Source: Bacteroidales bacterium (GTDB lineage Bacteria > Bacteroidota > Bacteroidia > Bacteroidales > JAEINX01). Taken from it: 64,000 bases of DNA. The translations under genes and the position numbers were made by a program. A model generated the notes under the pieces. The model had not been told where the DNA came from and made no database searches. It worked only from the letters and a program-made list of their open reading frames with translations. The DNA lies in the NCBI GenBank assembly GCA_016342645.1, contig JAEINX010000001.1, positions 34,582 to 98,581 on the forward strand, read 5' to 3'. Shown here in pieces: positions 1 through 64,000 of this stretch (positions within the stretch are counted from its first letter, which is position 1; each line of letters opens with the position of its first letter).

Positions 1-2085
1 GAGGCGGGGCATAATTCAAAGGCACACGCAATCGCTTATATGGCTCCCGTCTTAGCCTCAATCATATTAAGTTTTAGGGGGAAAATTCTTTTGGGTGGAA
101 TTTTAACGGCCTTGTTTCTTGCTCTCGAACTAAATGCAGGCCATCCGCAAATTTCATATTATTTAATGCTAATTGTTTTAGTTCTTGGAATATTTGAGTT
201 AATCGATTCTATTAAAACAAAAACATTTTTCAGATTTTTGAAAATATTTGCTGTTTTGGTAGTTGCTGTTATCATCGCAGTTTTGACAAATATTACAAGC
301 CTCTGGTCAACCTATGAATATGGCAAATATACGATTCGAGGAAAGTCGGAATTAAGTATTGATAAAGAAAATAAAACTTCGGGCTTGGATAAAGATTATG
401 CAACCGATTGGAGTTATGGAATTGCTGAAACCTTTTCGTTGATGATACCAAATGTAAAAGGTGGAGAAACCGAATCGCTCGGCAATAACGAAGCGGCTAT
501 GAAAAATGTTGATCGTCAACTTAGGCAGGCAATAGCCGGAAGCAATCAATATTGGGGCGATCAACCTTTTACTTCGGGGCCTGTTTATGTTGGTGCAATA
601 GTTTGTTTCTTGTTTATTTTAGGATTGTTTATTGTCGAAGGCCGTTTGAAATGGATTTTATTGACAGCAACAATATTATCGGTTTTTCTGGCCTGGGGTA
701 AGAATTTTATGCCTCTTTCGGATTTTTTCCTTGATTATTTTCCCGGGTATAATAAATTCAGAGCCGTTTCAATGACAATGGTTATAGCTGAATTATGTAT
801 CCCAATACTCGCAATTCTTGCTGTTAATAAAGTATTTAAAACCCCGGAAATAATTAAAGAAAAACGAAAACAATTTTTTATTGCTTTCGGATTAACAGGT
901 GGCTTAGCATTAATTTTTTATTTATTTCCGTCCATTTTTAGTTTTCTGAGTAGTAGCGAAATCGTTCAATTTAATGAATACAGCAAACAGGGAATTGATC
1001 AGAATCAATTGAATATGTTTATTTCCGAACTTGAAAATGCAAGGATTACAATTTTCAAAGCTGATGCAATCCGAAGCTTTTTATTTATTTTATTTGCAGC
1101 AATAGTTATTTGGTTTTATTCATCAAAAATTATTGGAAAACAAATTCTTATTCCAATCATTATCCTTCTTTTTATCGTTGACCTGACACCGGTTTGCTAT
1201 CGTTATTTAAATAAAGATAATTTTCAAAGAAAAACAAAAGTTGAAAAACCCTTTTCACTAACAAAGGCCGATAATGATATTTTAAAGGATAATAGTCTTG
1301 ATTATCGGGTTCTAAACTTAGCTGTTAATACTTTTAATAATGCAAGCACTTCATATTTTCATAAATCAATAGGCGGCTATCATGGTGCAAAATTGAGGCG
1401 ATATCAGGAACTCATCAGTTATGATATTCTTCCTGAAATTCAACGCTTAAAAACAACTCTTTCCGAAAAACCGGATTATTTATCAATTTCTTCCACCTTG
1501 TCCAAGTCAACAGCATTGAATATGTTAAACACAAAGTATATAATTGTAAATCCATCAACTGTTCCGATGGTGAATAATTTTGCACTTGGAAATGTTTGGT
1601 TTGTTGAAAAATATAAAATTGTTGAAAACGCTGATGCCGAAATTGCAGATTTAAAAACAATTGAGCCGAGCAAAACGGCAATTATTAATAAAAAATTTGA
1701 AGAATATTTACAGGGATTTAAAATCGGAGATGATTCTTTATCAGGGATTATTTTAACTGACTATAAACCCAATCATCTAACTTACAAATCGGAAACAAGC
1801 AAAGACAGATTAGCTGTTTTTTCCGAAATTTTTTATGATAAAGGCTGGAATGCTTACATTGATGGAGAATTAAGCCCACATATTCGGGCAGACTATGTTT
1901 TGCGGGCAATGATAATTCCGACAGGAAAACATCTAATTGAATTCAAATTTGAACCGAGAGTTTATGCCAGCGGTGAGATAATTTCGTTTATCAGTTCATT
2001 ATTATTGCTTTTGATAATTGTGTTTGTTATTATAAAACAAGTGCAAAAATCTTTTTTTGAAAAGAAAAATAAGGTTTTGATTTAG
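1..2085 (+). CDS. YfhO-family polytopic membrane protein (5' end cut by window edge)
   Basis: Frame 1 is open from base 1 (EAGHNSKAHAIAY precedes the listed Met at 40). Many hydrophobic helices are followed by a large soluble C-terminal part and a final TM helix, the YfhO-like layout. TAG stop at 2083-2085. Confidence 0.7.
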   Translation, partial: EAGHNSKAHAIAYMAPVLASIILSFRGKILLGGILTALFLALELNAGHPQISYYLMLIVLVLGIFELIDSIKTKTFFRFLKIFAVLVVAVIIAVLTNITSLWSTYEYGKYTIRGKSELSIDKENKTSGLDKDYATDWSYGIAETFSLMIPNVKGGETESLGNNEAAMKNVDRQLRQAIAGSNQYWGDQPFTSGPVYVGAIVCFLFILGLFIVEGRLKWILLTATILSVFLAWGKNFMPLSDFFLDYFPGYNKFRAVSMTMVIAELCIPILAILAVNKVFKTPEIIKEKRKQFFIAFGLTGGLALIFYLFPSIFSFLSSSEIVQFNEYSKQGIDQNQLNMFISELENARITIFKADAIRSFLFILFAAIVIWFYSSKIIGKQILIPIIILLFIVDLTPVCYRYLNKDNFQRKTKVEKPFSLTKADNDILKDNSLDYRVLNLAVNTFNNASTSYFHKSIGGYHGAKLRRYQELISYDILPEIQRLKTTLSEKPDYLSISSTLSKSTALNMLNTKYIIVNPSTVPMVNNFALGNVWFVEKYKIVENADAEIADLKTIEPSKTAIINKKFEEYLQGFKIGDDSLSGIILTDYKPNHLTYKSETSKDRLAVFSEIFYDKGWNAYIDGELSPHIRADYVLRAMIIPTGKHLIEFKFEPRVYASGEIISFISSLLLLLIIVFVIIKQVQKSFFEKKNKVLI

Positions 2086-2330
2086 AGTAATGAGTCCGAT
2101 TTAAAAACTTATTTCACGCAAAGGCCGGAAAGTTTTTATGCAAAGAATGTAAAACAAATACGTTAAAATTTTGTTATTTGCGATTTTTTGCTATTCGTCT
2201 GCGATCTTTGCATGAACCGCTACCATAATAAAAAATGTTTTTGTGTTTGCAATTTATTTTTCGCAGATGATGCTGATTATTGCAGAAAAAAAATCAGCGG
2301 AATTAGCTAAAGATTTTTTTAAATTATCTG

Positions 2331-2477
2331 TTTCATAATATTAATTATTTTTTGTTACTTTGTTTAAAAATTATTTTCAAATGCTTTACGGCTTGATTTT
2401 ATTGAAGAAAAAAAATAGAAGTTTTAAAAAAAACATATCGAAATAAGTTAACAAAATATATGGCCACAGAAGAAATA
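2331..2477 (+). repeat. Copy A of a ~145-bp imperfect direct repeat (partner at 11377-11521)
   Basis: Hand alignment of tttcataatat.aattattttttgtt..tttgtttaaaaattatttt.aaatgctttacggcttg...atggcca.agaagaaata gives roughly 88-90% identity with a 2-nt indel. The copy ends exactly at the dcm ATG. Confidence 0.85.
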
Positions 2478-3547
2478 TGAATAAAGCAAAAAGTAATATT
2501 ACAGCAGTTGACCTATTTTGTGGAATAGGTGGACTTTCCTATGGATTAGATAAGGTTGGCATAAATGTTAATGCTGGTATTGATATTGACGAATCTTGCA
2601 GATATTCTTATGAAACAAATTGTAGAACAAAATTTATTAATAAGGACATTCAAAATATTAGTGGTGAAGAATTAAACTCTCTTTATGGCAAAAATGATAC
2701 AAGAATATTAGTTGGTTGTGCACCTTGTCAACCATTTTCATCTTATACTTATAAAAAAGATAAAGGTGAAGATGACAGATGGCAATTATTATATGAATTT
2801 TCACGCTTAATTAATGAAGCTGAACCTGTTGTTGTTTCTATGGAGAATGTACCAACCTTGTTAAATTTTAAGGAAGCTCCTGTTTTTTATGATTTCGTTG
2901 GTGAATTAGAGAAATTAGGTTATTATGTATGGTATAAGATCATCTATTCACCAGATTATGGAATACCGCAGAAAAGAAAAAGGTTAGTGTTATTAGCATC
3001 CAAAATTGGTAAAATTGAGTTATTACCACCAACACATAACCCTGATATTTATATAACAGTAAAAGATGCAATAGGTCATTTAGAAAAAATAAAATCAGGT
3101 GAAACCTCAAAGAAAGATTTTATTCATAAGGCATCTAAACTTTCTGAAAAAAATTTAAAAAGAATTAAACAATCAAAACCAGGCGGAAGTTGGAAAAAAG
3201 ATTGGGATGATAAATTAAAATTGTCTTGTCATGCTTCTGATAAAGGAAAAACATATGTTAGTGTATATGGTAGAATGAAATGGGATGAGCCTTCACCAAC
3301 AATGACAACATTCTGTACAGGAATCGGTAATGGTCGTTTTGGTCACCCTGAACAAAACAGGGCTATTTCATTAAGAGAAGCTGCTATTTTACAAAGTTTC
3401 CCTACCGATTATAAATTTGCAAACAATGCAGATAATTTAAAATTTGGTAAATCCTCAAAACATATTGGTAATGCGGTACCACCAAAACTTGGAGAAATTA
3501 TAGGAAAAAGTATTATTAAACACTTAAAGGAAAATGGTTATGAATAA
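2477..3547 (+). CDS. dcm: DNA (cytosine-5)-methyltransferase
   Basis: Canonical m5C MTase motifs are present: DLFCGIGG (I), PCQPFS (IV), ENV (VI), QKRKR (VIII) and GNAVPP (X). Confidence 0.9.
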   Translation: MNKAKSNITAVDLFCGIGGLSYGLDKVGINVNAGIDIDESCRYSYETNCRTKFINKDIQNISGEELNSLYGKNDTRILVGCAPCQPFSSYTYKKDKGEDDRWQLLYEFSRLINEAEPVVVSMENVPTLLNFKEAPVFYDFVGELEKLGYYVWYKIIYSPDYGIPQKRKRLVLLASKIGKIELLPPTHNPDIYITVKDAIGHLEKIKSGETSKKDFIHKASKLSEKNLKRIKQSKPGGSWKKDWDDKLKLSCHASDKGKTYVSVYGRMKWDEPSPTMTTFCTGIGNGRFGHPEQNRAISLREAAILQSFPTDYKFANNADNLKFGKSSKHIGNAVPPKLGEIIGKSIIKHLKENGYE

Positions 3548-5192
3548 ATTTACTTTCAATATATCATTAAGTGTATTAAATCATTTAGGAAGAAATCTTT
3601 ATAGGAGTTTCATTACAGTATTAGGAGAAGCAATATCAAACTCGTGGGATGCAGAAGCTGACAATGTATGGATTTATTTAAATAGAGATGAAAACTTTCT
3701 CGTGATCAAAGACGACGGCAATGGTATGAATGAAGACGATTTTCAGTCAAAATTCTTAAAAATTGGGTATTCAAAACGTAAAGATGGGGAAAACAAAACC
3801 CCAAATAAGAATAGACCTTACATAGGAAGAAAGGGGATTGGTAAATTGGCTCTACTTTCTTGTGCAGAACGCATTTCAATTATTTCTAAAACAGCAAGTA
3901 CTGAATTTGTTGGTGGAATCATTGATAATGGTGGACTTGATCAAGCGATAGAAGACGACAAAATACCTGAAGAATATCCGCTTGAAACAGTTGACTTATC
4001 TATTTTTAATAAATATTCTACTAATTTGAATAAAGGTACAATTCTTTATTTTGACCAAATACAAGATGGAATAAAAAATAACGAAGAATACTTAAAGAAA
4101 GTGATAGCCCTTTATTTTAGATTCTCTTTATTGGATGAGAATTTTAACATTTTCTTCAATGATGAGCCAATTACTATTGATAATCTTGATTCATTAGCTG
4201 ATTCAACACAGTTTTTGTGGAAAATTAATCACTCAAAAGACCCTTTTGTTTTAACCAAACTACTGCAAAATCAACACTTGAAAAGTTCAAAGACAATTGA
4301 CTCTGTTCTTATCAAATCTGGATTTATCGGTTCAGTTGTAAAACCTCGTAACTTAAAAATATTAACAACCGAAGAAAAAGTTGGAATTGATTTATTTGTT
4401 AATGGTCGTCTAAGGGAAAAAGACCTTCTAAAACATATACCTTCTGCTCGTATTGCTGAAAGTTATTTGTATGGACAAATACATTGTAATTTTCTTGATG
4501 ATGAAATTGATCGTTTTACAAGTAGTAGAGAGGGAATTGTATCCGATGACGACTTATTTCAGAAAATACTAACAGAACTGAAAAACATCATTGCTATTAT
4601 AATTGATGACTGGGATAAATTGAGAATTGATCTAAGACAAGATGGTGATTCAGAAAATCCGAGAATTTCTAAAAAAGAAAGAAAATCAAGAGAATTATAT
4701 AATACAATTGCTGATGATTTTGTACCCTCAAAAGATTCAGAAAATTACGACAAGGTTGAAGACTGGATTAAGAAATTGGCAAATGATGCACAATTTAATT
4801 TCTCGTCTTATGGTGAATGTTTTATATCCGAAAACTTGATACGAAGTTATATTGAAGATCAAAAGATTACTATATCTGAAGAAGCTCAAAAGGAAATTGA
4901 AAAATGGAAAAGAGTTGAAAACGATTCAAAAAATAAAGGAAATATAAGTATCGCCATTCGAAAGAATTTGAATGATCTAAGTTTTCTCTCTATGAATGAT
5001 TTATCCTATTTGGTTGATATGAAGGACAAAGGAAACCCAACAAAATCAGCAAACCTATCAAGAGATGCTGACGAATATAAACCAATTCGAGATGCATTAG
5101 CCCATACTGCATTACTGACTGATTTAGCAAAATTAAGATTAACTTCGACCTATGAAAATATTAAAGCAAGAATTAAAAAACTTTTAGGATAA
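3534..5192 (+). CDS. GHKL (HATPase_c_3 / MORC-MutL-like) ATPase with C-terminal HEPN-like Rx4H motif
   Basis: N-box EAISNSWDAEA, G1 box DDGNGM and G2 box GRKGIGKLA are present. The C-terminal helical region ends in IRDALAH (Rx4H, nt 5088-5105). The gene overlaps the dcm stop by 14 nt; an alternative ATG lies at 3540. Confidence 0.75.
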   Translation: MVMNKFTFNISLSVLNHLGRNLYRSFITVLGEAISNSWDAEADNVWIYLNRDENFLVIKDDGNGMNEDDFQSKFLKIGYSKRKDGENKTPNKNRPYIGRKGIGKLALLSCAERISIISKTASTEFVGGIIDNGGLDQAIEDDKIPEEYPLETVDLSIFNKYSTNLNKGTILYFDQIQDGIKNNEEYLKKVIALYFRFSLLDENFNIFFNDEPITIDNLDSLADSTQFLWKINHSKDPFVLTKLLQNQHLKSSKTIDSVLIKSGFIGSVVKPRNLKILTTEEKVGIDLFVNGRLREKDLLKHIPSARIAESYLYGQIHCNFLDDEIDRFTSSREGIVSDDDLFQKILTELKNIIAIIIDDWDKLRIDLRQDGDSENPRISKKERKSRELYNTIADDFVPSKDSENYDKVEDWIKKLANDAQFNFSSYGECFISENLIRSYIEDQKITISEEAQKEIEKWKRVENDSKNKGNISIAIRKNLNDLSFLSMNDLSYLVDMKDKGNPTKSANLSRDADEYKPIRDALAHTALLTDLAKLRLTSTYENIKARIKKLLG

Positions 5193-5661
5193 TTAAGTGC
5201 AGGCACCAAAATTTTAGAATTTAACCCTCAGTTGAGCCCCCAAAAAACGCAATATTGTTTGATATTTTAGAGACTTAATCTAATTCACCAATACACAAAC
5301 ACCGACTCTTGTGAGTTTTAAATCATCCCCCTTACTGTTTTATTACCAATATTTTTACATTTTTTCATTGAGATTCAGTTTCTTTCATTACTTTTGGGGG
5401 TACGATTTATAAAATACTAAATTTTGTATCACTGTACTTTAACGACATTTGGTGTTTTAGGAGCTTTTTTTATAACAAATGCAATAACTATTTCATATTA
5501 ATAATAAAACAGACTAATAGAATTTTTGTGGAACCTTCCAATTATTCCTGAAAAAATTTAAAATTGCAGTAAATTGTTAACTATTTTGGCAAAATATCTG
5601 CAACCTAATTGATTTTTTTTGTAGTTTGCGGATTTAAGGGGATACAAAAAGAAATTGTTTT

Positions 5662-6102
5662 ATGATTCACACAAAAGTATTTAATACAACGAACAGACCA
5701 AATTTAAAAGAAAAAGAAAGCCTAATTGATTTTTTATTCGACAATTTACAAGAATATGGAGATGCTAAGTCAGACATAGAAAAAGCTGTTAATTACTCAC
5801 TAAAAGAAACAACTTCTTTTGGCGGTTTTGTTGTAGTTTCATTTTTAGAAAATGAGATATCAGGTGTAGTAGTGGTAAACCAAACCGGAATGAAAGGTTA
5901 TATTCCGGAAAATATCTTGGTCTATATTGCAACTCACAAAAATCATAGGGGAAAGGGAATCGGTAAAATTTTGATGCAAAAAACAATTGATTTGGCTGAA
6001 GGTAGTATTGCATTACATGTTGAGCCAGAAAACCCAGCTCGATTTTTATATGAAAAATTTGGATTTAGCAGCAAGTATATTGAAATGAGATTGAAAAAGT
6101 AG
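5662..6102 (+). CDS. GNAT family N-acetyltransferase
   Basis: 146 aa with the acetyl-CoA motif HRGKGIGKILM and a C-terminal YEKFGF. Confidence 0.8.
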   Translation: MIHTKVFNTTNRPNLKEKESLIDFLFDNLQEYGDAKSDIEKAVNYSLKETTSFGGFVVVSFLENEISGVVVVNQTGMKGYIPENILVYIATHKNHRGKGIGKILMQKTIDLAEGSIALHVEPENPARFLYEKFGFSSKYIEMRLKK

Positions 6103-6105
6103 ATT

Positions 6106-7536
6106 ATGAATGTTCACATAATTGATATTTTGATCTTTGTGATTTATATGATCGCATTGCTTGGTGTTGGGTTCTATTTTCTAAAACGCAATAAATCACA
6201 GGAAGACTATTATGTTGGAAGCCGAAAAATGTCTTCAGCACATATTGGCTTATCTGTTGTCGCTACGGATGTAGGGGGTGGATTTTCAATAGGCTTGGGC
6301 GGATTGGGATTTTTAATCGGACTGTCGGGTAGTTGGATGCTTTTTACAGGATTAGTTGGTGCCTGGATTAGTGCTGTTGTGCTCATTCCCAGAATATACC
6401 CACTGGCTAAAAAGCATAATTTTTTAAGCTTCCCCGAGGTCCTAAATCATTACTATAATGGTAAAGTAGCTATTATTGCGGGCATTATTTCCTTGATTGG
6501 CTATATTGGATTTACCAGCTCTCAAATTTTAGCCGGTGCAAAATTGGCATCCGCTACTTTTCCCTCAATAACAATTTTAGATGCAGTTTTATTAATGGGA
6601 GTTGTCGTAATTGGATATACTGTTCTTGGCGGACTTAAAGCCGTTATTTATACCGATACTATTCAATGGATAATTCTAATGGCTGGGCTGGTTTTAGTAG
6701 GCATTCCATTGAGCTTCATAAAAGTCGGGGGTTGGGAAGCAATTAGAACTTTTTTGCCCGATAGTTTCCTAAGTCTTACCAATATTAGTTTTGTTCAATT
6801 TGTTAATTGGCTAATTACCATCGTTCCTATTTGGTTTGTAGGCATGACCTTGTATCAAAGGATTTATGCCTCTAAAGATAAAAAAACAGCACAAAAAGCT
6901 TGGTTTATTGCAGGTTTGTTCGAATGGCCGGTAATGGCTTTTATGGGAGTTGGTTTAGGATTATTGGGTAGAGTAGCTTTTGAACAAGGAATGTTTACTG
7001 ATTTTGGATATGCACCTGGCAGTCCTATTGATGAAGAAATCGGGCTACCCTTACTCCTAACGCATATTTTCCCAATCGGATTGATGGGGCTTCTTATGTC
7101 ATCTTATTTCTCGGCAATAATGTCAACGGCAGATAGTTGTTTGATGGCAGCATCGGGTAATTTTACGACAGACATAATAAGGCTATCCAAACAAAATACC
7201 AAGAGTGTCAGATATTCACAAATAACAACCTTGGTCATTGGAATACTGGCTATCATTCTTGCTACAATGATGCAAAATGTACTTGATTTGATGTTATACT
7301 CTTATGGTTTTATGGTTTCAGGATTATTTGTCCCGGTTTTGGGTACTATGTTTTTAAAAAACCCTTCTGCGAAAGCAGCACTTTATTCAATGCTTTTTGG
7401 TGGAGGAACTACTTTGATTCTCATCTTAACCGAAATTACCTTGCCTTGTGGTTTAGATGCAAATTTCTTTGGGATAACACTTTCAGTAATTATTTTTGTT
7501 TTAATACAATCATTCCATAAGGGGAAAATTTATTGA
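6106..7536 (+). CDS. Sodium:solute symporter (SSS) family transporter
   Basis: About 12-13 TM helices with SSS-like motifs (YYVGSRKMS, GGLKAVIYTDTIQ). It starts 3 nt after the GNAT stop and ends in a TGA stop at 7534-7536. Confidence 0.85.
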   Translation: MNVHIIDILIFVIYMIALLGVGFYFLKRNKSQEDYYVGSRKMSSAHIGLSVVATDVGGGFSIGLGGLGFLIGLSGSWMLFTGLVGAWISAVVLIPRIYPLAKKHNFLSFPEVLNHYYNGKVAIIAGIISLIGYIGFTSSQILAGAKLASATFPSITILDAVLLMGVVVIGYTVLGGLKAVIYTDTIQWIILMAGLVLVGIPLSFIKVGGWEAIRTFLPDSFLSLTNISFVQFVNWLITIVPIWFVGMTLYQRIYASKDKKTAQKAWFIAGLFEWPVMAFMGVGLGLLGRVAFEQGMFTDFGYAPGSPIDEEIGLPLLLTHIFPIGLMGLLMSSYFSAIMSTADSCLMAASGNFTTDIIRLSKQNTKSVRYSQITTLVIGILAIILATMMQNVLDLMLYSYGFMVSGLFVPVLGTMFLKNPSAKAALYSMLFGGGTTLILILTEITLPCGLDANFFGITLSVIIFVLIQSFHKGKIY

Positions 7537-7578
7537 AATAAGGGCTTATTTTATAATGATGATTATAGATATTAATAG

Positions 7579-8712
7579 ATGAATCAGGAAATAATAAAGT
7601 TAAGAAAGGAATTACATAAACATCCTGAAGTTTCCAATAATGAATATAAAACTTCTGAACGAATAATAAACTATGTCAAGAAATTTAATCCTGATGAGAT
7701 TATTAAACTTGGAGAAACTGGAGTAGCATTTGCTTTTTATGGAAAAGAGAAAGGTAAAACTGTTGTATTCAGATCAGAGTTGGATGCTTTGCCGATTAAA
7801 GAAAAATCAGGTGTTGAATATGCGTCAGTAAATGATCATATTGCTCACTCTTGTGGACACGATGGACATATGGCGATTTTAACTGGGCTATCTCAAAAAA
7901 TCTCCGGAAATCGACCGGCAAGAGGAAAGGTTGTCATTCTCTTTCAACCTGCCGAGGAAGTAGAACAAGGAGCTCAAGATATAGTTGAAAATCCAAAATT
8001 CATTGAAATAAAGCCTGACTATATTTTTGCACTGCATAATGTGCCCGGATTTGAAAAACATAAAATAATACTTAAAAATGGAAGTTTTGCTTCCGCGTCA
8101 AAGGGCATGACGATTAAACTTACAGGAAAAACTTCCCATGCCGCAGAACCGGAAAATGGCATTAGTCCGGCAGATGCCATTTCAAAAATCATTAAAAAGT
8201 TGCATGATCTGAGAGATAATAAAGAACTGTTTAAAGATTTTGTTTTGCTCACCATCATTCACATTCAATTGGGCGAAATATCTTTTGGCACTTCGCCCGG
8301 ATATGCTGAATTGAGAGTTACATTACGTACTTTTGAAAATGAAGACATGAAAGTACTAACTGATAATTGCGAAATAATAATAAAAGAAATATCGAAAGCT
8401 GAAAAATTAAGTATTGAAATTTCGTATAGCGAAACATTTCCTGCAACAGTGAATAATGATGAATGTGTTAGTATAGTTGAAGAATCAGCAAAGCAGATTA
8501 ATTTGGATACCGAGTATATTGAAAAACCTTTTAAATGGTCGGAAGATTTTGCGTATTTTACAGAAAAATATAATGCTTGTTATTTTGGTTTAGGTTCGGG
8601 AAAAGATCAGCCACAGCTTCATAATCCGGACTTTGATTTTCCTGATGACATCATTGAATCGGGAATAAATATATTTTATGCTATTTATAAAAAAACATTA
8701 AGCGATGATTGA
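7579..8712 (+). CDS. M20D family amidohydrolase (N-acyl-amino-acid / hippurate hydrolase-like)
   Basis: LHKHPE, SCGHDGHMA, FQPAEE and HNPDFDF motifs are typical of M20 amidohydrolases. TGA stop at 8710-8712. Confidence 0.85.
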   Translation: MNQEIIKLRKELHKHPEVSNNEYKTSERIINYVKKFNPDEIIKLGETGVAFAFYGKEKGKTVVFRSELDALPIKEKSGVEYASVNDHIAHSCGHDGHMAILTGLSQKISGNRPARGKVVILFQPAEEVEQGAQDIVENPKFIEIKPDYIFALHNVPGFEKHKIILKNGSFASASKGMTIKLTGKTSHAAEPENGISPADAISKIIKKLHDLRDNKELFKDFVLLTIIHIQLGEISFGTSPGYAELRVTLRTFENEDMKVLTDNCEIIIKEISKAEKLSIEISYSETFPATVNNDECVSIVEESAKQINLDTEYIEKPFKWSEDFAYFTEKYNACYFGLGSGKDQPQLHNPDFDFPDDIIESGINIFYAIYKKTLSDD

Positions 8713-9859
8713 TAATTCTCTAATAACGCTGAATGAAAACGCGCTTGAAAATAATATTTCTTTTTTAAAAAAGAAACTTGGCGACAAAGTTAAAATATCA
8801 GCCGTTGTCAAAGCCAATGCATACGGGCACGGTATCGAACAGGTTGTTCCTTTGTTTGAAAAATATGGAATTGAGCATTACTCTGTATTTTATTATAGCG
8901 AAGCGATTAGGGTCTATAACTGTCTTACAAAACCTTCAAGTATTGTAGTAATGGGATGGTTGTGTGAAAAAAGCATTCGAGAAGCAATAGAAAAGGGAAT
9001 AGAGTTTTTTGTATTTAATATTGAAAGGCTAAATATTGCAATAAAATCTGCAAAAGAGCTTAAAATAAAAGCAAAAATTCATCTTGAAGTCGAAACCGGT
9101 ATGAACCGTTCGGGCTTAAATATTGATGAATTAGTTCATGCTATTGCTATCATAAAAGAGAATATTGAAAATATTGAGATCGCTGGATTTTGCACTCATC
9201 TTGCCGGGGCCGAAAGTATTTCAAATCACTTCAGGATTCAAAACCAGTTAAAGAAATACAAAAAAATGTTAGTCACACTTGAAAACAATGATTTGCATCC
9301 CAAATATAAACATGTAGCTAATTCTGCTGCGGCATTTGTTTACCCTAAAACAAGAATGGATATGGTGAGAGTGGGGATTATGCTCTATGGGTTTTGGTCT
9401 AGTACAGAGGTCTTTATACACTATATGAATTCTAATCATATCAAAAAAGATCCTTTGACAAGAATTCTTGGGTGGCAAAGCCAGATTATGGCAATAAAAG
9501 AAGTAAAAAGCGGTGAATTTGTTGGTTATGGAATTTCCTATCTGGCGCAATCCAACATTACCACTGCATTAGTCCCTGTAGGATATTCTTTTGGCTATAG
9601 TCGTTCTTTGAGTAATAAGGGACGTGTGCTTATTAATGGAAGCAGATGCAGTGTAATTGGAGTCGTAAATATGAATATGATAATAGTAGATATTACAAAT
9701 GCAGGTAATACGAAGGTGGGAGATAAAGTTGTTTTGATTGGAAAACAAGATGATTTAGAAATAAAAGTAAGTGCTTTTAGCGAGATAAGTGATGAACTTA
9801 ATTATGAAATATTAGCACATTTGCCAGATTCAATAGAACGAACAGTAATAAAACAATAA
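8705..9859 (+). CDS. alr: Alanine racemase
   Basis: PLP-lysine motif AVVKANAYGHG is present with a C-terminal beta domain containing VGYGISY. The gene overlaps the upstream gene by 8 nt. Confidence 0.85.
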   Translation: MIDNSLITLNENALENNISFLKKKLGDKVKISAVVKANAYGHGIEQVVPLFEKYGIEHYSVFYYSEAIRVYNCLTKPSSIVVMGWLCEKSIREAIEKGIEFFVFNIERLNIAIKSAKELKIKAKIHLEVETGMNRSGLNIDELVHAIAIIKENIENIEIAGFCTHLAGAESISNHFRIQNQLKKYKKMLVTLENNDLHPKYKHVANSAAAFVYPKTRMDMVRVGIMLYGFWSSTEVFIHYMNSNHIKKDPLTRILGWQSQIMAIKEVKSGEFVGYGISYLAQSNITTALVPVGYSFGYSRSLSNKGRVLINGSRCSVIGVVNMNMIIVDITNAGNTKVGDKVVLIGKQDDLEIKVSAFSEISDELNYEILAHLPDSIERTVIKQ

Positions 9860-9861
9860 AG

Positions 9862-10941
9862 ATGGCTTATATAACATTAGATATTAAAAAACTCAAATCA
9901 AATTTTGAATACCTTAATACACTTTTTAAAAAAAATGGTATTGAATGGTCAGTTGTTTCCAAAATATTAAGTGGCAACAAAATATATTTAACAGAATTGT
10001 TGAAATTTGATATAAATCAGATATGCGACTCACGTGTATCTAATTTAAAGATGATTAAATCAATAAATTCTAAAATTGAGACCATTTATATTAAACCACC
10101 TGCAAAGCGAGCAATCCCAACAGTGGTAAAATATGCCGATGTGAGCATGAATACAGAAATTGAAACTATCAAGCTGTTAGCAGAAGAAGCAAAAAAACAG
10201 AACAAAATTCACAAAATAATCATTATGATTGAATTGGGTGAACTTCGCGAGGGTGTAATGGGCGACGATTTTATGGGATTTTATGAAAGTGTTTTCAAAT
10301 TAAAAAATATTCAAGTGGTGGGCATTGGTACTAATCTAACATGCCTATATGGCGTATTGCCAAATCATGATAAATTAATTCAATTGAGTTTATATGAACA
10401 ATTAATTGAAGCTCGATTTAACAGACAAATCAAATATGTTTCTGGAGGTTCGTCTGTCACAATTCCATTAATTTTTCAAAATCTATTGCCTCGAGGAATC
10501 AATCATTTTAGAGTGGGGGAAACTCTTTTTTTAGGTACCGATGTTTATAATAATAGAGCTGTAAAAAAAATGAATTCGGATGTGTTTAAATTCTATTCTG
10601 AGATAATTGAATTAACCGAAAAACCGATTGTTCCTGAAGGAGACCTCGGCACTAATGTTGAAGGAGAGGATTTCGAATTTGACCCAGAAAATATTGGCGA
10701 AACTTCAAATAGGGCAATTATAGACATAGGGTTGCTTGATGTAGATATTAATCATCTTAAGCTAGTTGACAAAACCTTAAAAATTGCCGGAGCAAGTTCA
10801 GATATGATCGTTATTGACCTTGACAAAAATAAAAAGAAATATAAAGTTGGCGATTTGATTGAATTTAAATTAGATTATATGGGAACTCTCAGAATACTAA
10901 ACTCCAAATATATTGAAAAGAAGATAAAAAACGGTAGCTAA
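9862..10941 (+). CDS. Alanine/ornithine racemase family PLP enzyme (YhfX/Orr-like)
   Basis: TIM-barrel racemase N-domain with candidate PLP lysine VVSKIL, plus GGSSVT and FRVGETLFLGTD. It starts 2 nt after the alr stop. Confidence 0.7.
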   Translation: MAYITLDIKKLKSNFEYLNTLFKKNGIEWSVVSKILSGNKIYLTELLKFDINQICDSRVSNLKMIKSINSKIETIYIKPPAKRAIPTVVKYADVSMNTEIETIKLLAEEAKKQNKIHKIIIMIELGELREGVMGDDFMGFYESVFKLKNIQVVGIGTNLTCLYGVLPNHDKLIQLSLYEQLIEARFNRQIKYVSGGSSVTIPLIFQNLLPRGINHFRVGETLFLGTDVYNNRAVKKMNSDVFKFYSEIIELTEKPIVPEGDLGTNVEGEDFEFDPENIGETSNRAIIDIGLLDVDINHLKLVDKTLKIAGASSDMIVIDLDKNKKKYKVGDLIEFKLDYMGTLRILNSKYIEKKIKNGS

Positions 10942-11106
10942 TAATAAATGTTTATATAATGAATCATATGAATGCACAGCAATATTGTGAATCTGTTGAG
11001 CAAAAATACTGCAGGCATAAACAACTTCTTCCAACGATTCAAATTATAGAAAACAAGTCCTCATTAATCAGTCTGAAGGAATACGGATTTAATTTAATAT
11101 TGTATA

Positions 11107-11175
11107 TATTAATCGAAAAGTATCCACTCTATTAATCGAAAAGTATCCACTCTATTAATCGAAAAGTATCCACTA
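11107..11175. repeat. Perfect-to-near-perfect tandem repeat, 3 x 23 bp (tattaatcgaaaagtatccactc)
   Basis: Units at 11107-11129, 11130-11152 and 11153-11175. Only the last base of unit 3 differs. Confidence 0.95.
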
Positions 11176-11376
11176 AAAAAGCTTAAACAGCCTTGCTATA
11201 TTGCATTTCATTTATTTTGTATTAGGGGAATATTAAAAAAGGTTCCCAAAAAACACTTCATACGGACCAATTTCTTGGCTAATTTTTCATCATTTTCCTG
11301 AGTGCCCTCGAAATCCGCTCCTTTTAACCTGCCCCAATTTTTTTTCTGTGAATATTTAATCTTTTTTTATTATTGG

Positions 11377-11521
11377 TTTCATAATATGAATTATTTTTTG
11401 TTTTTTTGTTTAAAAATTATTTTAAAATGCTTTACGGCTTGGTTATATTGAAAAAAATAATAGAAGTTTTAAAAATAAATACATTGAAATAAGATAACAA
11501 ATAATGGCCATAGAAGAAATA
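11377..11521 (+). repeat. Copy B of the ~145-bp imperfect direct repeat (partner at 2331-2477)
   Basis: See copy A. This copy lies 129 nt upstream of the GNAT gene at 11650. Confidence 0.85.
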
Positions 11522-11649
11522 AAAACTATTAACGTTCTATTGCATACCCAATTGGGTGAATAAACGCAAAAACCATGAGGTATTTCGAATTAAATACAAT
11601 TACGTATTTTATGGATTATTTACTTTAGACACACAATAAAATTAATTCT

Positions 11650-12183
11650 ATGTATTTAGATGGGTCAGAAACAAATAGATTGTTAATTAGAAAACTTGAA
11701 GTTTCGGATATAGCTATTTGGGAAACATTTTTTGAAAACAATAATTTTTTGCCATTTCTGGGATTAGATTTAACCTTAAATAAAAAAACCCAATCAAAAA
11801 ATTGGATTGAAAGGCAGTTGTGGAGATATGAGAATAATAAGTTTGGACATCATGCACTTATTGATAAACAAACTAATAATCTAATTGGACAATGTGGTTT
11901 GCTTACTCAGGAAATAGACAATAAAATAGAAACTGAAATAGGATACCATATTATTCCTGAATATTGGGGTAAAGGATACGCAACTGAAGCAGCAAAGAAA
12001 TTTCGTGATTATGCTTTTGAAAAAGACTTGTGTAATTCATTAATATCAATTATTGATATCAGAAATATTGCTTCACAGAAAGTGGCTGAAAAAAATGGTA
12101 TGAGAAAAACCAAACAGGTAAGATATAATAGTTTGGATGTTTATATCTATAGAATAGAAAAAGATGAATATAAAAACTTATAA
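11650..12183 (+). CDS. GNAT family N-acetyltransferase (RimJ/RimL-like)
   Basis: 177 aa with the RimJ-like pattern (LLIRKLEVSD, IGYHIIPEYWGKGYATEA, NIASQKVAEKNGM). Confidence 0.8.
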   Translation: MYLDGSETNRLLIRKLEVSDIAIWETFFENNNFLPFLGLDLTLNKKTQSKNWIERQLWRYENNKFGHHALIDKQTNNLIGQCGLLTQEIDNKIETEIGYHIIPEYWGKGYATEAAKKFRDYAFEKDLCNSLISIIDIRNIASQKVAEKNGMRKTKQVRYNSLDVYIYRIEKDEYKNL

Positions 12184-12188
12184 CAAAT

Positions 12189-12545
12189 ATGAATAATCAG
12201 AATATTTCATTTCAAACCATTGATTGGACAAAAGTTCTAAAGACAGAACACAAAGGCGAAACCGGAGTTGCGTATTGGCAAACCAAGCAATTTCAAGGTT
12301 TACGGCTTAGAATAGTTGAATATTCTAAAGGCTATATTGCTGACCATTGGTGTGAAAAAGGACACATTGTGCATTGTTTGGAAGGAGACTTTACGAGCGA
12401 ACTCATAAATGGTAAAAAATTTAATTTAACAAAAGGAATGAGCTATGTAGTTTCAGATGAGTTAAGTTCGCATCGCTCAGTTACAAAAAATGGAGTCAAG
12501 TTATTGATTATTGACGGAGATTTTTTAAAACTCAAAACCGAATAG
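12189..12545 (+). CDS. Small cupin-fold protein
   Basis: 118 aa with a beta-rich cupin-like pattern and an ADHWCEKGHIVHCLEG metal-site-like motif. Confidence 0.6.
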   Translation: MNNQNISFQTIDWTKVLKTEHKGETGVAYWQTKQFQGLRLRIVEYSKGYIADHWCEKGHIVHCLEGDFTSELINGKKFNLTKGMSYVVSDELSSHRSVTKNGVKLLIIDGDFLKLKTE

Positions 12546-12556
12546 ATAATAAAAAA

Positions 12557-12586
12557 ATAGCCGGAAGTTTTTTTGCTTCCGGCTAT
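12557..12586. terminator. Bidirectional rho-independent terminator between convergent genes
   Basis: Perfect 11-bp stem atagccggaag / cttccggctat with a T-rich loop, flanked by A- and T-runs. Confidence 0.75.
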
Positions 12587-12612
12587 CTAATGTATTAAGA
12601 AAAATCTATCTC

Positions 12613-15111
12613 TTACTTAAGAATCAGTTTCTTAACTTTTGTTGAAAATTCGCCAATAAACTTAAGATGATAAATTCCGGATTGATACTTTGTGAGATCA
12701 AGAATCACCTCATCATTACCCTTAAGGTTAAAAACTGCAACAGTTTTTCCGCTTGAAGCGAAAAGAATCACTTTATTAAATTCTTTAACATTATTGATTT
12801 TTATGCTTCCATCTGAAGGATTTGGATAAACTGATATTTCCCTGTCAATATTTAGTGATAAACTTTTTGTGATGTTAATTACACTATACTCACCATCGCT
12901 CGAAGGATAAACTTCTTCGGTATAAGCATCATAATAAGGATTAAGCATGGTATATTCTATAGGGATAATAGATTTTGTTGTTGAATTCCAAACTTTTAGA
13001 ATAATTGGATTACCTGCTTCATATCCTTTTTCAAGATTTGTTGTACTGAAAACAGCAAGTTCATTATCAAAAGCATAATTAGAATTAATTTTCATTGCTC
13101 CTACTAAAGTTTCGTCAGCGAAGGCAGCAACTTCATCACCAATATTTAATCCATCAATATAAATTGAATAAACCGGATCAGCAGCATTTCCTCCCGTGAA
13201 ATTAAAGTATTCGGTAGTGATTTTTGACGCATTTGAGAATTTTTTATCAGTTGAAGGATAAATTAAAACATCGTCATTATTCATTTTAACGAGGTAGCCT
13301 TCGGTCGGAATTAGGTTTCCAATTCCGTTTATCCAGTTAGGCCCGATTTTGCGAAGCATATCGCCGGTTGAGTTCCTTACGAAATCAAGATTTTCTAAAA
13401 CATCTGTGAACGCAACAATGGCGTCAATTGGAGAATCAAGCAACATACTGATAAAATGATAACCGGTAGATAAACCAATGGGAGTTTGTGGATCAATCGG
13501 CTCACCTGATAAATACAAATCTTCCTCTCCGGTCATTTTAAATAAATAACCCTCGGTGGTAACCCAATCACCAATTCCATTTATCCAATTCGGGCCTATC
13601 TTTCTTAGCATATATCCAAGTGAATTTCTTACATAAGCCAAATTATCGCCCATAATATCACCTAATACAGCCATCATATCAGGTTCCGAAAATATAAGAT
13701 TTGTTGAAACAAATTGAAATCCTACATATAAATTAATTGGTTCGGAACATGGGCCGCAACTACTAAAACATACAAGGTCTAAAACTGTATTAACTTCAGG
13801 TACTGTAAAAAACCGGTTAGTATATTGAGAACATTCATCGGGTACTATTTCGGCATCATCCCATGTTATTCCATTAATAAATTTATATTCATAGAAATCA
13901 TTGGAAGTAAGAATAGTTGTGTATGTATAAATATCGTTTCCGGTTGTAGTCATTTCAGTAGCACCGGGATCCCATCCCTGGAAACCACCTGCAACATGTA
14001 CTCCGTCTGCTGAAACTTCTTCGTTGCTCATGTCAACCTGGAAAGTAATTTCAACATCAACCGGAGGATTGCCGCATGGGCCGCATTCACCGTAACATAC
14101 AACATCTAAAGTGGTGTTAACATCAGGAACAGTAAGAAATCGATTATTATTGTTCGAGCATTCTGGTGGTACCATTTCATCTTCTCCCCATTCGTCTCCA
14201 TTGAGGTACTTAAACTCATGGTATTGTTCGCTTGTCAAAGTAAGGGTAACAGCGTAAATATTATCTCCCATATCTGATAATTCGGTTGAGGTTGTATTCC
14301 AACCCTGAAAACTTCCTGCAACATGAACTCCGTCTGCTGAAACTTCTTCGTTAGTCATATCAACCTGAAAAGTTACATCTACTTCAACAGGCTGTCCGCC
14401 ACATGGATCACAACTTCCAAAACAAACAAGGTCTAAAACAGTATTCGCATCAGGCACTGTCAGGAATCTGTTATTATTATTGGAACACTCGGGAGGAACG
14501 CTTTCATCTTGTCCCCATTGATTTCCATTAATGAATTTGTATTCGTAATAATCACCAACCGAAAGAATAAGAGTTACCTGATAAACATTATCGCCAACAT
14601 CGGTAAGTTCGGTTGTTCCAGGATCCCAACCCTGGAAACTACCAGCAACATGAACACCATCGACTGAAACTTCTTCATTTGTCATATCAACCTGAAAAGT
14701 AATTTCTACTTCAGGGGGAGCACAAACGACACAACTACCAAAACATACAGCTTCCAAAACTGTGGCATCTTCGGGAACTGTGATAAAACGATTTCCGTTT
14801 TGGGCACAACCTGCCGGCACACCTTCATCTTGTCCCCATTGATTACCATTTACGAATTTATACTCAAAATACGCTCCAACTTCTAAGTCTAACGTAATTG
14901 CGTAAATTGCATCCGTTTCTATAAAGAGCTCGGTGGCAGCCGGATCCCATCCCTGAAAACTTCCTGCAACATGAACACCGAATTCAGAAACAATCTGTTC
15001 GGCCATGTCAACCCTAAAGGTGACGTCAACAGCATTTGCTTTATTTGTAAATCCGATAAGAAATACCGTAATTAGCAAAATGCCTGTAAATTTTGTGATA
15101 AAATTTTTCAT
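12613..15111 (-). CDS. Secreted protein: 4x Cys-containing starch-binding-domain-like repeats + shared cassette + T9SS CTD
   Basis: Signal peptide, then four ~105-aa repeats (F.VDM...GVHVAGSFQGW...YEYKF.NG..WG.DE.VP.EC...NRF.TVP....L..VCFGSC..C). Cassette repeats A/B follow, then the GGNAAD domain and a CTD (ISVYPNP...YHLKF). Confidence 0.85.
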   Translation of the reverse strand: MKNFITKFTGILLITVFLIGFTNKANAVDVTFRVDMAEQIVSEFGVHVAGSFQGWDPAATELFIETDAIYAITLDLEVGAYFEYKFVNGNQWGQDEGVPAGCAQNGNRFITVPEDATVLEAVCFGSCVVCAPPEVEITFQVDMTNEEVSVDGVHVAGSFQGWDPGTTELTDVGDNVYQVTLILSVGDYYEYKFINGNQWGQDESVPPECSNNNNRFLTVPDANTVLDLVCFGSCDPCGGQPVEVDVTFQVDMTNEEVSADGVHVAGSFQGWNTTSTELSDMGDNIYAVTLTLTSEQYHEFKYLNGDEWGEDEMVPPECSNNNNRFLTVPDVNTTLDVVCYGECGPCGNPPVDVEITFQVDMSNEEVSADGVHVAGGFQGWDPGATEMTTTGNDIYTYTTILTSNDFYEYKFINGITWDDAEIVPDECSQYTNRFFTVPEVNTVLDLVCFSSCGPCSEPINLYVGFQFVSTNLIFSEPDMMAVLGDIMGDNLAYVRNSLGYMLRKIGPNWINGIGDWVTTEGYLFKMTGEEDLYLSGEPIDPQTPIGLSTGYHFISMLLDSPIDAIVAFTDVLENLDFVRNSTGDMLRKIGPNWINGIGNLIPTEGYLVKMNNDDVLIYPSTDKKFSNASKITTEYFNFTGGNAADPVYSIYIDGLNIGDEVAAFADETLVGAMKINSNYAFDNELAVFSTTNLEKGYEAGNPIILKVWNSTTKSIIPIEYTMLNPYYDAYTEEVYPSSDGEYSVINITKSLSLNIDREISVYPNPSDGSIKINNVKEFNKVILFASSGKTVAVFNLKGNDEVILDLTKYQSGIYHLKFIGEFSTKVKKLILK
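12862..13731 (-). repeat. Shared C-terminal cassette copy 1 (repeats A+B 13255-13731, GGNAAD domain 12862-13212)
   Basis: YVRNSLGYMLRKIGPNWINGIGDW and FVRNSTGDMLRKIGPNWINGIGNL, then FNFTGGNAADPVYSIYIDGLNIGDEVAAF. Confidence 0.85.
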
Positions 15112-15276
15112 AAGTAATAGTTTTTATTAATAAATATGTTTAATTAGTTTATAATTCCAATGATAAACGGCTTAAAATTAGTAAATTTTAATAGATGTAA
15201 CAAAAAAAACAGGTTTTTTTTTAATTTTTTGGAAATAAATGAAAATTTTATTATGGAAGCCCTTGGAACTTACTGA

Positions 15277-15290
15277 TGCAAACGTTTGCT
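15277..15290. promoter_or_regulatory. LacI-family operator-like palindrome tgcaaacgtttgct
   Basis: Matches the TGnAAnCGnTTnCA LacI-family pattern at 13 of 14 palindromic positions. It lies 166 nt upstream of the ATG at 15111. Confidence 0.55.
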
Positions 15291-15342
15291 ATGAAAGGTA
15301 TTTTAAAGAAATAAAATGAATAAAAAAAAGAAATTCATACCT

Positions 15343-16350
15343 TTAGGTCGAATTTCTGATAATAAGTTTTGTTTTTATTTGCTTTTCCTCCGGTAAAAAA
15401 TCTTCATCTCCATTTTTAATTCTTTTAAACAGCAGTTTTGTTGCTTCCCTGCCTATTTCATATCCGAATTGATCAATTGAAGTCAGGCTTGGAGTTGTTA
15501 TTTCCGCACTAAAGCTATTTTCGAAACCAATAATTTTAACATCCTCGGGGATTTGTAATCCTAATGCTTTACTTGCTAACATTATACCAAAAGCTGTTTT
15601 GTCGTTGACAGCAAAAACACCATCCGGCCTTTCAGCTTTTTTAAAAACTGAAAGTGCTATTCTTCGGCTATCTGAAAAAGTATCGCACGGAAAAAAAAGA
15701 TTTTGATCAATGGGAATACTATTATCGGTTAAAGCATTTTTATAACCTTCGTACCTGTTTTTACCGATTGAAAGGTTTGTTGGGGCCGAAAATATAGCGA
15801 TCCGTTTACAACCTCTTTCTATTAAATGAGTAACAGCAATGTAAGCTCCATGGTAATCATCCGACATCACTTTATCAACATTTAATTCATCGCTAATCCT
15901 GTCGAATAAAACTAATGGAATTTTACAACTAATTAATTTTTTGATGTGGGAAAGGTCTTTAGTTTCTTTTGATATTGACACCAAAACACCATCAACTCTA
16001 TTTGATAACAGGCTTTGTGTGTTAATAACCTCGCGTTTGTAAGATTCATTTGATTGTGATATAAAAACATTAAAGTCGTTATTGTAGGCAATTTCCTCAA
16101 CTCCACTTATTACGGTTGAAAAATAACTATGCATTATCTCCGGAATAATTAGCCCGATTGTTCTTGTCGATTTATTTCTAAGGTTCAAAGCAATCTGATT
16201 TGGTTTATATCCAAGCAAATCGGCAAGTTCTTTTACGGCTTTTTTTGTCTTAGGGCTTATGTCGGGATGGTCGCTTAATGCTCTGGAAACAGTAGAGATA
16301 GAATATCCTAATTTTAAGGCAATGTCTTTTATTGTTATCTGATGTTCCAT
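15343..16350 (-). CDS. LacI family transcriptional regulator
   Basis: N-terminal HTH ITIKDIALKLGYSISTVSRALSD followed by a periplasmic-binding-protein-like sugar domain. The ORF track starts at a GTG (16359); the ATG at 16350 is preferred. Confidence 0.9.
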   Translation of the reverse strand: MEHQITIKDIALKLGYSISTVSRALSDHPDISPKTKKAVKELADLLGYKPNQIALNLRNKSTRTIGLIIPEIMHSYFSTVISGVEEIAYNNDFNVFISQSNESYKREVINTQSLLSNRVDGVLVSISKETKDLSHIKKLISCKIPLVLFDRISDELNVDKVMSDDYHGAYIAVTHLIERGCKRIAIFSAPTNLSIGKNRYEGYKNALTDNSIPIDQNLFFPCDTFSDSRRIALSVFKKAERPDGVFAVNDKTAFGIMLASKALGLQIPEDVKIIGFENSFSAEITTPSLTSIDQFGYEIGREATKLLFKRIKNGDEDFLPEEKQIKTKLIIRNST

Positions 16351-16418
16351 AGCAAACACGAAATATTAAAATACTTAACCGACAAAAATACAAAAAGTAT
16401 TTAGATAGAAATGTTTTT

Positions 16419-16432
16419 TGCAAACGATTGCA
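16419..16432. promoter_or_regulatory. LacI-family operator-like palindrome tgcaaacgattgca
   Basis: 12 of 14 palindromic positions match, with the same half-site as 15277-15290. It lies about 70 nt upstream of the lacI start, suggesting autoregulation. Confidence 0.55.
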
Positions 16433-16486
16433 TTAATTCATTAAAAAAACTTGTTACTTGTTTTTTTTCTTTTGCTATAAATATCG

Positions 16487-19400
16487 TTATAAAATTATAA
16501 GTTTTTGAATTTTAAAGTTATTATCCGATTGAATTTTAACATAATAAACTCCGGTTTTCAAATCCGAAATATTTATTGAATGAGAAATATCACTTTTAAA
16601 AAGAAGCTGCTCACCAAGCGAGTTAAAAATTGTTATTGAAAGCCGGGAATCTGCAGGCAAAAAATAAATAATATCACGGGCAGGATTAGGATAAAATGAT
16701 AGCTTTTCTTTTTGAGAATTTATTGAAGATAAAGATTTTTCAACATTGATAACACTATAAAAACCATCATCTGTGGGATAAACTTTTTCAATGTATGCTT
16801 CATCATTATCACTTATCATTTCATATTCAAATGGAATTATTGATTGAGTTGAAAAATCCCAAACTTTTAAAATTATTTGATTACCTGATTTATATCCTCC
16901 TTCGGAATTAGTTGTACTAAAAACCGAAAGTTCATTATCAAAAACATTTTGAGAGTTGATTTTGACTGCACCGATAATATTATTGCCTTCAAAAGCAGCT
17001 ATTTCATCACCAATTTCCAAACCTGAAACATAAATCGTGAAAACAGGATCTGCTGCGTTTCCACCTTCGAAATCGAAATGCACAGGTTTTAAATTTTCTG
17101 CTCCCGCAAATTTTTCCTTTGAATCAGGATAAATCAGAATATCCGAATCATTCATTTTTACGAGATAGCCCTCTTTTTGATTTAGGTTTCCAATTCCATT
17201 TACCCATACAGGGCCAATTTTGCGAAGCATATTACCGCTTGAATTTCTAACAAAATTTAGATTGTCTAAAACATCATTAAAAGCCACTAAGGCATCCATT
17301 TGATTTGTTCGCAAATAACTAATAAATTGGTAACCGCTTAAAAGTCCAATAGGAGTTTGAGGATCAATAAATTCTCCTGCCACTTCAAAACTGTCGGCAG
17401 AATTCATTTTAACCAAATATCCTTCGGTTGTAATCCAATCACCGATTCCATTCACCCATACAGGCCCGATTTTTCGAAGCATGTTTCCTTCTGAATTTCT
17501 TACAAAATCAAGATTGCTGTTTAGAATATCCGATAAAACCTGAACCATTTCCGGATTATCAGGAATTAAATTTGAAGAAATGATTTGATAACCTGCATTT
17601 AAATCAAATTCAAGCATATGAGTTCCGGGTAATATTTCGATTTGCCATATAATTTCATCAGTTTGATTATTCGGAACATTATCACTAACAATGGCTGTTA
17701 GCGTATGCTCGCCAACATTTGATTCTTCGGCAAGTATTGAATAGCTTGAAATTTCTGAAACTAATTCATCATCAAACATCCAACTGTAAATTAAATTGTC
17801 ATTCTCGGGATCCGAAGCTACAATCGAAAAGTCGATAGTTTCGCCAAGCTGCATCGAAATATTTAATTGTTCGGGTTCATAACTAATGATTTCAGGAGGT
17901 AAGTTTGGTAAAACAAAAGCTTGGTTTGGAGTCATTCCGCTTACTGGCATCGTTGTTGAAACATAAGGTTCGAAAAATGCATAAACCTTCGATAAAGTGG
18001 GATGATTTCCTGTTGAGTTTCCTAAGGGGAATGATTTAGGAATTATTTGATTATCTTCTTCAGAAATATGAACTGAAATAACTATTCCCTGAGGGTTGTT
18101 GAGAGAGTTCCACGGAATTGATATTTCCGTCAATCCGTTTTCCTGCCAGCCTTCATAAGAATTGCATCCTGCACCTCCCGGATATTGCCAGCCTTTTGCT
18201 TCCCATTTATTTAATTGGATTGAGCCTCCGCCACCTTCGATTGCTACTTGATATTCCGGCAGGAAAGGATCTGCAAAATCAACTCTTCCCCATGAACCTG
18301 TGGAAGCTCCGCTTCCTGAAATTTGATCGGTGTCGATATTTACAAAAAGATCACCTTCTGAATTCAGATCAAATTCATAAAAACCTATATAAAGATTTTG
18401 GTCGTCCCAGGTTATAAAAACCGAATATTCATCAAAATCCATTAATTCAGTTTCAGGATCAAAATCGTTTGTACCGTCAATATTTACTGAATGGGGTGTT
18501 GAACCGGATAAAGTCGTAAAATTCGCAATGTTTTCTCCTTCAATTTGATTACCGTTTAAATCCATTATGTTCTCTGCAATAATCTGTCCTGCATCACCGG
18601 GTATCCAATTTTCCTGAATGTTTAGGTGAACTTTTCGCCAATCCGATTGACGAACAGCCGAAACCAAAGTGTAATTATTTGAAAAAGAAACAAGCGAATA
18701 ATTTGTTATATTTTGAGAAGTTGCGAGATCGACAGCTTCGCTAAAAGTTAATTCAACAGTATTTTGATCAATTTGAAAAGCCAGGTCATTTAATTGCGGA
18801 GGTATGAAATCCATGTTTTGAGCGGCAAGAATATTTAATTCAGGTACAACTGTTCCCGAAGGCGTTGAAGTCGGGCCTGCAAATAATCTTGTATTAAATT
18901 GATTATATCCTGTTATTTCATCACCTTTAACCAAAGTTCCTTCGAACTCAATATTGTGATTAGCCCCACCATTTCCGAGTATCAATGCAACAGTTGCTCC
19001 TGAAGCTGAATTTCGTTGGCCGCAATATGAGCCGTAATCACCCCAGATTCTTTGTATGTGATCTTTACCCGACCAGATTAAGTCCATCAGACCGGGCGAC
19101 CAACCTGATTTTATATATCCGTTTCCATCAAAAAAGTCGTAATAAACATCAAGATAATTAACTTCGGAAGTTAGTTCAATGGTTTTATTTACACCCGATT
19201 GCGAGAAGTTAACCCTGGCTATATCGCCGGAACTTTGCAGGATATCAATTTCATAAATTGAGTTCTGTTGATTAGGATAAACATCGGAAAGTGCTGCAAC
19301 ATGATTGTTGGAGTTTTCATTATAATCGCCATCGGTTTCAGCCCAGTAAGCCATATCTGATCCAACCACGGAATAAGCTACTCCCATATCGTTTTTATAA

Positions 19401-21217
19401 AATAACCAGTTTATTTTCCCTCCGATACTTTCGAAAACAGCGAAAATTTTATCGTTATGAATTACAACTTCATCTACCCCATCATGATCAACATCATTGT
19501 AAAAAGCAGCAGGGCCTGCCGAATATTGTCCGTCTGCCCATCGGGAGGCTTCGGCATAAACATTTGCATTTTTAATATGAGCGGAATAACGATGCTCCCA
19601 ATCGGCAATTTCTCCATCGGTATGCCAGCCGGTTTCATGTAGATTAATCATAAGAATATACCAGGCAAGTTGAGCCAAATTATTATCGGGGGCTGTCATA
19701 ATGTTATTATAAGCATCGCTCCAAACGTATCCATAATTCCATTTAGGTTCATGAAAATCGGAATGAGAAGCTGTTGAAGCCCAATTTATATACCAGCTAT
19801 TATTGCTTCCGCCATATCCTCCTTCACCACCGAGAAGACCGTAAGTTCCGGGTGTGATCTCAGCACCTGTACCATTAAAATCGGAATTCATCATAGCATC
19901 TTCTAATTTCCAAACATTAACACCCGGATAATTATCATGGCAATACCATAAAACACTTTCATAATTGTCGAGGAAGAAAGTTCCGTCATGTTCATTCATT
20001 TCGGCAGCAACTTCCCAATCGGTTCCATAAACGCAAATATTATATTGTCCGATACCTGCAATTTGATTCTTTGCTGCCGTAGCATTATAATGCATATTAC
20101 CAACAAAGGTATTATTAATAGGGATAACTCTTAAATCCACTCCCGAACCATTATTCATCCAATGTATCTTCCGGTTATCGTAGCCGTTAAGATGAGGCCC
20201 GTCATCCAAAACCACTCCCCAAACACCGTGTTGTTGCCAATTGTCGCCAAGCCAGTCAATCACTCCTGCATCGGGATAACTTCCCGGTGCAAGCCATACA
20301 CGCTCGGGAATCCAGGCTGTACGGGGTTCATAATTATACCTATAATCAACCATATCGCATTCAACACCTACCGACCAATTATTCATATTGTTATTGGTAA
20401 AGGGCATAATATGTTGCCCGAGAGCAGAGGTCATCATTGAAACAATGCCCTGTGAGGCAAGGTTAGTCAGCCAATCATTAAATTCAGGATTATGCCATTG
20501 TGCGGCAGGCATCAATGTGCCTGACATATGAAAATTTCCCGGAGTTGAAGTTGCCTCGTGTACCTGTAAAACTTCATCGAAACCACTACCTTCCAAACCA
20601 CTTTGTCCGTTGGGGCTACCATAAAAAACTTCAGTATATGTGAGTCCCTGATTGCCGTGATGGACAAAGGCACAATTTCCGTTTGCATCAATATTTTTTC
20701 CGTTGGAATGGAAATCATCAGCTTGTTTTCCATCAACAAATATTGTTAAATGAAATTCCATATCCTCAGGTTTTGTATCTGATGCAATATTGGTTTGCAT
20801 TTCCCAAAGATTTAAGTCGGGTGTACGCAGTTGATAAGTTTCATCTTTTGACATTTCCTTTATTTTTAGATCGAAATGCCTGTCAAGAATTATATTTTCA
20901 TTGAATTTATTATTTATTTTTAATTCAAGAAATACATCTGAATTTTCAAAAAGGTCTTCAACAATCTCGTTATGGTTTCTGATAACCATATTATCGAAGG
21001 TAATTCTAAGAAATAATTGTTCGCCATCGGTTTTAGCAAAAACCGAACTGATATCTCCTGTTTGGGTATTACAATCCCCAATTTCATCAAAATCTATAAT
21101 ATCGGATTTCCCCCAAAATTTCACATCTCCGCTAATAATTTGTCCAAAAGATAACTTAGCTGAAAAAGACAGTAAAATTATCATTATAAAAAAGTAAAAA
21201 AGTTTGTTTTTTTTCAT
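16487..21217 (-). CDS. Giant secreted GH57-like glycoside hydrolase with Ig-like domains, shared cassette and T9SS CTD
   Basis: Signal peptide. FVHHGNQ, WIPERVW and VLDDGPH resemble GH57 conserved regions I, III (nucleophile Glu) and IV (acid/base Asp). Ig/PKD-like segments follow, then cassette A/B, the GGNAAD domain and a CTD (LSFYPNP...YYVKI). Confidence 0.6.
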   Translation of the reverse strand: MKKNKLFYFFIMIILLSFSAKLSFGQIISGDVKFWGKSDIIDFDEIGDCNTQTGDISSVFAKTDGEQLFLRITFDNMVIRNHNEIVEDLFENSDVFLELKINNKFNENIILDRHFDLKIKEMSKDETYQLRTPDLNLWEMQTNIASDTKPEDMEFHLTIFVDGKQADDFHSNGKNIDANGNCAFVHHGNQGLTYTEVFYGSPNGQSGLEGSGFDEVLQVHEATSTPGNFHMSGTLMPAAQWHNPEFNDWLTNLASQGIVSMMTSALGQHIMPFTNNNMNNWSVGVECDMVDYRYNYEPRTAWIPERVWLAPGSYPDAGVIDWLGDNWQQHGVWGVVLDDGPHLNGYDNRKIHWMNNGSGVDLRVIPINNTFVGNMHYNATAAKNQIAGIGQYNICVYGTDWEVAAEMNEHDGTFFLDNYESVLWYCHDNYPGVNVWKLEDAMMNSDFNGTGAEITPGTYGLLGGEGGYGGSNNSWYINWASTASHSDFHEPKWNYGYVWSDAYNNIMTAPDNNLAQLAWYILMINLHETGWHTDGEIADWEHRYSAHIKNANVYAEASRWADGQYSAGPAAFYNDVDHDGVDEVVIHNDKIFAVFESIGGKINWLFYKNDMGVAYSVVGSDMAYWAETDGDYNENSNNHVAALSDVYPNQQNSIYEIDILQSSGDIARVNFSQSGVNKTIELTSEVNYLDVYYDFFDGNGYIKSGWSPGLMDLIWSGKDHIQRIWGDYGSYCGQRNSASGATVALILGNGGANHNIEFEGTLVKGDEITGYNQFNTRLFAGPTSTPSGTVVPELNILAAQNMDFIPPQLNDLAFQIDQNTVELTFSEAVDLATSQNITNYSLVSFSNNYTLVSAVRQSDWRKVHLNIQENWIPGDAGQIIAENIMDLNGNQIEGENIANFTTLSGSTPHSVNIDGTNDFDPETELMDFDEYSVFITWDDQNLYIGFYEFDLNSEGDLFVNIDTDQISGSGASTGSWGRVDFADPFLPEYQVAIEGGGGSIQLNKWEAKGWQYPGGAGCNSYEGWQENGLTEISIPWNSLNNPQGIVISVHISEEDNQIIPKSFPLGNSTGNHPTLSKVYAFFEPYVSTTMPVSGMTPNQAFVLPNLPPEIISYEPEQLNISMQLGETIDFSIVASDPENDNLIYSWMFDDELVSEISSYSILAEESNVGEHTLTAIVSDNVPNNQTDEIIWQIEILPGTHMLEFDLNAGYQIISSNLIPDNPEMVQVLSDILNSNLDFVRNSEGNMLRKIGPVWVNGIGDWITTEGYLVKMNSADSFEVAGEFIDPQTPIGLLSGYQFISYLRTNQMDALVAFNDVLDNLNFVRNSSGNMLRKIGPVWVNGIGNLNQKEGYLVKMNDSDILIYPDSKEKFAGAENLKPVHFDFEGGNAADPVFTIYVSGLEIGDEIAAFEGNNIIGAVKINSQNVFDNELSVFSTTNSEGGYKSGNQIILKVWDFSTQSIIPFEYEMISDNDEAYIEKVYPTDDGFYSVINVEKSLSSINSQKEKLSFYPNPARDIIYFLPADSRLSITIFNSLGEQLLFKSDISHSINISDLKTGVYYVKIQSDNNFKIQKLIIL
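16736..17614 (-). repeat. Shared C-terminal cassette copy 2 (A+B 17126-17614, GGNAAD domain 16736-17086)
   Basis: FVRNSEGNMLRKIGPVWVNGIGDW and FVRNSSGNMLRKIGPVWVNGIGNL, then FDFEGGNAADPVFTIYVSGLEIGDEIAAF. Confidence 0.85.
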
Positions 21218-21392
21218 AAGAGTTTAAATTATTGAATATCAAAAATATTCCCTATTAATTATTACAAAAATAATAAAAATTCAGGTTTTGATAATTAAAA
21301 AACTATAAATTTATTTTTTTAGTATAAAAGTTTTTTTTTAATTTCGTTCTTTAAAAATTGAAAATATTGGATTGTTAATTGAATTTATAGTT

Positions 21393-23324
21393 ATGAAAAA
21401 ATTGATACTAGTATTATTTATATTTGTTTCAATCGAAGGGTTTTCGACAATATCTTGGATGGGTAATCATTCAGCAAATCAATCAAGTAGTTCTCAAGAT
21501 GTAACATTTTATGTTGAAATGTATGATAATTATGACGGGTGTCATGCAGAAGTAGGTATATATTATAACGATTCTTGGAATTTACACACAATGTCTTATC
21601 AAGGTCCAAGTGGTAATAATTCAACTTGGTCCGTTACTTTTACTGTACCATCTGGTTCTCATAACTATTACTATCATGGTTGGGATGATTGGGGAGCGAA
21701 TGTTTGGGATAATAATGGTGGTTCTAATTATACTATAAATGTTATTGCTGCAACAACCACAACTGATGGAAACTGGAATACTGGAAGTACATGGAGTTGG
21801 GGAGTTGTTCCAACAAGTGATGATATAGTAATAAATAATAATGTTAATTTAGATATTGATGTATCCATTTCCTCTTTAACTATTAATTCAGGTAAATCGT
21901 TGACAATAAATCAAGGTAAAGGTCTAACAGTTTCTGGAACACTTACAAATAGTGCAGGAGAAAGTGGGTTAGTAATTTATTCAGATGCCACAGGAAGCGG
22001 CTCCCTTATAACAGACCAAGCTGTTTCCGTAACTTGTCAAAGATATATTCCTCAATTTAGTAAAGGCACAACCGGCATGCATTTTCTTTCTTCACCTGTT
22101 GCTGCTCAAAATATAAGTACTGAGTTCTTTAATGTAGCAACACCGGTACCGACTGGAGTGGATTTTTTCTACTTTAATGAAGAACATAATTACTGGATAA
22201 ATATTAAAAATGGAACTGCTTATAACCAGGGAGCAACATGGGAACACTTTTCCAATGATGCTAATCCTTCATTTACAGTTGGAAAAGGTTATCTCGTTGG
22301 TTATAATACAAATGTAACAAAAGATTTTGCCGGTACGTTAAATACAGGAAATAAAACTCCGACCATAACTTATACATCTGGAGAAGGAGATGGATGGAAT
22401 TTGATTGGAAATCCTTACCCATCGGCTATAGATTGGGATGAGGAAACCTGGAGTCGTACAAATGTTGACGGGACTGTTTATGTATATGACGGAACAGCAG
22501 GTCAATACATTAGCTGGAATGGCACAACAGGAGGTTTGGATGGAGGAATTATTCCTGCAATGCAGGGCTTTTTAGTAAAAGCAAATGCTGCATCTCCTTC
22601 AATAACAATTCCCACGGCATCACGAGTACATAGTTCTCAGGCTTATTATAAATCATCTGAAACAATTAAAGACCTTTTAGTATTGAATGCAGCAGGAAAC
22701 GATTATGAAGATAATATTTATATTAATTTTAACGAAAATGCAAGTATCGGTTTTGACAACGAATTTGATGCTTATAAACGTTTTGGAACAGAAGAAGCAC
22801 CACAATTTTATTCAATAATTCCTGATGATATTCTATCTATAAATGTGTTACCCTATTCGGATGAGGAGGTACTAATACCATTAGGATTGGAAGTAGGGAC
22901 TGAAGGCGAATATGTGATATCTGTTAAGGAAAATACGTTTATTGAAACTGTACAAATTTATTTTGAAGATTTGGAAAACGGGGAAAAAACAGAACTGAAA
23001 ACCTCTACAAGTTATGCGTTTACTTCACATCCTGACGATGATCCTGAACGTTTTATGCTTCACTTTTTTGGTGTAAGTGGAATTGAAAACTCATATCAAA
23101 CGAATGAAAGACAATTCTATGTTTATAATAACACTATAAATATTATTAGCGAAGAATTGCAATCAGGAACAATACAAGTTTTCGATATGCTTGGCCAAAA
23201 AGTAATGGAAAAAGAATATTCAGGCCACGATAATTCAATAAATCTTAATTTACTTCCTGCTATTTATATTGTTAGAATAATTTCAGGAGAAAATATAGTT
23301 AGCGGGAAAATTCACATTGATTAA
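21393..23324 (+). CDS. T9SS-secreted protein, N-terminal CBM25/53-like beta-sandwich, unknown central domain (paralog 1)
   Basis: Signal peptide from the ATG at 21393 (the track begins at TTG 21372). VWDNNGGSNYTINV resembles the end of CBM25/53 starch-binding modules. The GWNLIGNPYPSAIDW core and the T9SS CTD ...IYIVRIISGENIVSGKIHID follow. Confidence 0.75.
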   Translation: MKKLILVLFIFVSIEGFSTISWMGNHSANQSSSSQDVTFYVEMYDNYDGCHAEVGIYYNDSWNLHTMSYQGPSGNNSTWSVTFTVPSGSHNYYYHGWDDWGANVWDNNGGSNYTINVIAATTTTDGNWNTGSTWSWGVVPTSDDIVINNNVNLDIDVSISSLTINSGKSLTINQGKGLTVSGTLTNSAGESGLVIYSDATGSGSLITDQAVSVTCQRYIPQFSKGTTGMHFLSSPVAAQNISTEFFNVATPVPTGVDFFYFNEEHNYWINIKNGTAYNQGATWEHFSNDANPSFTVGKGYLVGYNTNVTKDFAGTLNTGNKTPTITYTSGEGDGWNLIGNPYPSAIDWDEETWSRTNVDGTVYVYDGTAGQYISWNGTTGGLDGGIIPAMQGFLVKANAASPSITIPTASRVHSSQAYYKSSETIKDLLVLNAAGNDYEDNIYINFNENASIGFDNEFDAYKRFGTEEAPQFYSIIPDDILSINVLPYSDEEVLIPLGLEVGTEGEYVISVKENTFIETVQIYFEDLENGEKTELKTSTSYAFTSHPDDDPERFMLHFFGVSGIENSYQTNERQFYVYNNTINIISEELQSGTIQVFDMLGQKVMEKEYSGHDNSINLNLLPAIYIVRIISGENIVSGKIHID

Positions 23325-23344
23325 AAAACTTGAAAAATATAATT

Positions 23345-23581
23345 ATGAAAACCAAATTTAGAATATTAATATTAAGCTTTTTAATAGCAGGAGCTACCTT
23401 GATTTCATCAAACATTTCTGCTCAAACCGATCCCCCTCCACCTCCTCCCTCGGGACATGGAGGATCAACAAATCAAACTCCGGGTGGCAGTGCACCAGTT
23501 GGAAGTGGGCTATTTATTCTTATTGGTTTAGGTGCCATTTATGGATCGAAAAAATATATTTCTAAAAAGAAGAAAGACTAA
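23345..23581 (+). CDS. Small protein: signal peptide + PPPPPPSGHGGS Pro/Gly-rich linker + TM helix + Lys-rich tail (paralog 1)
   Basis: MKTKFRILILSFLIAGATLISSNISAQ / TDPPPPPPSGHGGSTNQTPGGSAPVGSG / LFILIGLGAIYG / SKKYISKKKKD. ATG at 23345 (the track begins at TTG 23330), 20 nt after the upstream stop. Confidence 0.65.
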   Translation: MKTKFRILILSFLIAGATLISSNISAQTDPPPPPPSGHGGSTNQTPGGSAPVGSGLFILIGLGAIYGSKKYISKKKKD

Positions 23582-23606
23582 AGTTATTAATTAAAAAATT
23601 ACAATC

Positions 23607-25538
23607 ATGAAAAAATTTACTTTTTTACTTTTGTTATTGTTTTTATATGCAGCGACTCAGGCCTTGCCATGGGGGCATCGTTATGATGTAGAGCAAGCTA
23701 ATCAAAACATTACAGTTGATATTAATACTTCTTTCAGAGTTTCAGTTGAATGGGGTGAAGGTGATTGGGATGGTGCAATGGGTTCTGCATTTGGATATGG
23801 AACTTCAACTGATGGTACTAATTGGACATGGATTGAATTACCATGGTTTGAAGATGGCGAAGGAAGTAATAAAAGATGTAGAGCCGATGTAAGCATTAGT
23901 ACTCCGGGTAAATATTATTACGCTTATCGAATGATTAAAGCTGCTAATGGCGGTACATCATATTCATTTGGTAGTACTGATTGGGCGGAAAATTTGGCAG
24001 ACCTTAATGCCACATCTACCATTATTGTAGGTGAGGTAAGTAAAACTGACGGTAGCTGGGCAAATCCTGATACATGGGAAGATGGTACAAAACCTACAAA
24101 TTCCGATAATGTAGCTATTATGCATGATGTAAATATTTCTTCAAACGGAGAAGCAAAATCATTATATGTTTATTCAGGCAAAATATTTACAATTGAAGAT
24201 AATGGAAATATAACAATTACTGATGATCTAACAAATAATGGAACTTTCACAATTCAATCTAACCTTGATGGTACCGGTTCACTTATTACAACCAACGGAC
24301 CAATATCAGGAAGTGTTACTTTTCAAAGATATATTGTTGGGTATCCGGATGCAACTCATGGATGGCATTTTCTGTCCTCGCCTATTGAAACATTTAATAT
24401 TGCAGGTTCTGCATTTGATCCCGGTGCTGATGATGTAGTATATGGATGGGATGAAACAACAGGTATTTGGATGAATTCAAAAGCCGGTGATCCAACTCAA
24501 ATTGTATCGGGCACAGGTTACCTTACATCATGGAAATCAACCGACACAAAGAATTTTTCCGGCAACCTGAATAATTCTAATATACCCAAGTCAAATCTTT
24601 CATTTACAGATGGAAGTTCATATTCCGGCTGGCATTTGCTTGGAAATCCATTTCCATGCGCCTTATTATGGGATGCAACTTCGTGGAGCCGTTCAAATGT
24701 AAATGCTAATGCAAAAATTTGGAATGAAAGTAATGCAAGTTATTCCGATATCTCACAGAACGGAATCATACCTGCTACGCAAGGATTTATGGTTTATGTT
24801 ACCGGAAGTACAAACTCTTTGACCATTCCAACAGCTGACAGAACACATAACTCACAAGCATGGTACAAAGATGTAGATGTAAATACGATAAAACTTACAG
24901 CGATTGATCCTGAAGGAAGTACAGCACAAGAAAGCATAATAAAATTCAACGAAAATTCAACTACAGGATTTGATAATGAATTTGATTCTTACTTCCTTGC
25001 CGGATATGCTCCACAATTTTATTCAGTCATTAATGATGTAATTGCTGTTTCAACAAATACTTTACCTGAAATCTCAGAACAATTAAGTATTCCTTTCAGC
25101 TTTATAAAAAATTCATCTTCTAACTTTTATATTGAAGCTGAAGGCCTTGAAAATATTTTCCCCCAAACCTTAGTTTCGTTAGTTGATTTAAAAACAAACA
25201 CTACTCAAAATCTATTGGAAAATCCTGTTTATACTTTTGAATCTTCAGAAGGTGATGATGCTGAAAGGTTTTTAATACAATTTGGTGTTCTGGGCCTTGA
25301 AGAAGAAAACCTTGAAAATAAATTGAATTTCTACATTTACAACAATACTCTTAACATTGTTAATAACGACTTGCAAGCCGGCACAATACAACTTTTCGAT
25401 ATGATAGGCCAAAAAGTTATGGAGAAAAATTATTCAAGTGCTGATAACTCAATTAACATTAATTTACCTTCTGCTTATTATATTGTAAGAATAATTTCAG
25501 GAAAAAATATTGTTAATGGTAAAATACATATTGATTAA
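23607..25538 (+). CDS. T9SS-secreted protein (paralog 2 of 21393-23324)
   Basis: Same architecture with colinear motifs (GWHFLSSP, GWHLLGNPFPCALLWD, IPATQGFMV, TIPTADRTH) and a near-identical CTD ...YYIVRIISGKNIVNGKIHID. Confidence 0.75.
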   Translation: MKKFTFLLLLLFLYAATQALPWGHRYDVEQANQNITVDINTSFRVSVEWGEGDWDGAMGSAFGYGTSTDGTNWTWIELPWFEDGEGSNKRCRADVSISTPGKYYYAYRMIKAANGGTSYSFGSTDWAENLADLNATSTIIVGEVSKTDGSWANPDTWEDGTKPTNSDNVAIMHDVNISSNGEAKSLYVYSGKIFTIEDNGNITITDDLTNNGTFTIQSNLDGTGSLITTNGPISGSVTFQRYIVGYPDATHGWHFLSSPIETFNIAGSAFDPGADDVVYGWDETTGIWMNSKAGDPTQIVSGTGYLTSWKSTDTKNFSGNLNNSNIPKSNLSFTDGSSYSGWHLLGNPFPCALLWDATSWSRSNVNANAKIWNESNASYSDISQNGIIPATQGFMVYVTGSTNSLTIPTADRTHNSQAWYKDVDVNTIKLTAIDPEGSTAQESIIKFNENSTTGFDNEFDSYFLAGYAPQFYSVINDVIAVSTNTLPEISEQLSIPFSFIKNSSSNFYIEAEGLENIFPQTLVSLVDLKTNTTQNLLENPVYTFESSEGDDAERFLIQFGVLGLEEENLENKLNFYIYNNTLNIVNNDLQAGTIQLFDMIGQKVMEKNYSSADNSININLPSAYYIVRIISGKNIVNGKIHID

Positions 25539-25559
25539 AAATACTAAAAATATATAATT

Positions 25560-25796
25560 ATGAAAACCAAATTGAAAATTTTTGCAATAACTTTATTAGT
25601 AGCAGGTGCTACTTTGATGTCATCAAATATTAATGCCCAAACCGATCCTCCTCCTCCCCCGCCCTCTGGACATGGAGGCTCAAGCAATCAACCCCCAGGT
25701 GGTGGTGCACCAATTGGTGGTGGCTTATTTATACTACTTGGATTAGGTGTAGTTTATGGAGCAAAAAAATTGATTGTTAAGAAAGAAAAAGAGTAA
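25560..25796 (+). CDS. Small signal-peptide / Pro-Gly-rich / TM / Lys-rich protein (paralog 2)
   Basis: MKTKLKIFAITLLVAGATLMSSNINAQ / TDPPPPPPSGHGGSSNQPPGGGAPIGGG / LFILLGLGVVYG / AKKLIVKKEKE. It starts 21 nt after the upstream stop. Confidence 0.65.
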   Translation: MKTKLKIFAITLLVAGATLMSSNINAQTDPPPPPPSGHGGSSNQPPGGGAPIGGGLFILLGLGVVYGAKKLIVKKEKE

Positions 25797-25803
25797 GGTT
25801 TTA

Positions 25804-25884
25804 GATGGAATGTTGGAGTGGTGGAATAATGGAAAACAAACTCACAAGGTTTAAGTAACTTTCCACCATTCCACTACTCCATTC
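25804..25884 (+). other. Long imperfect hairpin (about 21-bp stem, 24-nt loop) downstream of the small gene
   Basis: Left arm ttggagtggtggaataatggaaa pairs with right arm tttccaccattccactactccaa-like sequence, with a 2-nt internal mismatch. A third attccactcc copy at 25905-25914 could pair alternatively. Confidence 0.5.
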
Positions 25885-26016
25885 TGCCAATAATTTTAGT
25901 TTTAATTCCACTCCGAAAAGGCATTTTTAATCATCTGGAATGTTTCTTTTTTCCTAATACTTAATAATTCTTCTTATAAGTTTTTCTTAACTTGCCGGCA
26001 AATTTCAATCAATTAA

Positions 26017-27141
26017 ATGAACGGAATTTATATTCATATTCCTTTTTGCCGTCAGAAATGTAATTATTGTAATTTCTTTTCAATAGCTTCATTGAGATAT
26101 AACTCTGATTTTATTAAGGCTTTGCTGATTGAAATTAAATTACAAAAAGAATATTTTTCGCATGAAAAAATTAAAACAATTTACTTTGGAGGGGGAACTC
26201 CTTCGATGCTTTCCATAGGTGAAATCAATTCAATTCTTAATGCAATAAATGATTCATTTTCGATCGAAAAAAATACTGAGATTACAATAGAAGCCAATCC
26301 CGATGATCTTAGTGTTGAGAAAATCATTGAATTGAAAAACTCTTCTATTAATCGGATAAGTGTAGGTATTCAATCCTTTAACGATGATGATCTGCATTAT
26401 TTAAACCGGAAACATAATTCGGAACAAGCTAAAAATTCCATTCCTCTATTGAAGGATTTTGGTTTTGAAAATATTAGTATTGACTTGATTTACGGAATTC
26501 CAACTCTTACCGAAAAAAATTGGGATAAAAACCTTGACATTTTTTTTTCAATGGAAATCCCTCATCTGTCAGCTTATTCATTAACAGTTGAAAAAAAAAC
26601 AATTCTTGATAATTTGATCAGAAAAGGAAAAGCAGAAAATATCAGCGAGAGCCAAAGTATTCAGCATTTTAAACATTTAATAAACCGAATGGAAGAAAAA
26701 AATTATATTCATTATGAAATATCTAATTTCAGTAAGCCCGATTGCTATTCAAAGCATAACAGTATTTATTGGACAGGTGGGAAATATCTCGGTTTAGGGC
26801 CTTCGGCACACTCATTTAATGGGAATTCGCGGCAATGGAATGTTGCAAATCTTTCAAAATATATTCAGAGTTTAAAAAATGAAAACGTTCCGGCAGAAAT
26901 TGAAATTCTAAATAAAAATCGAAAATATAATGAGTATATTATGACTTCCTTAAGAACAATTTGGGGTTGTAAAGAAGACATAATTAAAGAAAAATTCGGC
27001 GAAAACTATCTAAATAATTTTTTAAAAACATCTGAGAAACATCTCCAGAACAGGACATTAATTTTTCAAAATGAAAAATATATTTTAACAAAATCAGGAA
27101 AATTATTTGCTGATGGAATAGCCAGCGATTTTTTTATTTAA
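26017..27141 (+). CDS. hemW: Radical SAM heme chaperone HemW (oxygen-independent coproporphyrinogen oxidase-like)
   Basis: IYIHIPFCRQKCNYCNF radical-SAM CxxxCxxC motif, about 374 aa, with a HemN_C-like tail. Confidence 0.85.
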   Translation: MNGIYIHIPFCRQKCNYCNFFSIASLRYNSDFIKALLIEIKLQKEYFSHEKIKTIYFGGGTPSMLSIGEINSILNAINDSFSIEKNTEITIEANPDDLSVEKIIELKNSSINRISVGIQSFNDDDLHYLNRKHNSEQAKNSIPLLKDFGFENISIDLIYGIPTLTEKNWDKNLDIFFSMEIPHLSAYSLTVEKKTILDNLIRKGKAENISESQSIQHFKHLINRMEEKNYIHYEISNFSKPDCYSKHNSIYWTGGKYLGLGPSAHSFNGNSRQWNVANLSKYIQSLKNENVPAEIEILNKNRKYNEYIMTSLRTIWGCKEDIIKEKFGENYLNNFLKTSEKHLQNRTLIFQNEKYILTKSGKLFADGIASDFFI

Positions 27142-27227
27142 GCATCTATTCATTTTAATCCGGGAATCTATTTAATTAAAAACTCACAATATTTTTTTAA
27201 ATTTGCTGCTAATTTCAAAGAATAAAA

Positions 27228-28772
27228 ATGCCTATTTTAGGATCTTTAATTAAAAAAGCATACGAGCTAAGAAGCAAGCCTCTTGATAAAAGACGGAAAA
27301 TCAATTGCTACAAAGCTCAAAAAAGAGAATTGCTAAAGCTTCTGAAGCGTGCTCAATTTACTGCATTTGGAGAATATTATAATTTTTCTAAAATATTGAA
27401 ATCTGACGACATTGTTAAATCTTTTCAAGAAACTGTTCCGGCTCATGATTATAATTCCATATATAAAAAATGGTGGTACAGATCATTAAACGGCGAAACC
27501 TTTGTTTGTTGGCCCGGTAGAGTAAAATATTTTGCTTTAAGCTCCGGAACTTCTGAGGCATCAAGTAAACAAATTCCGGTAACCAATGATATGTTAAAAT
27601 CAATTCGAAAAGCAAGTATAAGACAATTGATTACTACATCAAAATATGATTTCCCTCTTGAATTTTATCGAAAAGGAATATTAATGATTGGCGGCAGTAC
27701 TCACCTGCAATACAATGGAATGTATTATCAAGGTGATTTATCGGGAATCACCACCGGTAATCTGCCATTTTGGTTTCAGCATTTTTATAAACCCGGAAGG
27801 CGGATTTCAAAAGCTCCCGATTGGGAGACAAAATTGAGCGAAATTGTAAAAAAAGCTCCTGATTGGGATATTGGAATTATTGTCGGTATTCCGGCATGGA
27901 TACAAATTTTATTGGAAAGAATCATAAATGAGTACAATCTCAAAACAATTCATGATATTTGGCCGAATCTATCTGCTTTTGTTCATAGCGGAGTTTCGTT
28001 TAGCCCTTATGTAAAAAGCTTTGAAAAACTCTTTGGCCATCCGATTATTTATAACGAGTCCTATCTTGCATCTGAGGGATATATTGCTTTTCAAAATCGC
28101 CTCGATGTTAATTCAATGGAAATGCTATTAAATAATGGTATATTTTTTGAATTTATTCCTTTCAATGATTTAAATTTTGATACTGACGGTAATCTCAAAG
28201 AGAACCCAAAAACACTTACAATTAAAGAAGTAGAAGAAGATAAAGAATATGCTTTGCTGTTGTCAAACAATGCGGGTGCATGGAGATACCTAATTGGTGA
28301 TACAATTAAATTCACATCCAAACAAAAAAATGAAATAATTATAACCGGTAGGACAAAACATTTTATAAGCTTATGTGGTGAACATCTTTCAGTCGAAAAC
28401 ATTAACCGAGCTATTGAATTGCTTCAAGAAGAATTTAACATTGAAATTCGTGAATTTACGGTGTGTGGCATCAATCATGATCCCATGTTTGCTCATAAAT
28501 GGTATCTTGGTACGGAGGATGAAATTGACCCCGAGATTGCTAAACAAAAAATTGATGAATATTTAAATTATCTTAACGATGATTATCGTGTCGAAAGAAT
28601 GGAAGCAATTAAAGATGTTTTTGTTGAGGTTTTACCTATCGAAGTTTTTAATAAATGGTTAAAGAAAAAAGGGAAAGAAGGTGGGGCAAGTAAGTTTCCA
28701 AGAGTATTTAAGAAAGAACAAGTGGCAGAATGGGAAGAACATATAAAAGAATGTTTAAATTTAAATAAATAA
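27228..28772 (+). CDS. GH3 (auxin-responsive promoter) family acyl-acid amido synthetase-like protein
   Basis: FALSSGTSEASSKQIPVT adenylation motif and a length and organisation typical of bacterial GH3 proteins. Confidence 0.8.
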   Translation: MPILGSLIKKAYELRSKPLDKRRKINCYKAQKRELLKLLKRAQFTAFGEYYNFSKILKSDDIVKSFQETVPAHDYNSIYKKWWYRSLNGETFVCWPGRVKYFALSSGTSEASSKQIPVTNDMLKSIRKASIRQLITTSKYDFPLEFYRKGILMIGGSTHLQYNGMYYQGDLSGITTGNLPFWFQHFYKPGRRISKAPDWETKLSEIVKKAPDWDIGIIVGIPAWIQILLERIINEYNLKTIHDIWPNLSAFVHSGVSFSPYVKSFEKLFGHPIIYNESYLASEGYIAFQNRLDVNSMEMLLNNGIFFEFIPFNDLNFDTDGNLKENPKTLTIKEVEEDKEYALLLSNNAGAWRYLIGDTIKFTSKQKNEIIITGRTKHFISLCGEHLSVENINRAIELLQEEFNIEIREFTVCGINHDPMFAHKWYLGTEDEIDPEIAKQKIDEYLNYLNDDYRVERMEAIKDVFVEVLPIEVFNKWLKKKGKEGGASKFPRVFKKEQVAEWEEHIKECLNLNK

Positions 28773-28774
28773 TT

Positions 28775-29404
28775 ATGCATCCCTTAATTGAAGGAGTGAT
28801 CTTAGGATTAACACTGGCAATATTTTTTGGCTTCGGGCCTGCATTATTTGCATTGATTCAAACAAGTATTCATCGTGGTTTTTGGTCGGGCTTCCTTTTG
28901 GCAATTGGTGTTTTTTTAAGTGACCTCGTTGTTGTTGGATTGTGTTTTTTCGGAGCAATTCAAATAATTACCAAGCCTGAAAATCATCTTGCTTTTGGAT
29001 TAATAAGCGGAGGGATTTTAATAATTTTTGGAATTGTAACTTATTCTCATAAAATACATGTTGACGAAAATAATAATACCATTAAGATTAAAACACCTCA
29101 TCCGATAACATATATTCTTAAAGGATTTTTTCTGAATATTGCAAATCCGTTTATCTGGATTTTCTGGATGGGAGTGGTTGTAGCAATGACGGCAAACTAC
29201 GGAGCTGAAATTAAACCCTTGGTTTTTTTCTTTTCAGCAACATTGCTTACAGTTTTAGGAACAGACCTTTTAAAATGTTTTGGTTCTTTTAAAATAAAAA
29301 AATTTCTAACACCCCAAATTATGACTTTAATAAACAGAGTTGCAGGTATTGGTTTAGCAATTTTCGGTTTATTTCTGATTTTCAGGGTTATTTTTGATTT
29401 TTAA
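28775..29404 (+). CDS. LysE/RhtB family amino-acid exporter
   Basis: 209 aa with about 6 TM helices in a LysE-like pattern. Its 3' end overlaps ispD convergently by 36 nt. Confidence 0.7.
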   Translation: MHPLIEGVILGLTLAIFFGFGPALFALIQTSIHRGFWSGFLLAIGVFLSDLVVVGLCFFGAIQIITKPENHLAFGLISGGILIIFGIVTYSHKIHVDENNNTIKIKTPHPITYILKGFFLNIANPFIWIFWMGVVVAMTANYGAEIKPLVFFFSATLLTVLGTDLLKCFGSFKIKKFLTPQIMTLINRVAGIGLAIFGLFLIFRVIFDF

Positions 29405-30061
29405 TAAAGTCTCAGCAAACCGAAGATCAGTTTTCTTTGTTATTTTAATGTTTTCAGAATTTCCTTCAATCAGGTGAATTTCCTCTCCCATTTTTTCTAA
29501 AACGGAAGCATCATCAGTAAAACTTTCATCAAATTCCTGAAGATATGCTTGTTTTATTTTTCCCGAATAAAATGTTTGTGGAGTTTGAATAATTCGGAAT
29601 TTAGTTCTATCGATTGCATAGCTTTTTCCATCTTCGCTTATTTGCCTGATAGAATCGTTTATTTTTGAAACGGGAATTGCATTCCCGAATTTTTTAACAT
29701 CAGAAAAGCATTTATTAATTGTAGTTTGATCTACCAAAGGCCTGACCCCATCATGAATTGCCACAAAACTTTTGTCGGGAATAAATTTTAATGCGTTTTT
29801 TACTGAATAAAACCTTTCGCTTCCACCCTCAACAAGTCGATGATTAATTTCAAATTTATATTCAAAACAAAGATTTTTCCAAAATTCAAAATATTCTTGC
29901 GGCAAAACAAGGAAAATTTCTATTTCTTTAGAATAATTATAAAAACCTAAAATTGTGTGCATTAACAAAGGCCTACCTGCAATATTCAAAAATTGTTTAG
30001 GGGTTTTTGAATCAAACCTCTTTCCTATTCCGCCGGCAACTATTATTAAATATTCTTTCAA
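29369..30061 (-). CDS. ispD: 2-C-methyl-D-erythritol 4-phosphate cytidylyltransferase
   Basis: IIVAGGIGKRF nucleotide-binding motif, 230 aa. The apparent start is TTG (rc of 30059-30061), with no upstream ATG. Confidence 0.85.
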   Translation of the reverse strand: MKEYLIIVAGGIGKRFDSKTPKQFLNIAGRPLLMHTILGFYNYSKEIEIFLVLPQEYFEFWKNLCFEYKFEINHRLVEGGSERFYSVKNALKFIPDKSFVAIHDGVRPLVDQTTINKCFSDVKKFGNAIPVSKINDSIRQISEDGKSYAIDRTKFRIIQTPQTFYSGKIKQAYLQEFDESFTDDASVLEKMGEEIHLIEGNSENIKITKKTDLRFAETLLKIKNNPENQK

Positions 30062-30091
30062 TATTTTTAGTAAACTTTCTAATGAAATTAC

Positions 30092-31141
30092 TTACAAAAC
30101 CAGCATTGCATCACCGTAAGAGTAGAACGAATATTTTTTCTCTACAGCTTCCTTATAAGCTTTTAATAGGAAATCATATCCCGCAAAGGCTGAAACCGCC
30201 ATCATCATAGATGATTGTGGCAAATGAAAATTAGTAATAATTGCATTGGGAAGAGTGAAATTATAAGGAGGAAAAATAAATTTATTTGTCCATCCGTTAA
30301 AAGGTTTCAGCATACCACTAATTGTAACAGATGATTCTAAGGCTTTTAAAGAGGTTGTGCCAACTGCAACTATATTATGTTTATTATTTTTTGCACTATT
30401 TACAAGGTCAACACATTCTTCATTAATTATTAATTCTTCCGAACCCATTTTATGCTTTGAAAGGTCTTCAACTTCGATATTTCTGAAGTTACTCATGCCT
30501 GCGTGAAGAGTAATTTCGGCAAAATCAACACCCATAATTTCAAGCCTTTTCATAAGCTGCCGTGAAAAATGCATACCTGCTGTTGGTGCTGCTATTGCTC
30601 CCTCGTGTTTTGCATAAATGGTTTGATATCTTTCCTCATCTTCCGGTTCAAGGGGCCGATCAATAATTTTCGGCAGAGGAGTTTGACCCAACCTTTGAAT
30701 AGTTTCTTTGAATTTTTCATAAGAGCCGTCAAACAAAAATCGCATTGTTCTGCCCCTTGAAGTAGTGTTGTCAATTATTTCGGCAACCAATTCGTCGTCT
30801 TGCCCAAAATAAAGTTTATTACCAATTCTTATTTTTCGGGCCGGATCAACCATTACGTCCCAAAGTCTCGATTCTTTGTTTAGTTCACGTAATAAGAAAA
30901 CTTCAATTTTTGCTCCGGTTTTTTCCTTTTCGCCATGTAATCGTGCGGGAAAAACTTTTGTATTATTTAAAACAAAAACATCCCCATCAGAAAAATAATT
31001 AATTATATCTTTAAAGTTTTTGTGTTCAATGGTTTCTGTTCTTCTATCGATGACCATTAGTTTTGACTCATCTCTGTTAGGAAGAGGCCGCATTGCGATC
31101 AATTCCGGAGGCAAATAATATCTAAATTGTGATAATTTCAT
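30092..31141 (-). CDS. queA: S-adenosylmethionine:tRNA ribosyltransferase-isomerase
   Basis: [16 protein letters not shown] is the classic QueA N-terminus. The start was moved to the ATG at 31141; the track extends 7 codons upstream. Confidence 0.9.
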
Positions 31142-31249
31142 ATAAATAATCTTATTAATCAATTACATTATTGATTTTTTTTAAGGGGTGCAAAGATAAT
31201 TAATAAATGTGAAAAAGTCAATACTTAATGTAAAATAAGTCAAAATTGA

Positions 31250-31987
31250 TTAATTTTGTTGTTTTCTCATACTAAATTCAACAATTTTCTCTTTTAGCTC
31301 CTGAATTTTATAAGCATTAGCTAAATCGTAATCTCCTATTTTGGTGCGACATAAAGAGGAGAGATATGCCCCATTATTCAATGCTTTACCAAAGTCGTAG
31401 GCAAGGGAACGAATATAGGTTCCTTTACTACAAAGCACTCGAAAATCAACGAATGGGATATTAATATTTGTAATTTCAAATGTTTTTATGCTTATTTTTT
31501 TTGATTGCATGACAATACTGTCATCTTTTTTCCTTGCATATTCATAAGCCCTTTTTCCATTTATTTTTTTTGCCGAAAAAATTGGTGGAATTTGTTCTAT
31601 AGTTCCAACAAATTTTTTTGTGGTTTCATGGATTAGTACCTCGCTAAGGTTTTCAGTCGGAAATGTGTTATCAACTTCGGTTTCCTTATCATAGGAGGGG
31701 GTAGTTGCACCAAGAGTAAATGTTCCGGTATATTCTTTTTCCTGATTTTGGATTTGTTCGATTTTTTTTGTCAGTTTTCCTGTACATAAAATCAATAAGC
31801 CTGTAGCAAGCGGATCTAAAGTTCCGGCATGCCCAATTTTTATTTTTCTGATTTTTAAAACCTTGTTTAGAAGTTTTCTGTAGAAATTCACAACATCAAA
31901 TGATGTCCATTCAAGAGGTTTATCGATTAAAAGGATTTCTCCTTCCGAGAAATCAAAATCTTTTTTAGTTTTATAATAAAATACCAT
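31250..31987 (-). CDS. truB: tRNA pseudouridine(55) synthase
   Basis: [14 protein letters not shown] and [13 protein letters not shown] catalytic Asp motif. The start is taken at MVFYYK (31987) because the longer ORF overlaps uppP. Confidence 0.88.
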
Positions 31988-31992
31988 TAATT

Positions 31993-32775
31993 CTAAGCAA
32001 AAATAATTGCAATTAAGCCAATTATAAAACAATAGATTGAGAAATATATTAATTTTCCCTTTTTTACCAAGCCAATCATCCATTTGCAGGCAAGCAAACC
32101 GGAAATGAACGCAGCAATAAAGCCAACCGTTAAAGGAATAATTCCAATGTTTGAATTACTTGCCATTTCTCCACCCACAACATCTTTTAAATTAGCTCCA
32201 ATTATTGGGATGAGAACCATTAAAAACGAAAATTTTGCAATTATTTCTTTTTTATTCCCAATAATAATTCCTGTTGCAATTGTTGAACCTGAGCGAGAAA
32301 TACCCGGAAGCACAGCAAATGCCTGGGCAATACCGATGATTAAAGAATCAAGAAAATTGATGTTTCGTTTGTTGGATTTTGAGAAATAAGTGAAGGCAAG
32401 CAATAAAGATGTTACAATTAGCATTGAGCCTACAAAAACCAAATTTCCGGTGAAAAAACTTTCAATCTCTTCGGCAAAAAACAAACCGATAAAAATAACC
32501 GGCAGCATCGAGATAAAAATTTTAATTATATATTTTGTTTGTTCGTTCCATTTAAGTTTAAAAAAACCTTGAATCAAATCCCAAATTTCCTTGTGAAAAA
32601 CAACAATGGTGCTTAGAACAGTTGCACCGTGAACGACAACAGTATAAACAAGACTTTTTTCGGCATTAACACCGAGAAGTACTTTTCCAATCTCAAGATG
32701 GCCACTGCTGCTAACAGGTAAAAATTCGGTAAGGCCTTGAACAATTCCTAAAATTAATGCTTCAAACCAACTCAT
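31993..32775 (-). CDS. uppP: Undecaprenyl-diphosphate phosphatase
   Basis: EFLPVSSSGHL and PGISRSGSTI BacA motifs, with 8 TM helices. Confidence 0.9.
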   Translation of the reverse strand: MSWFEALILGIVQGLTEFLPVSSSGHLEIGKVLLGVNAEKSLVYTVVVHGATVLSTIVVFHKEIWDLIQGFFKLKWNEQTKYIIKIFISMLPVIFIGLFFAEEIESFFTGNLVFVGSMLIVTSLLLAFTYFSKSNKRNINFLDSLIIGIAQAFAVLPGISRSGSTIATGIIIGNKKEIIAKFSFLMVLIPIIGANLKDVVGGEMASNSNIGIIPLTVGFIAAFISGLLACKWMIGLVKKGKLIYFSIYCFIIGLIAIIFA

Positions 32776-33319
32776 AAGTAATTTATTATTGATTATTTGA
32801 TATTTAATTGTTTTAAAAAGTGAAACGACTTTTTTTTACAGCAATTTTTTTAGTCTCTTTTGCCAATAATTCGAAAGTTGTTCCTTTGTATATTTTGTTT
32901 CCATTTTGCTACAAATTGATTAGAAAAATATTCTTGCACGTACAAACGCTTACTACCTAATCTTATTATATATTCACAAATTAAGTCATTATAAGCTCAT
33001 ATTAATATTCTAATTCTCAGATTAAGTGTTTCTTTAATGATTTCGTCAAAAATCTGTCTCACAATTTAGTTTTTCTACAAATATATGACTTTTTTTTTGT
33101 AATTATTAAGCAAGTAATTTACCCTGTGATAAAATAATTGCTTTTGAAGTTAGTAAATAATTCTGAGAAAACATTACGATTAAATTTTCTTGGATAAAAT
33201 TTATTTCCAATTTTTGTAAGGGATACTCTTCAAAGGATTGGAAGTTATACGATATAAAAATTGAGTTGCAATATATTTATCCATTTTGCAAAGTGTTTTT
33301 TGCAAAAAGTCTTAAAAAA

Positions 33320-33337
33320 TGCAAAATTGATTTTGCA
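33320..33337 (-). terminator. Weak AT-rich hairpin tgcaaaa-n4-ttttgca followed by a T-run on the minus strand
   Basis: Perfect 7-bp arms lie 12 nt after the stop of the FAD oxidoreductase gene, and a T6 run follows on the minus strand. Confidence 0.35.
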
Positions 33338-33348
33338 ATATTCAAAAA

Positions 33349-34884
33349 TTACTGACATTCAACAATGTTCATAGCCGCTTTTATCCCATCAGCAGCACTC
33401 GAAACTATTCCACCTGCATAACCGCTTGCTTCGCCCACGATATAAAGATTTTTCATGCCCTCACAGAGCCCATTCGAATTACGTAAAACCTGAATCGGTG
33501 ATGAGGTTTTGCTTTCAAGGCCCATAATAATTCCGCTTTCAAAAGCTTTAATTTTTTTCTTGAAAATTATTAATCCTTCCCTGATCGAATTGCTAATCTG
33601 AGTTGGTAATAAGTCCCATAAAGGAGCAGGATTTAAACCTAAAGGATAAGTGGATTCCGGGATTATTGAGGGAATCTTTTTATCAATAAAATCCTGAATA
33701 CTGCAAAAAGGAGCATGATAATCGTTAGAATATTCAAAAAAACTTTGCTCAAGATTTTCTAAACCGTCAATTGTTGCTGATGCAGTTGCTTTTTTGCCGA
33801 ATAAATTTTCGGGATTAATTCCGGCAACACAAGCAGCATTGGCAAAGTTTCCATCTCTCTTATACAGACTCATTCCATTAACGATATTTGTATTTTTATA
33901 GGCTGCAGAGGGAACAACAATTCCGCCGGGGCACATGCAAAAAGTATAAACCGGAAGCGAGGTTTTTCCTTGTGTGGTCATTCGGTATTCAGCAGCTTTT
34001 ACTCCGGGTAAATTTTTACAACCCCATTGGGCCATGTTAATAATTTCGGCAGGATGCTCTATTCGGCAGCCAATGGCAAAATTCTTAGTTTGGAAATTTA
34101 CTCCCCTGCTGATTAGCATTCTAAAAGTCTCGAAAGCTGAATGGCCTGAAGCAATAATAAATTCATCTGCTTTGATGTTACCGGATGAAGTAATTGCCTC
34201 AGTAACTTTTCCGTTTACAATTATTAAATCTTCTAACAGAGTATCAAAATGTATTGCCCCTCCAAGACTTATAAATTTTTCTCTAAGATTTTTTACAATA
34301 ATTTTAAGATTATCGCTACCGAGATGAGGATGTGACAGATATTTAATTTCATCAGGTGCACCTGCGTTTATATATGAATTTAAGATAAATTGTTTTTCTT
34401 TTGAAATATGTTTTGATCGTGAAGTAAGTTTCCCATCCGAAAATGTACCGGCACCACCTTCTCCAAAAGCATAATTGTTTTTTTCGTCAAAAGTTCCGTT
34501 TTTTTCAAATTCTTTTATGCTTTCATCTCGTTTATTGACATCCGAACCTCTTTCGATTATTGTTGTTTCAAAACCGGCTTTTAAAAGAACTAAGGCTGAA
34601 AAAAAACCTGCCGGGCCACTACCGATAACGACTGCTTTTTTATTTCTTTTCTTATAAGGAATAATTAATTCAGGTAACTCAACAAATTTTCCATCTCGAA
34701 TTTCTTTTGAGAATACCGAAATTCTTAATTGCCAGTGAATATTGTTTTTCTTTCTTGCATCAAGACTTTTATTTTCAATTTGATAAGCAAATCTTTTTAT
34801 TCTTAGATTTTTCCTGATTTTCTGCTTAATCTCTTCTTCTTGATATGAAGTTGGCAGCTTAATTGATATCTCTTTATATCCCAT
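33349..34884 (-). CDS. NAD(P)/FAD-dependent oxidoreductase (COG2509-like)
   Basis: Dinucleotide fold VVIGSGPAGFFSAL and C-terminal GEASGYAGGI. Confidence 0.75.
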   Translation of the reverse strand: MGYKEISIKLPTSYQEEEIKQKIRKNLRIKRFAYQIENKSLDARKKNNIHWQLRISVFSKEIRDGKFVELPELIIPYKKRNKKAVVIGSGPAGFFSALVLLKAGFETTIIERGSDVNKRDESIKEFEKNGTFDEKNNYAFGEGGAGTFSDGKLTSRSKHISKEKQFILNSYINAGAPDEIKYLSHPHLGSDNLKIIVKNLREKFISLGGAIHFDTLLEDLIIVNGKVTEAITSSGNIKADEFIIASGHSAFETFRMLISRGVNFQTKNFAIGCRIEHPAEIINMAQWGCKNLPGVKAAEYRMTTQGKTSLPVYTFCMCPGGIVVPSAAYKNTNIVNGMSLYKRDGNFANAACVAGINPENLFGKKATASATIDGLENLEQSFFEYSNDYHAPFCSIQDFIDKKIPSIIPESTYPLGLNPAPLWDLLPTQISNSIREGLIIFKKKIKAFESGIIMGLESKTSSPIQVLRNSNGLCEGMKNLYIVGEASGYAGGIVSSAADGIKAAMNIVECQ

Positions 34885-34920
34885 AAGTAATTCTTCTAAA
34901 ATTTTAGATTAAAGAATAAA

Positions 34921-34954
34921 AAAAGGAGTATCAATTAAGACACTCCTTTTTTTT
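34921..34954 (-). terminator. Rho-independent terminator after the 34973-37498 gene
   Basis: Perfect 9-bp stem aaaaggagt / actcctttt with a 12-nt loop and T-runs on both strands. Confidence 0.65.
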
Positions 34955-34972
34955 GAAGTTTTGTATAAAATA

Positions 34973-37498
34973 CTAATTAATTGTTACTTTTTCGGTACTT
35001 ATTCCTTCAGTTGTTTCAATACGAATTATATATAATCCTTGCTTGAAACTTTCAGTATTTATTGTCATCAATTTATTATTATTAGTCTCATCATAAATGA
35101 TTTGCCCAATACAATTAATAATCATAACTCTGCTGATATCACATATAGATTGGATGTTGATATTTTCGGTTGCAGGGTTCGGATAAATTGATAATGTTTT
35201 TGAAACATCATTAATTGAACCTTTTATAATATTTACAATACTGAATTCACCATCTTCGGCAGGATAAACATTTTCAACGTATGAATTATAAATATTTTCC
35301 ATTGTAAAATCTACATCAGAAATTTCATTAGAATTCGAATTATAGATTTTTAAATTAATCGGATTACCTTGTACATATCCCTGACCATCAGTTAATGTAT
35401 TAAAAACAGGGAGAGCGTTTAATAATCTATTTTCCGATGAAATTTTAGTTGCACCAACCAAAACATCTCCGTTATAAGCTGCTACTTCATCACCAATTTC
35501 CAATCCGTCAACATAAATTGTATAAACGGCATCTGCGGCATTACCTCCATTAAAATTGAAATGTGTTGCCTTGGAATTAACCGAATTAATTGAAGATTTT
35601 TCATCGTTTGAAGGATATATCAAAACTGCGGGATTAAGCATTTTTACAAGATAACCTTCGCCCGGATTTGCATTACCAATACCATTAATCCAGTTTGGCC
35701 CAATTTTTCTAAGCATTCCGCCTTGTGAATTTCTAATATATGAAAGATCATCTCCTATGATTGAAGCAAAAGCTGTTAAAGCATCAATTGAAGAAATTGG
35801 TAAAAAGCTTACAAAACGAAATCCTGCCGGTAGAGAAATAGGTGTATCGGGAGCAAGCTGATCGCCTTCAAAAGCAAAGGTTTCCGCTCCATCCAACTTA
35901 AACAAATATCCTTCGGTCGAAATCCAGTCACCAATACCATTGATCCAGTTCGGCCCAATTTTCCGTAACATATTACCATCAGAATTTCTTACATATGCAA
36001 GATTCTCATTTAAAATATCTTCTAAAACAATCAGCATATCCATGTTTTCTTCAACAACATAAGAAGATATAAATTGAAAGCCCGGATATAAAGAAAACGA
36101 TTGAATAACAGGCCCTGATGATGATTGTCCGGTTATCAAAATATTATCAATTTCCCAAGTTGAAGATTCATCAATAGTTGACATATATTTAAATGCAAGA
36201 TAAACTCTTGAACCTGAATAAGCTGAAATATCAACATCTCCTGATTCTATCCACTCATAATTTCCTTGTGACCATTCCGGTTCGAGATATGCCCATGTTG
36301 CTGTATTTGGATCACTTACACCATCATAATCGGTCGAAATTTTCAATTCAAGTGGCGGGCCGGCATAGTTCATAGCGGATATGAATGAAATAACTTCATC
36401 TGTATAATTATCAAAGTTTAAGGCAGGAGAAATTAACCAGTCTTCATTTTCGTTACTTGCAGATGTATATCCTGACATTTTTGCAAAATAATCACTGCCA
36501 TAAGAGGATGGCACCCATATTTGTTCACCAATTACATTATATTCAGACCATGTTCCTAATGTTTCATCATTAAAGTCTTCAGCATTAATAATCGCAATGT
36601 CATCGGTTGTTGCATTAGCTGAGGGCGGAGTTCCGTCAGTTTTATAGTCGATATTTGGGCCTCCGTTAGTATATGGGAATATTTTGAAATAATAAGTAGT
36701 TGCCGGATCAAGGTTTGCAAAAGTGTATTGTTGAACACCATAGTTAATATTCATTATTCCTGTTCCATCAGAAAGATCAGGATCATTAGCTTCCGGTGTA
36801 CCGTCAATAGGAAGATCAATATTATTTTCATCACTTGCTTTGATTAAATAACCTGAAGGAAGTTGATCACCAATTGCATCATCCCATGAAAGATTGATTG
36901 AAATACCATCAGCTACGGCTCCAAAATTAGTTGGGTAATTTGTAGGCTCGGGAGAAGGAGCACTTCCGGTTATTGAAAAGTCATCATAATAAACTGAACC
37001 ACCATTATTGCCATCTTGATGGTAAACCCTTACTTCGAACCTAAAACCTGTTGCAGTAGGTGGTGCAGCTAAATTTGCCGAAAATTGAATCCAATCCGGA
37101 TTATCCTCAGAATATTCTGAAGGTCGCAAAATATCGGCATTGTCCGGTAGTGTGGTGGTTTCGTTTAATAACCAATATGCCCAGATTCTTGTCTTGGCTT
37201 CAGGATCATTGTCATAATACCAATAACTTATAGCATAAGTTTCGCCACCTGTAATTGACATTACATCTTGTGTAAAATCTTTAGTGCTGCTGGCAGAAGT
37301 ATGCATAGCAGAATAGGTTCCGCCATGAACCGGTGTGGTTGCCTGAGTAATGTTTTCGGCTTTTGTCCAATCGGTTGGGAAGTTTGGATCATCCCATAAT
37401 TCTAAATCTCCGTTTAATACATAGTTTTGGGCATTAACAATAAATGCACCTGATATCAGGAAGATTGAGATAACTGATAAAAGAAAAAGTTTTTTCAT
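34973..37498 (-). CDS. Secreted protein: CBM4_9-like + FN3 + choice-of-anchor-J-like domain + shared cassette + T9SS CTD
   Basis: Signal peptide, NYVLNGDLELWDD..PTDW (CBM4_9-like) and FN3 (YYFKIFPY). EDFNDETLGTW...EDWLISPALNF resembles choice-of-anchor J. The cassette and CTD follow (LSIYPNP...YIIRI). Confidence 0.75.
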   Translation of the reverse strand: MKKLFLLSVISIFLISGAFIVNAQNYVLNGDLELWDDPNFPTDWTKAENITQATTPVHGGTYSAMHTSASSTKDFTQDVMSITGGETYAISYWYYDNDPEAKTRIWAYWLLNETTTLPDNADILRPSEYSEDNPDWIQFSANLAAPPTATGFRFEVRVYHQDGNNGGSVYYDDFSITGSAPSPEPTNYPTNFGAVADGISINLSWDDAIGDQLPSGYLIKASDENNIDLPIDGTPEANDPDLSDGTGIMNINYGVQQYTFANLDPATTYYFKIFPYTNGGPNIDYKTDGTPPSANATTDDIAIINAEDFNDETLGTWSEYNVIGEQIWVPSSYGSDYFAKMSGYTSASNENEDWLISPALNFDNYTDEVISFISAMNYAGPPLELKISTDYDGVSDPNTATWAYLEPEWSQGNYEWIESGDVDISAYSGSRVYLAFKYMSTIDESSTWEIDNILITGQSSSGPVIQSFSLYPGFQFISSYVVEENMDMLIVLEDILNENLAYVRNSDGNMLRKIGPNWINGIGDWISTEGYLFKLDGAETFAFEGDQLAPDTPISLPAGFRFVSFLPISSIDALTAFASIIGDDLSYIRNSQGGMLRKIGPNWINGIGNANPGEGYLVKMLNPAVLIYPSNDEKSSINSVNSKATHFNFNGGNAADAVYTIYVDGLEIGDEVAAYNGDVLVGATKISSENRLLNALPVFNTLTDGQGYVQGNPINLKIYNSNSNEISDVDFTMENIYNSYVENVYPAEDGEFSIVNIIKGSINDVSKTLSIYPNPATENINIQSICDISRVMIINCIGQIIYDETNNNKLMTINTESFKQGLYIIRIETTEGISTEKVTIN
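35222..36106 (-). repeat. Shared C-terminal cassette copy 3 (A+B 35612-36106, GGNAAD domain 35222-35566)
   Basis: YVRNSDGNMLRKIGPNWINGIGDW and YIRNSQGGMLRKIGPNWINGIGNA, then FNFNGGNAADAVYTIYVDGLEIGDEVAAY. Confidence 0.85.
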
Positions 37499-37683
37499 AA
37501 TTTTTGTGTTTTTAAAATGATTAATATATATTTTTGATTTTCAATACTTTTATTTTAATAAATTAAGATACCGATTCAATCTCTTTAAAGTTTTGAACGA
37601 ATTTTTATTTTATTTATCAAAAGTATAAAAAATTCTAATACATTTGAAAGTTTTGTCAATTAATTTTTTGTTAAGAAAGTTTA

Positions 37684-37746
37684 TTTCACTGAAGAGTTAG
37701 GAAAAACTACTGCGCCACTCTCAAACATTTTTATTAAATATCCTTC
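37684..37746 (-). pseudogene. Orphan 3' remnant of a cassette repeat-B coding end (EGYLIKMFESGAVVFPNSSVK*)
   Basis: Minus-strand translation of 37696-37746 matches the last 17 aa of the 39146-42814 protein at 16 of 17 residues. At the DNA level the two differ by about 10 substitutions, 9 of them synonymous. Confidence 0.5.
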
Positions 37747-37777
37747 ATCAAGTTTCCTGACAGACACTATTAATTTG

Positions 37778-38977
37778 TTAGCAATCTTCATTTGCAAGAA
37801 ATTGCCTGATGTGCATATGTTTAATTCCTTTATAATCTTCTGCAAATTCATCCGCTGAAACCACTATTTTCTCATAATTATCTTCGATTTTTAGTAGGTT
37901 TCCAAACTCTCTATCTCTTACTTTTTCATCAGGTAATTGATATGCAACCTGTATATATTTTGTTTCATTTCCTTTTTTAGCAACAAAATCAATTTCTCTA
38001 TCCTGATGTTTTCCAATATAAACCTTATAGTCCTCGAAAATTAATTGATTATAAACCAGATTTTCGAATACCTTTCCTATATGGCTACCTGTAAATGGAA
38101 TAATGGAATTTATTAATCCCAAATCTGAAAAAAAGTATTTATCATTTATCTCAAACCTTTTTTTACCAATAATATCCAAACGTTGTACTTTGTTGATAAA
38201 AAACGAATTCGTAAGATATTTCAGATAGTTCATTACAGTGTTTACTGATAAACTTACTCTCTGTGCTTTTAAAAAATCGCTGATCTTTTTTGATGATACA
38301 TAACTGCCGAGATTATCAGACAGGTATTCAACCAAACGTTCTAAGAAATCAATATCCCTTATGTTATATCTTGACACAATATCTTTAAGAATAATAGTAT
38401 TGTATATGCTATTTAAATATCCGTAAATTATTTCATCATCAAATGGTAAATGGATTAAATACGGTAGCCCACCATAACGAATATATTTGTTTAAAGTATC
38501 GTTATTGTTTTCCAATTTATGAATTTGTAAAAATTCATTGTATGAGAGGCTGTTTATATGAAACTCAATATAACGGCCTGAAAGGTGTGTAGCCAAATCA
38601 CCGGACAACATTTTGGCATTGCTTCCGGTACAAAACAAATCAATACCTTCAACAAGCAATTGCCTTAATGCGATTTCAAAATCTTCTATTTCCTGTATTT
38701 CATCAATAAAAACATAGTTTTTTTTGCTTTCAGATAATTTAGAATTTACGTATTGAAATAAATCTTCTGCAGCTTTTATATGTTTAAAATCGTTTTGTTC
38801 TTTATTAATGTAAATATTATGAGCATTTTTGTCTTCCTGTTTAACCATATCCATTATTTGTTTAAGAATAGTGGTTTTACCGACACGTCTTAGTCCCGAA
38901 AGGACTTTTATAATGTTTTTACCAATATAGGGCTTGACTTCTTTTAAGTATTTTTCTCTTATAAATACAGATTCCAT
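37778..38977 (-). CDS. AAA-family ATPase with DUF4143-type C-terminal domain
   Basis: Walker A GLRRVGKTT and Walker B VFIDEIQ, then a C-terminal region typical of AAA_14/DUF4143 proteins. The ATG at 38977 is preferred over the track's TTG at 38995. Confidence 0.8.
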   Translation of the reverse strand: MESVFIREKYLKEVKPYIGKNIIKVLSGLRRVGKTTILKQIMDMVKQEDKNAHNIYINKEQNDFKHIKAAEDLFQYVNSKLSESKKNYVFIDEIQEIEDFEIALRQLLVEGIDLFCTGSNAKMLSGDLATHLSGRYIEFHINSLSYNEFLQIHKLENNNDTLNKYIRYGGLPYLIHLPFDDEIIYGYLNSIYNTIILKDIVSRYNIRDIDFLERLVEYLSDNLGSYVSSKKISDFLKAQRVSLSVNTVMNYLKYLTNSFFINKVQRLDIIGKKRFEINDKYFFSDLGLINSIIPFTGSHIGKVFENLVYNQLIFEDYKVYIGKHQDREIDFVAKKGNETKYIQVAYQLPDEKVRDREFGNLLKIEDNYEKIVVSADEFAEDYKGIKHMHIRQFLANEDC

Positions 38978-39008
38978 AATGAAATGTTTTTGCAAATATA
39001 CAATATAT

Positions 39009-39024
39009 TTTCATTATAATGAAA
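39009..39024. promoter_or_regulatory. Perfect 16-bp palindrome tttcattataatgaaa upstream of the ATPase gene
   Basis: The sequence is self-complementary. The ATAATGAAAT half recurs at 38976-38985, overlapping the start codon. Confidence 0.35.
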
Positions 39025-39145
39025 TATTGGCCTTGATGAGTGAGTAATTTTCATTTCAATGATATCTTTTTTACCCCATACGATTATTTAAGAAATAAAT
39101 TTTAGTGTGATCTCTTAGTTTCTATAACGTATTTCTGATTTATAC

Positions 39146-42100
39146 TTAATTTGGATACACCACCGCACCGCTCTCAAACATTTTAATTAGATATCCTTCT
39201 CCGGGTTTGCATTCTCCTATTCCATTTATCCAATTAGGGCCTATTTTTCTTAGCATTTCACCATCGGAGCTACGAATAAAATCAAGTTTTTCATTTAAAA
39301 TTGAAGCAAAAGCTATTAGAGCATCTATTGGATTGTCAGGAAAATAACTTATAAATTGATATCCGGGGTTAAGCCCGACAGTAACTTCAGGATTAACTTT
39401 CTCACCATAGATTTTTAAGGTTTCCTCATTTAACATTTTAATTAAATATCCTTCCGAAATTTTCCAGTCACCGATCCCGTTGACCCAAAAAGGCCCGATT
39501 TTTCTAAACATTTTACCTTCTGAATTTCTAATAAAAACTAAGTTTTCATTTAAATTCGAATCCATAACAACTTTCATATCTGGAAATTCAGGCAAAACAT
39601 TTGAAGACACAAATTGAAATCCCTGTTTTAAGTCAATTGTTTGAATATCGCTTGAAATTGCAGGAATAGGAAAATCAATATTATCAATCCAGACACAATC
39701 ATCAAAACTGCTTTGGCTGGAATTTTTCTCATAAACCCATTTAAAACAATGTTTTCCTGAAGAAACAGGATAAGTTTTCTTCTCCCAATCAGATACACCT
39801 ATTAACTCATCAATAATTTCATCATCAATATAAAATTTCAAAAAGTCAATACTTTCGCAAGAAATTTTCCTGAAAAAAGAAATAGAATCATCTTTTAAAA
39901 CCTTGAAATCAATTCGTAATTCCGAATTTTGATTTTCGATAATTTCTCCTGACTTAGCACAAAATATACCTTCATAAGGATCGGTTGATGAAATCTGCCA
40001 ATTTTCATCTCCTCCAAATTCCCAGTTGAATTTACTAAAATCACCTGATTCAAAACCTTCGTTTGTTCTTATAACTTTTTCCGTAAAAGTTTTTTTAGAT
40101 AAATATTCTCCTGTATTAATATTTATAGTCAGATCAAGGCTAGTCCCCGATGGCATTAAATCAGAAAGACTTACATTAAATATAGCGTTTTTAATACTGT
40201 CACTTTTTATTATATCAATTTCAAAAAGCGAATTATTAATTATAAGAAATTCATTTGCAGACTCAAGCTGACAATTCACATTTTGAGCTTCGGACTGTCC
40301 TTCATTTTTAATTTCAAAAATTAGATTTGCTGTTTCTCCGGGATCAAGACGCCCGTTATTATTTGTATTTAAATCACCAACAATGAAATTATTACAGATT
40401 AATAATGGTGCATATGCATGAGCAATTGAAAAGGATTCGTCTAAGTTTTGCTCATAAATTAATTCAAATCTAAAAGAAAGTTCGTAATTATCAGGAATAT
40501 TTTCGGCAACTTCAATCTCGAAAGCATTTTCAATAATTATTGATTGCTCAGGAAGTAATGGGCCGGAAAAAGAAATTTCATCGGAAATGACATTAATATA
40601 CTGATCGGAAAAATCAAGAACCGAATTTATCGATCCTGTAGCTTCATTTTGTCCTATATTTTTAACTTCTATGGATAAAATTACAGTCTCCCCCGCCTCA
40701 ATTAAAGTATCATCAGGAGTATTAATTATTAGTTTATCAACAAGCAAATAAGAATCGGAAATATCTTTTGCCGGCAATGATGCGAAATAAGGTTTGTGTT
40801 GTGGTTTTGTAACAACAAGGTTTACATTTCCTTCGGTTAGAACCGGAGAAATCGGGATTTCGGCAAATCCGTTTTCATCAATAAAAGCCGAGCCAAGCAA
40901 AATTCCATCTTTTGAAATTCCAACATAAGAACCTGCAAGTGCTGAAACTTTAAATATTTCTGTATTCATTGGAAATATACATAAATGATTTACAGAGTTG
41001 GATTTTGCTTCCGTGAAATAAGTAATTAATGATGGATCGCCAAGCAAATTATATGATTGCCAATAAAACAAAGAGCTGGTTTGATGAGGATAACCTTGAA
41101 TATTTGCTTCCGTAACCGCAAGATTTCCAACGAAAACCAAAGCATCGTTTGCCACATAATCAGAAACAAAAGAAGCATCATAAGCTCCGAGGCTAGTTTC
41201 CTCAAAACTTGGAACATAGCCATTATTATTACCGACAATAGGAAACGCTCCTACTGCCCAATAAAAATCTTCGAACCATTGTGAAAATCCTGCCGAACCA
41301 ATATATGCAATTGCTCCTCCATTAGGGTTTCTTAAAAATGATTCACCAATACATTCACTATATCCAAAATCCCCGGAATAACAACAATTTGCAATTACTA
41401 AAGGAGATTTGTTTGAATTATAAAAAGCATAAACATCCCCACGGTCAAGGGCAGGGTCAATCCAAGAGGTTTCGGTTCCGTGAGCAGAATAAGTTAAAAA
41501 ACTAAGCCCGGGATTCATAGTATTGTAACAACCGTTATATTCGATTAAATATTCATTTACCGATTCAAAATCATTAGCCTGATTAAAATAATTTTCGGTT
41601 CCGTATTTAATTGTTGCTTGCCCAATTGCAGGATTCCAGGTTTGATCGACTCCTGCAATTAGAGTAGCATTATTCAAGAAAGAAGGGTCATTTTCCAGAT
41701 ATTTTTCATAAGAAATTGTTTTTTCCACCTGAGCTGCAATCTCCTCCTGATTTTTCCCTGAAAACCGCCCAATGTACATTTCCGGAAAATAATCATAATC
41801 AACGCTCGAGTAATATAAATCGGTCATTTTTCCCGTTAAAGCACCAAGGCTTGCCGGTATTTGTTGCGTATCACCGACTAAGAGAATAAAACTCGGTGCA
41901 GGGTCATCGGGAGTTGCTTCGTTATATCTTTCGTGTATCCATGTTTTAATTTCGTTATAAGAATATCCAATTTCGTCGGTAAACGCAATAATAATTTCAA
42001 AACCCTTTAAGGTTTTCCATTCAATAAAATCCTGAATTTGCTCTTCAAACTGACGGTCGCAAACAATCAAATATTTAACGGGATATTTTGTCAAGTCAGG

Positions 42101-42814
42101 GTGTGCGGGATAATTGTCGGTTTTATAATTTAATAATTTATTATAAACAACTTCAAAATATGGTGAAAAAGTTGAAGCCTTTTTGCTTTCTGTTAATAAA
42201 ACATCACTATCCGCGAAATCCAATTCAAGTTCGATATTATTATAAACACGAATGATTCCTTTTTGGGGATTATAACTAATGGGTGAAATTTCTAATCGTG
42301 CAATGCGAATACCTCTCAAAATCCCAAGAACTTCTGTTTTGACCAATTCCTTATCATTAAATTTATCAATTTGATAGAATTTTTCATTAAATTTGATTTC
42401 TAAATCATGAGCAGATAAATCTTTTCTTGGTGAAGTTTGAACAGGTAATATCAAATTATGAATTCCAAAGTCTGTTAATTTATATTCACGAACATCATAA
42501 GTAATATTTTTGATTTTAACTTCTGCGCCAAACGGAATTTCAATCAAATTTTTTATTGCCGGCACTTTGGGTTCTCCAATATTACCACAAAAATAAGAAC
42601 CATCAATGTATAAATCAGTAAAAATACCCTTATCGGTTTCTATATCAAAGGCTTTAATTTCATTAAAATTATAATAAAGTTTTAATTTTGAAAAATCATT
42701 CTGCTTTATAATTTTTTCAGATTGTTTATCCGAAACAGTAATAGTTTGACCCTGGCCAAATGAAAAGAATCCAATAGGAATTAACAGAAAAACACAAAAC
42801 AATTTCTTCAACAT
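39146..42814 (-). CDS. C25 (gingipain-like) cysteine peptidase ending in cassette repeats A/B, without GGNAAD domain or T9SS CTD
   Basis: Signal peptide, C25 propeptide-like N-terminus (FDIETDKGIFTDLYIDG..GEPKVPA), catalytic-type motifs SAHGTETSW (His) and ANCCYSGDF (Cys), and Ig-like segments. The protein stops right after repeat B (..GAVVYPN*). Confidence 0.8.
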   Translation of the reverse strand: MLKKLFCVFLLIPIGFFSFGQGQTITVSDKQSEKIIKQNDFSKLKLYYNFNEIKAFDIETDKGIFTDLYIDGSYFCGNIGEPKVPAIKNLIEIPFGAEVKIKNITYDVREYKLTDFGIHNLILPVQTSPRKDLSAHDLEIKFNEKFYQIDKFNDKELVKTEVLGILRGIRIARLEISPISYNPQKGIIRVYNNIELELDFADSDVLLTESKKASTFSPYFEVVYNKLLNYKTDNYPAHPDLTKYPVKYLIVCDRQFEEQIQDFIEWKTLKGFEIIIAFTDEIGYSYNEIKTWIHERYNEATPDDPAPSFILLVGDTQQIPASLGALTGKMTDLYYSSVDYDYFPEMYIGRFSGKNQEEIAAQVEKTISYEKYLENDPSFLNNATLIAGVDQTWNPAIGQATIKYGTENYFNQANDFESVNEYLIEYNGCYNTMNPGLSFLTYSAHGTETSWIDPALDRGDVYAFYNSNKSPLVIANCCYSGDFGYSECIGESFLRNPNGGAIAYIGSAGFSQWFEDFYWAVGAFPIVGNNNGYVPSFEETSLGAYDASFVSDYVANDALVFVGNLAVTEANIQGYPHQTSSLFYWQSYNLLGDPSLITYFTEAKSNSVNHLCIFPMNTEIFKVSALAGSYVGISKDGILLGSAFIDENGFAEIPISPVLTEGNVNLVVTKPQHKPYFASLPAKDISDSYLLVDKLIINTPDDTLIEAGETVILSIEVKNIGQNEATGSINSVLDFSDQYINVISDEISFSGPLLPEQSIIIENAFEIEVAENIPDNYELSFRFELIYEQNLDESFSIAHAYAPLLICNNFIVGDLNTNNNGRLDPGETANLIFEIKNEGQSEAQNVNCQLESANEFLIINNSLFEIDIIKSDSIKNAIFNVSLSDLMPSGTSLDLTININTGEYLSKKTFTEKVIRTNEGFESGDFSKFNWEFGGDENWQISSTDPYEGIFCAKSGEIIENQNSELRIDFKVLKDDSISFFRKISCESIDFLKFYIDDEIIDELIGVSDWEKKTYPVSSGKHCFKWVYEKNSSQSSFDDCVWIDNIDFPIPAISSDIQTIDLKQGFQFVSSNVLPEFPDMKVVMDSNLNENLVFIRNSEGKMFRKIGPFWVNGIGDWKISEGYLIKMLNEETLKIYGEKVNPEVTVGLNPGYQFISYFPDNPIDALIAFASILNEKLDFIRSSDGEMLRKIGPNWINGIGECKPGEGYLIKMFESGAVVYPN
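39149..39637 (-). repeat. Shared cassette copy 4 (repeats A+B only)
   Basis: FIRNSEGKMFRKIGPFWVNGIGDW and FIRSSDGEMLRKIGPNWINGIGEC. Confidence 0.85.
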
Positions 42815-42892
42815 AGAATTTTAAATAATTTCTACAAAAATAATACTTAAACAATTACGATTCAAAAAGACAGTACAAAATTCTCAGGTTTA

Positions 42893-42925
42893 AAAAAGGG
42901 TGAACCGGTTTTCGGCACACCCTTT
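42893..42925 (-). terminator. Rho-independent terminator after the 42945 gene
   Basis: 9-bp stem aaaagggtg / caccctttt, followed by a T-run on the minus strand. Confidence 0.7.
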
Positions 42926-42944
42926 TAGCAAATATTTTTATAAT

Positions 42945-45056
42945 TTATTTAACAGTTAATTTTTTTGTAATAATGTTTTCTGAAATATTTATTTGCAAGA
43001 AATAAATTCCGGCAGGATAGTCGGATGAATTGAGTTTAACATTATTAGAATTTGAGTTTTCTTCAAAAATTACTTGACCGGCAAAATTCAATATTTTAAT
43101 ATTTACAATATTTTTCTCCGAAACTATATTGATAATATTGTTTGCAGGATTTGGAAAAACATTAATATCGTTTCCGGAAATTTCGCTTGCAATTGATGAA
43201 TCTTTAGTAATGCTTAAAATGCTGAATTCAGCGTCATCTGTCGGGAAAGTGTTTTCAGAATAGGCATCAAAATATTCATTATTAAAATTATATGAACAAG
43301 AAGCCTCAGTTTGGTTTTTATTATCCCAAACTTTTATAGAAATTTGATTTTCTTCGGTATAACCTGTTCGACTTGTAAGTGTTTTGAACACAGCTATGCT
43401 ATTGTCGAATTGATTGAGCGAACAAATAACATCAGAACCAACCATAATATCTCCATCAAAAACAGCAACTTCATCACCAATTTCCAAACCTGAAACATAA
43501 ATTGTATAAACCGGATCGGCTGCATTTCCGCCTTCAAAAATAAAATATTTTGTTGTTATTTGATTTTTTGTGGATAATGTGGATTTAACAGGAATATTAT
43601 AAACCAAATCATCATCAGCGTACATTTTTATCAAATACCCTTGGCCTGGATTTGCATTTCCGATTCCGTTAACCCAATTCGGGCCAATTTTTCGCAACAT
43701 CTCACCTTGTGAATTTCTGATATAATGCAAATTATCATTTAAAATACTTTCAAAAGCAACTGAAGCATCTATAGCAACTACAGGCAAATAACTTACAAAC
43801 TGAAATCCTTCAAAAAGCTCAATCGAAGTTAAGGGATCAATTTCAATTCCTGCAATTTCTAATGTTTCCGAGCCGGCCATTTTAAATAAATAACCTTCGG
43901 TTGTTACCCAATCGCCAATACCATTAACCCAGTTTGGCCCGATTTTTCTAAACACAGAACCGTTGGAATTTCTTACATATACAAGATTTTCATTTAAAAT
44001 ACCGCTTAAGACAAGAAGCATATCGGGATTTTCAACTTCTATTCTTGTCGATGAAAATTGGTAACCAACATCTAAATCTATGATCTGAGTAGCCAGAACA
44101 GTAACTTCTACAGGATCGGTTTTTTCCGATTCTCCCTCATCGTAAACAGCTGAAACTTCGTAAAAATATGTGCCGGAACTAAGATCATAATCAATATAAG
44201 TAGTTTCATCTGCTGTGTTTAAAAATTGTCCATCCCTATAAATTTTATAATTGATGAAATCATCGCTTATCGGGGCATCCCAATTTAATGTAACATCGTC
44301 ATCAACTACATTTGCCTGAAGATTTATTGGTGGGGCCAGTGGAGGATTTTCGTCAAGCATCAAAGAAATACCTTGTAAAATATCTTTGCTTGAATTGTCC
44401 TGAACAAAAAGTGAAATCTCACAATTCTCAGTTAGCCAGCTTGCATCTACTGAAAAATCAAGAGAAACTGTTTGAGTATTTGAAGAAGAAAAATCGAGGT
44501 TGCTTCCGTAAGAATCAGGAACCATTAATCTCATCACATGATTAACTTCGGAAAGCCCACTCCAACTAAATGGAATATGCGATTCGGTTAAAGACATTTG
44601 CAAAACAAGGTCTTCACCTGTATATTCGGCAACTTTTGTAACCGTAACATTTAAATTGTAATCAGGTGCTGTTCCTGAAAGTGTGTAATCAATAGTGAAT
44701 GAACAAGGAGTATTTATCTGATTTTGATAAAACAGATCGTGCTCCGACCATGTTGCCCATTGGTAATATCCTATCATATTTGCATCGTAATAGGTAGTCG
44801 GAAACCATGTCCAACCGTAAAAACTTTGCCTTGCAGTATAAAAAGAATTTTGGAAAGGATCATTATAATGATATTCAATAATTGCTATATCATAATTTAA
44901 TTGCTGCATTTGCTCCATAATTGCAACTACAGAAGGGCAGGCGCCTCACCATGTGCCGGAGGAGATTTCAACAATTACTTTTTCTCTTGGTACTTGTTGC
45001 GAAAACATCAAGAATGGTATAAGAACCATTAAGCTTAGTAAATAAATTTTTTTCAT
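42945..45056 (-). CDS. Thioredoxin-fold / Omp28-related-like T9SS protein with in-frame TGA at the CxxC position (candidate selenoprotein, alternatively a pseudogene)
   Basis: The ATG at 45056 encodes signal peptide MKKIYLLSLMVLIPFLMFSQQ, then VIVEISSGTW-TGA-GACPS, in frame with the tracked ORF (Met at 44918). An FN3-like domain, cassette A/B, the GGNAAD domain and a CTD follow (INVFPNP...YFLQI). Confidence 0.6.
43203..44084 (-). repeat. Shared C-terminal cassette copy 5 (A+B 43596-44084, GGNAAD domain 43203-43550)
   Basis: YVRNSNGSVFRKIGPNWVNGIGDW and YIRNSQGEMLRKIGPNWVNGIGNA, then FIFEGGNAADPVYTIYVSGLEIGDEVAVF. Confidence 0.85.
44904..44932 (-). other. Hairpin 13 nt downstream of the in-frame TGA (candidate bacterial SECIS)
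   Basis: On the mRNA strand, CUGUAGUUGC-AAUUAUGGA-GCAAAUGCAG forms a 10-bp stem with one mismatch and one G-U pair. The 9-nt loop contains GG, and the UGA-to-loop distance is 23 nt. Confidence 0.35.
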
Positions 45057-45288
45057 TTTTTTGTTGTTTTTAATTTAGTGTATTTCTTTATTTTATTAGA
45101 ATAGACAGTTTTTTCATAAAAAAGTTGTTTTTAAAAGGAACTTGAAAATGGATATCTAAAATTGTAAACTTTTTTTCTTTTGTTTTACTAAATATACTCC
45201 TTTTAAATTGATGCGCTTCATTATTAAAAATATACTCGTCAAAAGTAAAATTCTTTTGATTACTAGAAACGGTGAAAAAGAAATAATT

Positions 45289-47760
45289 TCAAAATCCAAT
45301 ATTCAAAAACAAAGTTGGAGTAATGGGCATTGCTTCCGAATAAATGGTTTTGCCTCCCGGCAGGTTTGAGAAGTCATTATATCTGACATTATTTGTATTA
45401 AGCAAATTGATTATTGATAATCCACTTTCAAACTTTATTCTTTTTACATTAAATTTATAAAGAAATGCCAGGTCAAACCTGCTGTAAGGATCTGTTTTAA
45501 AATCTTTAAAGTTTAATGAACTTGCTAATCCCGATCCATAGACATAGTTTATTGAAATAAAAAAGGGATTGAAATTGAAAAGAGCTGCCCCTTTTATTTC
45601 ATGCCTTTGATCTTGTGGTGCATTATGAAATTCATTATTTTTGAGATAATTAAATTTTTCTTCTGTTTTACTTAAAGAATATGTTACCCAAAACTCATGG
45701 TTTTTAATAATTTTCCTGATATAAAAATCGACTCCGTAACTTCTTCCTTTGCCGTGATATAATTTCAATTGCGAGGAGTTATCTTTATAAATGAATCGGT
45801 TTAATCCGTTTGTTGTTTTATAATAGCCTTCAAGACTGTAATTAAAACCCTTATTTGTGAAGGATATTCCTGTAATATACTGTACTCCTTTTAATACCGA
45901 AATATTTTTATTATTGCAAATACTCCAGAAATAACTGTAATTGTTTAAATCATCAATCAAGGCATTCTCAGAAATAAATTGATTAAAAACACCCCATGCG
46001 AGATTAATTTTCCAGTTTTTCAAAGGCTTTATTGTTGCATCAATCCTTGGTTGAAAGTATGGTTTCGATATGTTTGCAGGGAAATCAATCCTTAAGCCCG
46101 GTTGAATATTGATATTTTTATTGATCGTAATATTATCTAATAAATAATAACTTAATCGGTTTGCTTGTGTCAGTCTGTTCTTTTGAGTAATATGTGTTGA
46201 ATCCTGCCTGTATCCGGTTCTGTTATTTGTAAATTTCAGTCCCATACTTAAACTATGTTTCCTGAATGCAGGGAAATGATGATCGGTTTTTATTGAAAAC
46301 TCAGAAATGCTGTTTTCAGTAAACAATACATTTAAGGAATCGTAAGCGGGTTCATAATAGTTAAGGCTATCAAATGAATTAGATATTAGGCCGGAATAAG
46401 CTATTGTTGTATTGGTTATTCCGGCTTTTTCCCAGTTGTTATTATAAAATATTGCACCTCCGAGTTGCTTTTGTTCAAGTTCTTTTGTTAATGAGTAAGA
46501 TTTAGTATCTTCATCTTTGCTAAATTTATATGACGACCTGTCATTCTCAGTAAGTAAACTCACATAAAAATTGTCACCTTTGGTAGTTCTGCCTGAGAAT
46601 TTAATATTCATATCCTGAAAATCATGATCAGGTTTATAAGTATCTGATTTATTTCCTTCCTTTGTTTTTAAAATATCATTCCAGTTAAGGAAATTGCGGT
46701 AAGACTGCCTAAATGAGAGCTGTAAGGAATATTTTCCTGCGATGGGAATACCTGCCAAACCACTGACAGTTTGATTATTTATATTGGCATTAGCGGAAAA
46801 TTTTTCAGGATTTCCCGATTTAGCTGTTATGTTAATTACTCCTCCAACCCTGCCACCAATATTAGAATTATACCCGCCCTTCATAATTTCAACATCTTTA
46901 ATAATTAAGGGGTTGATAACTCCAATTTTGTCATTTAAACTACTAATGCTAAAAAGAGGAATTCCATCAAATAAAATCAGGTTTTGTCCTTTATATGAAC
47001 CCCAAATTATATAATCATCGGTATGTTCGGCTGCAGCAAGAATTCCCGGCTGCAAACGCAAAAGATTGAAAATTGTATTATCATTATTCCCCGGTAAAAA
47101 TGAAGATATCTTATGATTTAATTTGATTAATCCTGATTTTTCGCCAATATGAGAATAAAATGCTTTGACTTCAGAATTTACGACCACTTCCTCTAAACCA
47201 ACAATCGAAGGCATCATTTTCAACTCCTGATTTGTACCAGAAGGAAGAATTGTATCAAGCAGAAAATATCCAATGTGGGAGGCTTTTAAGTTTGCAATAC
47301 TGTCATTCGATTTAAACGAAAAATTACCGTTAAGGTCGGAAATCAAACCACTTGAATTAAATTGAATATTGGAAAATGGTAATGTTTCTTTATTCAATTT
47401 ATCTGAAATATGGCCTGAAAACAGATAAACTTTTTCTTTGGGTACATCTAATTCTTCTTCTTTCGCAAAAATGATAAAAACATTTTTATTGATCTCGAAG
47501 GCAAGATTACAACTTTTTGTTAGTTTGGAAATTACCTGCCTTGGGGAATCATAAGAACCCGAATCTGACACAATACAGTTTGAAAGTAATTTATCGTTAA
47601 ATGAAAACTGAACACCATAATTATCACGTAATTCAAGAAAAACCTCATTTAGAGGCTTCTCATGAATATTTATATTGATTTTCTGAGCATTCAAGTTTAT
47701 TGATACACAGAAAACAATAATTATTAAGGAGCTTATTATTAAAAAATTTCTTCTAAGCAC
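45289..47760 (-). CDS. TonB-dependent receptor with N-terminal STN signalling domain and carboxypeptidase-regulatory-like domain
   Basis: Signal peptide, STN-like INIHEKPLNEVFLELRDNYGVQFSF, a CarbopepD_reg-like segment, plug and barrel, with a C-terminal ..LNIGF. The GTG start overlaps the FecR stop by 1 nt (TAGTG). Confidence 0.8.
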   Translation of the reverse strand: MLRRNFLIISSLIIIVFCVSINLNAQKININIHEKPLNEVFLELRDNYGVQFSFNDKLLSNCIVSDSGSYDSPRQVISKLTKSCNLAFEINKNVFIIFAKEEELDVPKEKVYLFSGHISDKLNKETLPFSNIQFNSSGLISDLNGNFSFKSNDSIANLKASHIGYFLLDTILPSGTNQELKMMPSIVGLEEVVVNSEVKAFYSHIGEKSGLIKLNHKISSFLPGNNDNTIFNLLRLQPGILAAAEHTDDYIIWGSYKGQNLILFDGIPLFSISSLNDKIGVINPLIIKDVEIMKGGYNSNIGGRVGGVINITAKSGNPEKFSANANINNQTVSGLAGIPIAGKYSLQLSFRQSYRNFLNWNDILKTKEGNKSDTYKPDHDFQDMNIKFSGRTTKGDNFYVSLLTENDRSSYKFSKDEDTKSYSLTKELEQKQLGGAIFYNNNWEKAGITNTTIAYSGLISNSFDSLNYYEPAYDSLNVLFTENSISEFSIKTDHHFPAFRKHSLSMGLKFTNNRTGYRQDSTHITQKNRLTQANRLSYYLLDNITINKNINIQPGLRIDFPANISKPYFQPRIDATIKPLKNWKINLAWGVFNQFISENALIDDLNNYSYFWSICNNKNISVLKGVQYITGISFTNKGFNYSLEGYYKTTNGLNRFIYKDNSSQLKLYHGKGRSYGVDFYIRKIIKNHEFWVTYSLSKTEEKFNYLKNNEFHNAPQDQRHEIKGAALFNFNPFFISINYVYGSGLASSLNFKDFKTDPYSRFDLAFLYKFNVKRIKFESGLSIINLLNTNNVRYNDFSNLPGGKTIYSEAMPITPTLFLNIGF

Positions 47761-48644
47761 TACCTGTTTTGTACAACTTTGTATTTATTTTTTTCAAGTT
47801 TTACAAAAGTAAAATTAAAACTTTTACAAATAAAATTCAATGAAGATTTTACAGATACTTCTTTTGTAAAATAACCGGTGTAAGTATAATCATCGGGGTT
47901 TTTCAGGTCAGTAATAATTTTTACATTATATTGCCGTTCAAGCTCTTCAAATACATTTGATAATGATTCGGCAGTAAAAATGAATTTATTGTTTTTCCAG
48001 CTGAGGATATTTTCGGCTTTTATATTTTCGACCTTTCCAAGCTTGTTTTTATTATCTAAAATCACAATTTCCCCGGGACTGATAATAAAATCAACATTTG
48101 TTTTTGTACTTGATACTTTTATTTTTCCTGTTTCGCAAAAGACTTTGTAGTCATTATTTCTTGCGTAAATATTAAAACCGGTTCCCAGAACTTCTGTGAC
48201 ACCGTTTTCAGACATGACTTTAAATTTCTTACCTCTTTCTACTTCAAAAAATGCTTCTCCTTCAAATGCAATTTCTCTGTCGAAATTCCACCAATATGGA
48301 TGATATAAAATTGAAGATTCGGCATTCATTTCAACAACTGATCCATCAGGCAAAACCTGACTGATATGTTCACCTTTTTCACACTGTATTTTTGTTGTGA
48401 AAAATTTCAGAAATAAGGACGTTCCAATCAATAGAATCACAATTGCCGCTGCCGAGACTTTGAGCCAAATCATAGAAATAACTTTCGTTTTTGATTTAAC
48501 ATGAGGCCGATCTGATAATTTATCAGAAATAATTCCCCATATTTCATCTTTGTTTTTAGCAAAAGGAATTTCTACCTTTTTTAAAAAGTCATCATGCTCA
48601 GCATTACTTTGATTATAGCTTATATGTTTATCAAGGTTTTCCAT
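47760..48644 (-). CDS. FecR family anti-sigma factor
   Basis: Cytoplasmic N-terminus, a single TM helix (VSAAAIVILLIGTSLFL), and a periplasmic FecR domain followed by a C-terminal DUF4974-like part. Confidence 0.8.
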   Translation of the reverse strand: MENLDKHISYNQSNAEHDDFLKKVEIPFAKNKDEIWGIISDKLSDRPHVKSKTKVISMIWLKVSAAAIVILLIGTSLFLKFFTTKIQCEKGEHISQVLPDGSVVEMNAESSILYHPYWWNFDREIAFEGEAFFEVERGKKFKVMSENGVTEVLGTGFNIYARNNDYKVFCETGKIKVSSTKTNVDFIISPGEIVILDNKNKLGKVENIKAENILSWKNNKFIFTAESLSNVFEELERQYNVKIITDLKNPDDYTYTGYFTKEVSVKSSLNFICKSFNFTFVKLEKNKYKVVQNR

Positions 48645-49130
48645 TTACATTTTCATCATACTTCTTAGCTTCGACAAAGCTGCACTCATTCTTTTTTCAA
48701 CAGCTTTAACACTGATCTGCAATCTTTCGGCGATTTCTTTGTAGGATAAGTCTTCCATACGGCTCATTAAAAACACAACTCTTTGTTTTTCCGGTATTTT
48801 TGCAAGTGAAATTTCATAAGTTTTTAATAATTCAGCTGATTCCATGTGATTATTTGTATCTTCTTCTTTGAAATTAAATTTAATCTCCTTCAAATATTCG
48901 TTTGCAATTTTTTCTCGTCTTAAATGACTTATAAACATATCCCCTGAAATTTTATAAAGCAGGCTTTTTATTTTTCTCGGTTCATAATAAAATTGTTTTT
49001 CCCAGATTTTGATGAATGTTTCCTGAGCAATGTCGGTCGATAATTCTTCGTTTCCCGACCTGTAGAACAAATAGCATCTAATTCCTTCAAAGAACTGATC
49101 ATAAACATACGTAAACTCTCTTTTCGTCAA
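48645..49130 (-). CDS. ECF (sigma-70 family) RNA polymerase sigma factor
   Basis: Region 2 (DIAQETFIKIWEK) and region 4 HTH (LSYKEIAERLQISVKAVEKRMSAAL). The apparent start is TTG, and the stop abuts the FecR start. Confidence 0.8.
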   Translation of the reverse strand: MTKREFTYVYDQFFEGIRCYLFYRSGNEELSTDIAQETFIKIWEKQFYYEPRKIKSLLYKISGDMFISHLRREKIANEYLKEIKFNFKEEDTNNHMESAELLKTYEISLAKIPEKQRVVFLMSRMEDLSYKEIAERLQISVKAVEKRMSAALSKLRSMMKM

Positions 49131-49229
49131 TTGCTTTGTACCGGTTTAATGGTTTTGTGCAGATATTCACCTGTTTTCAAATAAACATCTACACATTTTT
49201 ACATTGATGTTATTCTGCTTTTGTTGTGA

Positions 49230-49817
49230 TTAAGGTTTACCACCTTTATCTCCCCATTTTTTCATACTAAATTCAAAAGTTCCTTCTTCAGTAGTTTTGG
49301 TTGCCCACTCGTCGCATTCTCCATCACCGAAATCAATTGTTGCAACCCATGTATTTTCTTTGTAAAATTCAATTATTCCTGAAACGATGTAATCACATCC
49401 TTCGATTTTTACCAATGGTTCGACAACAACTTTTTTAAATTCCAATTTTTTTCCACCTTTTCCGTCTAATTTGAACTCATGAGTTTCACCGTCAACAGTT
49501 TTGGTTGCAATATTATCGCATTGACCATCGCCAAAATCAATAATTGCTACAACTTCACCGTCCAAACGAAATTCAATTGTTCCTTCAACAATAAATTTGC
49601 AATCATCTAATTTTACCAGGGGTTTAGTAATAACTTTTTCAAAATCACCATTGCCTTTAAGGTTAACATTATCTTCTTGGTTAAAAATAGCGTATTCCAA
49701 TGAGCTGCCTTCATCGTAAGAATTTTTATCGGATGATGAATCTTCTTTGTTGCACGAAGTTAATGCAATCATTAAAGCAAACGCAAACAAACTAAGAACT
49801 TTAATTGTGTTTTTCAT
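49230..49817 (-). CDS. Lipoprotein with two ~65-aa Cys-containing repeats (unknown function)
   Basis: Lipobox LTSC. The repeats are PLVK.(D/E)(D/G)C.(F/Y)IV.G.IEF.......VA.IDFGDG.CD..ATKT..(D/E)(G/E)(E/G)T..F. Confidence 0.65.
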   Translation of the reverse strand: MKNTIKVLSLFAFALMIALTSCNKEDSSSDKNSYDEGSSLEYAIFNQEDNVNLKGNGDFEKVITKPLVKLDDCKFIVEGTIEFRLDGEVVAIIDFGDGQCDNIATKTVDGETHEFKLDGKGGKKLEFKKVVVEPLVKIEGCDYIVSGIIEFYKENTWVATIDFGDGECDEWATKTTEEGTFEFSMKKWGDKGGKP

Positions 49818-50042
49818 TTTACAGATTTTAATTATTAATTCAATATTTATAATACTATACCGTTTGAAACTTTTATTACCCTACTTTTTTTATAGTTTTT
49901 TCAAATGAAATTTCTGTTCCTTTATGTATAATTATTCGTTTTTCGTCTTCAGTTAAACTTTATACTTGCCTGGAATACTTTTTCTTAAAAACCATACAGT
50001 TCTCTATATTTTAAACATTGCATATTTTTGAATACAAACAAA

Positions 50043-50071
50043 AAAAGGGAACCGGAACCGATTCCCCTTTT
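50043..50071 (-). terminator. Rho-independent terminator after the 50091 gene
   Basis: aaaagggaa / ttcccctttt stem with a single bulge, followed by a T-run on the minus strand. Confidence 0.6.
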
Positions 50072-50090
50072 GAATTATGAATTTCTACAA

Positions 50091-53000
50091 TTATTTTATT
50101 GTAATCTTTTCAGTAATTATTTCATTATTTGTTTCAAGTTGAATGAAATAAATTCCTGATTGATAATTTGAAGTATTTATGTTTAAAATAGAATTATTTG
50201 ATTCGTTGTCGAACATAATTTGACCAACTGAATTCAATACCCTAATACGGTTTATAGTATTGTTTGATACTATATTCAGTACATTTGTAGCCGGATTTGG
50301 ATAGATACTTACTTCTGTTAAAGCTGTTTTCTCAGTTCCAATAGTTCCTTTTGTTACATTAACAACACTATATTCGCCATCAATCGCAGGGAATTGTGTT
50401 TTTGTGTAAGCTGTAGGATGTTCATTATCAAAAGTGTAAGTAGCAGAAACTATAGTTTGACTTTGTGCATCCCAAACCTTCATAATGACCTCGTTTCCTG
50501 CCTTGTAACCTTGTCCGTTTGAAATTGTACTAAATATAGGAATACTGTTATCAAGTGCATTTTCTGAAGAAATAAGGCTTGTTCCAACTAATTTGTTAGC
50601 GTCATAAACAGCAATTTCATCACCAATGTTCAAGCCTGAGACATAAATAGTATAAACCGGATCAGCGGCATTACCACCTTCGAAATTAAAATTATTTACA
50701 GCTTCCGGTGTTAATGAAGATAATGTAGCCTTAACAGGAATATTATAAACTAATTCGTCATCTGCAAACATTTTAATTAAATAACCGTCTCCGGGATTAG
50801 CATTACCAATTCCGTTAACCCAATTAGGACCAATTTTTCTAAGCATTTCACCGTTTGAATTTCTGATATAATCCAAATTATCATTTAAAATTCCATCAAA
50901 TGCAAAAAGAGCATCAACTGATTGAGCCGGGAGATAACTTACAAATTGATAACCTGTTTCAAGATTAATAACTGTTAATGGGTTTAATTCAATTCCTTCA
51001 AATTCGAGAGATTCTGCAGCAAACATTTTAAAGAGGAAACCTTCGGTAGAAATCCATTCACCTATTCCGTTTACCCAGTTTGGTCCGATTTTTCTTAAAA
51101 CTTCTCCATTTGAATTTCTTACATATTCAAGATTTTCATTTAAAATATCCTGTAAAACGACAAGCATATCAGGGTTATCAACTTCAATTCTTGATGAAAT
51201 AAATTGATAACCAGTGTTTAATTCAACGACCTGAATTGTTCCGCCTGAGTTAAATCCGAAAAAATCAAGATATTTTGTCATTAGTTCTTCTTTAGTTGCT
51301 TCGCTATCATCTAATCCACCAAATTCAAATGATGCCCCAATAGTTGCATAATCACCTGCATCAAAGGCAACTCCACAACCATAATTAGGTGATTGATTTT
51401 CAAAAATCAATACTGCTGATCCGGTGGGAGAAATATGATCAATCCAACTGTTTTGACCTGAATAATTAAACAACATTCCTTCTGTAAATGATCCGTTTAA
51501 GCCCAGAATAGTTTCAAGATCGGATGAACCATCAGCTTCACCATTAATATTAAACATAGGATGAACAGGTGTTGGATCATCATAATACCATGTGTCGCCA
51601 CCTTCCATATAAAGTTTACCTCCTCCGTTTAGGAAATCAGCAAGGTCTTGTCCTTCGTCATCGGTTAGAACATGATTATCGGAATAAATACCAAGACATA
51701 CAAAGGCTGAAGAATACAGTGATAGATCAGCAGGAATAGATGTTGTATATTCGCAAGCAACATTTAGATTATCAATACAATTCTGAATTACCGGACCTGA
51801 CGTAGGTGTATCATCAAGATCAATAATGATAACCGGAATCTGTCCGATTACAATGTTAAATTCACCTGAAGCAACAATACCAAAGTCGGCTTCTATATCG
51901 AAATCAAAATTAGCGAAATGACCTGTTGGAGTACCGGCATCAGCAGTTATGTTAAATACTTGTTCCTCGATGTTTTCAGGGGTAATATTTCCATAAGATT
52001 GTGGTTCGGAATTAATTGTAACGTAAGGATCTGAAGAAAGAAGTTCACCAATTACATTATAAGCATCAGCCGAACCTGTATTTTTAACAAAAATTGTAAT
52101 ATCTGCTGTTTCGCCCGGATCAATTGTTCCATTACCCGAAATCTCGAAAGTAACAAATTCCAGAATAGGTGCATGAGCTTTAATAACAAATGTTCCTGTC
52201 CATATTTCTGTTCCATCAGTAGCTTCAAAACTAAACATTATATTATGATCATCAGGTACATCATATCCAACACTAATTTCAAAACCGTCAGTAACTGAAA
52301 CAACTTCATCAGGATCAACATCACCGTAATTTTCAGAATTATCGTTTATTGTTGTGTATAAATCAGTTGTTGCAATAGTAACATCAACATTATTTGCAGT
52401 TTCAATACCAACATTTTCTATTGCAATTGTTAATTTCACAGTTTCGCCATATTCAAGCATTCCGTTATTATTTCCGGCCGCATCATTAATTTCGTAAGAA
52501 TCCATAAGAATATATGGGCCGTCAGGAGCAGTAACAACAACTGTTCCTATATGAGGTTGCCTGTTTTGTTTTGTAACAACTATGTCAACTACACCGGGAA
52601 CGGAAATCGGTTCTAATGAAACTATTGCCATTCCTGTTTCATCAGCTATACCACCACCATAAAGAACACCTTCTCTTGAGATTCCAACATAAGCGTAAGG
52701 TTCGGTAGTTACAGTAAAAGTTTCACTATTAAGCATCATAGCCCCCGGATAACTGATTGTCAATTCAGGTGGTTGGGAGTAATAGATCATTAATGAAGGA
52801 TCACCCATTAGACAATAAATTTCCCAGTAATAATCGCCACTTCCTGGAGCACCTTCTGCAACAGCAAGGTTTCCAATAAAAATCATTTGATCCTGAGTTA
52901 TATACCAATCTTCAATAGGTTCACCATGATCATGGAAAGTTCCATCATAAGCACCGAGGGTAGTTTCTTCGTAAGAAGGAGGATCTTCAGATATTTCGCC

Positions 53001-54602
53001 AACACCAACTCCCCAGTAATAATCAGGATCCCACATTGTGCTATTTGACCCGCCAATATATCCAACTGCTCCTTTATTTTCGGCTCTAAGGATTTCTTCG
53101 GCAAAACAGTCAATATCATACTCGCTTGATGAGCAACAATTTCCCACGAGTAAGCCATATTTGCTTTCATTTTGTAGACCTGAAATATCACCAATAGTAA
53201 AAGAAGGATCACCCCAACCGGATGGACTGCAATGGGCAGTATAATTTCCAAATGATACACCATCGCTAACATTTTGAATAATATTGGCAGAATTACTACC
53301 TGATTCGGGATATAGATAAACATGAGCTGTTAGACCGTGAGCAGTATTAAAATAATTTTCTGTTCCATAATTAATTTGACCGTTTCCCCAATCGTATCCG
53401 TGGCTGCCGTCCATACCTGCAACTAATACAACTTCATTTAGGTAAGAAGGATCAGGCATCAAATATTGTTCGTATTCAAGAGTTTTATCAATTTGGGGTT
53501 GTAATTGGCCGGCATTATTTGCCGAAAATCGGCCATAATACATATCTGGTAACATATCGCCTGTGTATTCACAATAATATAAATCGGTAACATGGTAACC
53601 GGTAGTTCCTGAAAAAGCAGGAATTTGTGCAACATCACCAACAAATAATACAAATGCAGGTGGTGGATCATCAGGTGTACCGGCTTGATATAAGCCCTCT
53701 AAATAATTTTTTATTGAGGTTGTGGTTGTTCCAACATTAGGATCGTTAGTATAAGCTTCGATAATTTCAAATCCTTTTTTTGTTTTCCACTCAATGAATG
53801 CTTGGAGTTGTGTCTCAAACATTGGATCGGAAACGATAACATACTTAACCGGAGAATCGGTGATCAGTTCTTTGCTATCAAGGGTTTTGTAATTAAAAAT
53901 TTGACTTTTCAAGCCATTGAAGAAAATATTTGAATTGTTTTTCTTTTTATTAATAGTTTGCGTTACATCAGCTCCTTCAAATAAAACTTCAACATTAATT
54001 TCTTCATAAATTTTTATGGTGTTAGTAACCGGATTATATTGAATCGGAGAAATATTTAATCGAGCAATTCTGACACCTCTCATAATTCCCAAAACATCAA
54101 CACTAACAAGAGTTGTTGGTGCGAAAGAGTTTCTTTGATAAGCTCTTTGATTAATTACTATTTCTGTTTCACCCTCTTCACCTTTGTTAACCTGCGGTTG
54201 AGTTGGAAAAACAATGTTTGTTATTCCCAATTCTTCTAAAGTGTATTCATTTACTTTAAAATCAATCACATTAACACTTGGAGTAGAATTCATTGGAATT
54301 TCTATCAACCTTCTGTTAACAGGTAATTTAGGGAATCCGATTTTCTGTGTATAAGAATATCCTTCAATATTAAATTCAGTAAAATCACCTTTATCGGTTT
54401 TTACCTCAAAGAAATTGATATCAGAAATTGAATTTTCAACTTGCAATTTCAGATAGGTGTTCTCAACCACTTCAATTGCCGTTTTTCCATCATTAAGTTT
54501 TATGTTTTCAGCATAAAGACTAAATGAAGTTAGAAAAAAACAAACAGCCATTAAAATTGCTTGTAATTTTCTCATTTTGTAGATTGTTTTCATTTTTCTC
54601 AT
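50091..54602 (-). CDS. C25 (gingipain-like) cysteine peptidase with Ig-like domains, shared cassette and T9SS CTD
   Basis: Propeptide-like N-terminus (FEVKTDKGDFTEFNIEG..GFPKLPV), then TAHCSPSGW (His) and GNCCSSSEYD (Cys). The cassette and CTD follow (VSIYPNP...YFIQL). The likely true start is MRKLQAIL at 54575. Confidence 0.8.
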   Translation of the reverse strand: MRKMKTIYKMRKLQAILMAVCFFLTSFSLYAENIKLNDGKTAIEVVENTYLKLQVENSISDINFFEVKTDKGDFTEFNIEGYSYTQKIGFPKLPVNRRLIEIPMNSTPSVNVIDFKVNEYTLEELGITNIVFPTQPQVNKGEEGETEIVINQRAYQRNSFAPTTLVSVDVLGIMRGVRIARLNISPIQYNPVTNTIKIYEEINVEVLFEGADVTQTINKKKNNSNIFFNGLKSQIFNYKTLDSKELITDSPVKYVIVSDPMFETQLQAFIEWKTKKGFEIIEAYTNDPNVGTTTTSIKNYLEGLYQAGTPDDPPPAFVLFVGDVAQIPAFSGTTGYHVTDLYYCEYTGDMLPDMYYGRFSANNAGQLQPQIDKTLEYEQYLMPDPSYLNEVVLVAGMDGSHGYDWGNGQINYGTENYFNTAHGLTAHVYLYPESGSNSANIIQNVSDGVSFGNYTAHCSPSGWGDPSFTIGDISGLQNESKYGLLVGNCCSSSEYDIDCFAEEILRAENKGAVGYIGGSNSTMWDPDYYWGVGVGEISEDPPSYEETTLGAYDGTFHDHGEPIEDWYITQDQMIFIGNLAVAEGAPGSGDYYWEIYCLMGDPSLMIYYSQPPELTISYPGAMMLNSETFTVTTEPYAYVGISREGVLYGGGIADETGMAIVSLEPISVPGVVDIVVTKQNRQPHIGTVVVTAPDGPYILMDSYEINDAAGNNNGMLEYGETVKLTIAIENVGIETANNVDVTIATTDLYTTINDNSENYGDVDPDEVVSVTDGFEISVGYDVPDDHNIMFSFEATDGTEIWTGTFVIKAHAPILEFVTFEISGNGTIDPGETADITIFVKNTGSADAYNVIGELLSSDPYVTINSEPQSYGNITPENIEEQVFNITADAGTPTGHFANFDFDIEADFGIVASGEFNIVIGQIPVIIIDLDDTPTSGPVIQNCIDNLNVACEYTTSIPADLSLYSSAFVCLGIYSDNHVLTDDEGQDLADFLNGGGKLYMEGGDTWYYDDPTPVHPMFNINGEADGSSDLETILGLNGSFTEGMLFNYSGQNSWIDHISPTGSAVLIFENQSPNYGCGVAFDAGDYATIGASFEFGGLDDSEATKEELMTKYLDFFGFNSGGTIQVVELNTGYQFISSRIEVDNPDMLVVLQDILNENLEYVRNSNGEVLRKIGPNWVNGIGEWISTEGFLFKMFAAESLEFEGIELNPLTVINLETGYQFVSYLPAQSVDALFAFDGILNDNLDYIRNSNGEMLRKIGPNWVNGIGNANPGDGYLIKMFADDELVYNIPVKATLSSLTPEAVNNFNFEGGNAADPVYTIYVSGLNIGDEIAVYDANKLVGTSLISSENALDNSIPIFSTISNGQGYKAGNEVIMKVWDAQSQTIVSATYTFDNEHPTAYTKTQFPAIDGEYSVVNVTKGTIGTEKTALTEVSIYPNPATNVLNIVSNNTINRIRVLNSVGQIMFDNESNNSILNINTSNYQSGIYFIQLETNNEIITEKITIK
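50349..51236 (-). repeat. Shared C-terminal cassette copy 6 (A+B 50742-51236, GGNAAD domain 50349-50696)
   Basis: YVRNSNGEVLRKIGPNWVNGIGEW and YIRNSNGEMLRKIGPNWVNGIGNA, then FNFEGGNAADPVYTIYVSGLNIGDEIAVY. Confidence 0.85.
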
Positions 54603-54675
54603 TTTTTAATTTAATTGATAATTATTTTATTTTGTTAATTTTAGTTAGATTCTGATATTTAAATAATATTGTAAA

Positions 54676-54713
54676 ATACCGAAACTCTTATGATTAAATA
54701 AAAGTTCCGGTAT
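54676..54713 (-). terminator. Rho-independent terminator after the 54729 gene
   Basis: 11-bp stem ataccgaaact / agttccggtat with 1 mismatch, followed by a T-run on the minus strand. Confidence 0.55.
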
Positions 54714-54728
54714 TTGAAATTTTTTATA

Positions 54729-57700
54729 TTAAATTATCACCATTACTTTTGATTCTGTGAATTTTTCAACAGAACCTTCAATTTCTAATTTGTACTGATA
54801 GATGCCAGGGGTGAAATCCGAGCAATCAATATTAACATTATAAGTTCCTTTTGATTGAACTTGATTGACAGGAATTGAAACTTGTTGTCCGAAAGAATTA
54901 AAAATAGTAAGTTTTACTTTACCTGCTTCACCGAGACCGTATGAAATAGTTGTATTTTTATTCAACGGATTAGGATAGTTATTGCCGAGGAAAGTGTTTG
55001 AAAGTATGTCTTCTTTGATTTTCAAATCAGAAAAATCAAATGTTCCATAGCTGTATTGTCCATCTTCGGTTGGGAAATTAACACCTGTAAAGGCATTATC
55101 GGCAGAAACTAATTCAAAATTAAAATCAGAGATTTCAATATTCTTATCATTATCCCAAACCTTAATTGTAAACGGATAATCAGGATTATAACCCTTACTG
55201 TCATTTAATGTTTCAAAAACAGTTAAAACGTTTTGATATTTATTATTGTCTGATAAGTTTTTACTAATTAAAGCAGAGCCAACGAGTGTTTTGCCATCAA
55301 AAATTCCAATTTCATCGCCAATGTTAAGATAGTTTTCACCATCAGAAATTTCATTTAGATAAATTGACCAGACAGCATCGGCAGCGTTTCCACCTTCAAA
55401 TACAAAGTGAAGTGGAATAGATTTTTCAGTATATGCTAATTTTTTACCTGAAGCAGGATAAATTAAAATATCCTCACTAAACATCTTGATCAAATAACCT
55501 TCACTTGGTTCAACATTCCCGATTCCGTTAACCCAGTTTGGTCCGATTTTTCTTAAAATTTCACCATTTGAGTTTCTTATAAAATCAAGGTTATCACCAA
55601 TTATTTCAGCAAATGCATCCATTGCGTCCATAGCATTTAAAGGTAAATAGCTAACAAACTGATATCCTGAATTGAGGTTTATCGGTGTTTGTGCATTTAA
55701 TTGCTCACCTTCAATAACCAATGTTTCGGAACCGATCATCTTAAATAAATATCCTTCTGTTACTGACCAGTCACCAATTCCGTTTACCCAATTAGGGCCA
55801 ATTTTTCTAAAAACTTCACCATTTGAATTTCTTACGTAATCAAGGTTATCGGTTAAAATGTTTTGAATTACGATTAACATATCATTTTCCAAAGGATCAA
55901 CACTTGAAGAAGCAAATTGATATCCTTCCGTAAGTTCGATTGTTTGGGTTGCGGCTGCACCTTCCTGAACAATAAGGGTAATAGGAATTGTAATCACCGG
56001 TTCGTCGGGATCGTTACTGCTGAGGCATAAATCGGCTGTATAAGTGTTTTCTTCCATGTCAGTTGCATCAAAATCAAGTGAAATTGTTTCCGATTCACCT
56101 GCTGCAATAGTACCGGCAGTTGGTGCTACAGCAAGCCAGCTTACAACATCAATAGTATAATCTTCAACTTCACCATAAGAAGTAGTTCCGCAAGGTTCCG
56201 GTGTGCCATAATATTGTAATCTGATTCTCATCCTTGTACTTCCTCCGGTCGCATCATCGGGAGGAATAATATTTGCGGTATAAACATCAGGGCCACCGTT
56301 AGTGCTTATTGCTTCATTATCGTCAAATTCTTCATTTTGATTCCAGTCAACCCAGATCATACATTCATCACCATTCCATGAGTTTCCATTAGTAATGGTA
56401 ATCGGATATGAGTCGCCTGCATTCATCGTTGTGGAAAGATTAGTGTAATCTCCGTATTCGGTACAATCAGATGAATTATTAATATCACCAACTTCAACAT
56501 TACTAATATATTCGTCGCATCCGCCACTTCCGTCACAATAATCTTTTCCACCTTTATTATCTTTGCTGTCAATGCTGATAGCAATATCATATTCAAGTTC
56601 AAGTTCCCCCTCATTAGTAATGACCAGTGATTCTGAACCTGTAGCATCGGGTTGCAATATCTTGGTAAATGAATTTTGAGAAACAGCGATATTTGGATTT
56701 CCCCATTGAATTGTTTGGGCAGGCCCTAATGATTCTCCTTCATCAAGGAAAGCAGTTACTTTAAATTGATAAATTCCATAATCAGGAAGATTGTCAATGA
56801 AAGTTAAATCAGTAGTAGTTCCAATTTGCTCTCCATCACGATAAACAATGAAATATTGAAAACCTGCAACCATTTCAAATTGCCATTCAAGGTCAACTGC
56901 ACCGGTTTCTTCATTTAAGTCAACAACTAAATCGGTTGGACGTGGAAGGTTATTGGTTTGGTAAGGTGAAACATAAGTCATTGCAGAACCTGATCGATTG
57001 TCAGTCCAGCAAGGATAAACCATTCCTCCATGAGCAGAAATTCCAAGATAATCACCAAAATAACCCCAGGCTAAACCCGAGATGGGAGAAGGTGTAAAAG
57101 ATACATCACTGACTTTAAAATCTTCCCAGGTTTCACCTCCATCAAAAGAGTTTGCTGCAAAAACTTCACATTGATTCGAGCTAACATTTCTGTCGTCATA
57201 GAAAACAACACTTAATGCTCCGCTTTCGGGATCACATGTTATCCATGGGAAATAATGTTCTTTACCTAATCCAGAAGGATCCTGATTAATTTTCACAGGT
57301 GTTGACCATGTGTCTCCACCATTTTCAGAACGAATAATGTAACAATCAATATCGTTGCCGGTATTAATTCCCGGAACTCCGACATTTGCCCACACAACAT
57401 AAACATTGCCTCTGTTTGGGCCATTACTATTATCAACTGCCATTGAAGGAAATGAATTAACCCTCATGTTTTTTGAAGTTTCTGTAGTTCTGATACCTCT
57501 AATATTATTTATTATTTTTGTCGGTGCTGCAAAACTTGCACCTCCATTAGTTGTTTTTGCCATACCAATAGCTTTTTCATCTTGAGGCCATCCATCGTAG
57601 ATTGCAAAAATCACATAAACTTCGCCATCAGGCCCTGTCTGGATATTAACTCCCTGACAATGTCCGTTTGCAATACCCTGACTGACGTTTATTGTACTTG

Positions 57701-58460
57701 ACCATGTTTCGCCATTATCAACTGAACGCGAAAGCTCAATATCACTATCATTTGATCCACCGAAAGGAGTCCATGCATCATAAAGGTTTCCGGAATAAAG
57801 ACTTGTTGGTGAATTATCAATCATTAAATGATTTTTATCTAAAGTGTTTCCGCCGCCGTTTTTAACAGTAACGGCAGTCCAGCTTTGTCCATTATCATCG
57901 GAATAAGAAACGCCTTGTCCGAGTCCACTATTGATGTAACCAACAAAATATCTGCCATTTAAACCAATTGCAGTTGCAGGGTCACCTGAATTAGGGCCAC
58001 CAGCTCCTTGTACTTCTCCGCTCCAATTCAAACCTGCATCGAAGGTGAAAAAATCATTGGCACCATAAAGTGATCCAACCGGATTCTGTGTTGAGTTGTT
58101 TGAATTCAAGGCATTTTCGTTATCGTTTGGGTTAACGAAAATTGAATTTTCACTTTGTGTTGAATTTACCGAGGTTACGGGAACATCGGGTGAGTCTTCA
58201 GTTACAACACCTAAAGCATCAATTCCACTACCCTTAAATGTAGCTTTTTCAACTTTAACGACAGGATTCAGAGTAGCAAGGCCTTCTTTTGCCTTTCTTT
58301 TCCAATAGCCGTTATTATCAACCCTTGTATTTACTTTCTCAGATTGATCCTTGTCTTTCTTTCTGTTTTTCAACTCGTTTTGTCCGAGCACAAAAGCCGG
58401 AATGATCATTATTATTGCTAATAATGTTAAGATTGTTAGTTGTTTGTTAAAAATTTTCAT
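54729..58460 (-). CDS. Secreted BNR/Asp-box beta-propeller (sialidase-like fold) + FN3 + GEVED domain + shared cassette + T9SS CTD
   Basis: Five Asp-box-like motifs (SDDNGQSWT, SVDNGETWS, TTNGGASF, SENGGDTWS, SFDGGETWE) and a GEVED motif (SYGEVEDYTIDV). The cassette and CTD follow (NNYPNP...YQYKLEI). Confidence 0.75.
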   Translation of the reverse strand: MKIFNKQLTILTLLAIIMIIPAFVLGQNELKNRKKDKDQSEKVNTRVDNNGYWKRKAKEGLATLNPVVKVEKATFKGSGIDALGVVTEDSPDVPVTSVNSTQSENSIFVNPNDNENALNSNNSTQNPVGSLYGANDFFTFDAGLNWSGEVQGAGGPNSGDPATAIGLNGRYFVGYINSGLGQGVSYSDDNGQSWTAVTVKNGGGNTLDKNHLMIDNSPTSLYSGNLYDAWTPFGGSNDSDIELSRSVDNGETWSSTINVSQGIANGHCQGVNIQTGPDGEVYVIFAIYDGWPQDEKAIGMAKTTNGGASFAAPTKIINNIRGIRTTETSKNMRVNSFPSMAVDNSNGPNRGNVYVVWANVGVPGINTGNDIDCYIIRSENGGDTWSTPVKINQDPSGLGKEHYFPWITCDPESGALSVVFYDDRNVSSNQCEVFAANSFDGGETWEDFKVSDVSFTPSPISGLAWGYFGDYLGISAHGGMVYPCWTDNRSGSAMTYVSPYQTNNLPRPTDLVVDLNEETGAVDLEWQFEMVAGFQYFIVYRDGEQIGTTTDLTFIDNLPDYGIYQFKVTAFLDEGESLGPAQTIQWGNPNIAVSQNSFTKILQPDATGSESLVITNEGELELEYDIAISIDSKDNKGGKDYCDGSGGCDEYISNVEVGDINNSSDCTEYGDYTNLSTTMNAGDSYPITITNGNSWNGDECMIWVDWNQNEEFDDNEAISTNGGPDVYTANIIPPDDATGGSTRMRIRLQYYGTPEPCGTTSYGEVEDYTIDVVSWLAVAPTAGTIAAGESETISLDFDATDMEENTYTADLCLSSNDPDEPVITIPITLIVQEGAAATQTIELTEGYQFASSSVDPLENDMLIVIQNILTDNLDYVRNSNGEVFRKIGPNWVNGIGDWSVTEGYLFKMIGSETLVIEGEQLNAQTPINLNSGYQFVSYLPLNAMDAMDAFAEIIGDNLDFIRNSNGEILRKIGPNWVNGIGNVEPSEGYLIKMFSEDILIYPASGKKLAYTEKSIPLHFVFEGGNAADAVWSIYLNEISDGENYLNIGDEIGIFDGKTLVGSALISKNLSDNNKYQNVLTVFETLNDSKGYNPDYPFTIKVWDNDKNIEISDFNFELVSADNAFTGVNFPTEDGQYSYGTFDFSDLKIKEDILSNTFLGNNYPNPLNKNTTISYGLGEAGKVKLTIFNSFGQQVSIPVNQVQSKGTYNVNIDCSDFTPGIYQYKLEIEGSVEKFTESKVMVII
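55032..55949 (-). repeat. Shared C-terminal cassette copy 7 (A+B 55455-55949, GGNAAD domain 55032-55412)
   Basis: YVRNSNGEVFRKIGPNWVNGIGDW and FIRNSNGEILRKIGPNWVNGIGNV, then FVFEGGNAADAVWSIYLNE..NIGDEIGIF. Confidence 0.85.
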
Positions 58461-58595
58461 ATTAATTTTATTTGTTAAATTTCAGATAATTCAAATTATT
58501 GATATTATTATTATTATGACAATACAGTTTAAATAAAGGTTGCACTTAGACATGTGTATTATATAATTGAATAAATCATTGATTTTATTATACAA

Positions 58596-58625
58596 AAAGC
58601 CACGTCATTTTTGACGCAGCTTTTT
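58596..58625 (-). terminator. Rho-independent terminator after the tdh-like gene
   Basis: agc-ca-cgtca tttt tgacg-ca-gct hairpin, followed by T5 on the minus strand. Confidence 0.5.
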
Positions 58626-58646
58626 ATATTATTATTTATATGTATT

Positions 58647-59609
58647 TTATAATAAGCCCTTTTTATGTTTTTCTCCCAATACTTTCAACATATCCTGGGT
58701 CATTGCATCAAGGTCGTAAGCAGGTCTCCATCCCCATTCTTCACGGGCGGCGCTATCATCAACCGAATTTGGCCACGAATCGGCTATTGCCTGACGATGA
58801 TCGGGAGCATAAGTAATTTCAAACTCAGGAATATATTTTTTAATTGAAGCTGCCAGTTCACCTGCTGTAAAACTCATAGCCCCAACATTAAAATCAGAAT
58901 GATGTTTTAGTTTTGAAAAATCTGCCTGCATCAAATCAATAGTTGCCTTTATACAATCAGGCATATACATCATTGGCAATTGTGTATCTTCTTTTACAAA
59001 ACAAGTATATTTTTTATTTTTAATTGCTTCGTAATAAATTGCAACTGCGTAATCGGTAGTTCCGCCACCGGGAAGGGTTTCGTTGCTGATTATTCCAGGA
59101 TATCTTAAGCCTCGAACATCAAGCCCATATTTTCTTACATAATAATCACCTAACAATTCACCTGCAACTTTGGTTACACCATACATTGTAGTAGGCCGGA
59201 GAATAGTTTCCTGTGGAGTGTTATTAACTGGTGTTTCGGGGCCAAATACGGCAATTGAACTGGGGACTAAAACCTGTTCCATTTTCATATCACGTGCAAC
59301 CTCCAAAACATTAATCAATCCGTTCATATTAACATCCCATGCCAACATCGGTTTATCTTCACCTACAACCGATAAAATCGCAGCCATATTCACAATAGTA
59401 TCAATATTGTATTTTTTACAATAAAATTCGAGATCACCCTTGTTTGTTGCACTAAAAAACTCAAAAGGTCCTGATTTTAAAAGTTTTTCAGAGGGTTTGG
59501 TTTTTCTACCATTGGCAATTACGTTTTCGTTGCCATAGATTTTTCTGAGATCAAGTGTAAACTCAGAACCAATTTGGCCAACAGAGCCGATTACTAATAT
59601 TTTTTTCAT
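58647..59609 (-). CDS. tdh: NAD-dependent epimerase/dehydratase family protein, likely short-chain-type L-threonine 3-dehydrogenase
   Basis: MKKILVIGSVGQIGSE Rossmann motif and YGVTKVAGE (YxxxK). Length and N-terminus match the UDP-glucose-4-epimerase-like TDH group. No kbl gene is adjacent. Confidence 0.6.
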   Translation of the reverse strand: MKKILVIGSVGQIGSEFTLDLRKIYGNENVIANGRKTKPSEKLLKSGPFEFFSATNKGDLEFYCKKYNIDTIVNMAAILSVVGEDKPMLAWDVNMNGLINVLEVARDMKMEQVLVPSSIAVFGPETPVNNTPQETILRPTTMYGVTKVAGELLGDYYVRKYGLDVRGLRYPGIISNETLPGGGTTDYAVAIYYEAIKNKKYTCFVKEDTQLPMMYMPDCIKATIDLMQADFSKLKHHSDFNVGAMSFTAGELAASIKKYIPEFEITYAPDHRQAIADSWPNSVDDSAAREEWGWRPAYDLDAMTQDMLKVLGEKHKKGLL

Positions 59610-60251
59610 AATATTTTGCTGTTATTATTTTATTATTGATTATATTAACAAATTTGGAAGCAAAAGTAATAATTTTCTAATATGCTGCTAAATCAATTGA
59701 TTATTTTTAATTGATTATGCCAAAAATTAATTTTGACTGAGATTTTTCTAATTTTGTATCTTTGTGTCTTAGAGCTTTTTTGTCTGTTTTTTTCTCGTAT
59801 TCTAACATTCATTCATTTTCGCAATAAAGCTAAAACGAATCGAAAGAAGAAAACAATAACGAACCAACTAAAATAAAATTAAGCATGAATAGTTAAGATG
59901 AAATTCCTTTGGAATAACAAGAGCGACAAGTATTATATGATTAATAAATCTGACATATAATTTGTTTCGCTACAAGCAGGAAATTCTATCAAAAAAATAT
60001 ATTGCATAAATATCTATTTCTTAGCTTACATGCTTGAAATGCGAGAAATAATAATTATTTATATGTAATAATTAAAGAAAACATTGTAATATTGTCATTA
60101 TTTTGAAATCCGGGAATATTGGATTTTTTACAGTCGGAATGAAAAATGGATTTATTAAAACCTAATTTTGAAATAGATAATTAATTGAAATTATGATAAA
60201 AAATTATATTTTCTTTTCTTTTTTCGATAATGATTATTTGTTTTTTATTAT

Positions 60252-61991
60252 ATGAATTATTCTATTTTTAAGAAATTAATAATACTGTTTTGTTTTACAA
60301 TTAGCGTGCAATGCGGTATTTCAGAAGAAACCGAAACAAAAAATTTCAATAAGGAAGAAAACAATAAAGAGTTTTATTTTTATTTGGAAAATGCAAAACG
60401 ATTTCAAAAAATAAATCCTGATAGTGCTCATTATTATGCGAAGAAAGCTATTGAAATTGCATCCGCAAAAAATGATGAATTTCTGAGAGCAGAAATATTA
60501 AATGCTGATGCAATTACCTATGCAAGCTGTAATAATATTGTTAAAGGCTTAAATATTTTTAAAGAAGTTTATCGAATTTATGACAAACCTGGTAAGGAAA
60601 AGGAATTATCAGAAGTTATGTCAAATATAGCTATTTGTTATGAATGGCTCAATCAATACGATTCGTCTATTTTTTACCTTTTCAGCTCAATTAATATGAA
60701 AAGTGCAGAAAATGACACAATTGGATTAATGAAATCATTTCATAATATTGGCAATGTATTTTCAAAACTCGGAGACTATAAAAAATCAAATGATTATTAT
60801 CAAAAGGCTTATGAATTTGCAGTTTCTTTGAATGATAAGCATGAACAAATTGAACTAATTAACAACATAGGTTTGAATTACAGATTTGTCGGCAACTACG
60901 ATAGTGCATTGTGCTGTTTTAATGAATATTTGGATTATTATAGCAATAATCCAAATCCCCTGTCATTAGGTATGGTTTATAATAATTTGGGATTAGTATA
61001 TCAAGATATTAATAAAAAAAATAAAGCAACGAGCTGTTATAAAATGTCCATAAATAACTTAGAGAAAATAGGCCACAAGTGGGGAATTGCCAATGCTTAC
61101 CACAATATGGCTCAAGTATATAACAACAATAACATGCTTGATTCTGCAATATTTTGTTCAAAACAATCCGCTTTAATAATTGACAGTTTGGATTATCCTG
61201 AATTAAACAGGGATATATATAAAACTCTATACGAAGCCTACCAAAAAAAAGGTAATTCGATAAAAGCCCTTAGAAATTATAAAAACTATATTGCTTTTAA
61301 AGATACTGTTTTTAATTTAGAAAAAGCCAGGCTTATAGAGGAATTGGAGACGAAGTATGAAACATCTAAAAAGGAAATTGAGAACCAAAAACTGAAATCG
61401 GAATTAAAAATTTCCGAAATAAGACAAGAAAAAATATTTTTAATTAGTGCAGTTATTATAGTTTTGTTGTTGGCAATAGTATTGGTAGTTTTATTAATGC
61501 GAAAAAACATAATTCACAAACATGAATTATCTCTAAAAGAATCAATAATTCTTAAAGAAAGGCTGGATTTCTCAAATCAAGAACTTGCCTCCAAAGCTCT
61601 TCATCTTGCGTCACAAAATGAATTCCGGACTAAAATGCTTGACAAAATAAGTAATATTTATGACCATGTGAAAGAATCAGGCCGGAAAAATATAAAAATG
61701 TTATTACACGATTTGGAAAACAATATTAACGAAAATGCTTGGAAGGAATTTGAAACACGATTCGAGCAGGTTCATAAATCCTTTTTTGATGAAATAAATA
61801 GAAAATTCCCTGGCCTTACGCCCAACGACCGGCGATTATGCGCCTTTCTGAAGTTAAATATGACTACGAAAGATATTGCTTTGCTGACACATCGTAGTCC
61901 GAGAAGTATTGAATCGGCTCGATACAGGTTGCGAAAAAAGTTTGGCTTAGCCCCCGAAAACGACATCTCAAAATTCCTTCAATCAATTTAA
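60252..61991 (+). CDS. TPR-repeat / single-TM / LuxR-type HTH transcriptional regulator
   Basis: Signal/anchor, multiple TPR-like repeats, a coiled coil and a TM helix (IFLISAVIIVLLLAIVLVVLL). The C-terminal LuxR HTH is LTPNDRRLCAFLKLNMTTKDIALLTHRSPRSIESARYRLRKKFG. Confidence 0.8.
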   Translation: MNYSIFKKLIILFCFTISVQCGISEETETKNFNKEENNKEFYFYLENAKRFQKINPDSAHYYAKKAIEIASAKNDEFLRAEILNADAITYASCNNIVKGLNIFKEVYRIYDKPGKEKELSEVMSNIAICYEWLNQYDSSIFYLFSSINMKSAENDTIGLMKSFHNIGNVFSKLGDYKKSNDYYQKAYEFAVSLNDKHEQIELINNIGLNYRFVGNYDSALCCFNEYLDYYSNNPNPLSLGMVYNNLGLVYQDINKKNKATSCYKMSINNLEKIGHKWGIANAYHNMAQVYNNNNMLDSAIFCSKQSALIIDSLDYPELNRDIYKTLYEAYQKKGNSIKALRNYKNYIAFKDTVFNLEKARLIEELETKYETSKKEIENQKLKSELKISEIRQEKIFLISAVIIVLLLAIVLVVLLMRKNIIHKHELSLKESIILKERLDFSNQELASKALHLASQNEFRTKMLDKISNIYDHVKESGRKNIKMLLHDLENNINENAWKEFETRFEQVHKSFFDEINRKFPGLTPNDRRLCAFLKLNMTTKDIALLTHRSPRSIESARYRLRKKFGLAPENDISKFLQSI

Positions 61992-62213
61992 TTTTGAAAT
62001 GCAGTAGTTTTTAAGTAGCTGTTTATTTGACTTGTATGATTTTTTTCTTACCTTTGTCTAAAAATAATCATTGATGAAAAATCAAGACCCTATTAAAAGA
62101 AAAATTATTTATTTGAAAAAAAAATTTAAGGATCAAAATCGTGCAATTTCAAATTTAGTTGAAGAAATAAATAAAAAACAAGAAAATAATTATAAGAAAA
62201 ACAGAAAACAAAA

Positions 62214-63350
62214 ATGAAAAAATTTAAAAAAAATATCTTTTTAATATGTATTATTGCTTTAACTACAATTTTAATTAATTCCTGTAAAAAATCAGATGAC
62301 GACAATAATATTCAACCTGCAGAATCTGAAATTATTAAGGCAAATATTATAGCCTCCTTAGATTCTGTTATTCAAAACACTCATGTCCCGGGATTAGTTG
62401 CAGGCATTTGGGCACCAAACGAAGGTGTTGATCTTGTTTACACAGCCGGAGTTTCTAATATTGAAAAAAACACTCCTATGGATGCTGACATGATTTTCAG
62501 AATAGCAAGTAATACCAAAACAATGACAATCTCCGTATTACTTCAACTGGTTGATGAAGGTCTTATTTCTATTGATGATCCTCTATCTGATTATCTTCCT
62601 GATTTCCCAAGAGCTGATGAAGTTACAATTGAGATGCTTACTAATATGCGAAGTGGGATTTTTAGTTTTACCGAATCAGAAGTATTCGGGACTATAGTAG
62701 AAACAAATCCAACAAAAACATGGACTGCTGATGAACTTATAAACATAGCAGCAGGGCAACCTTATTACTTTGATCCCGGAACAGGTTTTCATTACAGTAA
62801 TTCTAATACAGCAATAATTGGTGAGATTATTGAAATGCAAACAGGTTTTTCACTTGAGTATAATATCAGAACCAGAATATTTAATCCTTTAAAATTGGTT
62901 AACACAGTATATATGGTTGGAGGTACCCAAATTCCCGGTTATCATTCATGTGCCTATTATGGTGGGGAATATGATCCTTCTCTTCCTGATCTCTCAGAAT
63001 ATTTTGATAATTCATATGCCGGGGCAGCCGGTGGTGCAATTTCTGATATTTTTGAATTAAAAACATACGCTGAAGCTCTTGCCGGAGGCCAGTTTATTTC
63101 TCCCGAATTACAACAGAAACGATTAGATTGTCACGAAACTGGTAGTAGTAAAGGATTAAAATATGGTATGGGTATTTTTGCTTATAAAGGATTCTACGGA
63201 CATAATGGTGGTATGTTCGGCTATACTTCACTAATGGTATATTCTCCTGAGAAAAATTGTACAATCATAATTTGGTATAATAGCCAGTTACCCGAAACAC
63301 CAACCGATTTACTTTTTGTTATCCCGCATTTAATTTACAACGACTTATAA
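62214..63350 (+). CDS. Serine hydrolase (beta-lactamase / D-Ala-D-Ala carboxypeptidase-like) lipoprotein
   Basis: Lipobox INSC, SxxK motif ASNTK and YSN motif HYSNSN. Confidence 0.8.
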   Translation: MKKFKKNIFLICIIALTTILINSCKKSDDDNNIQPAESEIIKANIIASLDSVIQNTHVPGLVAGIWAPNEGVDLVYTAGVSNIEKNTPMDADMIFRIASNTKTMTISVLLQLVDEGLISIDDPLSDYLPDFPRADEVTIEMLTNMRSGIFSFTESEVFGTIVETNPTKTWTADELINIAAGQPYYFDPGTGFHYSNSNTAIIGEIIEMQTGFSLEYNIRTRIFNPLKLVNTVYMVGGTQIPGYHSCAYYGGEYDPSLPDLSEYFDNSYAGAAGGAISDIFELKTYAEALAGGQFISPELQQKRLDCHETGSSKGLKYGMGIFAYKGFYGHNGGMFGYTSLMVYSPEKNCTIIIWYNSQLPETPTDLLFVIPHLIYNDL

Positions 63351-63367
63351 TTTAAAAATATATAAAA

Positions 63368-64000
63368 ATGAAAAATGATTCAAAAACCCCTAAAAGATTA
63401 ACCAGCAATATTATAATAATTTGCTTAACAACCCTAATTTGTACTATTTCATTAATATTTTCATCCTGTAATAAAGATGAAGATTCACAAATAGTTCCAG
63501 CAAGTACATTTAAGAACGACGTTGAAAAGGTTCTTGCCGATAAAATTGAAGAATTCGGAATACAAGGAATAACAGCATACATTCAAAATTCAAAAGGCGA
63601 GATTTGTAATACAGGTATCGGGCTTGCTGATTCTATTAATAAAATTCCAATGAAATACGATACAAAAATTCGGATTGCCAGTATTTCAAAAACTTTTCTT
63701 GCTACTGTTGTGCTTCAGCTTTGGGAAGAAAATCTCCTGGATATTGATAATTTAATGAGTGAATATCTGCCTGATTCAATAGTATCAATGTTTCCGTATG
63801 GAGCCGAAGTAAATCTCAGGCAATTGTTAAACCACACAAGTGGAATATATGATTTTGAGGATGATCAATTTATTGGAATTCTCTTAAGCAATCCACAGCA
63901 TCATTGGACACCCTATGAATTACTATTACATGCAGTAAATGCTGACTTAAGCGTTCATCATATTCCGGGAGAGTTATTTAGTTATTCAAATACTAACTAT
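63368..64000 (+). CDS. Second serine hydrolase (beta-lactamase family) lipoprotein, 3' end cut by window edge
   Basis: Own translation from the ATG at 63368: MKNDSKTPKRL...FSSCNKD (lipobox), SxxK motif ASISK and YSNTNY at the window end. The frame stays open to base 64000. This gene is not in the ORF track. Confidence 0.75.
   Translation, partial: MKNDSKTPKRLTSNIIIICLTTLICTISLIFSSCNKDEDSQIVPASTFKNDVEKVLADKIEEFGIQGITAYIQNSKGEICNTGIGLADSINKIPMKYDTKIRIASISKTFLATVVLQLWEENLLDIDNLMSEYLPDSIVSMFPYGAEVNLRQLLNHTSGIYDFEDDQFIGILLSNPQHHWTPYELLLHAVNADLSVHHIPGELFSYSNTNY

Follow-up and report, generated by a model that had tools for sequence, protein, structure and literature searches.

Seven secreted proteins encoded in the window (the whole 64,000-nucleotide stretch of Bacteroidales DNA that was analysed) share, beneath unrelated heads, a C-terminal cassette made up of two extracellular domain families that have not been described before: a fixed two-repeat unit, A-B, and a separate domain, GG. 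Our preferred reading, to which we give a probability of roughly 0.4, is that A-B works autonomously as a docking or binding module with GG as a spacer, and that together they form the membrane-proximal stalk of a large set of T9SS cargo.

All seven genes lie on the minus strand, in the open reading frames described in the initial annotation. Each product carries two repeats of ~83 residues, A and B, and in six of the seven B is followed by a ~120-residue 'GGNAAD' (GG) domain and then by a type A T9SS sorting domain (CTD), giving a common tail of ~300 residues that is conserved while the heads are unrelated. The core motif R[NS]S.G.[MVI][LF]RKIGP.W[VI]NGIG occurs twice per protein, 14 times in all, and nowhere else in the six-frame translation of the whole window. 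Likewise, tblastn of the window with four protein F segments (both repeats, GG and CTD) as queries recovered 14 repeat copies and six GG copies, with no further significant copy of either. The modules are located as follows:

13255..13737, minus strand, protein A (12613-15111), A-B two-repeat unit, aa 459-619
12865..13209, minus strand, protein A, GG ('GGNAAD') domain, aa 635-749
12616..12837, minus strand, protein A, type A T9SS CTD (PF18962 4.8e-9; TIGR04183 9e-9)
17126..17608, minus strand, protein B (16487-21217), A-B unit, aa 1204-1364
16730..17080, minus strand, protein B, GG domain
16490..16702, minus strand, protein B, type A T9SS CTD (Pfam/NCBIfam profile)
35612..36097, minus strand, protein C (34973-37498), A-B unit, aa 468-629
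35222..35563, minus strand, protein C, GG domain
34976..35194, minus strand, protein C, type A T9SS CTD (Pfam/NCBIfam profile)
39152..39637, minus strand, protein D (39146-42814), A-B unit at the extreme C-terminus, without GG or CTD
43596..44081, minus strand, protein E (42945-45056, in-frame TGA), A-B unit, aa 326-487
43194..43547, minus strand, protein E, GG domain
42948..43166, minus strand, protein E, type A T9SS CTD (Pfam/NCBIfam profile)
50742..51227, minus strand, protein F (50091-54602), A-B unit, the sequence modelled with AlphaFold2, aa 1126-1287
50340..50693, minus strand, protein F, GG domain
50094..50312, minus strand, protein F, type A T9SS CTD (Pfam/NCBIfam profile)
55455..55940, minus strand, protein G (54729-58460), A-B unit, aa 841-1002
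55014..55409, minus strand, protein G, GG domain with two short insertions
54732..54986, minus strand, protein G, type A T9SS CTD (Pfam/NCBIfam profile)

Por_Secre_tail / TIGR04183 forms the C-terminal end of six of the seven proteins, with scores of 30-52 bits against a cut-off of 23 for TIGR04183 and 37-53 bits against 27 for PF18962. Protein D has no CTD match: a TAA stop stands immediately 3' of repeat B, and neither the downstream sequence nor tblastn of the window revealed a GG or CTD remnant 3' of the gene. Gene E reaches 45056 only by read-through of an in-frame TGA (44945-44947). Judged by eye from the translations, all seven proteins begin with a basic and then hydrophobic, signal-peptide-like N-terminus. 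These counts bear out the picture first drawn from the translations, of seven secreted proteins with different heads on one C-terminal module and of GG plus a type A CTD in six of them. The consensus strings given with it were idealised; as transcribed to regular expressions, the repeat A string matched 2/7 and those for repeat B and GG matched none. Two further T9SS-tail proteins in the window lack the cassette, which is therefore not required for T9SS cargo generally.

Beyond the window, the cassette has homologues in 6046 representative metagenomic proteins at E<=1e-3 and in 498 at E<=1e-30, and all members come from uncultured organisms. The related MAG CAYWXI01 contains at least 46 cassette loci and MAG CAZBSL01 at least 30. 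Recurrence this far beyond the locus means that a lineage-private linker, the alternative raised at the outset, fails, and the at least 46 genes of the related MAG agree with the proposal that the cassette marks a cargo set. Exactly one A-B copy is present in 320/321 A-B-bearing homologues, while GG copies in the same proteins range from 0 to 7. The layout AB-GG-CTD is the commonest (208/321, 65%), so that the placement 'just before' the T9SS sorting domain describes the majority and is not obligatory: A-B stands at the very C-terminus without a CTD in 34 of these homologues, is followed by another domain in 59 and lies near the N-terminus in 47. GG may precede A-B, be repeated up to seven times or stand without A-B, and in giant T9SS proteins it is interleaved with CarboxypepD_reg, Big_2 and PKD domains. 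A-B is thus position-independent and anchor-independent, and what had been annotated as a single unit is two independent families. Two members combine them with modules of a different kind. P0055 is a cohesin-GG-AB protein without a CTD, with its cohesin at aa 37-140, outside GG and A-B; its gene neighbour encodes a CTD protein with a dockerin (weak match) and a cohesin, and P0055 is a possible adaptor. P0058 has the layout GG-AB-GG and, by eye, a dockerin-like tail in place of the CTD.

Searches for relatives of known function returned little. For A-B, the full proteins gave no match to Pfam-A (2025 copy) at E<=0.01, and the unit alone (E<=10) or 46 members (E<=1) gave short scattered matches to AVR-Pik_HID, DNA_alkylation and DUF6944, far under their cut-offs. 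The window copies of GG had no Pfam-A match at E<=10, and among 34 diverse members no Pfam family was matched by more than two. NCBIfam release 20 had nothing on the A-B or GG region, and a PDB sequence profile search found nothing for A-B or the cassette. The GG profile gave only a marginal 52-residue match among PDB sequences, to Lactobacillus SlpX (7qfk, E=0.003), which we treat as a tentative lead from sequence similarity and not as a family assignment. None of the seven proteins, both C25 peptidases included, matched Cleaved_Adhesin at E<=0.01, and Dockerin_1 (PF00404) and Cohesin (PF00963) were found neither on the window proteins nor on the isolated modules. We rejected two ideas, that A and B might be CTDs in degenerate form and that GG might add a third repeat to them, since hhalign showed A/B, GG and CTD to be mutually unrelated (A/B against CTD, probability 0.2%; GG against CTD, 0.1%; A/B repeat against GG, unrelated). 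BACON was rejected as the identity of GG, the BACON matches in some homologues falling in the heads, outside GG. Our literature searches turned up no description of the cassette, and NCBI labels such proteins merely 'T9SS type A sorting domain-containing protein'.

Structure prediction gave a clear picture of A-B. The AlphaFold2 model of the protein F pair (168 residues, 46-sequence alignment) reached a pLDDT of 96.2 and a pTM of 0.89, and shows A-B as a predicted single compact, rigid, all-beta unit of 166 residues composed of two homologous ~83-residue repeats. A first model, of the whole cassette from seven sequences, was discarded (pLDDT 66, with Foldseek matches that were generic Ig-like noise). 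GG is a separate ~120-residue, mostly-beta domain that behaves as a repeatable spacer. A solved structural family would have counted as a relative given a Foldseek E-value of at most 1e-3 and a meaningful TM-score, or given a PDB-sequence profile match; the best Foldseek matches of the A-B model were not significant, with E=0.15 and TM<=0.21 in the PDB, and E=8e-3, probability 0.33 and TM 0.19 in BFVD. Across Pfam-A, NCBIfam, PDB profiles and Foldseek searches of PDB and BFVD, then, the cassette matches no named family, in agreement with the initial annotation, which could assign it to none; outside these collections it may have a structural relative of known function.

Whole-cassette amino-acid identity between the window paralogues is 44-58%, and the mean differs by segment: 59.5% for A-B, 47.6% for GG and 29.2% for the CTD. 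Mean column identity of A-B is 67% over 46 sequences, of which 39 are external homologues thinned to <80% mutual identity. Invariant and near-invariant residues are concentrated in the hairpin RKIGPxW[VI]NGIG, which occurs once per A-B half. The unit is acidic (pI about 4.1), with 8-10 Lys/Arg in six of the seven window copies, nearly all at conserved positions, and 16 in protein D; the Bacteroidota O-glycosylation motif D[ST][AILVMT] is absent from the cassettes. At the DNA level, the window copies have pS of 0.57-0.75 against pN of 0.16-0.31, with dS>1 (saturated) and dN/dS of 0.09-0.38. These values mark the copies as old and subject to purifying selection, in substance what had been concluded from their mostly synonymous differences.

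This conservation bears on whether the cassette is a mere stalk or folding scaffold, which would space the head from the outer membrane and LPS or stabilise the cargo during or after T9SS passage without a specific partner. Such a role would suit a cassette that sits between head and CTD in 65% of members, a GG domain resembling the repeatable Ig-type spacers with which it is interleaved, and the lack of detectable relation to any binding family; the invariant residues of A-B, largely Gly, Pro, Trp and Asn, could also be purely structural, serving turns, the core or the A:B interface, a point that equally counts against docking. Spacer domains, however, usually diverge fast between paralogues and are repeated, whereas A-B has twice the paralogue identity of the functional CTD and does not repeat. 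It also occurs at N-termini, at extreme C-termini without a CTD and together with cohesin or dockerin-like modules, where a membrane stalk is implausible. We regard a stalk without a partner as unlikely overall, yet as a serious contender.

The heads are diverse. Protein A has four CBM20/CBM48/X25-type modules, protein C has choice-of-anchor J and fn3, proteins D and F have Peptidase_C25 with its propeptide, protein E is Omp28-like with fn3, and protein G has BNR and GEVED. The GH57-like call for protein B is weakly supported (PF03065, E=0.0016, under the curated cut-off), and Big_5 is also present there. A Pfam scan of 50 full-length homologues matched 55 families in all, with C25, C10, M14 and M28 peptidases, GH18, Omp28 and GEVED among the heads; apart from the CTD, no family was common to more than eight of the 50. 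That the heads are functionally unrelated counts against a substrate-matched module, and hence bears on a further possibility, that A-B is a new lectin or CBM directing all these enzymes to a shared polymer or particle in the environment rather than to the cell's own surface, with GG as linker. Glycan-binding sites typically show the kind of repeated, pseudo-symmetric motif with conserved Trp, Asn, Arg and Lys that A-B has, CBMs are position-independent as A-B is, and many heads are degradative enzymes. There is also a precedent: in Cel5A, a T9SS-CTD cellulase of the uncultured Bacteroidetes Ca. Paraporphyromonas polyenzymogenes, a 'hypothetical' C-terminal region, Cel5A_C, bound cellulose, so that the unannotated C-terminal region of a T9SS-CTD enzyme can be a binding module (PMC5831590). 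A single substrate-matched CBM nevertheless does not fit heads that span cysteine and metallo-peptidases, an Omp28-like redox protein, BNR/GEVED and glycan-active proteins, and protein A already has four starch-binding modules. The strictly single copy per protein and the unusually high paralogue conservation speak against it as well, and A-B resembles none of the CBM families in Pfam or PDB, nor do Pfam Ig-like or CBM families match A-B or GG. Environmental targeting of this kind appears rather unlikely to us.

Association with the CTD could also point to sorting, with A-B as an extra element that the T9SS machinery for attachment or sorting (PorZ/PorU-like or shuttle proteins) would recognise and that would route a subset of cargo to a particular surface site. 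A T9SS tail was present in 50/50 long homologues scanned, in addition to the 208/321 overall, and the family has expanded in a lineage that possesses the T9SS. In Flavobacterium, the destination of cargo is set by CTD type (PMC12618676), which makes additional sorting determinants conceivable. About one-third of members, however, lack a CTD or have an N-terminal A-B, one (P0058) has its dockerin-like tail instead, and no T9SS component genes lie beside cassette genes in the window or at loci L078-L080. We consider a sorting role very improbable.

Docking by A-B is suggested by its confidently predicted compact fold, its conservation far above the level of a spacer and its apparent use as one handle per protein. 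Its independence of position and anchor, its occurrence with unrelated heads and the size of the cargo set (at least 46 and at least 30 loci in the two MAGs) also agree with docking. In T9SS biology generally, a Sec signal peptide leads to the periplasm and a type A CTD through the T9SS, and a cassette protein would probably take the same route. The CTD is cut off in its linker and the cargo attached to LPS (PMC8545088, PMC11969387). In cassette proteins, PorU would cut in the linker after GG and join the new C-terminus to anionic LPS, and GG followed by A-B would consequently form the membrane-proximal stalk beneath every head. A-B may then recognise one common partner, either a glycan of the cell envelope or a second surface protein, perhaps the GG or A-B of a neighbour. 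In that case one surface layer would retain and arrange cargo by the dozen, peptidases and glycan-binding proteins included. Proteins of the family that lack a CTD, protein D for one, could stay in that layer through non-covalent contacts.

The closest analogies to such docking are of logic only. The cleaved-adhesin / haemagglutinin (K/HA) domains that RgpA, Kgp and HagA share in Porphyromonas gingivalis have a proposed role in adhesion or complex formation on the cell surface. Like the cassette, these gingipain/HagA adhesin domains are non-catalytic, are common to several T9SS cargo proteins including C25 peptidases, and are flanked by the catalytic head on one side and the type A CTD on the other. 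They have no sequence relationship to the cassette, however, are repeated several times per protein where A-B occurs once, and are found on three proteins, whereas the cassette is found on dozens of unrelated heads per genome. The T9SS context of gingipain-type cargo has been described (PMC5445135). Dockerin-cohesin systems, including the X-module-dockerin dyad, likewise provide one small conserved handle per enzyme regardless of catalytic type. P0055 and P0058 do combine A-B and GG with a cohesin or a dockerin-like tail. There is no homology between the cassette and dockerins, and A-B is a 166-residue all-beta two-repeat unit, unlike the ~70-residue Ca-binding duplicated helix-loop module of dockerin. 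A single A or B repeat resembles the type A CTD (TIGR04183 / PF18962) in size and beta content and adjoins it, as part of the cassette, in the commonest layout, but the two have no profile-profile relationship, and A-B is also found without a CTD and at N-termini. GG resembles Ig-like spacers (PKD, Big_2, fn3, CarboxypepD_reg) as a ~120-residue, repeatable beta domain interleaved with them. Pressing the dockerin analogy further, we would speculate that A-B is a new fold and fills the role of dockerin in a T9SS-based assembly of surface enzymes in uncultured anaerobic Bacteroidales, with one handle per cargo, the GG domains of neighbours or a dedicated envelope glycan as receptor, and a cellulosome-like coat of LPS-anchored and non-anchored enzymes; the odds are well against this full version.

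T9SS cargo is usually described as a head plus a CTD, and to our knowledge only a handful of proteins, from Porphyromonas and Flavobacterium, have a known means of being held and arranged at the surface once the CTD is cleaved. In the present case, an environmental Bacteroidales lineage equips at least 46 different secreted proteins per genome with one strongly conserved unit, and this unit, with no structural match in PDB or BFVD, would adjoin the LPS attachment point. If A-B is a docking module, it would represent a new route to a multi-enzyme cell surface in Gram-negative bacteria, as well as a portable, ready-made display handle. Even as a mere stalk, two domain families of this size (6046 representative proteins) merit database entries.

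As a separate observation, the neighbourhood of P0009, a conserved 'minimal' cassette protein, has no T9SS components and contains other cargo genes together with selenocysteine machinery.

Seven minus-strand ORFs with signal-peptide-like N-termini (7/7, judged by eye) lie where the initial annotation had placed seven secreted proteins sharing a conserved cassette, and the sharing was borne out by 14 core repeat motifs and 6 ‘GGNAAD’ domains (GG, ~120 residues) in the window. The ORFs and their variable N-terminal heads are:

12613–15111, minus strand: protein A, four CBM20/48/X25 modules
16487–21217, minus strand: protein B, ‘GH57-like’, a sub-threshold match (E=0.0016)
34973–37498, minus strand: protein C, fn3 and choice-of-anchor J
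39146–42814, minus strand: protein D, C25 peptidase
42945–45056, minus strand: protein E, Omp28 and fn3
50091–54602, minus strand: protein F, C25 peptidase
54729–58460, minus strand: protein G, BNR and GEVED

The heads agreed with their first description in A, C, D, E, F and G, but the GH57-like label of B did not reach threshold. Each protein carries RKIGP twice at a spacing of ~85 residues, marking two homologous repeats that form the A-B unit, and six of the seven carry GGNAAD once, C-terminal of the second RKIGP. The 14 aligned repeats share 20 invariant columns (L, G, S, L, R, S, G, RKIGP, W, NGIG, G, L, K). Across all six reading frames of the 64-kb window, the pattern R[NS]S.G.[MVI][LF]RKIGP.W[VI]NGIG has exactly 14 matches, and tblastn with each protein F module as query recovered the 14 repeats and 6 GG domains and no further significant copies there.

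A type A T9SS sorting domain (CTD) ends six of the seven proteins, with PF18962 and TIGR04183 both above cut-offs. Gene D is the sole cassette gene of the window without GG and CTD: a TAA stop directly follows repeat B, and no remnant of either domain was found 3′ of the gene. Because 34 homologues likewise terminate in A-B, protein D need not be a truncated form. The gene directly downstream of gene D (37778–38995, minus strand) encodes an unrelated AAA_14/DUF4143 ATPase. The 100,004-bp NCBI Bacteroidales MAG contig to which the window belongs encodes an eighth cassette protein, MBI9036509.1, beyond the window. Two T9SS-tail proteins within the window lack the cassette:

21372–23324, plus strand: 650-aa ORF, weak C-terminal Por_Secre_tail as the only Pfam signal
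23607–25538, plus strand: 643-aa tandem paralogue, same signal

Both lack A-B and GG and seem to represent T9SS cargo that does not belong to the cassette set.

Pfam-A and NCBIfam gave no match over A-B or GG in the seven full proteins (E≤0.01), nor did Pfam-A for the isolated modules (E≤10), apart from scattered short A-B matches far below cut-off, and scanning homologues singly (46 for A-B, 34 diverse ones for GG) returned no consistent family. Por_Secre_tail was the only family common to all 50 full-length homologues scanned, any other being common to at most 8. Precomputed Pfam annotation of homologues, including very recent accessions, held no entry over the cassette, and their sole name at NCBI is ‘T9SS type A sorting domain-containing protein’. 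Against PDB sequences, the cassette profile had no match and the GG profile only a marginal 52-residue one, to Lactobacillus SlpX (E=0.003). Profile–profile comparison found A/B, GG and CTD mutually unrelated.

A whole-cassette model from the seven-sequence alignment was poor (pLDDT 66), with uninformative Foldseek matches and no confident model of GG. The A-B pair, modelled from a 46-sequence alignment, was very confident (pLDDT 96.2, pTM 0.89): one compact all-beta unit with approximately eight strands and one short helix per repeat. In its secondary-structure string, RKIGP and NW[VI]N, both conserved, lie on two consecutive strands. This model had no significant Foldseek neighbour in PDB (best E=0.15, TM ≤0.21) or BFVD (best E=8e-3, probability 0.33, TM 0.19). 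The cassette, first reported as unrecognised, kept that status in all these searches; the predicted A-B structure has no neighbour found in PDB/BFVD, which falls short of a proven new fold.

Searched exhaustively with HMMER, 1.84 billion representative proteins yielded 6046 cassette homologues at E≤1e-3, 3200 at E≤1e-10 and 498 at E≤1e-30, so the module is not lineage-private. Named homologues came nearly all from ‘Bacteroidales bacterium’ MAGs, besides a small clade labelled Candidatus Magnetoglobus, from short contigs. GTDB species genomes, scanned with a sequence pattern, gave 244 matches, the best 77 of which fell in three MAGs (at least 46 in CAYWXI01, at least 30 in CAZBSL01 and at least 1 in JAIPAP01); CAYWXI01 is a close relative, its QueA being 91% identical to the window copy, which itself matches MBI9036537.1 at 100% identity.

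Among 321 A-B-bearing homologues, 208 have A-B, GG and then a C-terminal CTD, 34 end in A-B without a CTD, as in protein D, and in 59 A-B precedes another domain, mostly Fib_succ_major. A-B lies within 70 residues of the N-terminus in 47, and GG is immediately N-terminal to it in 68. A single A-B unit is present in 320 of the 321, with 0–7 copies of GG. GG arrays without A-B also exist, interleaved with Big_2, PKD or CarboxypepD_reg domains. One homologue, P0055, is cohesin-GG-AB without a CTD and adjoins a 926-aa protein with Dockerin_1 (weak match), Cohesin and Por_Secre_tail (locus L080, ENA ERZ795390 NODE_314; genes 7077–9857 and 10001–11407); another, P0058, is GG-AB-GG with a dockerin-looking tail (by eye). 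Cohesin, and a weak dockerin match, are present at L080 in Bacteroidota-type T9SS proteins. The varied layouts indicate that the cassette is two independent domain families, rather than the single unit originally described, and that its position just before the CTD, although common, is not obligatory. Set beside these layouts, a role of A-B as a T9SS sorting accessory would be very improbable.

Cassette paralogues share 44–58% amino-acid identity, and A-B coding DNA 61–75% nucleotide identity between copies, with saturated synonymous sites (pS 0.57–0.75, dS >1), pN of 0.16–0.31 and dN/dS of 0.09–0.38. The saturation and the low dN/dS indicate that the copies are old and retained by purifying selection, as had been proposed. 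Mean identity is graded, from 59.5% in A-B through 47.6% in GG to 29.2% in the CTD. A-B is otherwise acidic, with Lys/Arg nearly all at conserved positions in six of the seven window copies.

The T9SS CTD is cut in the preceding linker, and the new C-terminus is joined to LPS (PMC8545088, PMC11969387). From this biology, CTD cleavage in the majority layout would leave GG, then A-B, as a membrane-proximal stalk. That the cassette is purely such a structural stalk is a minority prospect, and the conserved A-B residues could be structural. A-B as a putative CBM for an environmental polymer has a precedent in the hypothetical domain of Cel5A, which binds cellulose (PMC5831590), and we consider it rather unlikely. 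Five properties favour an autonomous module with a single common partner over a spacer or a substrate-matched CBM: A-B is unusually well conserved, strictly single-copy in each protein, found irrespective of position or anchor type, joined to heads of unrelated function (peptidases, glycan binders, a redox protein) and almost free of Lys/Arg outside conserved positions. We tentatively propose, at a probability of roughly 0.4, that A-B is a putative docking or binding module organising cargo at the cell surface, and regard this functional reading as plausible. A-B and GG are two new domain families in a familiar role, as accessory or targeting modules common to multidomain secreted proteins, and the cassette is a testable lead into T9SS-dependent surface building by environmental Bacteroidales, its mechanism as yet putative.

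An in-frame TGA in gene E (44945–44947, minus strand) takes the place of the first Cys in a thioredoxin-like W-C-G-x-C-P motif, giving W-U-G-A-C-P; only the ORF extended through it has a signal peptide, and the NCBI model (MBI9036544.1, 654 aa) starts downstream. The gene weakly matches NCBIfam ‘Omp28-related selenoprotein’, and genes for SelA, SelB and SelD are present on related MAG contigs. The product is probably a selenoprotein that has been annotated wrongly; a downstream hairpin is only modest, and Rfam had no match. P0009, a ‘minimal’ cassette protein conserved in many MAGs (503 aa: 116-aa head, A-B, GG, CTD), has selA, Y1 transposase, selB, TusA/DsrE-like and selD-like (AIRS) genes immediately downstream at loci L078 and L079.

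The following genes sit between or beside cassette genes, the first three between E and F:

45289–47760, minus strand: TonB-dependent receptor, N-terminal FecR_C/STN-like domain
47760–48644, minus strand: FecR anti-sigma gene
48645–49130, minus strand: ECF-sigma-like gene (by eye)
49230–49817: small repeat-containing protein, lipoprotein-like N-terminus (by eye)
15343–16359, minus strand: LacI-family-like regulator (translation, by eye)

The genes at 45289–49130 and the small protein may regulate the flanking cargo genes. The LacI-like gene lies between protein A, with its starch-binding modules, and the weakly GH57-like protein B, which suggests a small alpha-glucan locus of cassette-bearing cargo.

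Follow-up and report, generated by a model that had tools for sequence, protein, structure and literature searches.

We propose that the small genes of a repeated two-gene unit in this Bacteroidales genome encode cargo-less precursors for a single XrtX-like exosortase, and that they are kept as dedicated partners downstream of one adhesin-like family of type IX secretion system (T9SS) proteins; we rate the chance that this reading is right as somewhat better than even. The tag family is already catalogued as PID-CTERM (NF046080, PF28310), and the locus is a variant of that catalogued system. Literature searches for PID-CTERM and XrtX returned no relevant paper.

The four-gene unit and its products

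The unit lies in a 64,000-nucleotide stretch of DNA, referred to here as the window. An earlier note on this DNA had placed four genes on the forward strand in the order big, small, big, small, and all four ORFs were found there:

21393..23324, + strand: big1, ORF of 643 aa from ATG, with an alternative TTG start at 21372
~nt 23127-23321, + strand: T9SS type A C-terminal domain (CTD) of big1
23345..23581, + strand: small1, ORF of 78 aa, with its putative sorting signal at ~nt 23483-23578
23607..25538, + strand: big2, ORF of 643 aa
~nt 25320-25535, + strand: T9SS CTD of big2 (aa 572-643), from the AF2 model
25560..25796, + strand: small2, ORF of 78 aa, with its putative sorting signal at ~nt 25698-25793
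25814..25881, + strand: long imperfect hairpin, directly 3' of the small2 stop codon

The intergenic gaps are 20 nt (big1/small1), 25 nt (small1/big2) and 21 nt (big2/small2). The hairpin probably terminates the four-gene unit or marks its 3' end; the segment 25797-25925 has a minimum free energy of -36.7 kcal/mol (z = -3.6), and none of 200 shuffled sequences was as stable. Short gaps and a terminal hairpin are compatible with the single operon suggested previously. A scan for sigma-70 promoters gave 28 sites against a shuffle mean of 24, and was thus no better than shuffled sequence. Two colinear pairs are present, but they are not a recent tandem duplication: the syntenic site of a sister species (G002) holds only the big2+small2 pair.

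Big1 and big2 resemble adhesins, with beta-domains arranged in a string and a genuine type A CTD at the end, and their description as colinear paralogs with a near-identical CTD was confirmed. They are 41% identical over 566 aa (E 3e-113), with the last ~20 residues nearly the same, and the ortholog of big2 in the sister species is 77% identical to it. Both pass the cut-off of 23 bits for the NCBIfam T9SS type A sorting domain (TIGR04183; big1 32.2 bits, big2 26.2 bits), and both score under the cut-off of 27 for Pfam PF18962 (24.5 and 22.5 bits, respectively). The AF2 model of big2 (mean pLDDT 85.3) contains, from the N- to the C-terminus, a beta-sandwich, a beta-helix-like segment, two beta-sandwich domains and the T9SS CTD. 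Residues 572-643 of the model matched the CTD of NucA bound to the T9SS (8glk_D) with a target-normalised TM-score of 0.77 and a probability of 1.0, and the fold search also matched them to the CTD of RgpB. A search with the whole model yielded only generic multi-beta-sandwich matches (TM ~0.1).

The small proteins, which together with their homologs we call miniproteins, are 71% identical (55/78 residues) and share one design. Small1 comprises a signal peptide (...ISA/QTD, the slash marking the predicted cleavage site), PPPPPPSGHGGS, the motif GGSAPVGSG, a TM helix and a KK-rich tail. The corresponding motif in small2 is GGGAPIGGG, and the C-terminal signal of this protein, GGGAPIGGG - LFILLGLGVVYG - AKKLIVKKEKE, is tripartite, with a motif, a hydrophobic helix and a basic cluster. 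The Pro6/Gly-rich linker between signal peptide and sorting signal is ~25 residues long, and the mature part is low-complexity Pro/Gly sequence with no fold, no folded cargo domain and no Lys. Cleavage at A/Q according to the Bacteroidetes Q-rule is predicted for both window copies and 27 of 38 relatives.

PID-CTERM was the best and only NCBIfam match for both small proteins, with scores (16.4 bits for small1 and 23.7 bits for small2) under the NF046080 cut-off of 26. A six-frame search of the genome with this model gave a best score of 25.4 bits, for small2, and none of its seven matches exceeded the cut-off; relatives match the Pfam family PID_CTERM (PF28310) weakly. The Pro-Ile-Asp motif that names the family is absent from the window copies, being replaced by P-V-G in small1 and P-I-G in small2. 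Sequence comparison supports the view that the small proteins contain little beyond a tripartite sorting signal of the exosortase type, and their earlier likening to a four-part, PEP-CTERM-type design agrees with the tripartite signal and the PID-CTERM match. The source genome has at least seven such small genes, and an HMM of the C-terminal signal, run genome-wide, matched miniproteins only.

Pairing of miniprotein and big genes

All five assessable miniprotein genes of the source genome directly follow a gene of the big family, as do 23 of 30 in relatives from other families, so that the pairing seen to be kept through the duplication in the window holds well beyond it. The small family does not always neighbour the big family: of the PIDGG type, only two of seven genes follow a big gene in relatives.

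This exception bears on the possibility that the miniproteins are exosortase substrates without a specific link to the big proteins, yielding a general envelope peptide or lipopeptide and merely sharing promoters with highly expressed surface-protein genes. We regard this as rather unlikely, though by no means negligible. A general role would suit the low-complexity, unfolded mature part, and in two genomes (G010 and G039) a miniprotein gene adjoins the exosortase gene with no big gene nearby. The big family, for its part, does not need the miniprotein. In a survey of 151 genomes of the order (36 miniprotein-positive and 115 negative), the big module was present in 30 of the 115 negative genomes; about 14 big paralogs lie on other contigs of the source genome, and roughly half of the big paralogs in this genome lack a downstream small gene. 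The CTDs of big paralogs with and without a small gene were compared, and no difference was seen. Set against a general role is the specificity of the arrangement: 21 of 23 AP[IVL]G-type genes in relatives stand behind a member of this one big family and behind no other kind of gene, the big gene always precedes the small one, usually at a gap of 4-180 nt, and the pairing persists over many families, at multiple loci per genome and on metagenome contigs, one of which carries the same repeated big+small pairs.

The exosortase and its co-occurrence with miniproteins

The earlier note had reported no sortase-like enzyme in the window. This is true of the window, but a search of the genome revealed exactly one exosortase-family gene, on another contig:

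G000:C102:6338-6943, outside the window: XrtX-like exosortase, from a profile match

The protein passes the cut-offs of the exo_archaeo signature TIGR04178 (56.5 bits, cut-off 23) and of PF09721 (31.4 bits, cut-off 25.7). Its best model is XrtX (NF046081), at 89 bits under a cut-off of 170, and the exosortases of ten relatives behave similarly (80-136 bits on XrtX, none passing). An assignment to XrtF was rejected, the score of 53.8 bits being below both the cut-off of 90 and the XrtX score; XrtY scored 39.6 bits, again below XrtX. Cys102, Arg143 and His162 are invariant across 11 homologs, and by its sequence (GCSGLKQ...PGPWKHKLW...SHD) the enzyme falls into a distinct subtype. Two other genes recur as neighbours of the exosortase gene.

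With the catalogued PID-CTERM/XrtX system (NF046080, NF046081, NF046082; PF28310), the locus shares a tripartite signal on very short secreted Bacteroidota proteins and a small exosortase of ~200 aa, and in relatives a miniprotein gene lies directly upstream of that of the enzyme. It differs in its motif, GGGAP[IV]G[GS]G instead of PIDGG, in the scores of substrates (16-25 bits) and enzyme under the respective cut-offs, and in that the substrate genes lie dispersed, downstream of T9SS cargo genes and not beside the enzyme. A search of the genome (93.5% complete) for the XrtX-associated membrane protein NF046082 gave nothing at E <= 1. Enzyme subtype and the D/G residue of the motif seemed to co-vary perfectly in the first 10 genomes, but a strict rule of this kind was abandoned because it fails in G121, which combines a type-1 enzyme with an APIDGG miniprotein, and in G072, which has both APLDGG and APVGEG miniproteins. 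PIDGG occurs in relatives with type-2 enzymes, and AP[IL]DGG also in some type-1 genomes.

An exosortase homolog was found in 34 of the 36 miniprotein-positive genomes and in 27 of the 115 negative ones, an odds ratio of 55 that overstates independence because the genomes compared are related. Miniprotein and exosortase genes are immediate neighbours in G010, G039 and G056, and they lie no more than 4-5 kb apart in G072, G121 and G137; in G056, big, small and exosortase genes are consecutive on one strand. This proximity, and the enzyme's near-constant presence, argue against the idea that the small proteins are never cleaved and remain bitopic in the inner membrane, where a short Pro-rich periplasmic arm would escort or tether the big pre-protein ahead of its export by the T9SS; any likeness to a sorting signal would then be a matter of architecture only. 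Such an idea could draw on the PID-CTERM scores below cut-off and on the two miniprotein-bearing genomes lacking a detectable exosortase: G086, and G123, a 99% complete genome with three miniprotein genes in which none was found even with the general signature model. We think it distinctly improbable, since a simple membrane anchor would not need the observed conservation, which peaks in the motif before the helix, the site at which signals of the exosortase type are recognised; in 38 miniprotein homologs, A, P, I, G and G of this motif never vary, nor do a Y and a G elsewhere in the C-terminal signal.

That the small ORFs are chance or decaying frames between real genes, as their shortness, low complexity and near-universal lack of a name in the source annotations seen might suggest, is refuted by the conservation data: they are under purifying selection (dN/dS 0.12-0.24 against paralogs and orthologs at dS 0.45-2.3, and 0.24 between small1 and small2), start, signal peptide and signal motif are conserved across families, and public data hold 2,337 representatives at 50% identity clustering, 813 of them at E <= 1e-10, and the best 150 of the 2,337 are 62-155 aa long, mostly 62-120 aa, those of ~150 aa holding two domain copies.

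A possible route to the cell surface

On the reading that we prefer, of cargo-less exosortase precursors paired with T9SS cargo, the precursor would enter the Sec pathway, and signal peptidase I would cleave it at A/Q, leaving what is probably an N-terminal pyroglutamate, as such cleavage does under the Bacteroidetes Q-rule (PMC5837995, PMC10653852). The C-terminal helix would then hold the precursor in the inner membrane with its Lys-rich tail in the cytoplasm, until the exosortase, with its invariant Cys102, Arg143 and His162, cleaves within GGGAP[IV]G or immediately behind it. By analogy with archaeosortase A and rhombosortase, which attach their substrates to lipids, the ~25-residue Pro/Gly-rich peptide may be transferred to an acceptor. 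The product would work with the co-expressed T9SS cargo, most plausibly by keeping it at the cell surface or organising it there.

The Sec signal, C-terminal motif, TM helix and basic tail are shared with PEP-CTERM/exosortase (EpsH), PGF-CTERM/archaeosortase A and GlyGly-CTERM/rhombosortase. In those systems the helix is removed by a polytopic membrane transpeptidase of the Cys type, which links the newly formed C-terminus to a second molecule, in the case of rhombosortase glycerophosphoethanolamine (PMC7468200). Their signals normally carry a folded cargo domain, whereas the miniproteins offer only ~25 Pro/Gly-rich residues, and their genes are tied to the cargo of another secretion system. 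XrtF of Flavobacterium johnsoniae is likewise a small Bacteroidota exosortase whose substrates are not identified; the enzyme described here falls short of the XrtF model. In colonisation and in the formation of biofilms and zorbs, an xrtF deletion has the same phenotype as mutants of the T9SS attachment genes porU and porZ (PMC10936215), a point in favour of the preferred reading.

A more specific proposal, which we consider unlikely, is that the processed miniprotein serves as a surface anchor or adaptor, encoded directly downstream of the T9SS cargo to which it belongs: once the exosortase had attached the peptide to a lipid or glycan of the envelope, the T9SS attachment machinery would couple the cargo to this conjugate, replacing anionic LPS or acting beside it. 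In the attachment to anionic LPS known from Porphyromonas gingivalis and Tannerella forsythia, PorU forms an amide bond between the C-terminus of the cargo and a free amine of the anchor (PMC7468200). The big proteins have a type A CTD by sequence and fold, and the genome has PorU; it differs in that each cargo gene brings its own miniprotein and in having two full-length PorU genes (1315 and 1268 bits, cut-off 420), whose products are 45% identical. We know of no protein-encoded partner of T9SS cargo in the PorU system.

A second, diverged PorU paralog could take part in coupling to such an anchor. At least two PorU genes were present in 22 of the 36 miniprotein-positive and 18 of the 115 negative genomes (odds ratio 8.5), an association confounded by shared ancestry, as the positive genomes cluster on the tree. 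In the PorU tree, 15 of 19 downstream tandem copies fall outside the canonical PorU clade (98% support), while the second copy of the source genome stems from a different, later duplication. A dedicated PorU2 clade tracking the miniprotein was therefore set aside and is kept as a lead only. The N-terminal amine of the peptide was also rejected as a PorU acceptor, since the Q-rule predicts a blocked pyroglutamate, and the mature part has no Lys to offer in its place. If the anchor proposal were true, two sorting systems thought to be separate would become physically linked, and a first substrate and role would be identified for a Bacteroidota exosortase.

Exosortases are widespread, and to our knowledge the reaction product has not been defined for any bacterial one. 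For the Bacteroidota enzymes XrtF and XrtX, the substrates are not known experimentally (PMC10936215). A cargo-less substrate with ~25 mature residues is about the simplest handle for finding an exosortase acceptor, and it comes from a large family that is almost entirely unnamed in the annotations seen. Its conserved place behind one T9SS family points to cooperation between exosortase sorting and type IX secretion in assembling the Bacteroidota surface, which would change the view of how T9SS cargo is attached to the surface outside Porphyromonas.

Organisation of the four-gene locus and its large products

The window contains two pairs of genes, each consisting of a large T9SS-secreted protein (big1, big2) followed by a miniprotein (small1, small2). 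All four open reading frames described in the earlier note were found on the + strand:

21393-23324, + strand: big1, ORF of 643 aa
23345-23581, + strand: small1, ORF of 78 aa
23607-25538, + strand: big2, ORF of 643 aa
25560-25796, + strand: small2, ORF of 78 aa

The gaps between these genes are, in order, 20, 25 and 21 nt, and a long hairpin lies 3' of the small2 stop codon (-36.7 kcal/mol, z = -3.6; 0 of 200 shuffles folded as well). Neighbouring genes are unrelated, and encode a 1576-aa GH57-like T9SS protein upstream on the opposite strand, and radical SAM, GH3-family and LysE proteins downstream. The GH57-like protein (16487-21217, - strand) carries repeats of the form LDFVRNxxGxMLRKIGPxWVNGIG. 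These were also seen behind the big-family module in two other paralogs of this genome (contigs C16 and C172), whose C-terminal domains (CTDs) are not of the type found in big1 and big2.

The small proteins are 71% identical, while big1 and big2 share 41% identity across 566 residues, with nearly identical C-terminal ends as noted earlier, and both exceed the cut-off of the NCBIfam model for the T9SS type A sorting domain (TIGR04183). The proposal of a tandem duplication has to be modified, since the syntenic site in the sister species (G002) holds only the big2 and small2 ortholog pair. The duplication is therefore not fresh; the two units in the window are old paralogs that lie next to each other. 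Gene order is shared with the sister species (L142, G002:C8:122000-137000) over a CBM-repeat gene, lacI, the gene for the GH57-like giant protein, big2 and small2, and no further, with big1, small1 and the downstream genes of the window absent from that locus.

No family match other than the T9SS type A sorting domain was obtained for big1 or big2 on searching family models. The AlphaFold2 model of big2 (mean pLDDT 85, pTM 0.74) comprises, from N to C, a beta-sandwich, a beta-helix-like stretch, two beta-sandwich domains and the CTD, which resembles the solved CTDs of T9SS substrates, namely 8glk_D (target-normalised TM-score 0.77) and that of RgpB. Outside the CTD, a fold search with this model returned generic beta-sandwich strings only. 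Homologs have the C-terminal ~500 residues in common and differ in their N-terminal domains (LamG, beta-helix, fn3 or autotransporter-type repeats). No enzyme-like features were seen in the big proteins, which are modular T9SS cargo of a surface or adhesin-like kind.

The small proteins and their pairing with big genes

The small proteins have the design read from the sequence earlier: a signal peptide (...A|QTD), a PPPPPP-SGHGGS-xNQxPGG stretch, the motif (G/S)AP[IV]G[GS]G, a hydrophobic helix with a YG end and a Lys-rich tail. In an alignment of 38 homologs, conservation was complete for A-P-I-G-x-G and Y-G of the signal and high for the Pro run and for an HG..GN element, and the mature part measured ~20-30 residues throughout. 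The sole NCBIfam match of small1 and small2 was the PID-CTERM protein-sorting domain (NF046080), slightly below its cut-off of 26 bits (16.4 and 23.7 bits as proteins, 25.4 in a six-frame search). Relatives weakly match the newer Pfam model PF28310, named PID_CTERM in a gene-context table.

These small ORFs are conserved, with dN/dS of 0.12-0.24 across paralogs and orthologs. Among 1.84 billion cluster representatives searched with a profile, 2,337 fell in the family at E <= 0.001, of which 813 did so at E <= 1e-10. The best 150 of the 2,337 were all short (62-155 aa), indicating that the family is consistently cargo-less; those of ~150 aa (P0210, P0211 and P0278) carry two copies. In the window's genome, an HMM of the C-terminal signal matched only miniproteins, namely five complete genes and two fragments at contig ends; none of its matches was a large protein. 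Contig ends in this assembly cut through miniprotein genes at C43:20371-20460, C55:17771-17857, C65:3-89 and C105:1-222. The family behaves as a dispersed repeat, and its copy number of at least 7 is therefore a lower bound.

Several contigs of this genome end inside the repeated big and small genes, and each small gene with assembled upstream sequence sits behind a big paralog (C65 twice, C145, C38 and C43). The conserved pairing proposed in the earlier note was borne out in relatives from other families, where 23 of 30 assessable miniprotein genes lie directly behind a big-family homolog (21/23 for the AP[IVL]G motif type and 2/7 for the PIDGG type), and the pattern recurs on a metagenome contig. 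In one relative, G072, miniprotein genes form tandem doublets of an APLDGG and an AP[VI]G type (L074, G072:C1:216500-229800; positions 5991-6482 and 11944-12403 of the locus), at least one of which (5991-6482) has a single big gene immediately before it. Big homologs without an adjacent small gene, which the earlier note had regarded as evidence against the pairing, do occur. The big module was present in 32 of 36 miniprotein-positive genomes, but 30 of the 115 negative genomes had it too, and about half of the 14 or so big paralogs in the window's genome have no small gene downstream. The dependence between miniprotein and big protein is one-way. CTDs of big paralogs with and without a downstream small gene showed no visible difference in this genome.

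A single exosortase outside the window

No sortase lies in the window, as stated earlier, and a search of the genome (4.17 Mb, 93.5% complete) revealed a single gene of the exosortase family, on contig C102 (6338-6943, 201 aa product). The enzyme scores above the cut-off of the exosortase/archaeosortase signature model; among specific models it matches exosortase X best (XrtX, NF046081; 89 bits, cut-off 170), followed by XrtF at 53.8 bits. Cys102, Arg143 and His162 were invariant among 11 exosortase homologs. The homologs split into two sequence subtypes, type 1, which includes this enzyme, and type 2; XrtX was the best model for all of them, and none passed its cut-off. The XrtX-associated protein (NF046082) was not found in the genome.

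Two uncharacterised membrane proteins flank the exosortase (L008, 494-1429 and 2194-3477, both + strand). A 427-aa polytopic membrane protein with a very basic N-terminus, present beside the type-1 exosortase also in G002, G072 and G137, and a 311-aa single-TM coiled-coil protein, seen also in G002 and G056, recur beside type-1 exosortases in other families. It is possible that the two are accessory components replacing the missing XrtX-associated protein.

An exosortase homolog was present in 11 of the 11 credible miniprotein-positive genomes among 41 relatives. Across 151 genomes sampled evenly from the order, where p-values overstate the evidence because the genomes are related, homologs were found in 34/36 miniprotein-positive genomes as against 27/115 negative ones, and strong type-1-like matches alone in 26/36 as against 3/115. 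Two miniprotein-positive genomes, G086 and G123 (99% complete, three miniprotein genes), had no detectable exosortase. Gene linkage is independent evidence tying the miniprotein to the exosortase. A PIDGG miniprotein gene (67-71 aa) lies directly upstream of the exosortase gene in G010 and G039, the order in G056 is big, small and type-1 exosortase on one strand, and in G072, G121 and G137 the exosortase is within 4-5 kb of big and small units.

Proposed function and relation to PID-CTERM/XrtX

The evidence best supports a role for the small proteins as exosortase substrates that carry no cargo and are retained to partner T9SS surface proteins. The small precursor would be exported by Sec and cleaved by signal peptidase, so that the mature peptide is predicted to start pyroGlu-TDPPPPPPSGHGGS, and would be anchored by its C-terminal helix. 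The exosortase could then cut at GGGAP[IV]G and pass the ~25-residue peptide to some acceptor, by analogy with archaeosortase A and rhombosortase, which make lipid attachments (summarised in PMC7468200). An attractive idea is that the peptide conjugate may anchor the big cargo. T9SS cargo is amide-bonded to a free amine on its anchor (PMC7468200), and xrtF mutants of F. johnsoniae phenocopy porU and porZ mutants (PMC10936215).

The simplest form of this idea, ligation of the cargo by the T9SS sortase PorU to the N-terminus of the peptide, is disfavoured, because Gln follows the predicted cleavage site in both window copies and in 27/38 relatives and, by the Bacteroidetes Q-rule, becomes pyroglutamate (PMC5837995, PMC10653852), and because the mature part contains no lysine. 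The window's genome has two full-length PorU genes in tandem, 45% identical, at C165:19453-26576 (locus L101), and such pairs are common among genomes of the order that bear miniproteins. At least two PorU genes were found in 22/36 miniprotein-positive and 18/115 negative genomes, and the majority of downstream copies fall on a deep branch that lies outside the canonical PorU clade. We treat this association as confounded by ancestry, since the second PorU of the window's genome arose in a duplication of its own and the genomes with miniproteins group together on the tree.

PID-CTERM/XrtX, curated in NCBIfam and Pfam, is the nearest known system. The consecutive NCBIfam accessions of PID-CTERM, XrtX and the XrtX-associated protein suggest that the three were curated as one system; a literature search found no paper on PID-CTERM or XrtX. 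The window's motif has G in place of the D that PID-CTERM carries in its name, and both signal and enzyme fall under the curated cut-offs. Moreover, the enzyme belongs to a distinct subtype, the XrtX-associated protein is missing, and the substrates are scattered behind T9SS cargo genes, away from the enzyme. We regard the locus as a variant of the catalogued PID-CTERM/XrtX system and a good starting point for experiments.

Follow-up and report, generated by a model that had tools for sequence, protein, structure and literature searches.

The window analysed here, a 64-kb stretch of DNA from a Bacteroidales genome, carries on its minus strand a frame that opens with ATG at 45056-45054, runs through MKKIYLLSLMVLIPFLMFSQQVPREKVIVEISSGTW to a TGA at 44948-44946, resumes with GACPSVVAIMEQ and continues unbroken to a TAA at 42947-42945, for a total of 703 codons. 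Nowhere else in the 64 kb does a TGA have genuine coding sequence both before and after it. Gene callers report in its place a 657-residue ORF devoid of a signal peptide, starting from Met47 (44918). The original prediction had read the locus as an ATG at 45056, a signal peptide, a single in-frame TGA and a protein body, with the tracked ORF (42945-44918) beginning at an internal Met, and minus-strand translation confirmed this arrangement and identified that residue as Met47. The six cassette-bearing paralogs with which the signal-less ORF had been contrasted all start with signal-peptide-like N-termini. The following features, all on the minus strand, were delineated at the locus:

42945-45056, minus strand: full candidate selenoprotein gene with the TGA of codon 37 read through, 703 codons plus TAA (translation; start, TGA and overall frame shared by the related loci L005, L006 and L017)
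45000-45056, minus strand: predicted signal peptide, residues 1-19, MKKIYLLSLMVLIPFLMFS followed by QQ, with probable cleavage before Gln (sequence, AF2 model, homolog junction, pN/pS)
44946-44948, minus strand: proposed selenocysteine codon, in-frame TGA at codon 37, first position of the U-G-A-C redox motif (translation; invariant Cys in homologs; HBP35 Cys48)
44937-44939, minus strand: TGC codon 40, resolving Cys of the UxxC motif (translation, homologs; aligned to HBP35 Cys51)
44916-44918, minus strand: internal Met47, the ORF start used by gene callers, an artefactual truncation (translation, ORF list)
44904-44932, minus strand: candidate SECIS hairpin with a stem of 9 bp and a single mismatch and the 9-nt loop AAUUAUGGA (folding, ortholog conservation)
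44854-44932, minus strand: 79-nt block spanning CDS nt 125-203, in which three lineages differ at only two positions (suppressed synonymous change)
44349-44996, minus strand: HBP35-like domain, residues 21-236, a thioredoxin-like subdomain plus an Omp28-like beta-sandwich (Pfam, AF2, Foldseek)
44103-44333, minus strand: fibronectin type III (FN3) domain, residues 242-318 (PF00041, 26.4 bits, cutoff 25)
43167-44099, minus strand: cassette of about 310 residues that recurs, at 40-58% identity, in six other ORFs of the window, all encoding paralogous T9SS proteins
42948-43160, minus strand: type A T9SS C-terminal sorting domain, residues 633-703 (PF18962, 52.9 bits, cutoff 27; TIGR04183, 51.3 bits, cutoff 23)
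39146-42814, minus strand: downstream neighbour, a C25 (gingipain-family) cysteine peptidase (also adjoins the gene in L005, L006 and L017)

Examination of the predicted product revealed a multidomain protein. Residues 2-18 form an N-terminal helix in the AF2 model, and the junction ...(F/Y)(S/A)QQ/QE that follows the signal peptide is common to all Cys homologs. The HBP35-like domain was modelled with a pLDDT of 92 and is matched over residues 78-234 by PF11551 (Omp28) at 40.8 bits, above the gathering threshold of 34.9 bits; a Foldseek search returned HBP35 (5y1a) as top match (E 1.2e-14, TM 0.76, 249 aligned columns), followed by Omp28 (2r2c). Sequence and model together place the active site W-U37-G-A-C40-P at a strand-to-helix junction. 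The FN3 domain is missing from the L006 ortholog, where the alignment has a gap. Secretion by the T9SS, already proposed in the original prediction, is in agreement with the type A sorting domain recognised at the C-terminus by both PF18962 and TIGR04183 above their cutoffs. A T9SS type A cargo carries such a domain together with a signal peptide, and the protein possesses the latter only if the TGA is read through.

All 17 full-length homologs, like 10 Cys-form genomic loci, have Cys at the column of the TGA, within the motif GTGTWCxxCP; no homolog lacking the TGA departs from Cys here, and both flanks align. The TGA thus falls, as had been predicted, on the first Cys of a thioredoxin-like, Omp28-related motif, in a fold that is HBP35-like. 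Three orthologs with 82-87% nucleotide identity, L005, L006 and L017, come from other genomes or metagenomes of Bacteroidales, and all three have TGA, not Cys, aligned at this position. The first two belong to MAGs of separate projects, each representing a different GTDB species, and L017 is an independent JGI metagenome contig, 99.8% identical to L005, which was the sole locus obtained from a metagenome scan. The orthologs differ by amino-acid substitutions on both sides of the TGA and show no indels. The pN/pS ratio is 0.04-0.14 over codons 1-36 and 0.10-0.16 over codons 38-236, and purifying selection acts alike on the 36 codons upstream of the TGA and on the remainder of the domain. A signal peptide is useful only when joined to the body of its protein. 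A TGA at this column is found independently in three further lineages of the superfamily: L001-L004, with identical sequence in four sequencing runs that were assembled separately; L018, from an indel-prone assembly; and L021. Two other loci were discarded as uninformative, P0018/L019 as a 5'-truncated gene and P0033/L020 as a contig-edge fragment with an ordinary Cys.

The hairpin at 44932-44904 starts 13 nt after the UGA, and its apical loop starts 23 nt after it. The position, the 13-nt offset and the 9-nt loop are those given in the original prediction, but the 10-bp stem claimed there consists of ten positions that form 9 bp and a G.A mismatch. Geometric criteria for bSECIS elements (PMC13188914) specify an apical loop of 3-9 nt, an upper stem of 4-16 bp and a UGA-to-loop distance of 16-37 nt; the loop of 9 nt, the stem of 4+5 bp around one mismatch and the spacing of 23 nt all lie within these ranges, in agreement with the SECIS-compatible spacing that had been claimed. 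The sequence and energy rules further call for a G in the first two loop positions and an MFE of -7.5 kcal/mol or lower. In the MFE structure the G residues of the loop are found at positions 7-8, on its 3' side, contrary to the first of these rules, and the MFE of -7.3 kcal/mol for the hairpin alone and -7.8 kcal/mol in a 42-nt context is borderline with respect to the second. Compared with dinucleotide shuffles the hairpin is no more stable (z +0.33 to +1.14), and 9.4% of the same-offset coding segments in the window fold as well as it does. RNA folding of this region, which had been recommended as a check, thus recovered the hairpin and no stability beyond chance. About 13% of bacterial selenoprotein genes are without a canonical SECIS according to BSepDB. 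Two alternative structures were considered and rejected: a 'canonical' fold with the loop UGCA, which has the required loop G and is very weak (-3.6 kcal/mol, and weaker still in L006), and a GC-rich mini-hairpin around the UGA, whose predicted structure is broken by three substitutions in L005.

Sequence conservation provides a second line of evidence on this region. The two longest invariant runs in the gene, of 46 and 31 nt, lie in the 79-nt block, and the longest starts at the first base of the hairpin; synonymous change affects 2 of 23 degenerate codons of the block versus a background of 30-38% (binomial P 0.017 and 0.002, for a post hoc comparison of three sequences). In L006 the stem is 2 bp longer owing to a U-to-G substitution, and the hairpin of this ortholog folds at -12.3/-13.3 kcal/mol. 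The covariation that had been suggested as a further check gave no support, because the sequence of the hairpin is invariant in the three orthologs; the metagenome scan yielded only L017 and hence no extra orthologs for this analysis. A hairpin is present in all three other TGA lineages, with the apical loop 20-23 nt after the UGA, and the mean fold energy at the hairpin offset is -10.0 kcal/mol in selenocysteine loci versus -6.3 kcal/mol in Cys loci (Mann-Whitney p = 0.038; 4 independent lineages versus 10 Cys loci). The alignment of TGA with Cys and its conservation are clearly beyond chance; the stability of the hairpin alone is not.

As the TGA is kept in several related bacteria, it most likely stands for selenocysteine, and we estimate at about 0.78 the probability that the gene at 45056-42945 of the minus strand encodes one 703-residue exported protein in which the UGA of codon 37 is decoded as this residue. 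The original prediction of a T9SS-secreted selenoprotein is supported by the analysis. The mRNA hairpin 13 nt downstream of the UGA would recruit SelB carrying Sec-tRNA(Sec), and the ribosome would insert selenocysteine at the UGA in place of terminating. By analogy with HBP35, the product would be exported by the Sec translocon, then secreted by the T9SS and attached to the cell surface. From the expected chemistry of the pair, U37 and C40 might cycle between a selenolate/thiol and a selenenylsulfide state, and the protein may act as a surface thiol-disulfide oxidoreductase with a nucleophile more reactive than that of its Cys relatives. One may also speculate that it works jointly with the conserved neighbouring C25 cysteine peptidase.

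The original prediction had assumed the selenoprotein to be new. NCBIfam already contains an 'Omp28-related selenoprotein' model, NF045500, which corresponds to GOS_C, a hypothetical protein predicted as a selenoprotein family with a UxxC motif (Zhang and Gladyshev 2008, PMC2398784; Table 1 of PMC13188914). This model is the best NCBIfam match of the N-terminal domain (E 8e-10, residues 25-232); GOS_C and the candidate have in common a thioredoxin-like fold, one selenocysteine in UxxC and many Cys-form homologs, and both are predicted from sequence only. However, the candidate scores 38.6 bits against a curated cutoff of 200, as a homolog and not an equivalog member, and the model would not annotate it; the three other selenocysteine lineages also score low, at 39-68 bits. 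The origins also differ: GOS_C comes from marine surface-water reads, and the candidate, a multidomain T9SS cargo of 703 residues, from Bacteroidales MAGs. True NF045500/GOS_C members were reached neither by a profile search nor by an exhaustive one, the best matches scoring at most 95 bits on the model. The candidate is a distant, sub-threshold relative, itself unannotated, of the selenoprotein family first predicted in 2008.

Its best structural match, the 35-kDa hemin-binding protein HBP35 of P. gingivalis, a thioredoxin-like protein secreted by the T9SS, resembles the candidate in the two-part domain, the location of the W-C-x-x-C-P site, the signal peptide and the T9SS C-terminal domain. 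The WCGYCP of HBP35 aligns with W[U]GACP of the candidate, Cys48 corresponding to the TGA and Cys51 to C40. HBP35 differs in having Cys and not selenocysteine and in its lack of an FN3 domain and of the cassette, and the two proteins share about 18% sequence identity. A C48S/C51S double mutant of HBP35 loses its thioredoxin (insulin-reducing) activity (PMC2907840); disulfide reduction and hemin binding are biochemical properties established for HBP35 alone. Similarities also exist with the bacterial UxxC class, which includes selenocysteine-containing thioredoxin, DsbA-like and thiol:disulfide interchange proteins: of the two cysteines of a thioredoxin-fold CxxC, the N-terminal, nucleophilic one is exchanged for selenocysteine, most orthologs have Cys, and the SECIS lies inside the coding region just downstream of the UGA (Table 1, PMC13188914). 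The candidate departs from this class by its Omp28/HBP35-like domain family, its predicted export via the T9SS to the surface and the loop G residues on the 3' side.

The alternative that best withstands these data, which we nevertheless hold to be unlikely, is that the UGA is read through without selenocysteine, either by near-cognate insertion of Trp or Cys at a low level or by a SelB-dependent tRNA inserting Cys, to give some selenium-free full-length protein. The conservation described above would suit this mechanism too, as it shows only the importance of read-through and not which residue is inserted, and the non-canonical hairpin also speaks in its favour. So does the search for the decoding machinery: selA, selB, selD and tRNA-Sec were not found in the 64-kb window or in the related loci, and neither tRNA-Sec nor Rfam searches, run on the window, on the loci and on the local region, brought anything relevant to light. 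Bacteroidetes have historically been without a detected Sec trait, a 2006 survey having found none in the phylum (PMC1794560), and our search of the literature on Sec machinery in Bacteroidales and Bacteroidota brought up nothing decisive. On the other hand, the UxxC site would lose its activity if its nucleophilic residue were Trp; a TGA at the first Cys of a thioredoxin-fold CxxC, accompanied in four lineages by a hairpin 20-23 nt downstream, is what classically marks a selenoprotein gene; and a curated selenoprotein model already exists for a homologous family. Read-through by a Cys-inserting tRNA is further disfavoured since such tRNAs for UGA are rare.

The null model of the original prediction, a TGC/TGT-to-TGA nonsense mutation with a pseudogene or reinitiation at 44918, would leave at most a cytoplasmic fragment from Met47; it is less probable still and has been largely refuted. 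In its favour, the 657-residue ORF is exactly what gene callers produce, HBP35 in P. gingivalis itself gives smaller internal-start products, and the invariant block contains the ATG of Met47. Cross-species conservation contradicts this model: the TGA and the 36 codons upstream are maintained without indels in three lineages at the identities and pN/pS values given above, L006 becomes homologous to the window some 15 nt ahead of the first ATG and not at Met47, and the same TGA recurs in three other lineages. In addition, the T9SS is out of reach for a cargo that has no signal peptide, and by the AF2 model the thioredoxin fold of a fragment starting at Met47 would be missing both strand 1 and its active site.

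A sequencing or assembly error at 44946 is highly improbable: a single A in place of C or T would suffice to create the TGA, and the related locus L018 does lie in an indel-prone assembly, but the window shares its TGA with two GTDB MAGs from separate projects and with a JGI metagenome contig of independent origin, and a second lineage is identical across four separately assembled runs. That the whole lineage has reassigned TGA, as genetic codes 4 and 25 do, might be suspected from an AT-rich genome with few TGA stops (3 of 35 ORFs), but it is refuted within the window, where TGA is the genuine stop of ORFs 6106-7536 and 7579-8712, as originally stated, and also of 45289-47760, ending three well-supported genes at their expected C-termini (e.g. 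a TonB-dependent receptor, ...FLNIGF before the stop), and where TGA interrupts no other ORF in the 64 kb; moreover, homologs have Cys at the aligned position and not Trp or Gly.

The selenocysteine reading of codon 37 implies that the gene has been missed twice, as callers truncate it and the curated selenoprotein model overlooks it, and the same applies to at least three other lineages; the superfamily holds more than 6,000 sequence clusters. If correct, it would mean that a surface-exposed, T9SS-delivered selenoenzyme exists in a phylum long thought to be without selenoproteins. It would also provide natural selenocysteine/Cys pairs of a tractable enzyme, for which HBP35 offers an activity assay and a crystal structure, as well as examples of SECIS elements outside the standard consensus of prediction tools. 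We see about an even chance that selenocysteine has been repeatedly recruited into the active site of HBP35/Omp28-like thioredoxin-fold proteins exported by Bacteroidota via the T9SS, in at least four lineages outside the one curated family, with a family-typical non-canonical SECIS (a loop of 7-9 nt, with AUGG in 3 of 4 lineages, starting 20-23 nt after the UGA). Should this be so, the Sec-decoding trait and extracellular selenoproteins would be under-annotated in Bacteroidales, and the candidate enzyme may serve the neighbouring gingipain-family protease.

Translated from ATG 45056, the minus strand reads MKKIYLLSLMVLIPFLMFSQQVPREKVIVEISSGTW, followed by an in-frame TGA at 44948-44946, as the original prediction had described; the frame then continues with GACPSVVAIMEQ... 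and remains open as far as TAA 42947-42945 (703 codons in total; window G+C 32.8%). The mechanical ORF list shows this gene only from Met47 (44918-42945), most likely as a truncated mis-call. Its product is most likely a selenoprotein that has an HBP35-like thioredoxin fold and the active site U-G-A-C and is exported by the type IX secretion system (T9SS), a reading whose probability we put near 0.8. The selenocysteine (Sec) machinery is the main limit on that figure. The T9SS-secreted selenoprotein put forward in the original prediction is supported by the conservation of TGA at a Cys column, the HBP35-like fold and the T9SS sorting domain. None of selA, selB, selD and tRNA-Sec was found within the 64-kb window or any fetched locus; a 2006 survey did not find the Sec-decoding trait in Bacteroidetes (PMC1794560), and the later papers searched gave no decisive answer for Bacteroidales.

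A protein search found Cys at the TGA column in 17 of 17 full-length homologs, with the motif GTGTWCxxCP. Whether orthologs hold Cys or TGA there, a question raised with the original prediction, has a split answer. A search of GTDB representative genomes, with the CxxC stretch deliberately left out of the query, returned 12 loci: ten more distant ones (Flavobacteriales, Marinilabiliales, Bacteroidales) carry TGT or TGC, and the two closest, L005 and L006 from uncultured Bacteroidales MAGs, carry TGA at exactly codon 37. Their amino-acid identity in the domain is 98% and 88%, respectively, and their nucleotide identity is 82-87% over about 4 kb. The TGA is also kept in L017, an independent JGI metagenome contig 99.8% identical to L005.

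The residues flanking the TGA vary by lineage on both sides (GAC vs GSC, PSVV vs PAVV, EISSG vs EVSSG), and the stretch from ATG to TGA has no indels among the lineages compared. Codons 1-36, ahead of the TGA, are translated and constrained like the remainder of the gene, since their pN/pS (Nei-Gojobori counts) is 0.04-0.14 vs 0.10-0.16 for codons 38-236; a constrained signal peptide is in turn sensible only when joined to the protein body. With this constraint, the lack of indels and the retention of TGA in all three orthologs, a pseudogene decaying after a nonsense mutation, the null model of the original prediction, is very unlikely. Sequencing error is ruled out by the TGA-bearing orthologs and the constrained upstream codons. 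General TGA recoding is excluded, since TGA ends three well-supported genes in the window (its role as a true stop had been anticipated) and interrupts no further frame.

Domain analysis, run with Cys substituted at position 37, revealed the following architecture:

Residues 78-234, Omp28 domain (Pfam), 40.8 bits (cutoff 34.9)
Residues 242-318, FN3 domain
Residues 320-630, cassette common to six other T9SS-type ORFs of the window
Residues 633-703, type A T9SS sorting domain

All six of these other ORFs start with a signal peptide, as first noticed from the sequence. The FN3 domain occurs in the proteins of the window and of L005 but is missing from the L006 ortholog (L006 2839-4704, 621 residues), so the architecture varies inside the Sec clade. 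An AlphaFold2 model of residues 1-239 was confident (pLDDT 92, pTM 0.86) and had the active-site motif flanked by strand 27-33 and helix 40-52, a thioredoxin-like placement. Among PDB structures Foldseek ranked Porphyromonas gingivalis HBP35 first (5y1a; E 1.2e-14, TM 0.76), ahead of 2axo and of 2r2c, an Omp28 domain. HBP35, a cargo of the T9SS, shows thioredoxin activity, which the C48S/C51S double mutation abolishes (PMC2907840). In the sequence alignment, HBP35 36-KNVVLEVFTAEWCGYCPGG pairs with EKVIVEISSGTW[TGA]GACPSV, so the TGA stands where HBP35 has Cys48.

A thioredoxin-fold selenoprotein of this sort is no surprise in principle. The NCBIfam family NF045500, 'Omp28-related selenoprotein', corresponds to 'hypothetical protein GOS_C' according to a 2026 review, with a UxxC motif and one Sec (PMC13188914); the 2008 prediction of GOS_C, drawn from Global Ocean Sampling reads, counted 74 TGA forms and 312 Cys forms and gave the protein a thioredoxin-like fold (PMC2398784). 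The window protein is homologous to this model, but it scores 38.6 bits where the cutoff is 200 and so lies outside the curated family; it would represent a new branch, one that contains Sec, within this large superfamily (6,285 clusters at 50% identity, E <= 0.001). Three further lineages of this superfamily carry TGA at the same column:

L001-L004: ...FEIGTYSG-TGA-GWCLATL, 302-residue N-terminal region before the TGA
L018, around 2758: ...EIGTRAQG-TGA-PYCPSTA, frameshifts also in the assembly
L021, around 391: ...VEIATGTW-TGA-YYCPGAAMGAADL, signal peptide intact

These lineages and their Cys relatives scored 39-95 bits against NF045500, the three TGA lineages all falling below cutoff. The loci, all for HBP35/Omp28-like proteins, were found in assemblies from Logan, ENA and JGI, and gene callers split or truncated the gene in every case. 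The first, at L001 2056-4107 (also in L002-L004), is identical in sequence across four separately assembled sequencing runs. L018 needs two frameshifts at 2650-3000 to agree with its homologs, and the name of its contig points to long-read data assembled with indel errors; its TGA is therefore weaker evidence.

The candidate SECIS, the mRNA hairpin for Sec insertion, is as follows:

44932-44904, minus strand, hairpin of 9 base pairs and one G.A mismatch, loop AAUUAUGGA, starting 13 nt after the UGA

The hairpin and its offset thus stand as predicted, with 9 pairs and a mismatch in place of the 10-bp stem. When the entire gene is aligned by codon in three lineages, the longest nucleotide run without any change is 46 nt (CDS nt 125-170) and starts with the hairpin's first base; the second longest is 31 nt (CDS nt 173-203). 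Codons 40-66 include 23 degenerate codons with an identical amino acid, of which only 2 differ synonymously, where the background is 30% for the domain and 38% for the gene as a whole (post hoc binomial P 0.017 and 0.002). The covariation sought in the original prediction is absent, the hairpin being invariant among the window and its orthologs; the sole stem-adjacent substitution, a U-to-G change of L006, creates two more base pairs and lowers the energy to -13.3 kcal/mol, from -7.8. The stability of the hairpin does not exceed that of shuffled sequence, and 9.4% of same-offset coding segments in the window fold as well. By published bSECIS criteria (PMC13188914), its loop size, stem length and spacing (23 nt) are all in range, its energy is borderline on the threshold, and it breaks the rule of a G in the first two loop positions. 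A non-canonical SECIS is possible, since BSepDB gives canonical elements in 87.4% of bacterial selenoprotein genes, yet this is a real weakness. RNAalifold also predicted a second, AU-rich hairpin directly after the first (44868-44893, minus strand). The 79-nt conserved block varies at just two positions, which fall in the top pair and the loop of this second hairpin; it is doubtful as a real structure because one variant breaks a pair.

Each of the four TGA lineages has a single hairpin whose apical loop (AAUUAUGGA, AAUGGGA, AAUGGCA or CAGU) starts 20-23 nt after the UGA. Folding energies at that offset are -7.8 to -13.7 kcal/mol in Sec loci, against an average of -6.3 kcal/mol and inconsistent hairpin positions in ten Cys-form loci (Mann-Whitney p = 0.038; small numbers, 4 independent lineages vs 10 loci), a contrast supportive of the Sec reading. 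The gene is of use for annotation, for comparisons of Sec and Cys enzymes and for the study of non-canonical bacterial SECIS elements.

The neighbours of the gene are:

48645-49130, ECF sigma factor, upstream
47760-48644, FecR-like anti-sigma factor, upstream
45289-47760, TonB-dependent-receptor-like gene, directly upstream
39146-42814, minus strand, C25 (gingipain-family) peptidase gene, downstream

Only the C25 peptidase gene is kept in L005, L006 and L017; the upstream trio (45289-49130) was not found in their 2.8-kb upstream flanks. A functional link between a surface thiol/selenol oxidoreductase and a C25 cysteine peptidase is plausible but speculative. The peptidase ORF ends within the cassette (...GEGYLIKMFESGAVVYPN*), without a T9SS tail, and is followed by an AAA_14/DUF4143 ATPase ORF (37778-38995); this may reflect a truncation or insertion event. 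The cassette itself, about 380 C-terminal residues with 40-58% identity and no Pfam match, occurs in seven large proteins of secreted type encoded along 46 kb, all on the minus strand:

12613-15111, cassette ORF
16487-21217, cassette ORF
34973-37498, cassette ORF
39146-42814, C25 peptidase
42945-45056, Sec gene
50091-54602, cassette ORF
54729-58460, cassette ORF

A T9SS sorting domain closes the cassette in most of the seven, and the N-terminal 'head' domains differ. Finally, at 2477-5192 a C-5 cytosine DNA methylase gene and the beginning of a HATPase_c_3 (GHKL ATPase) protein gene overlap, and the two may form a restriction-modification or defence pair.
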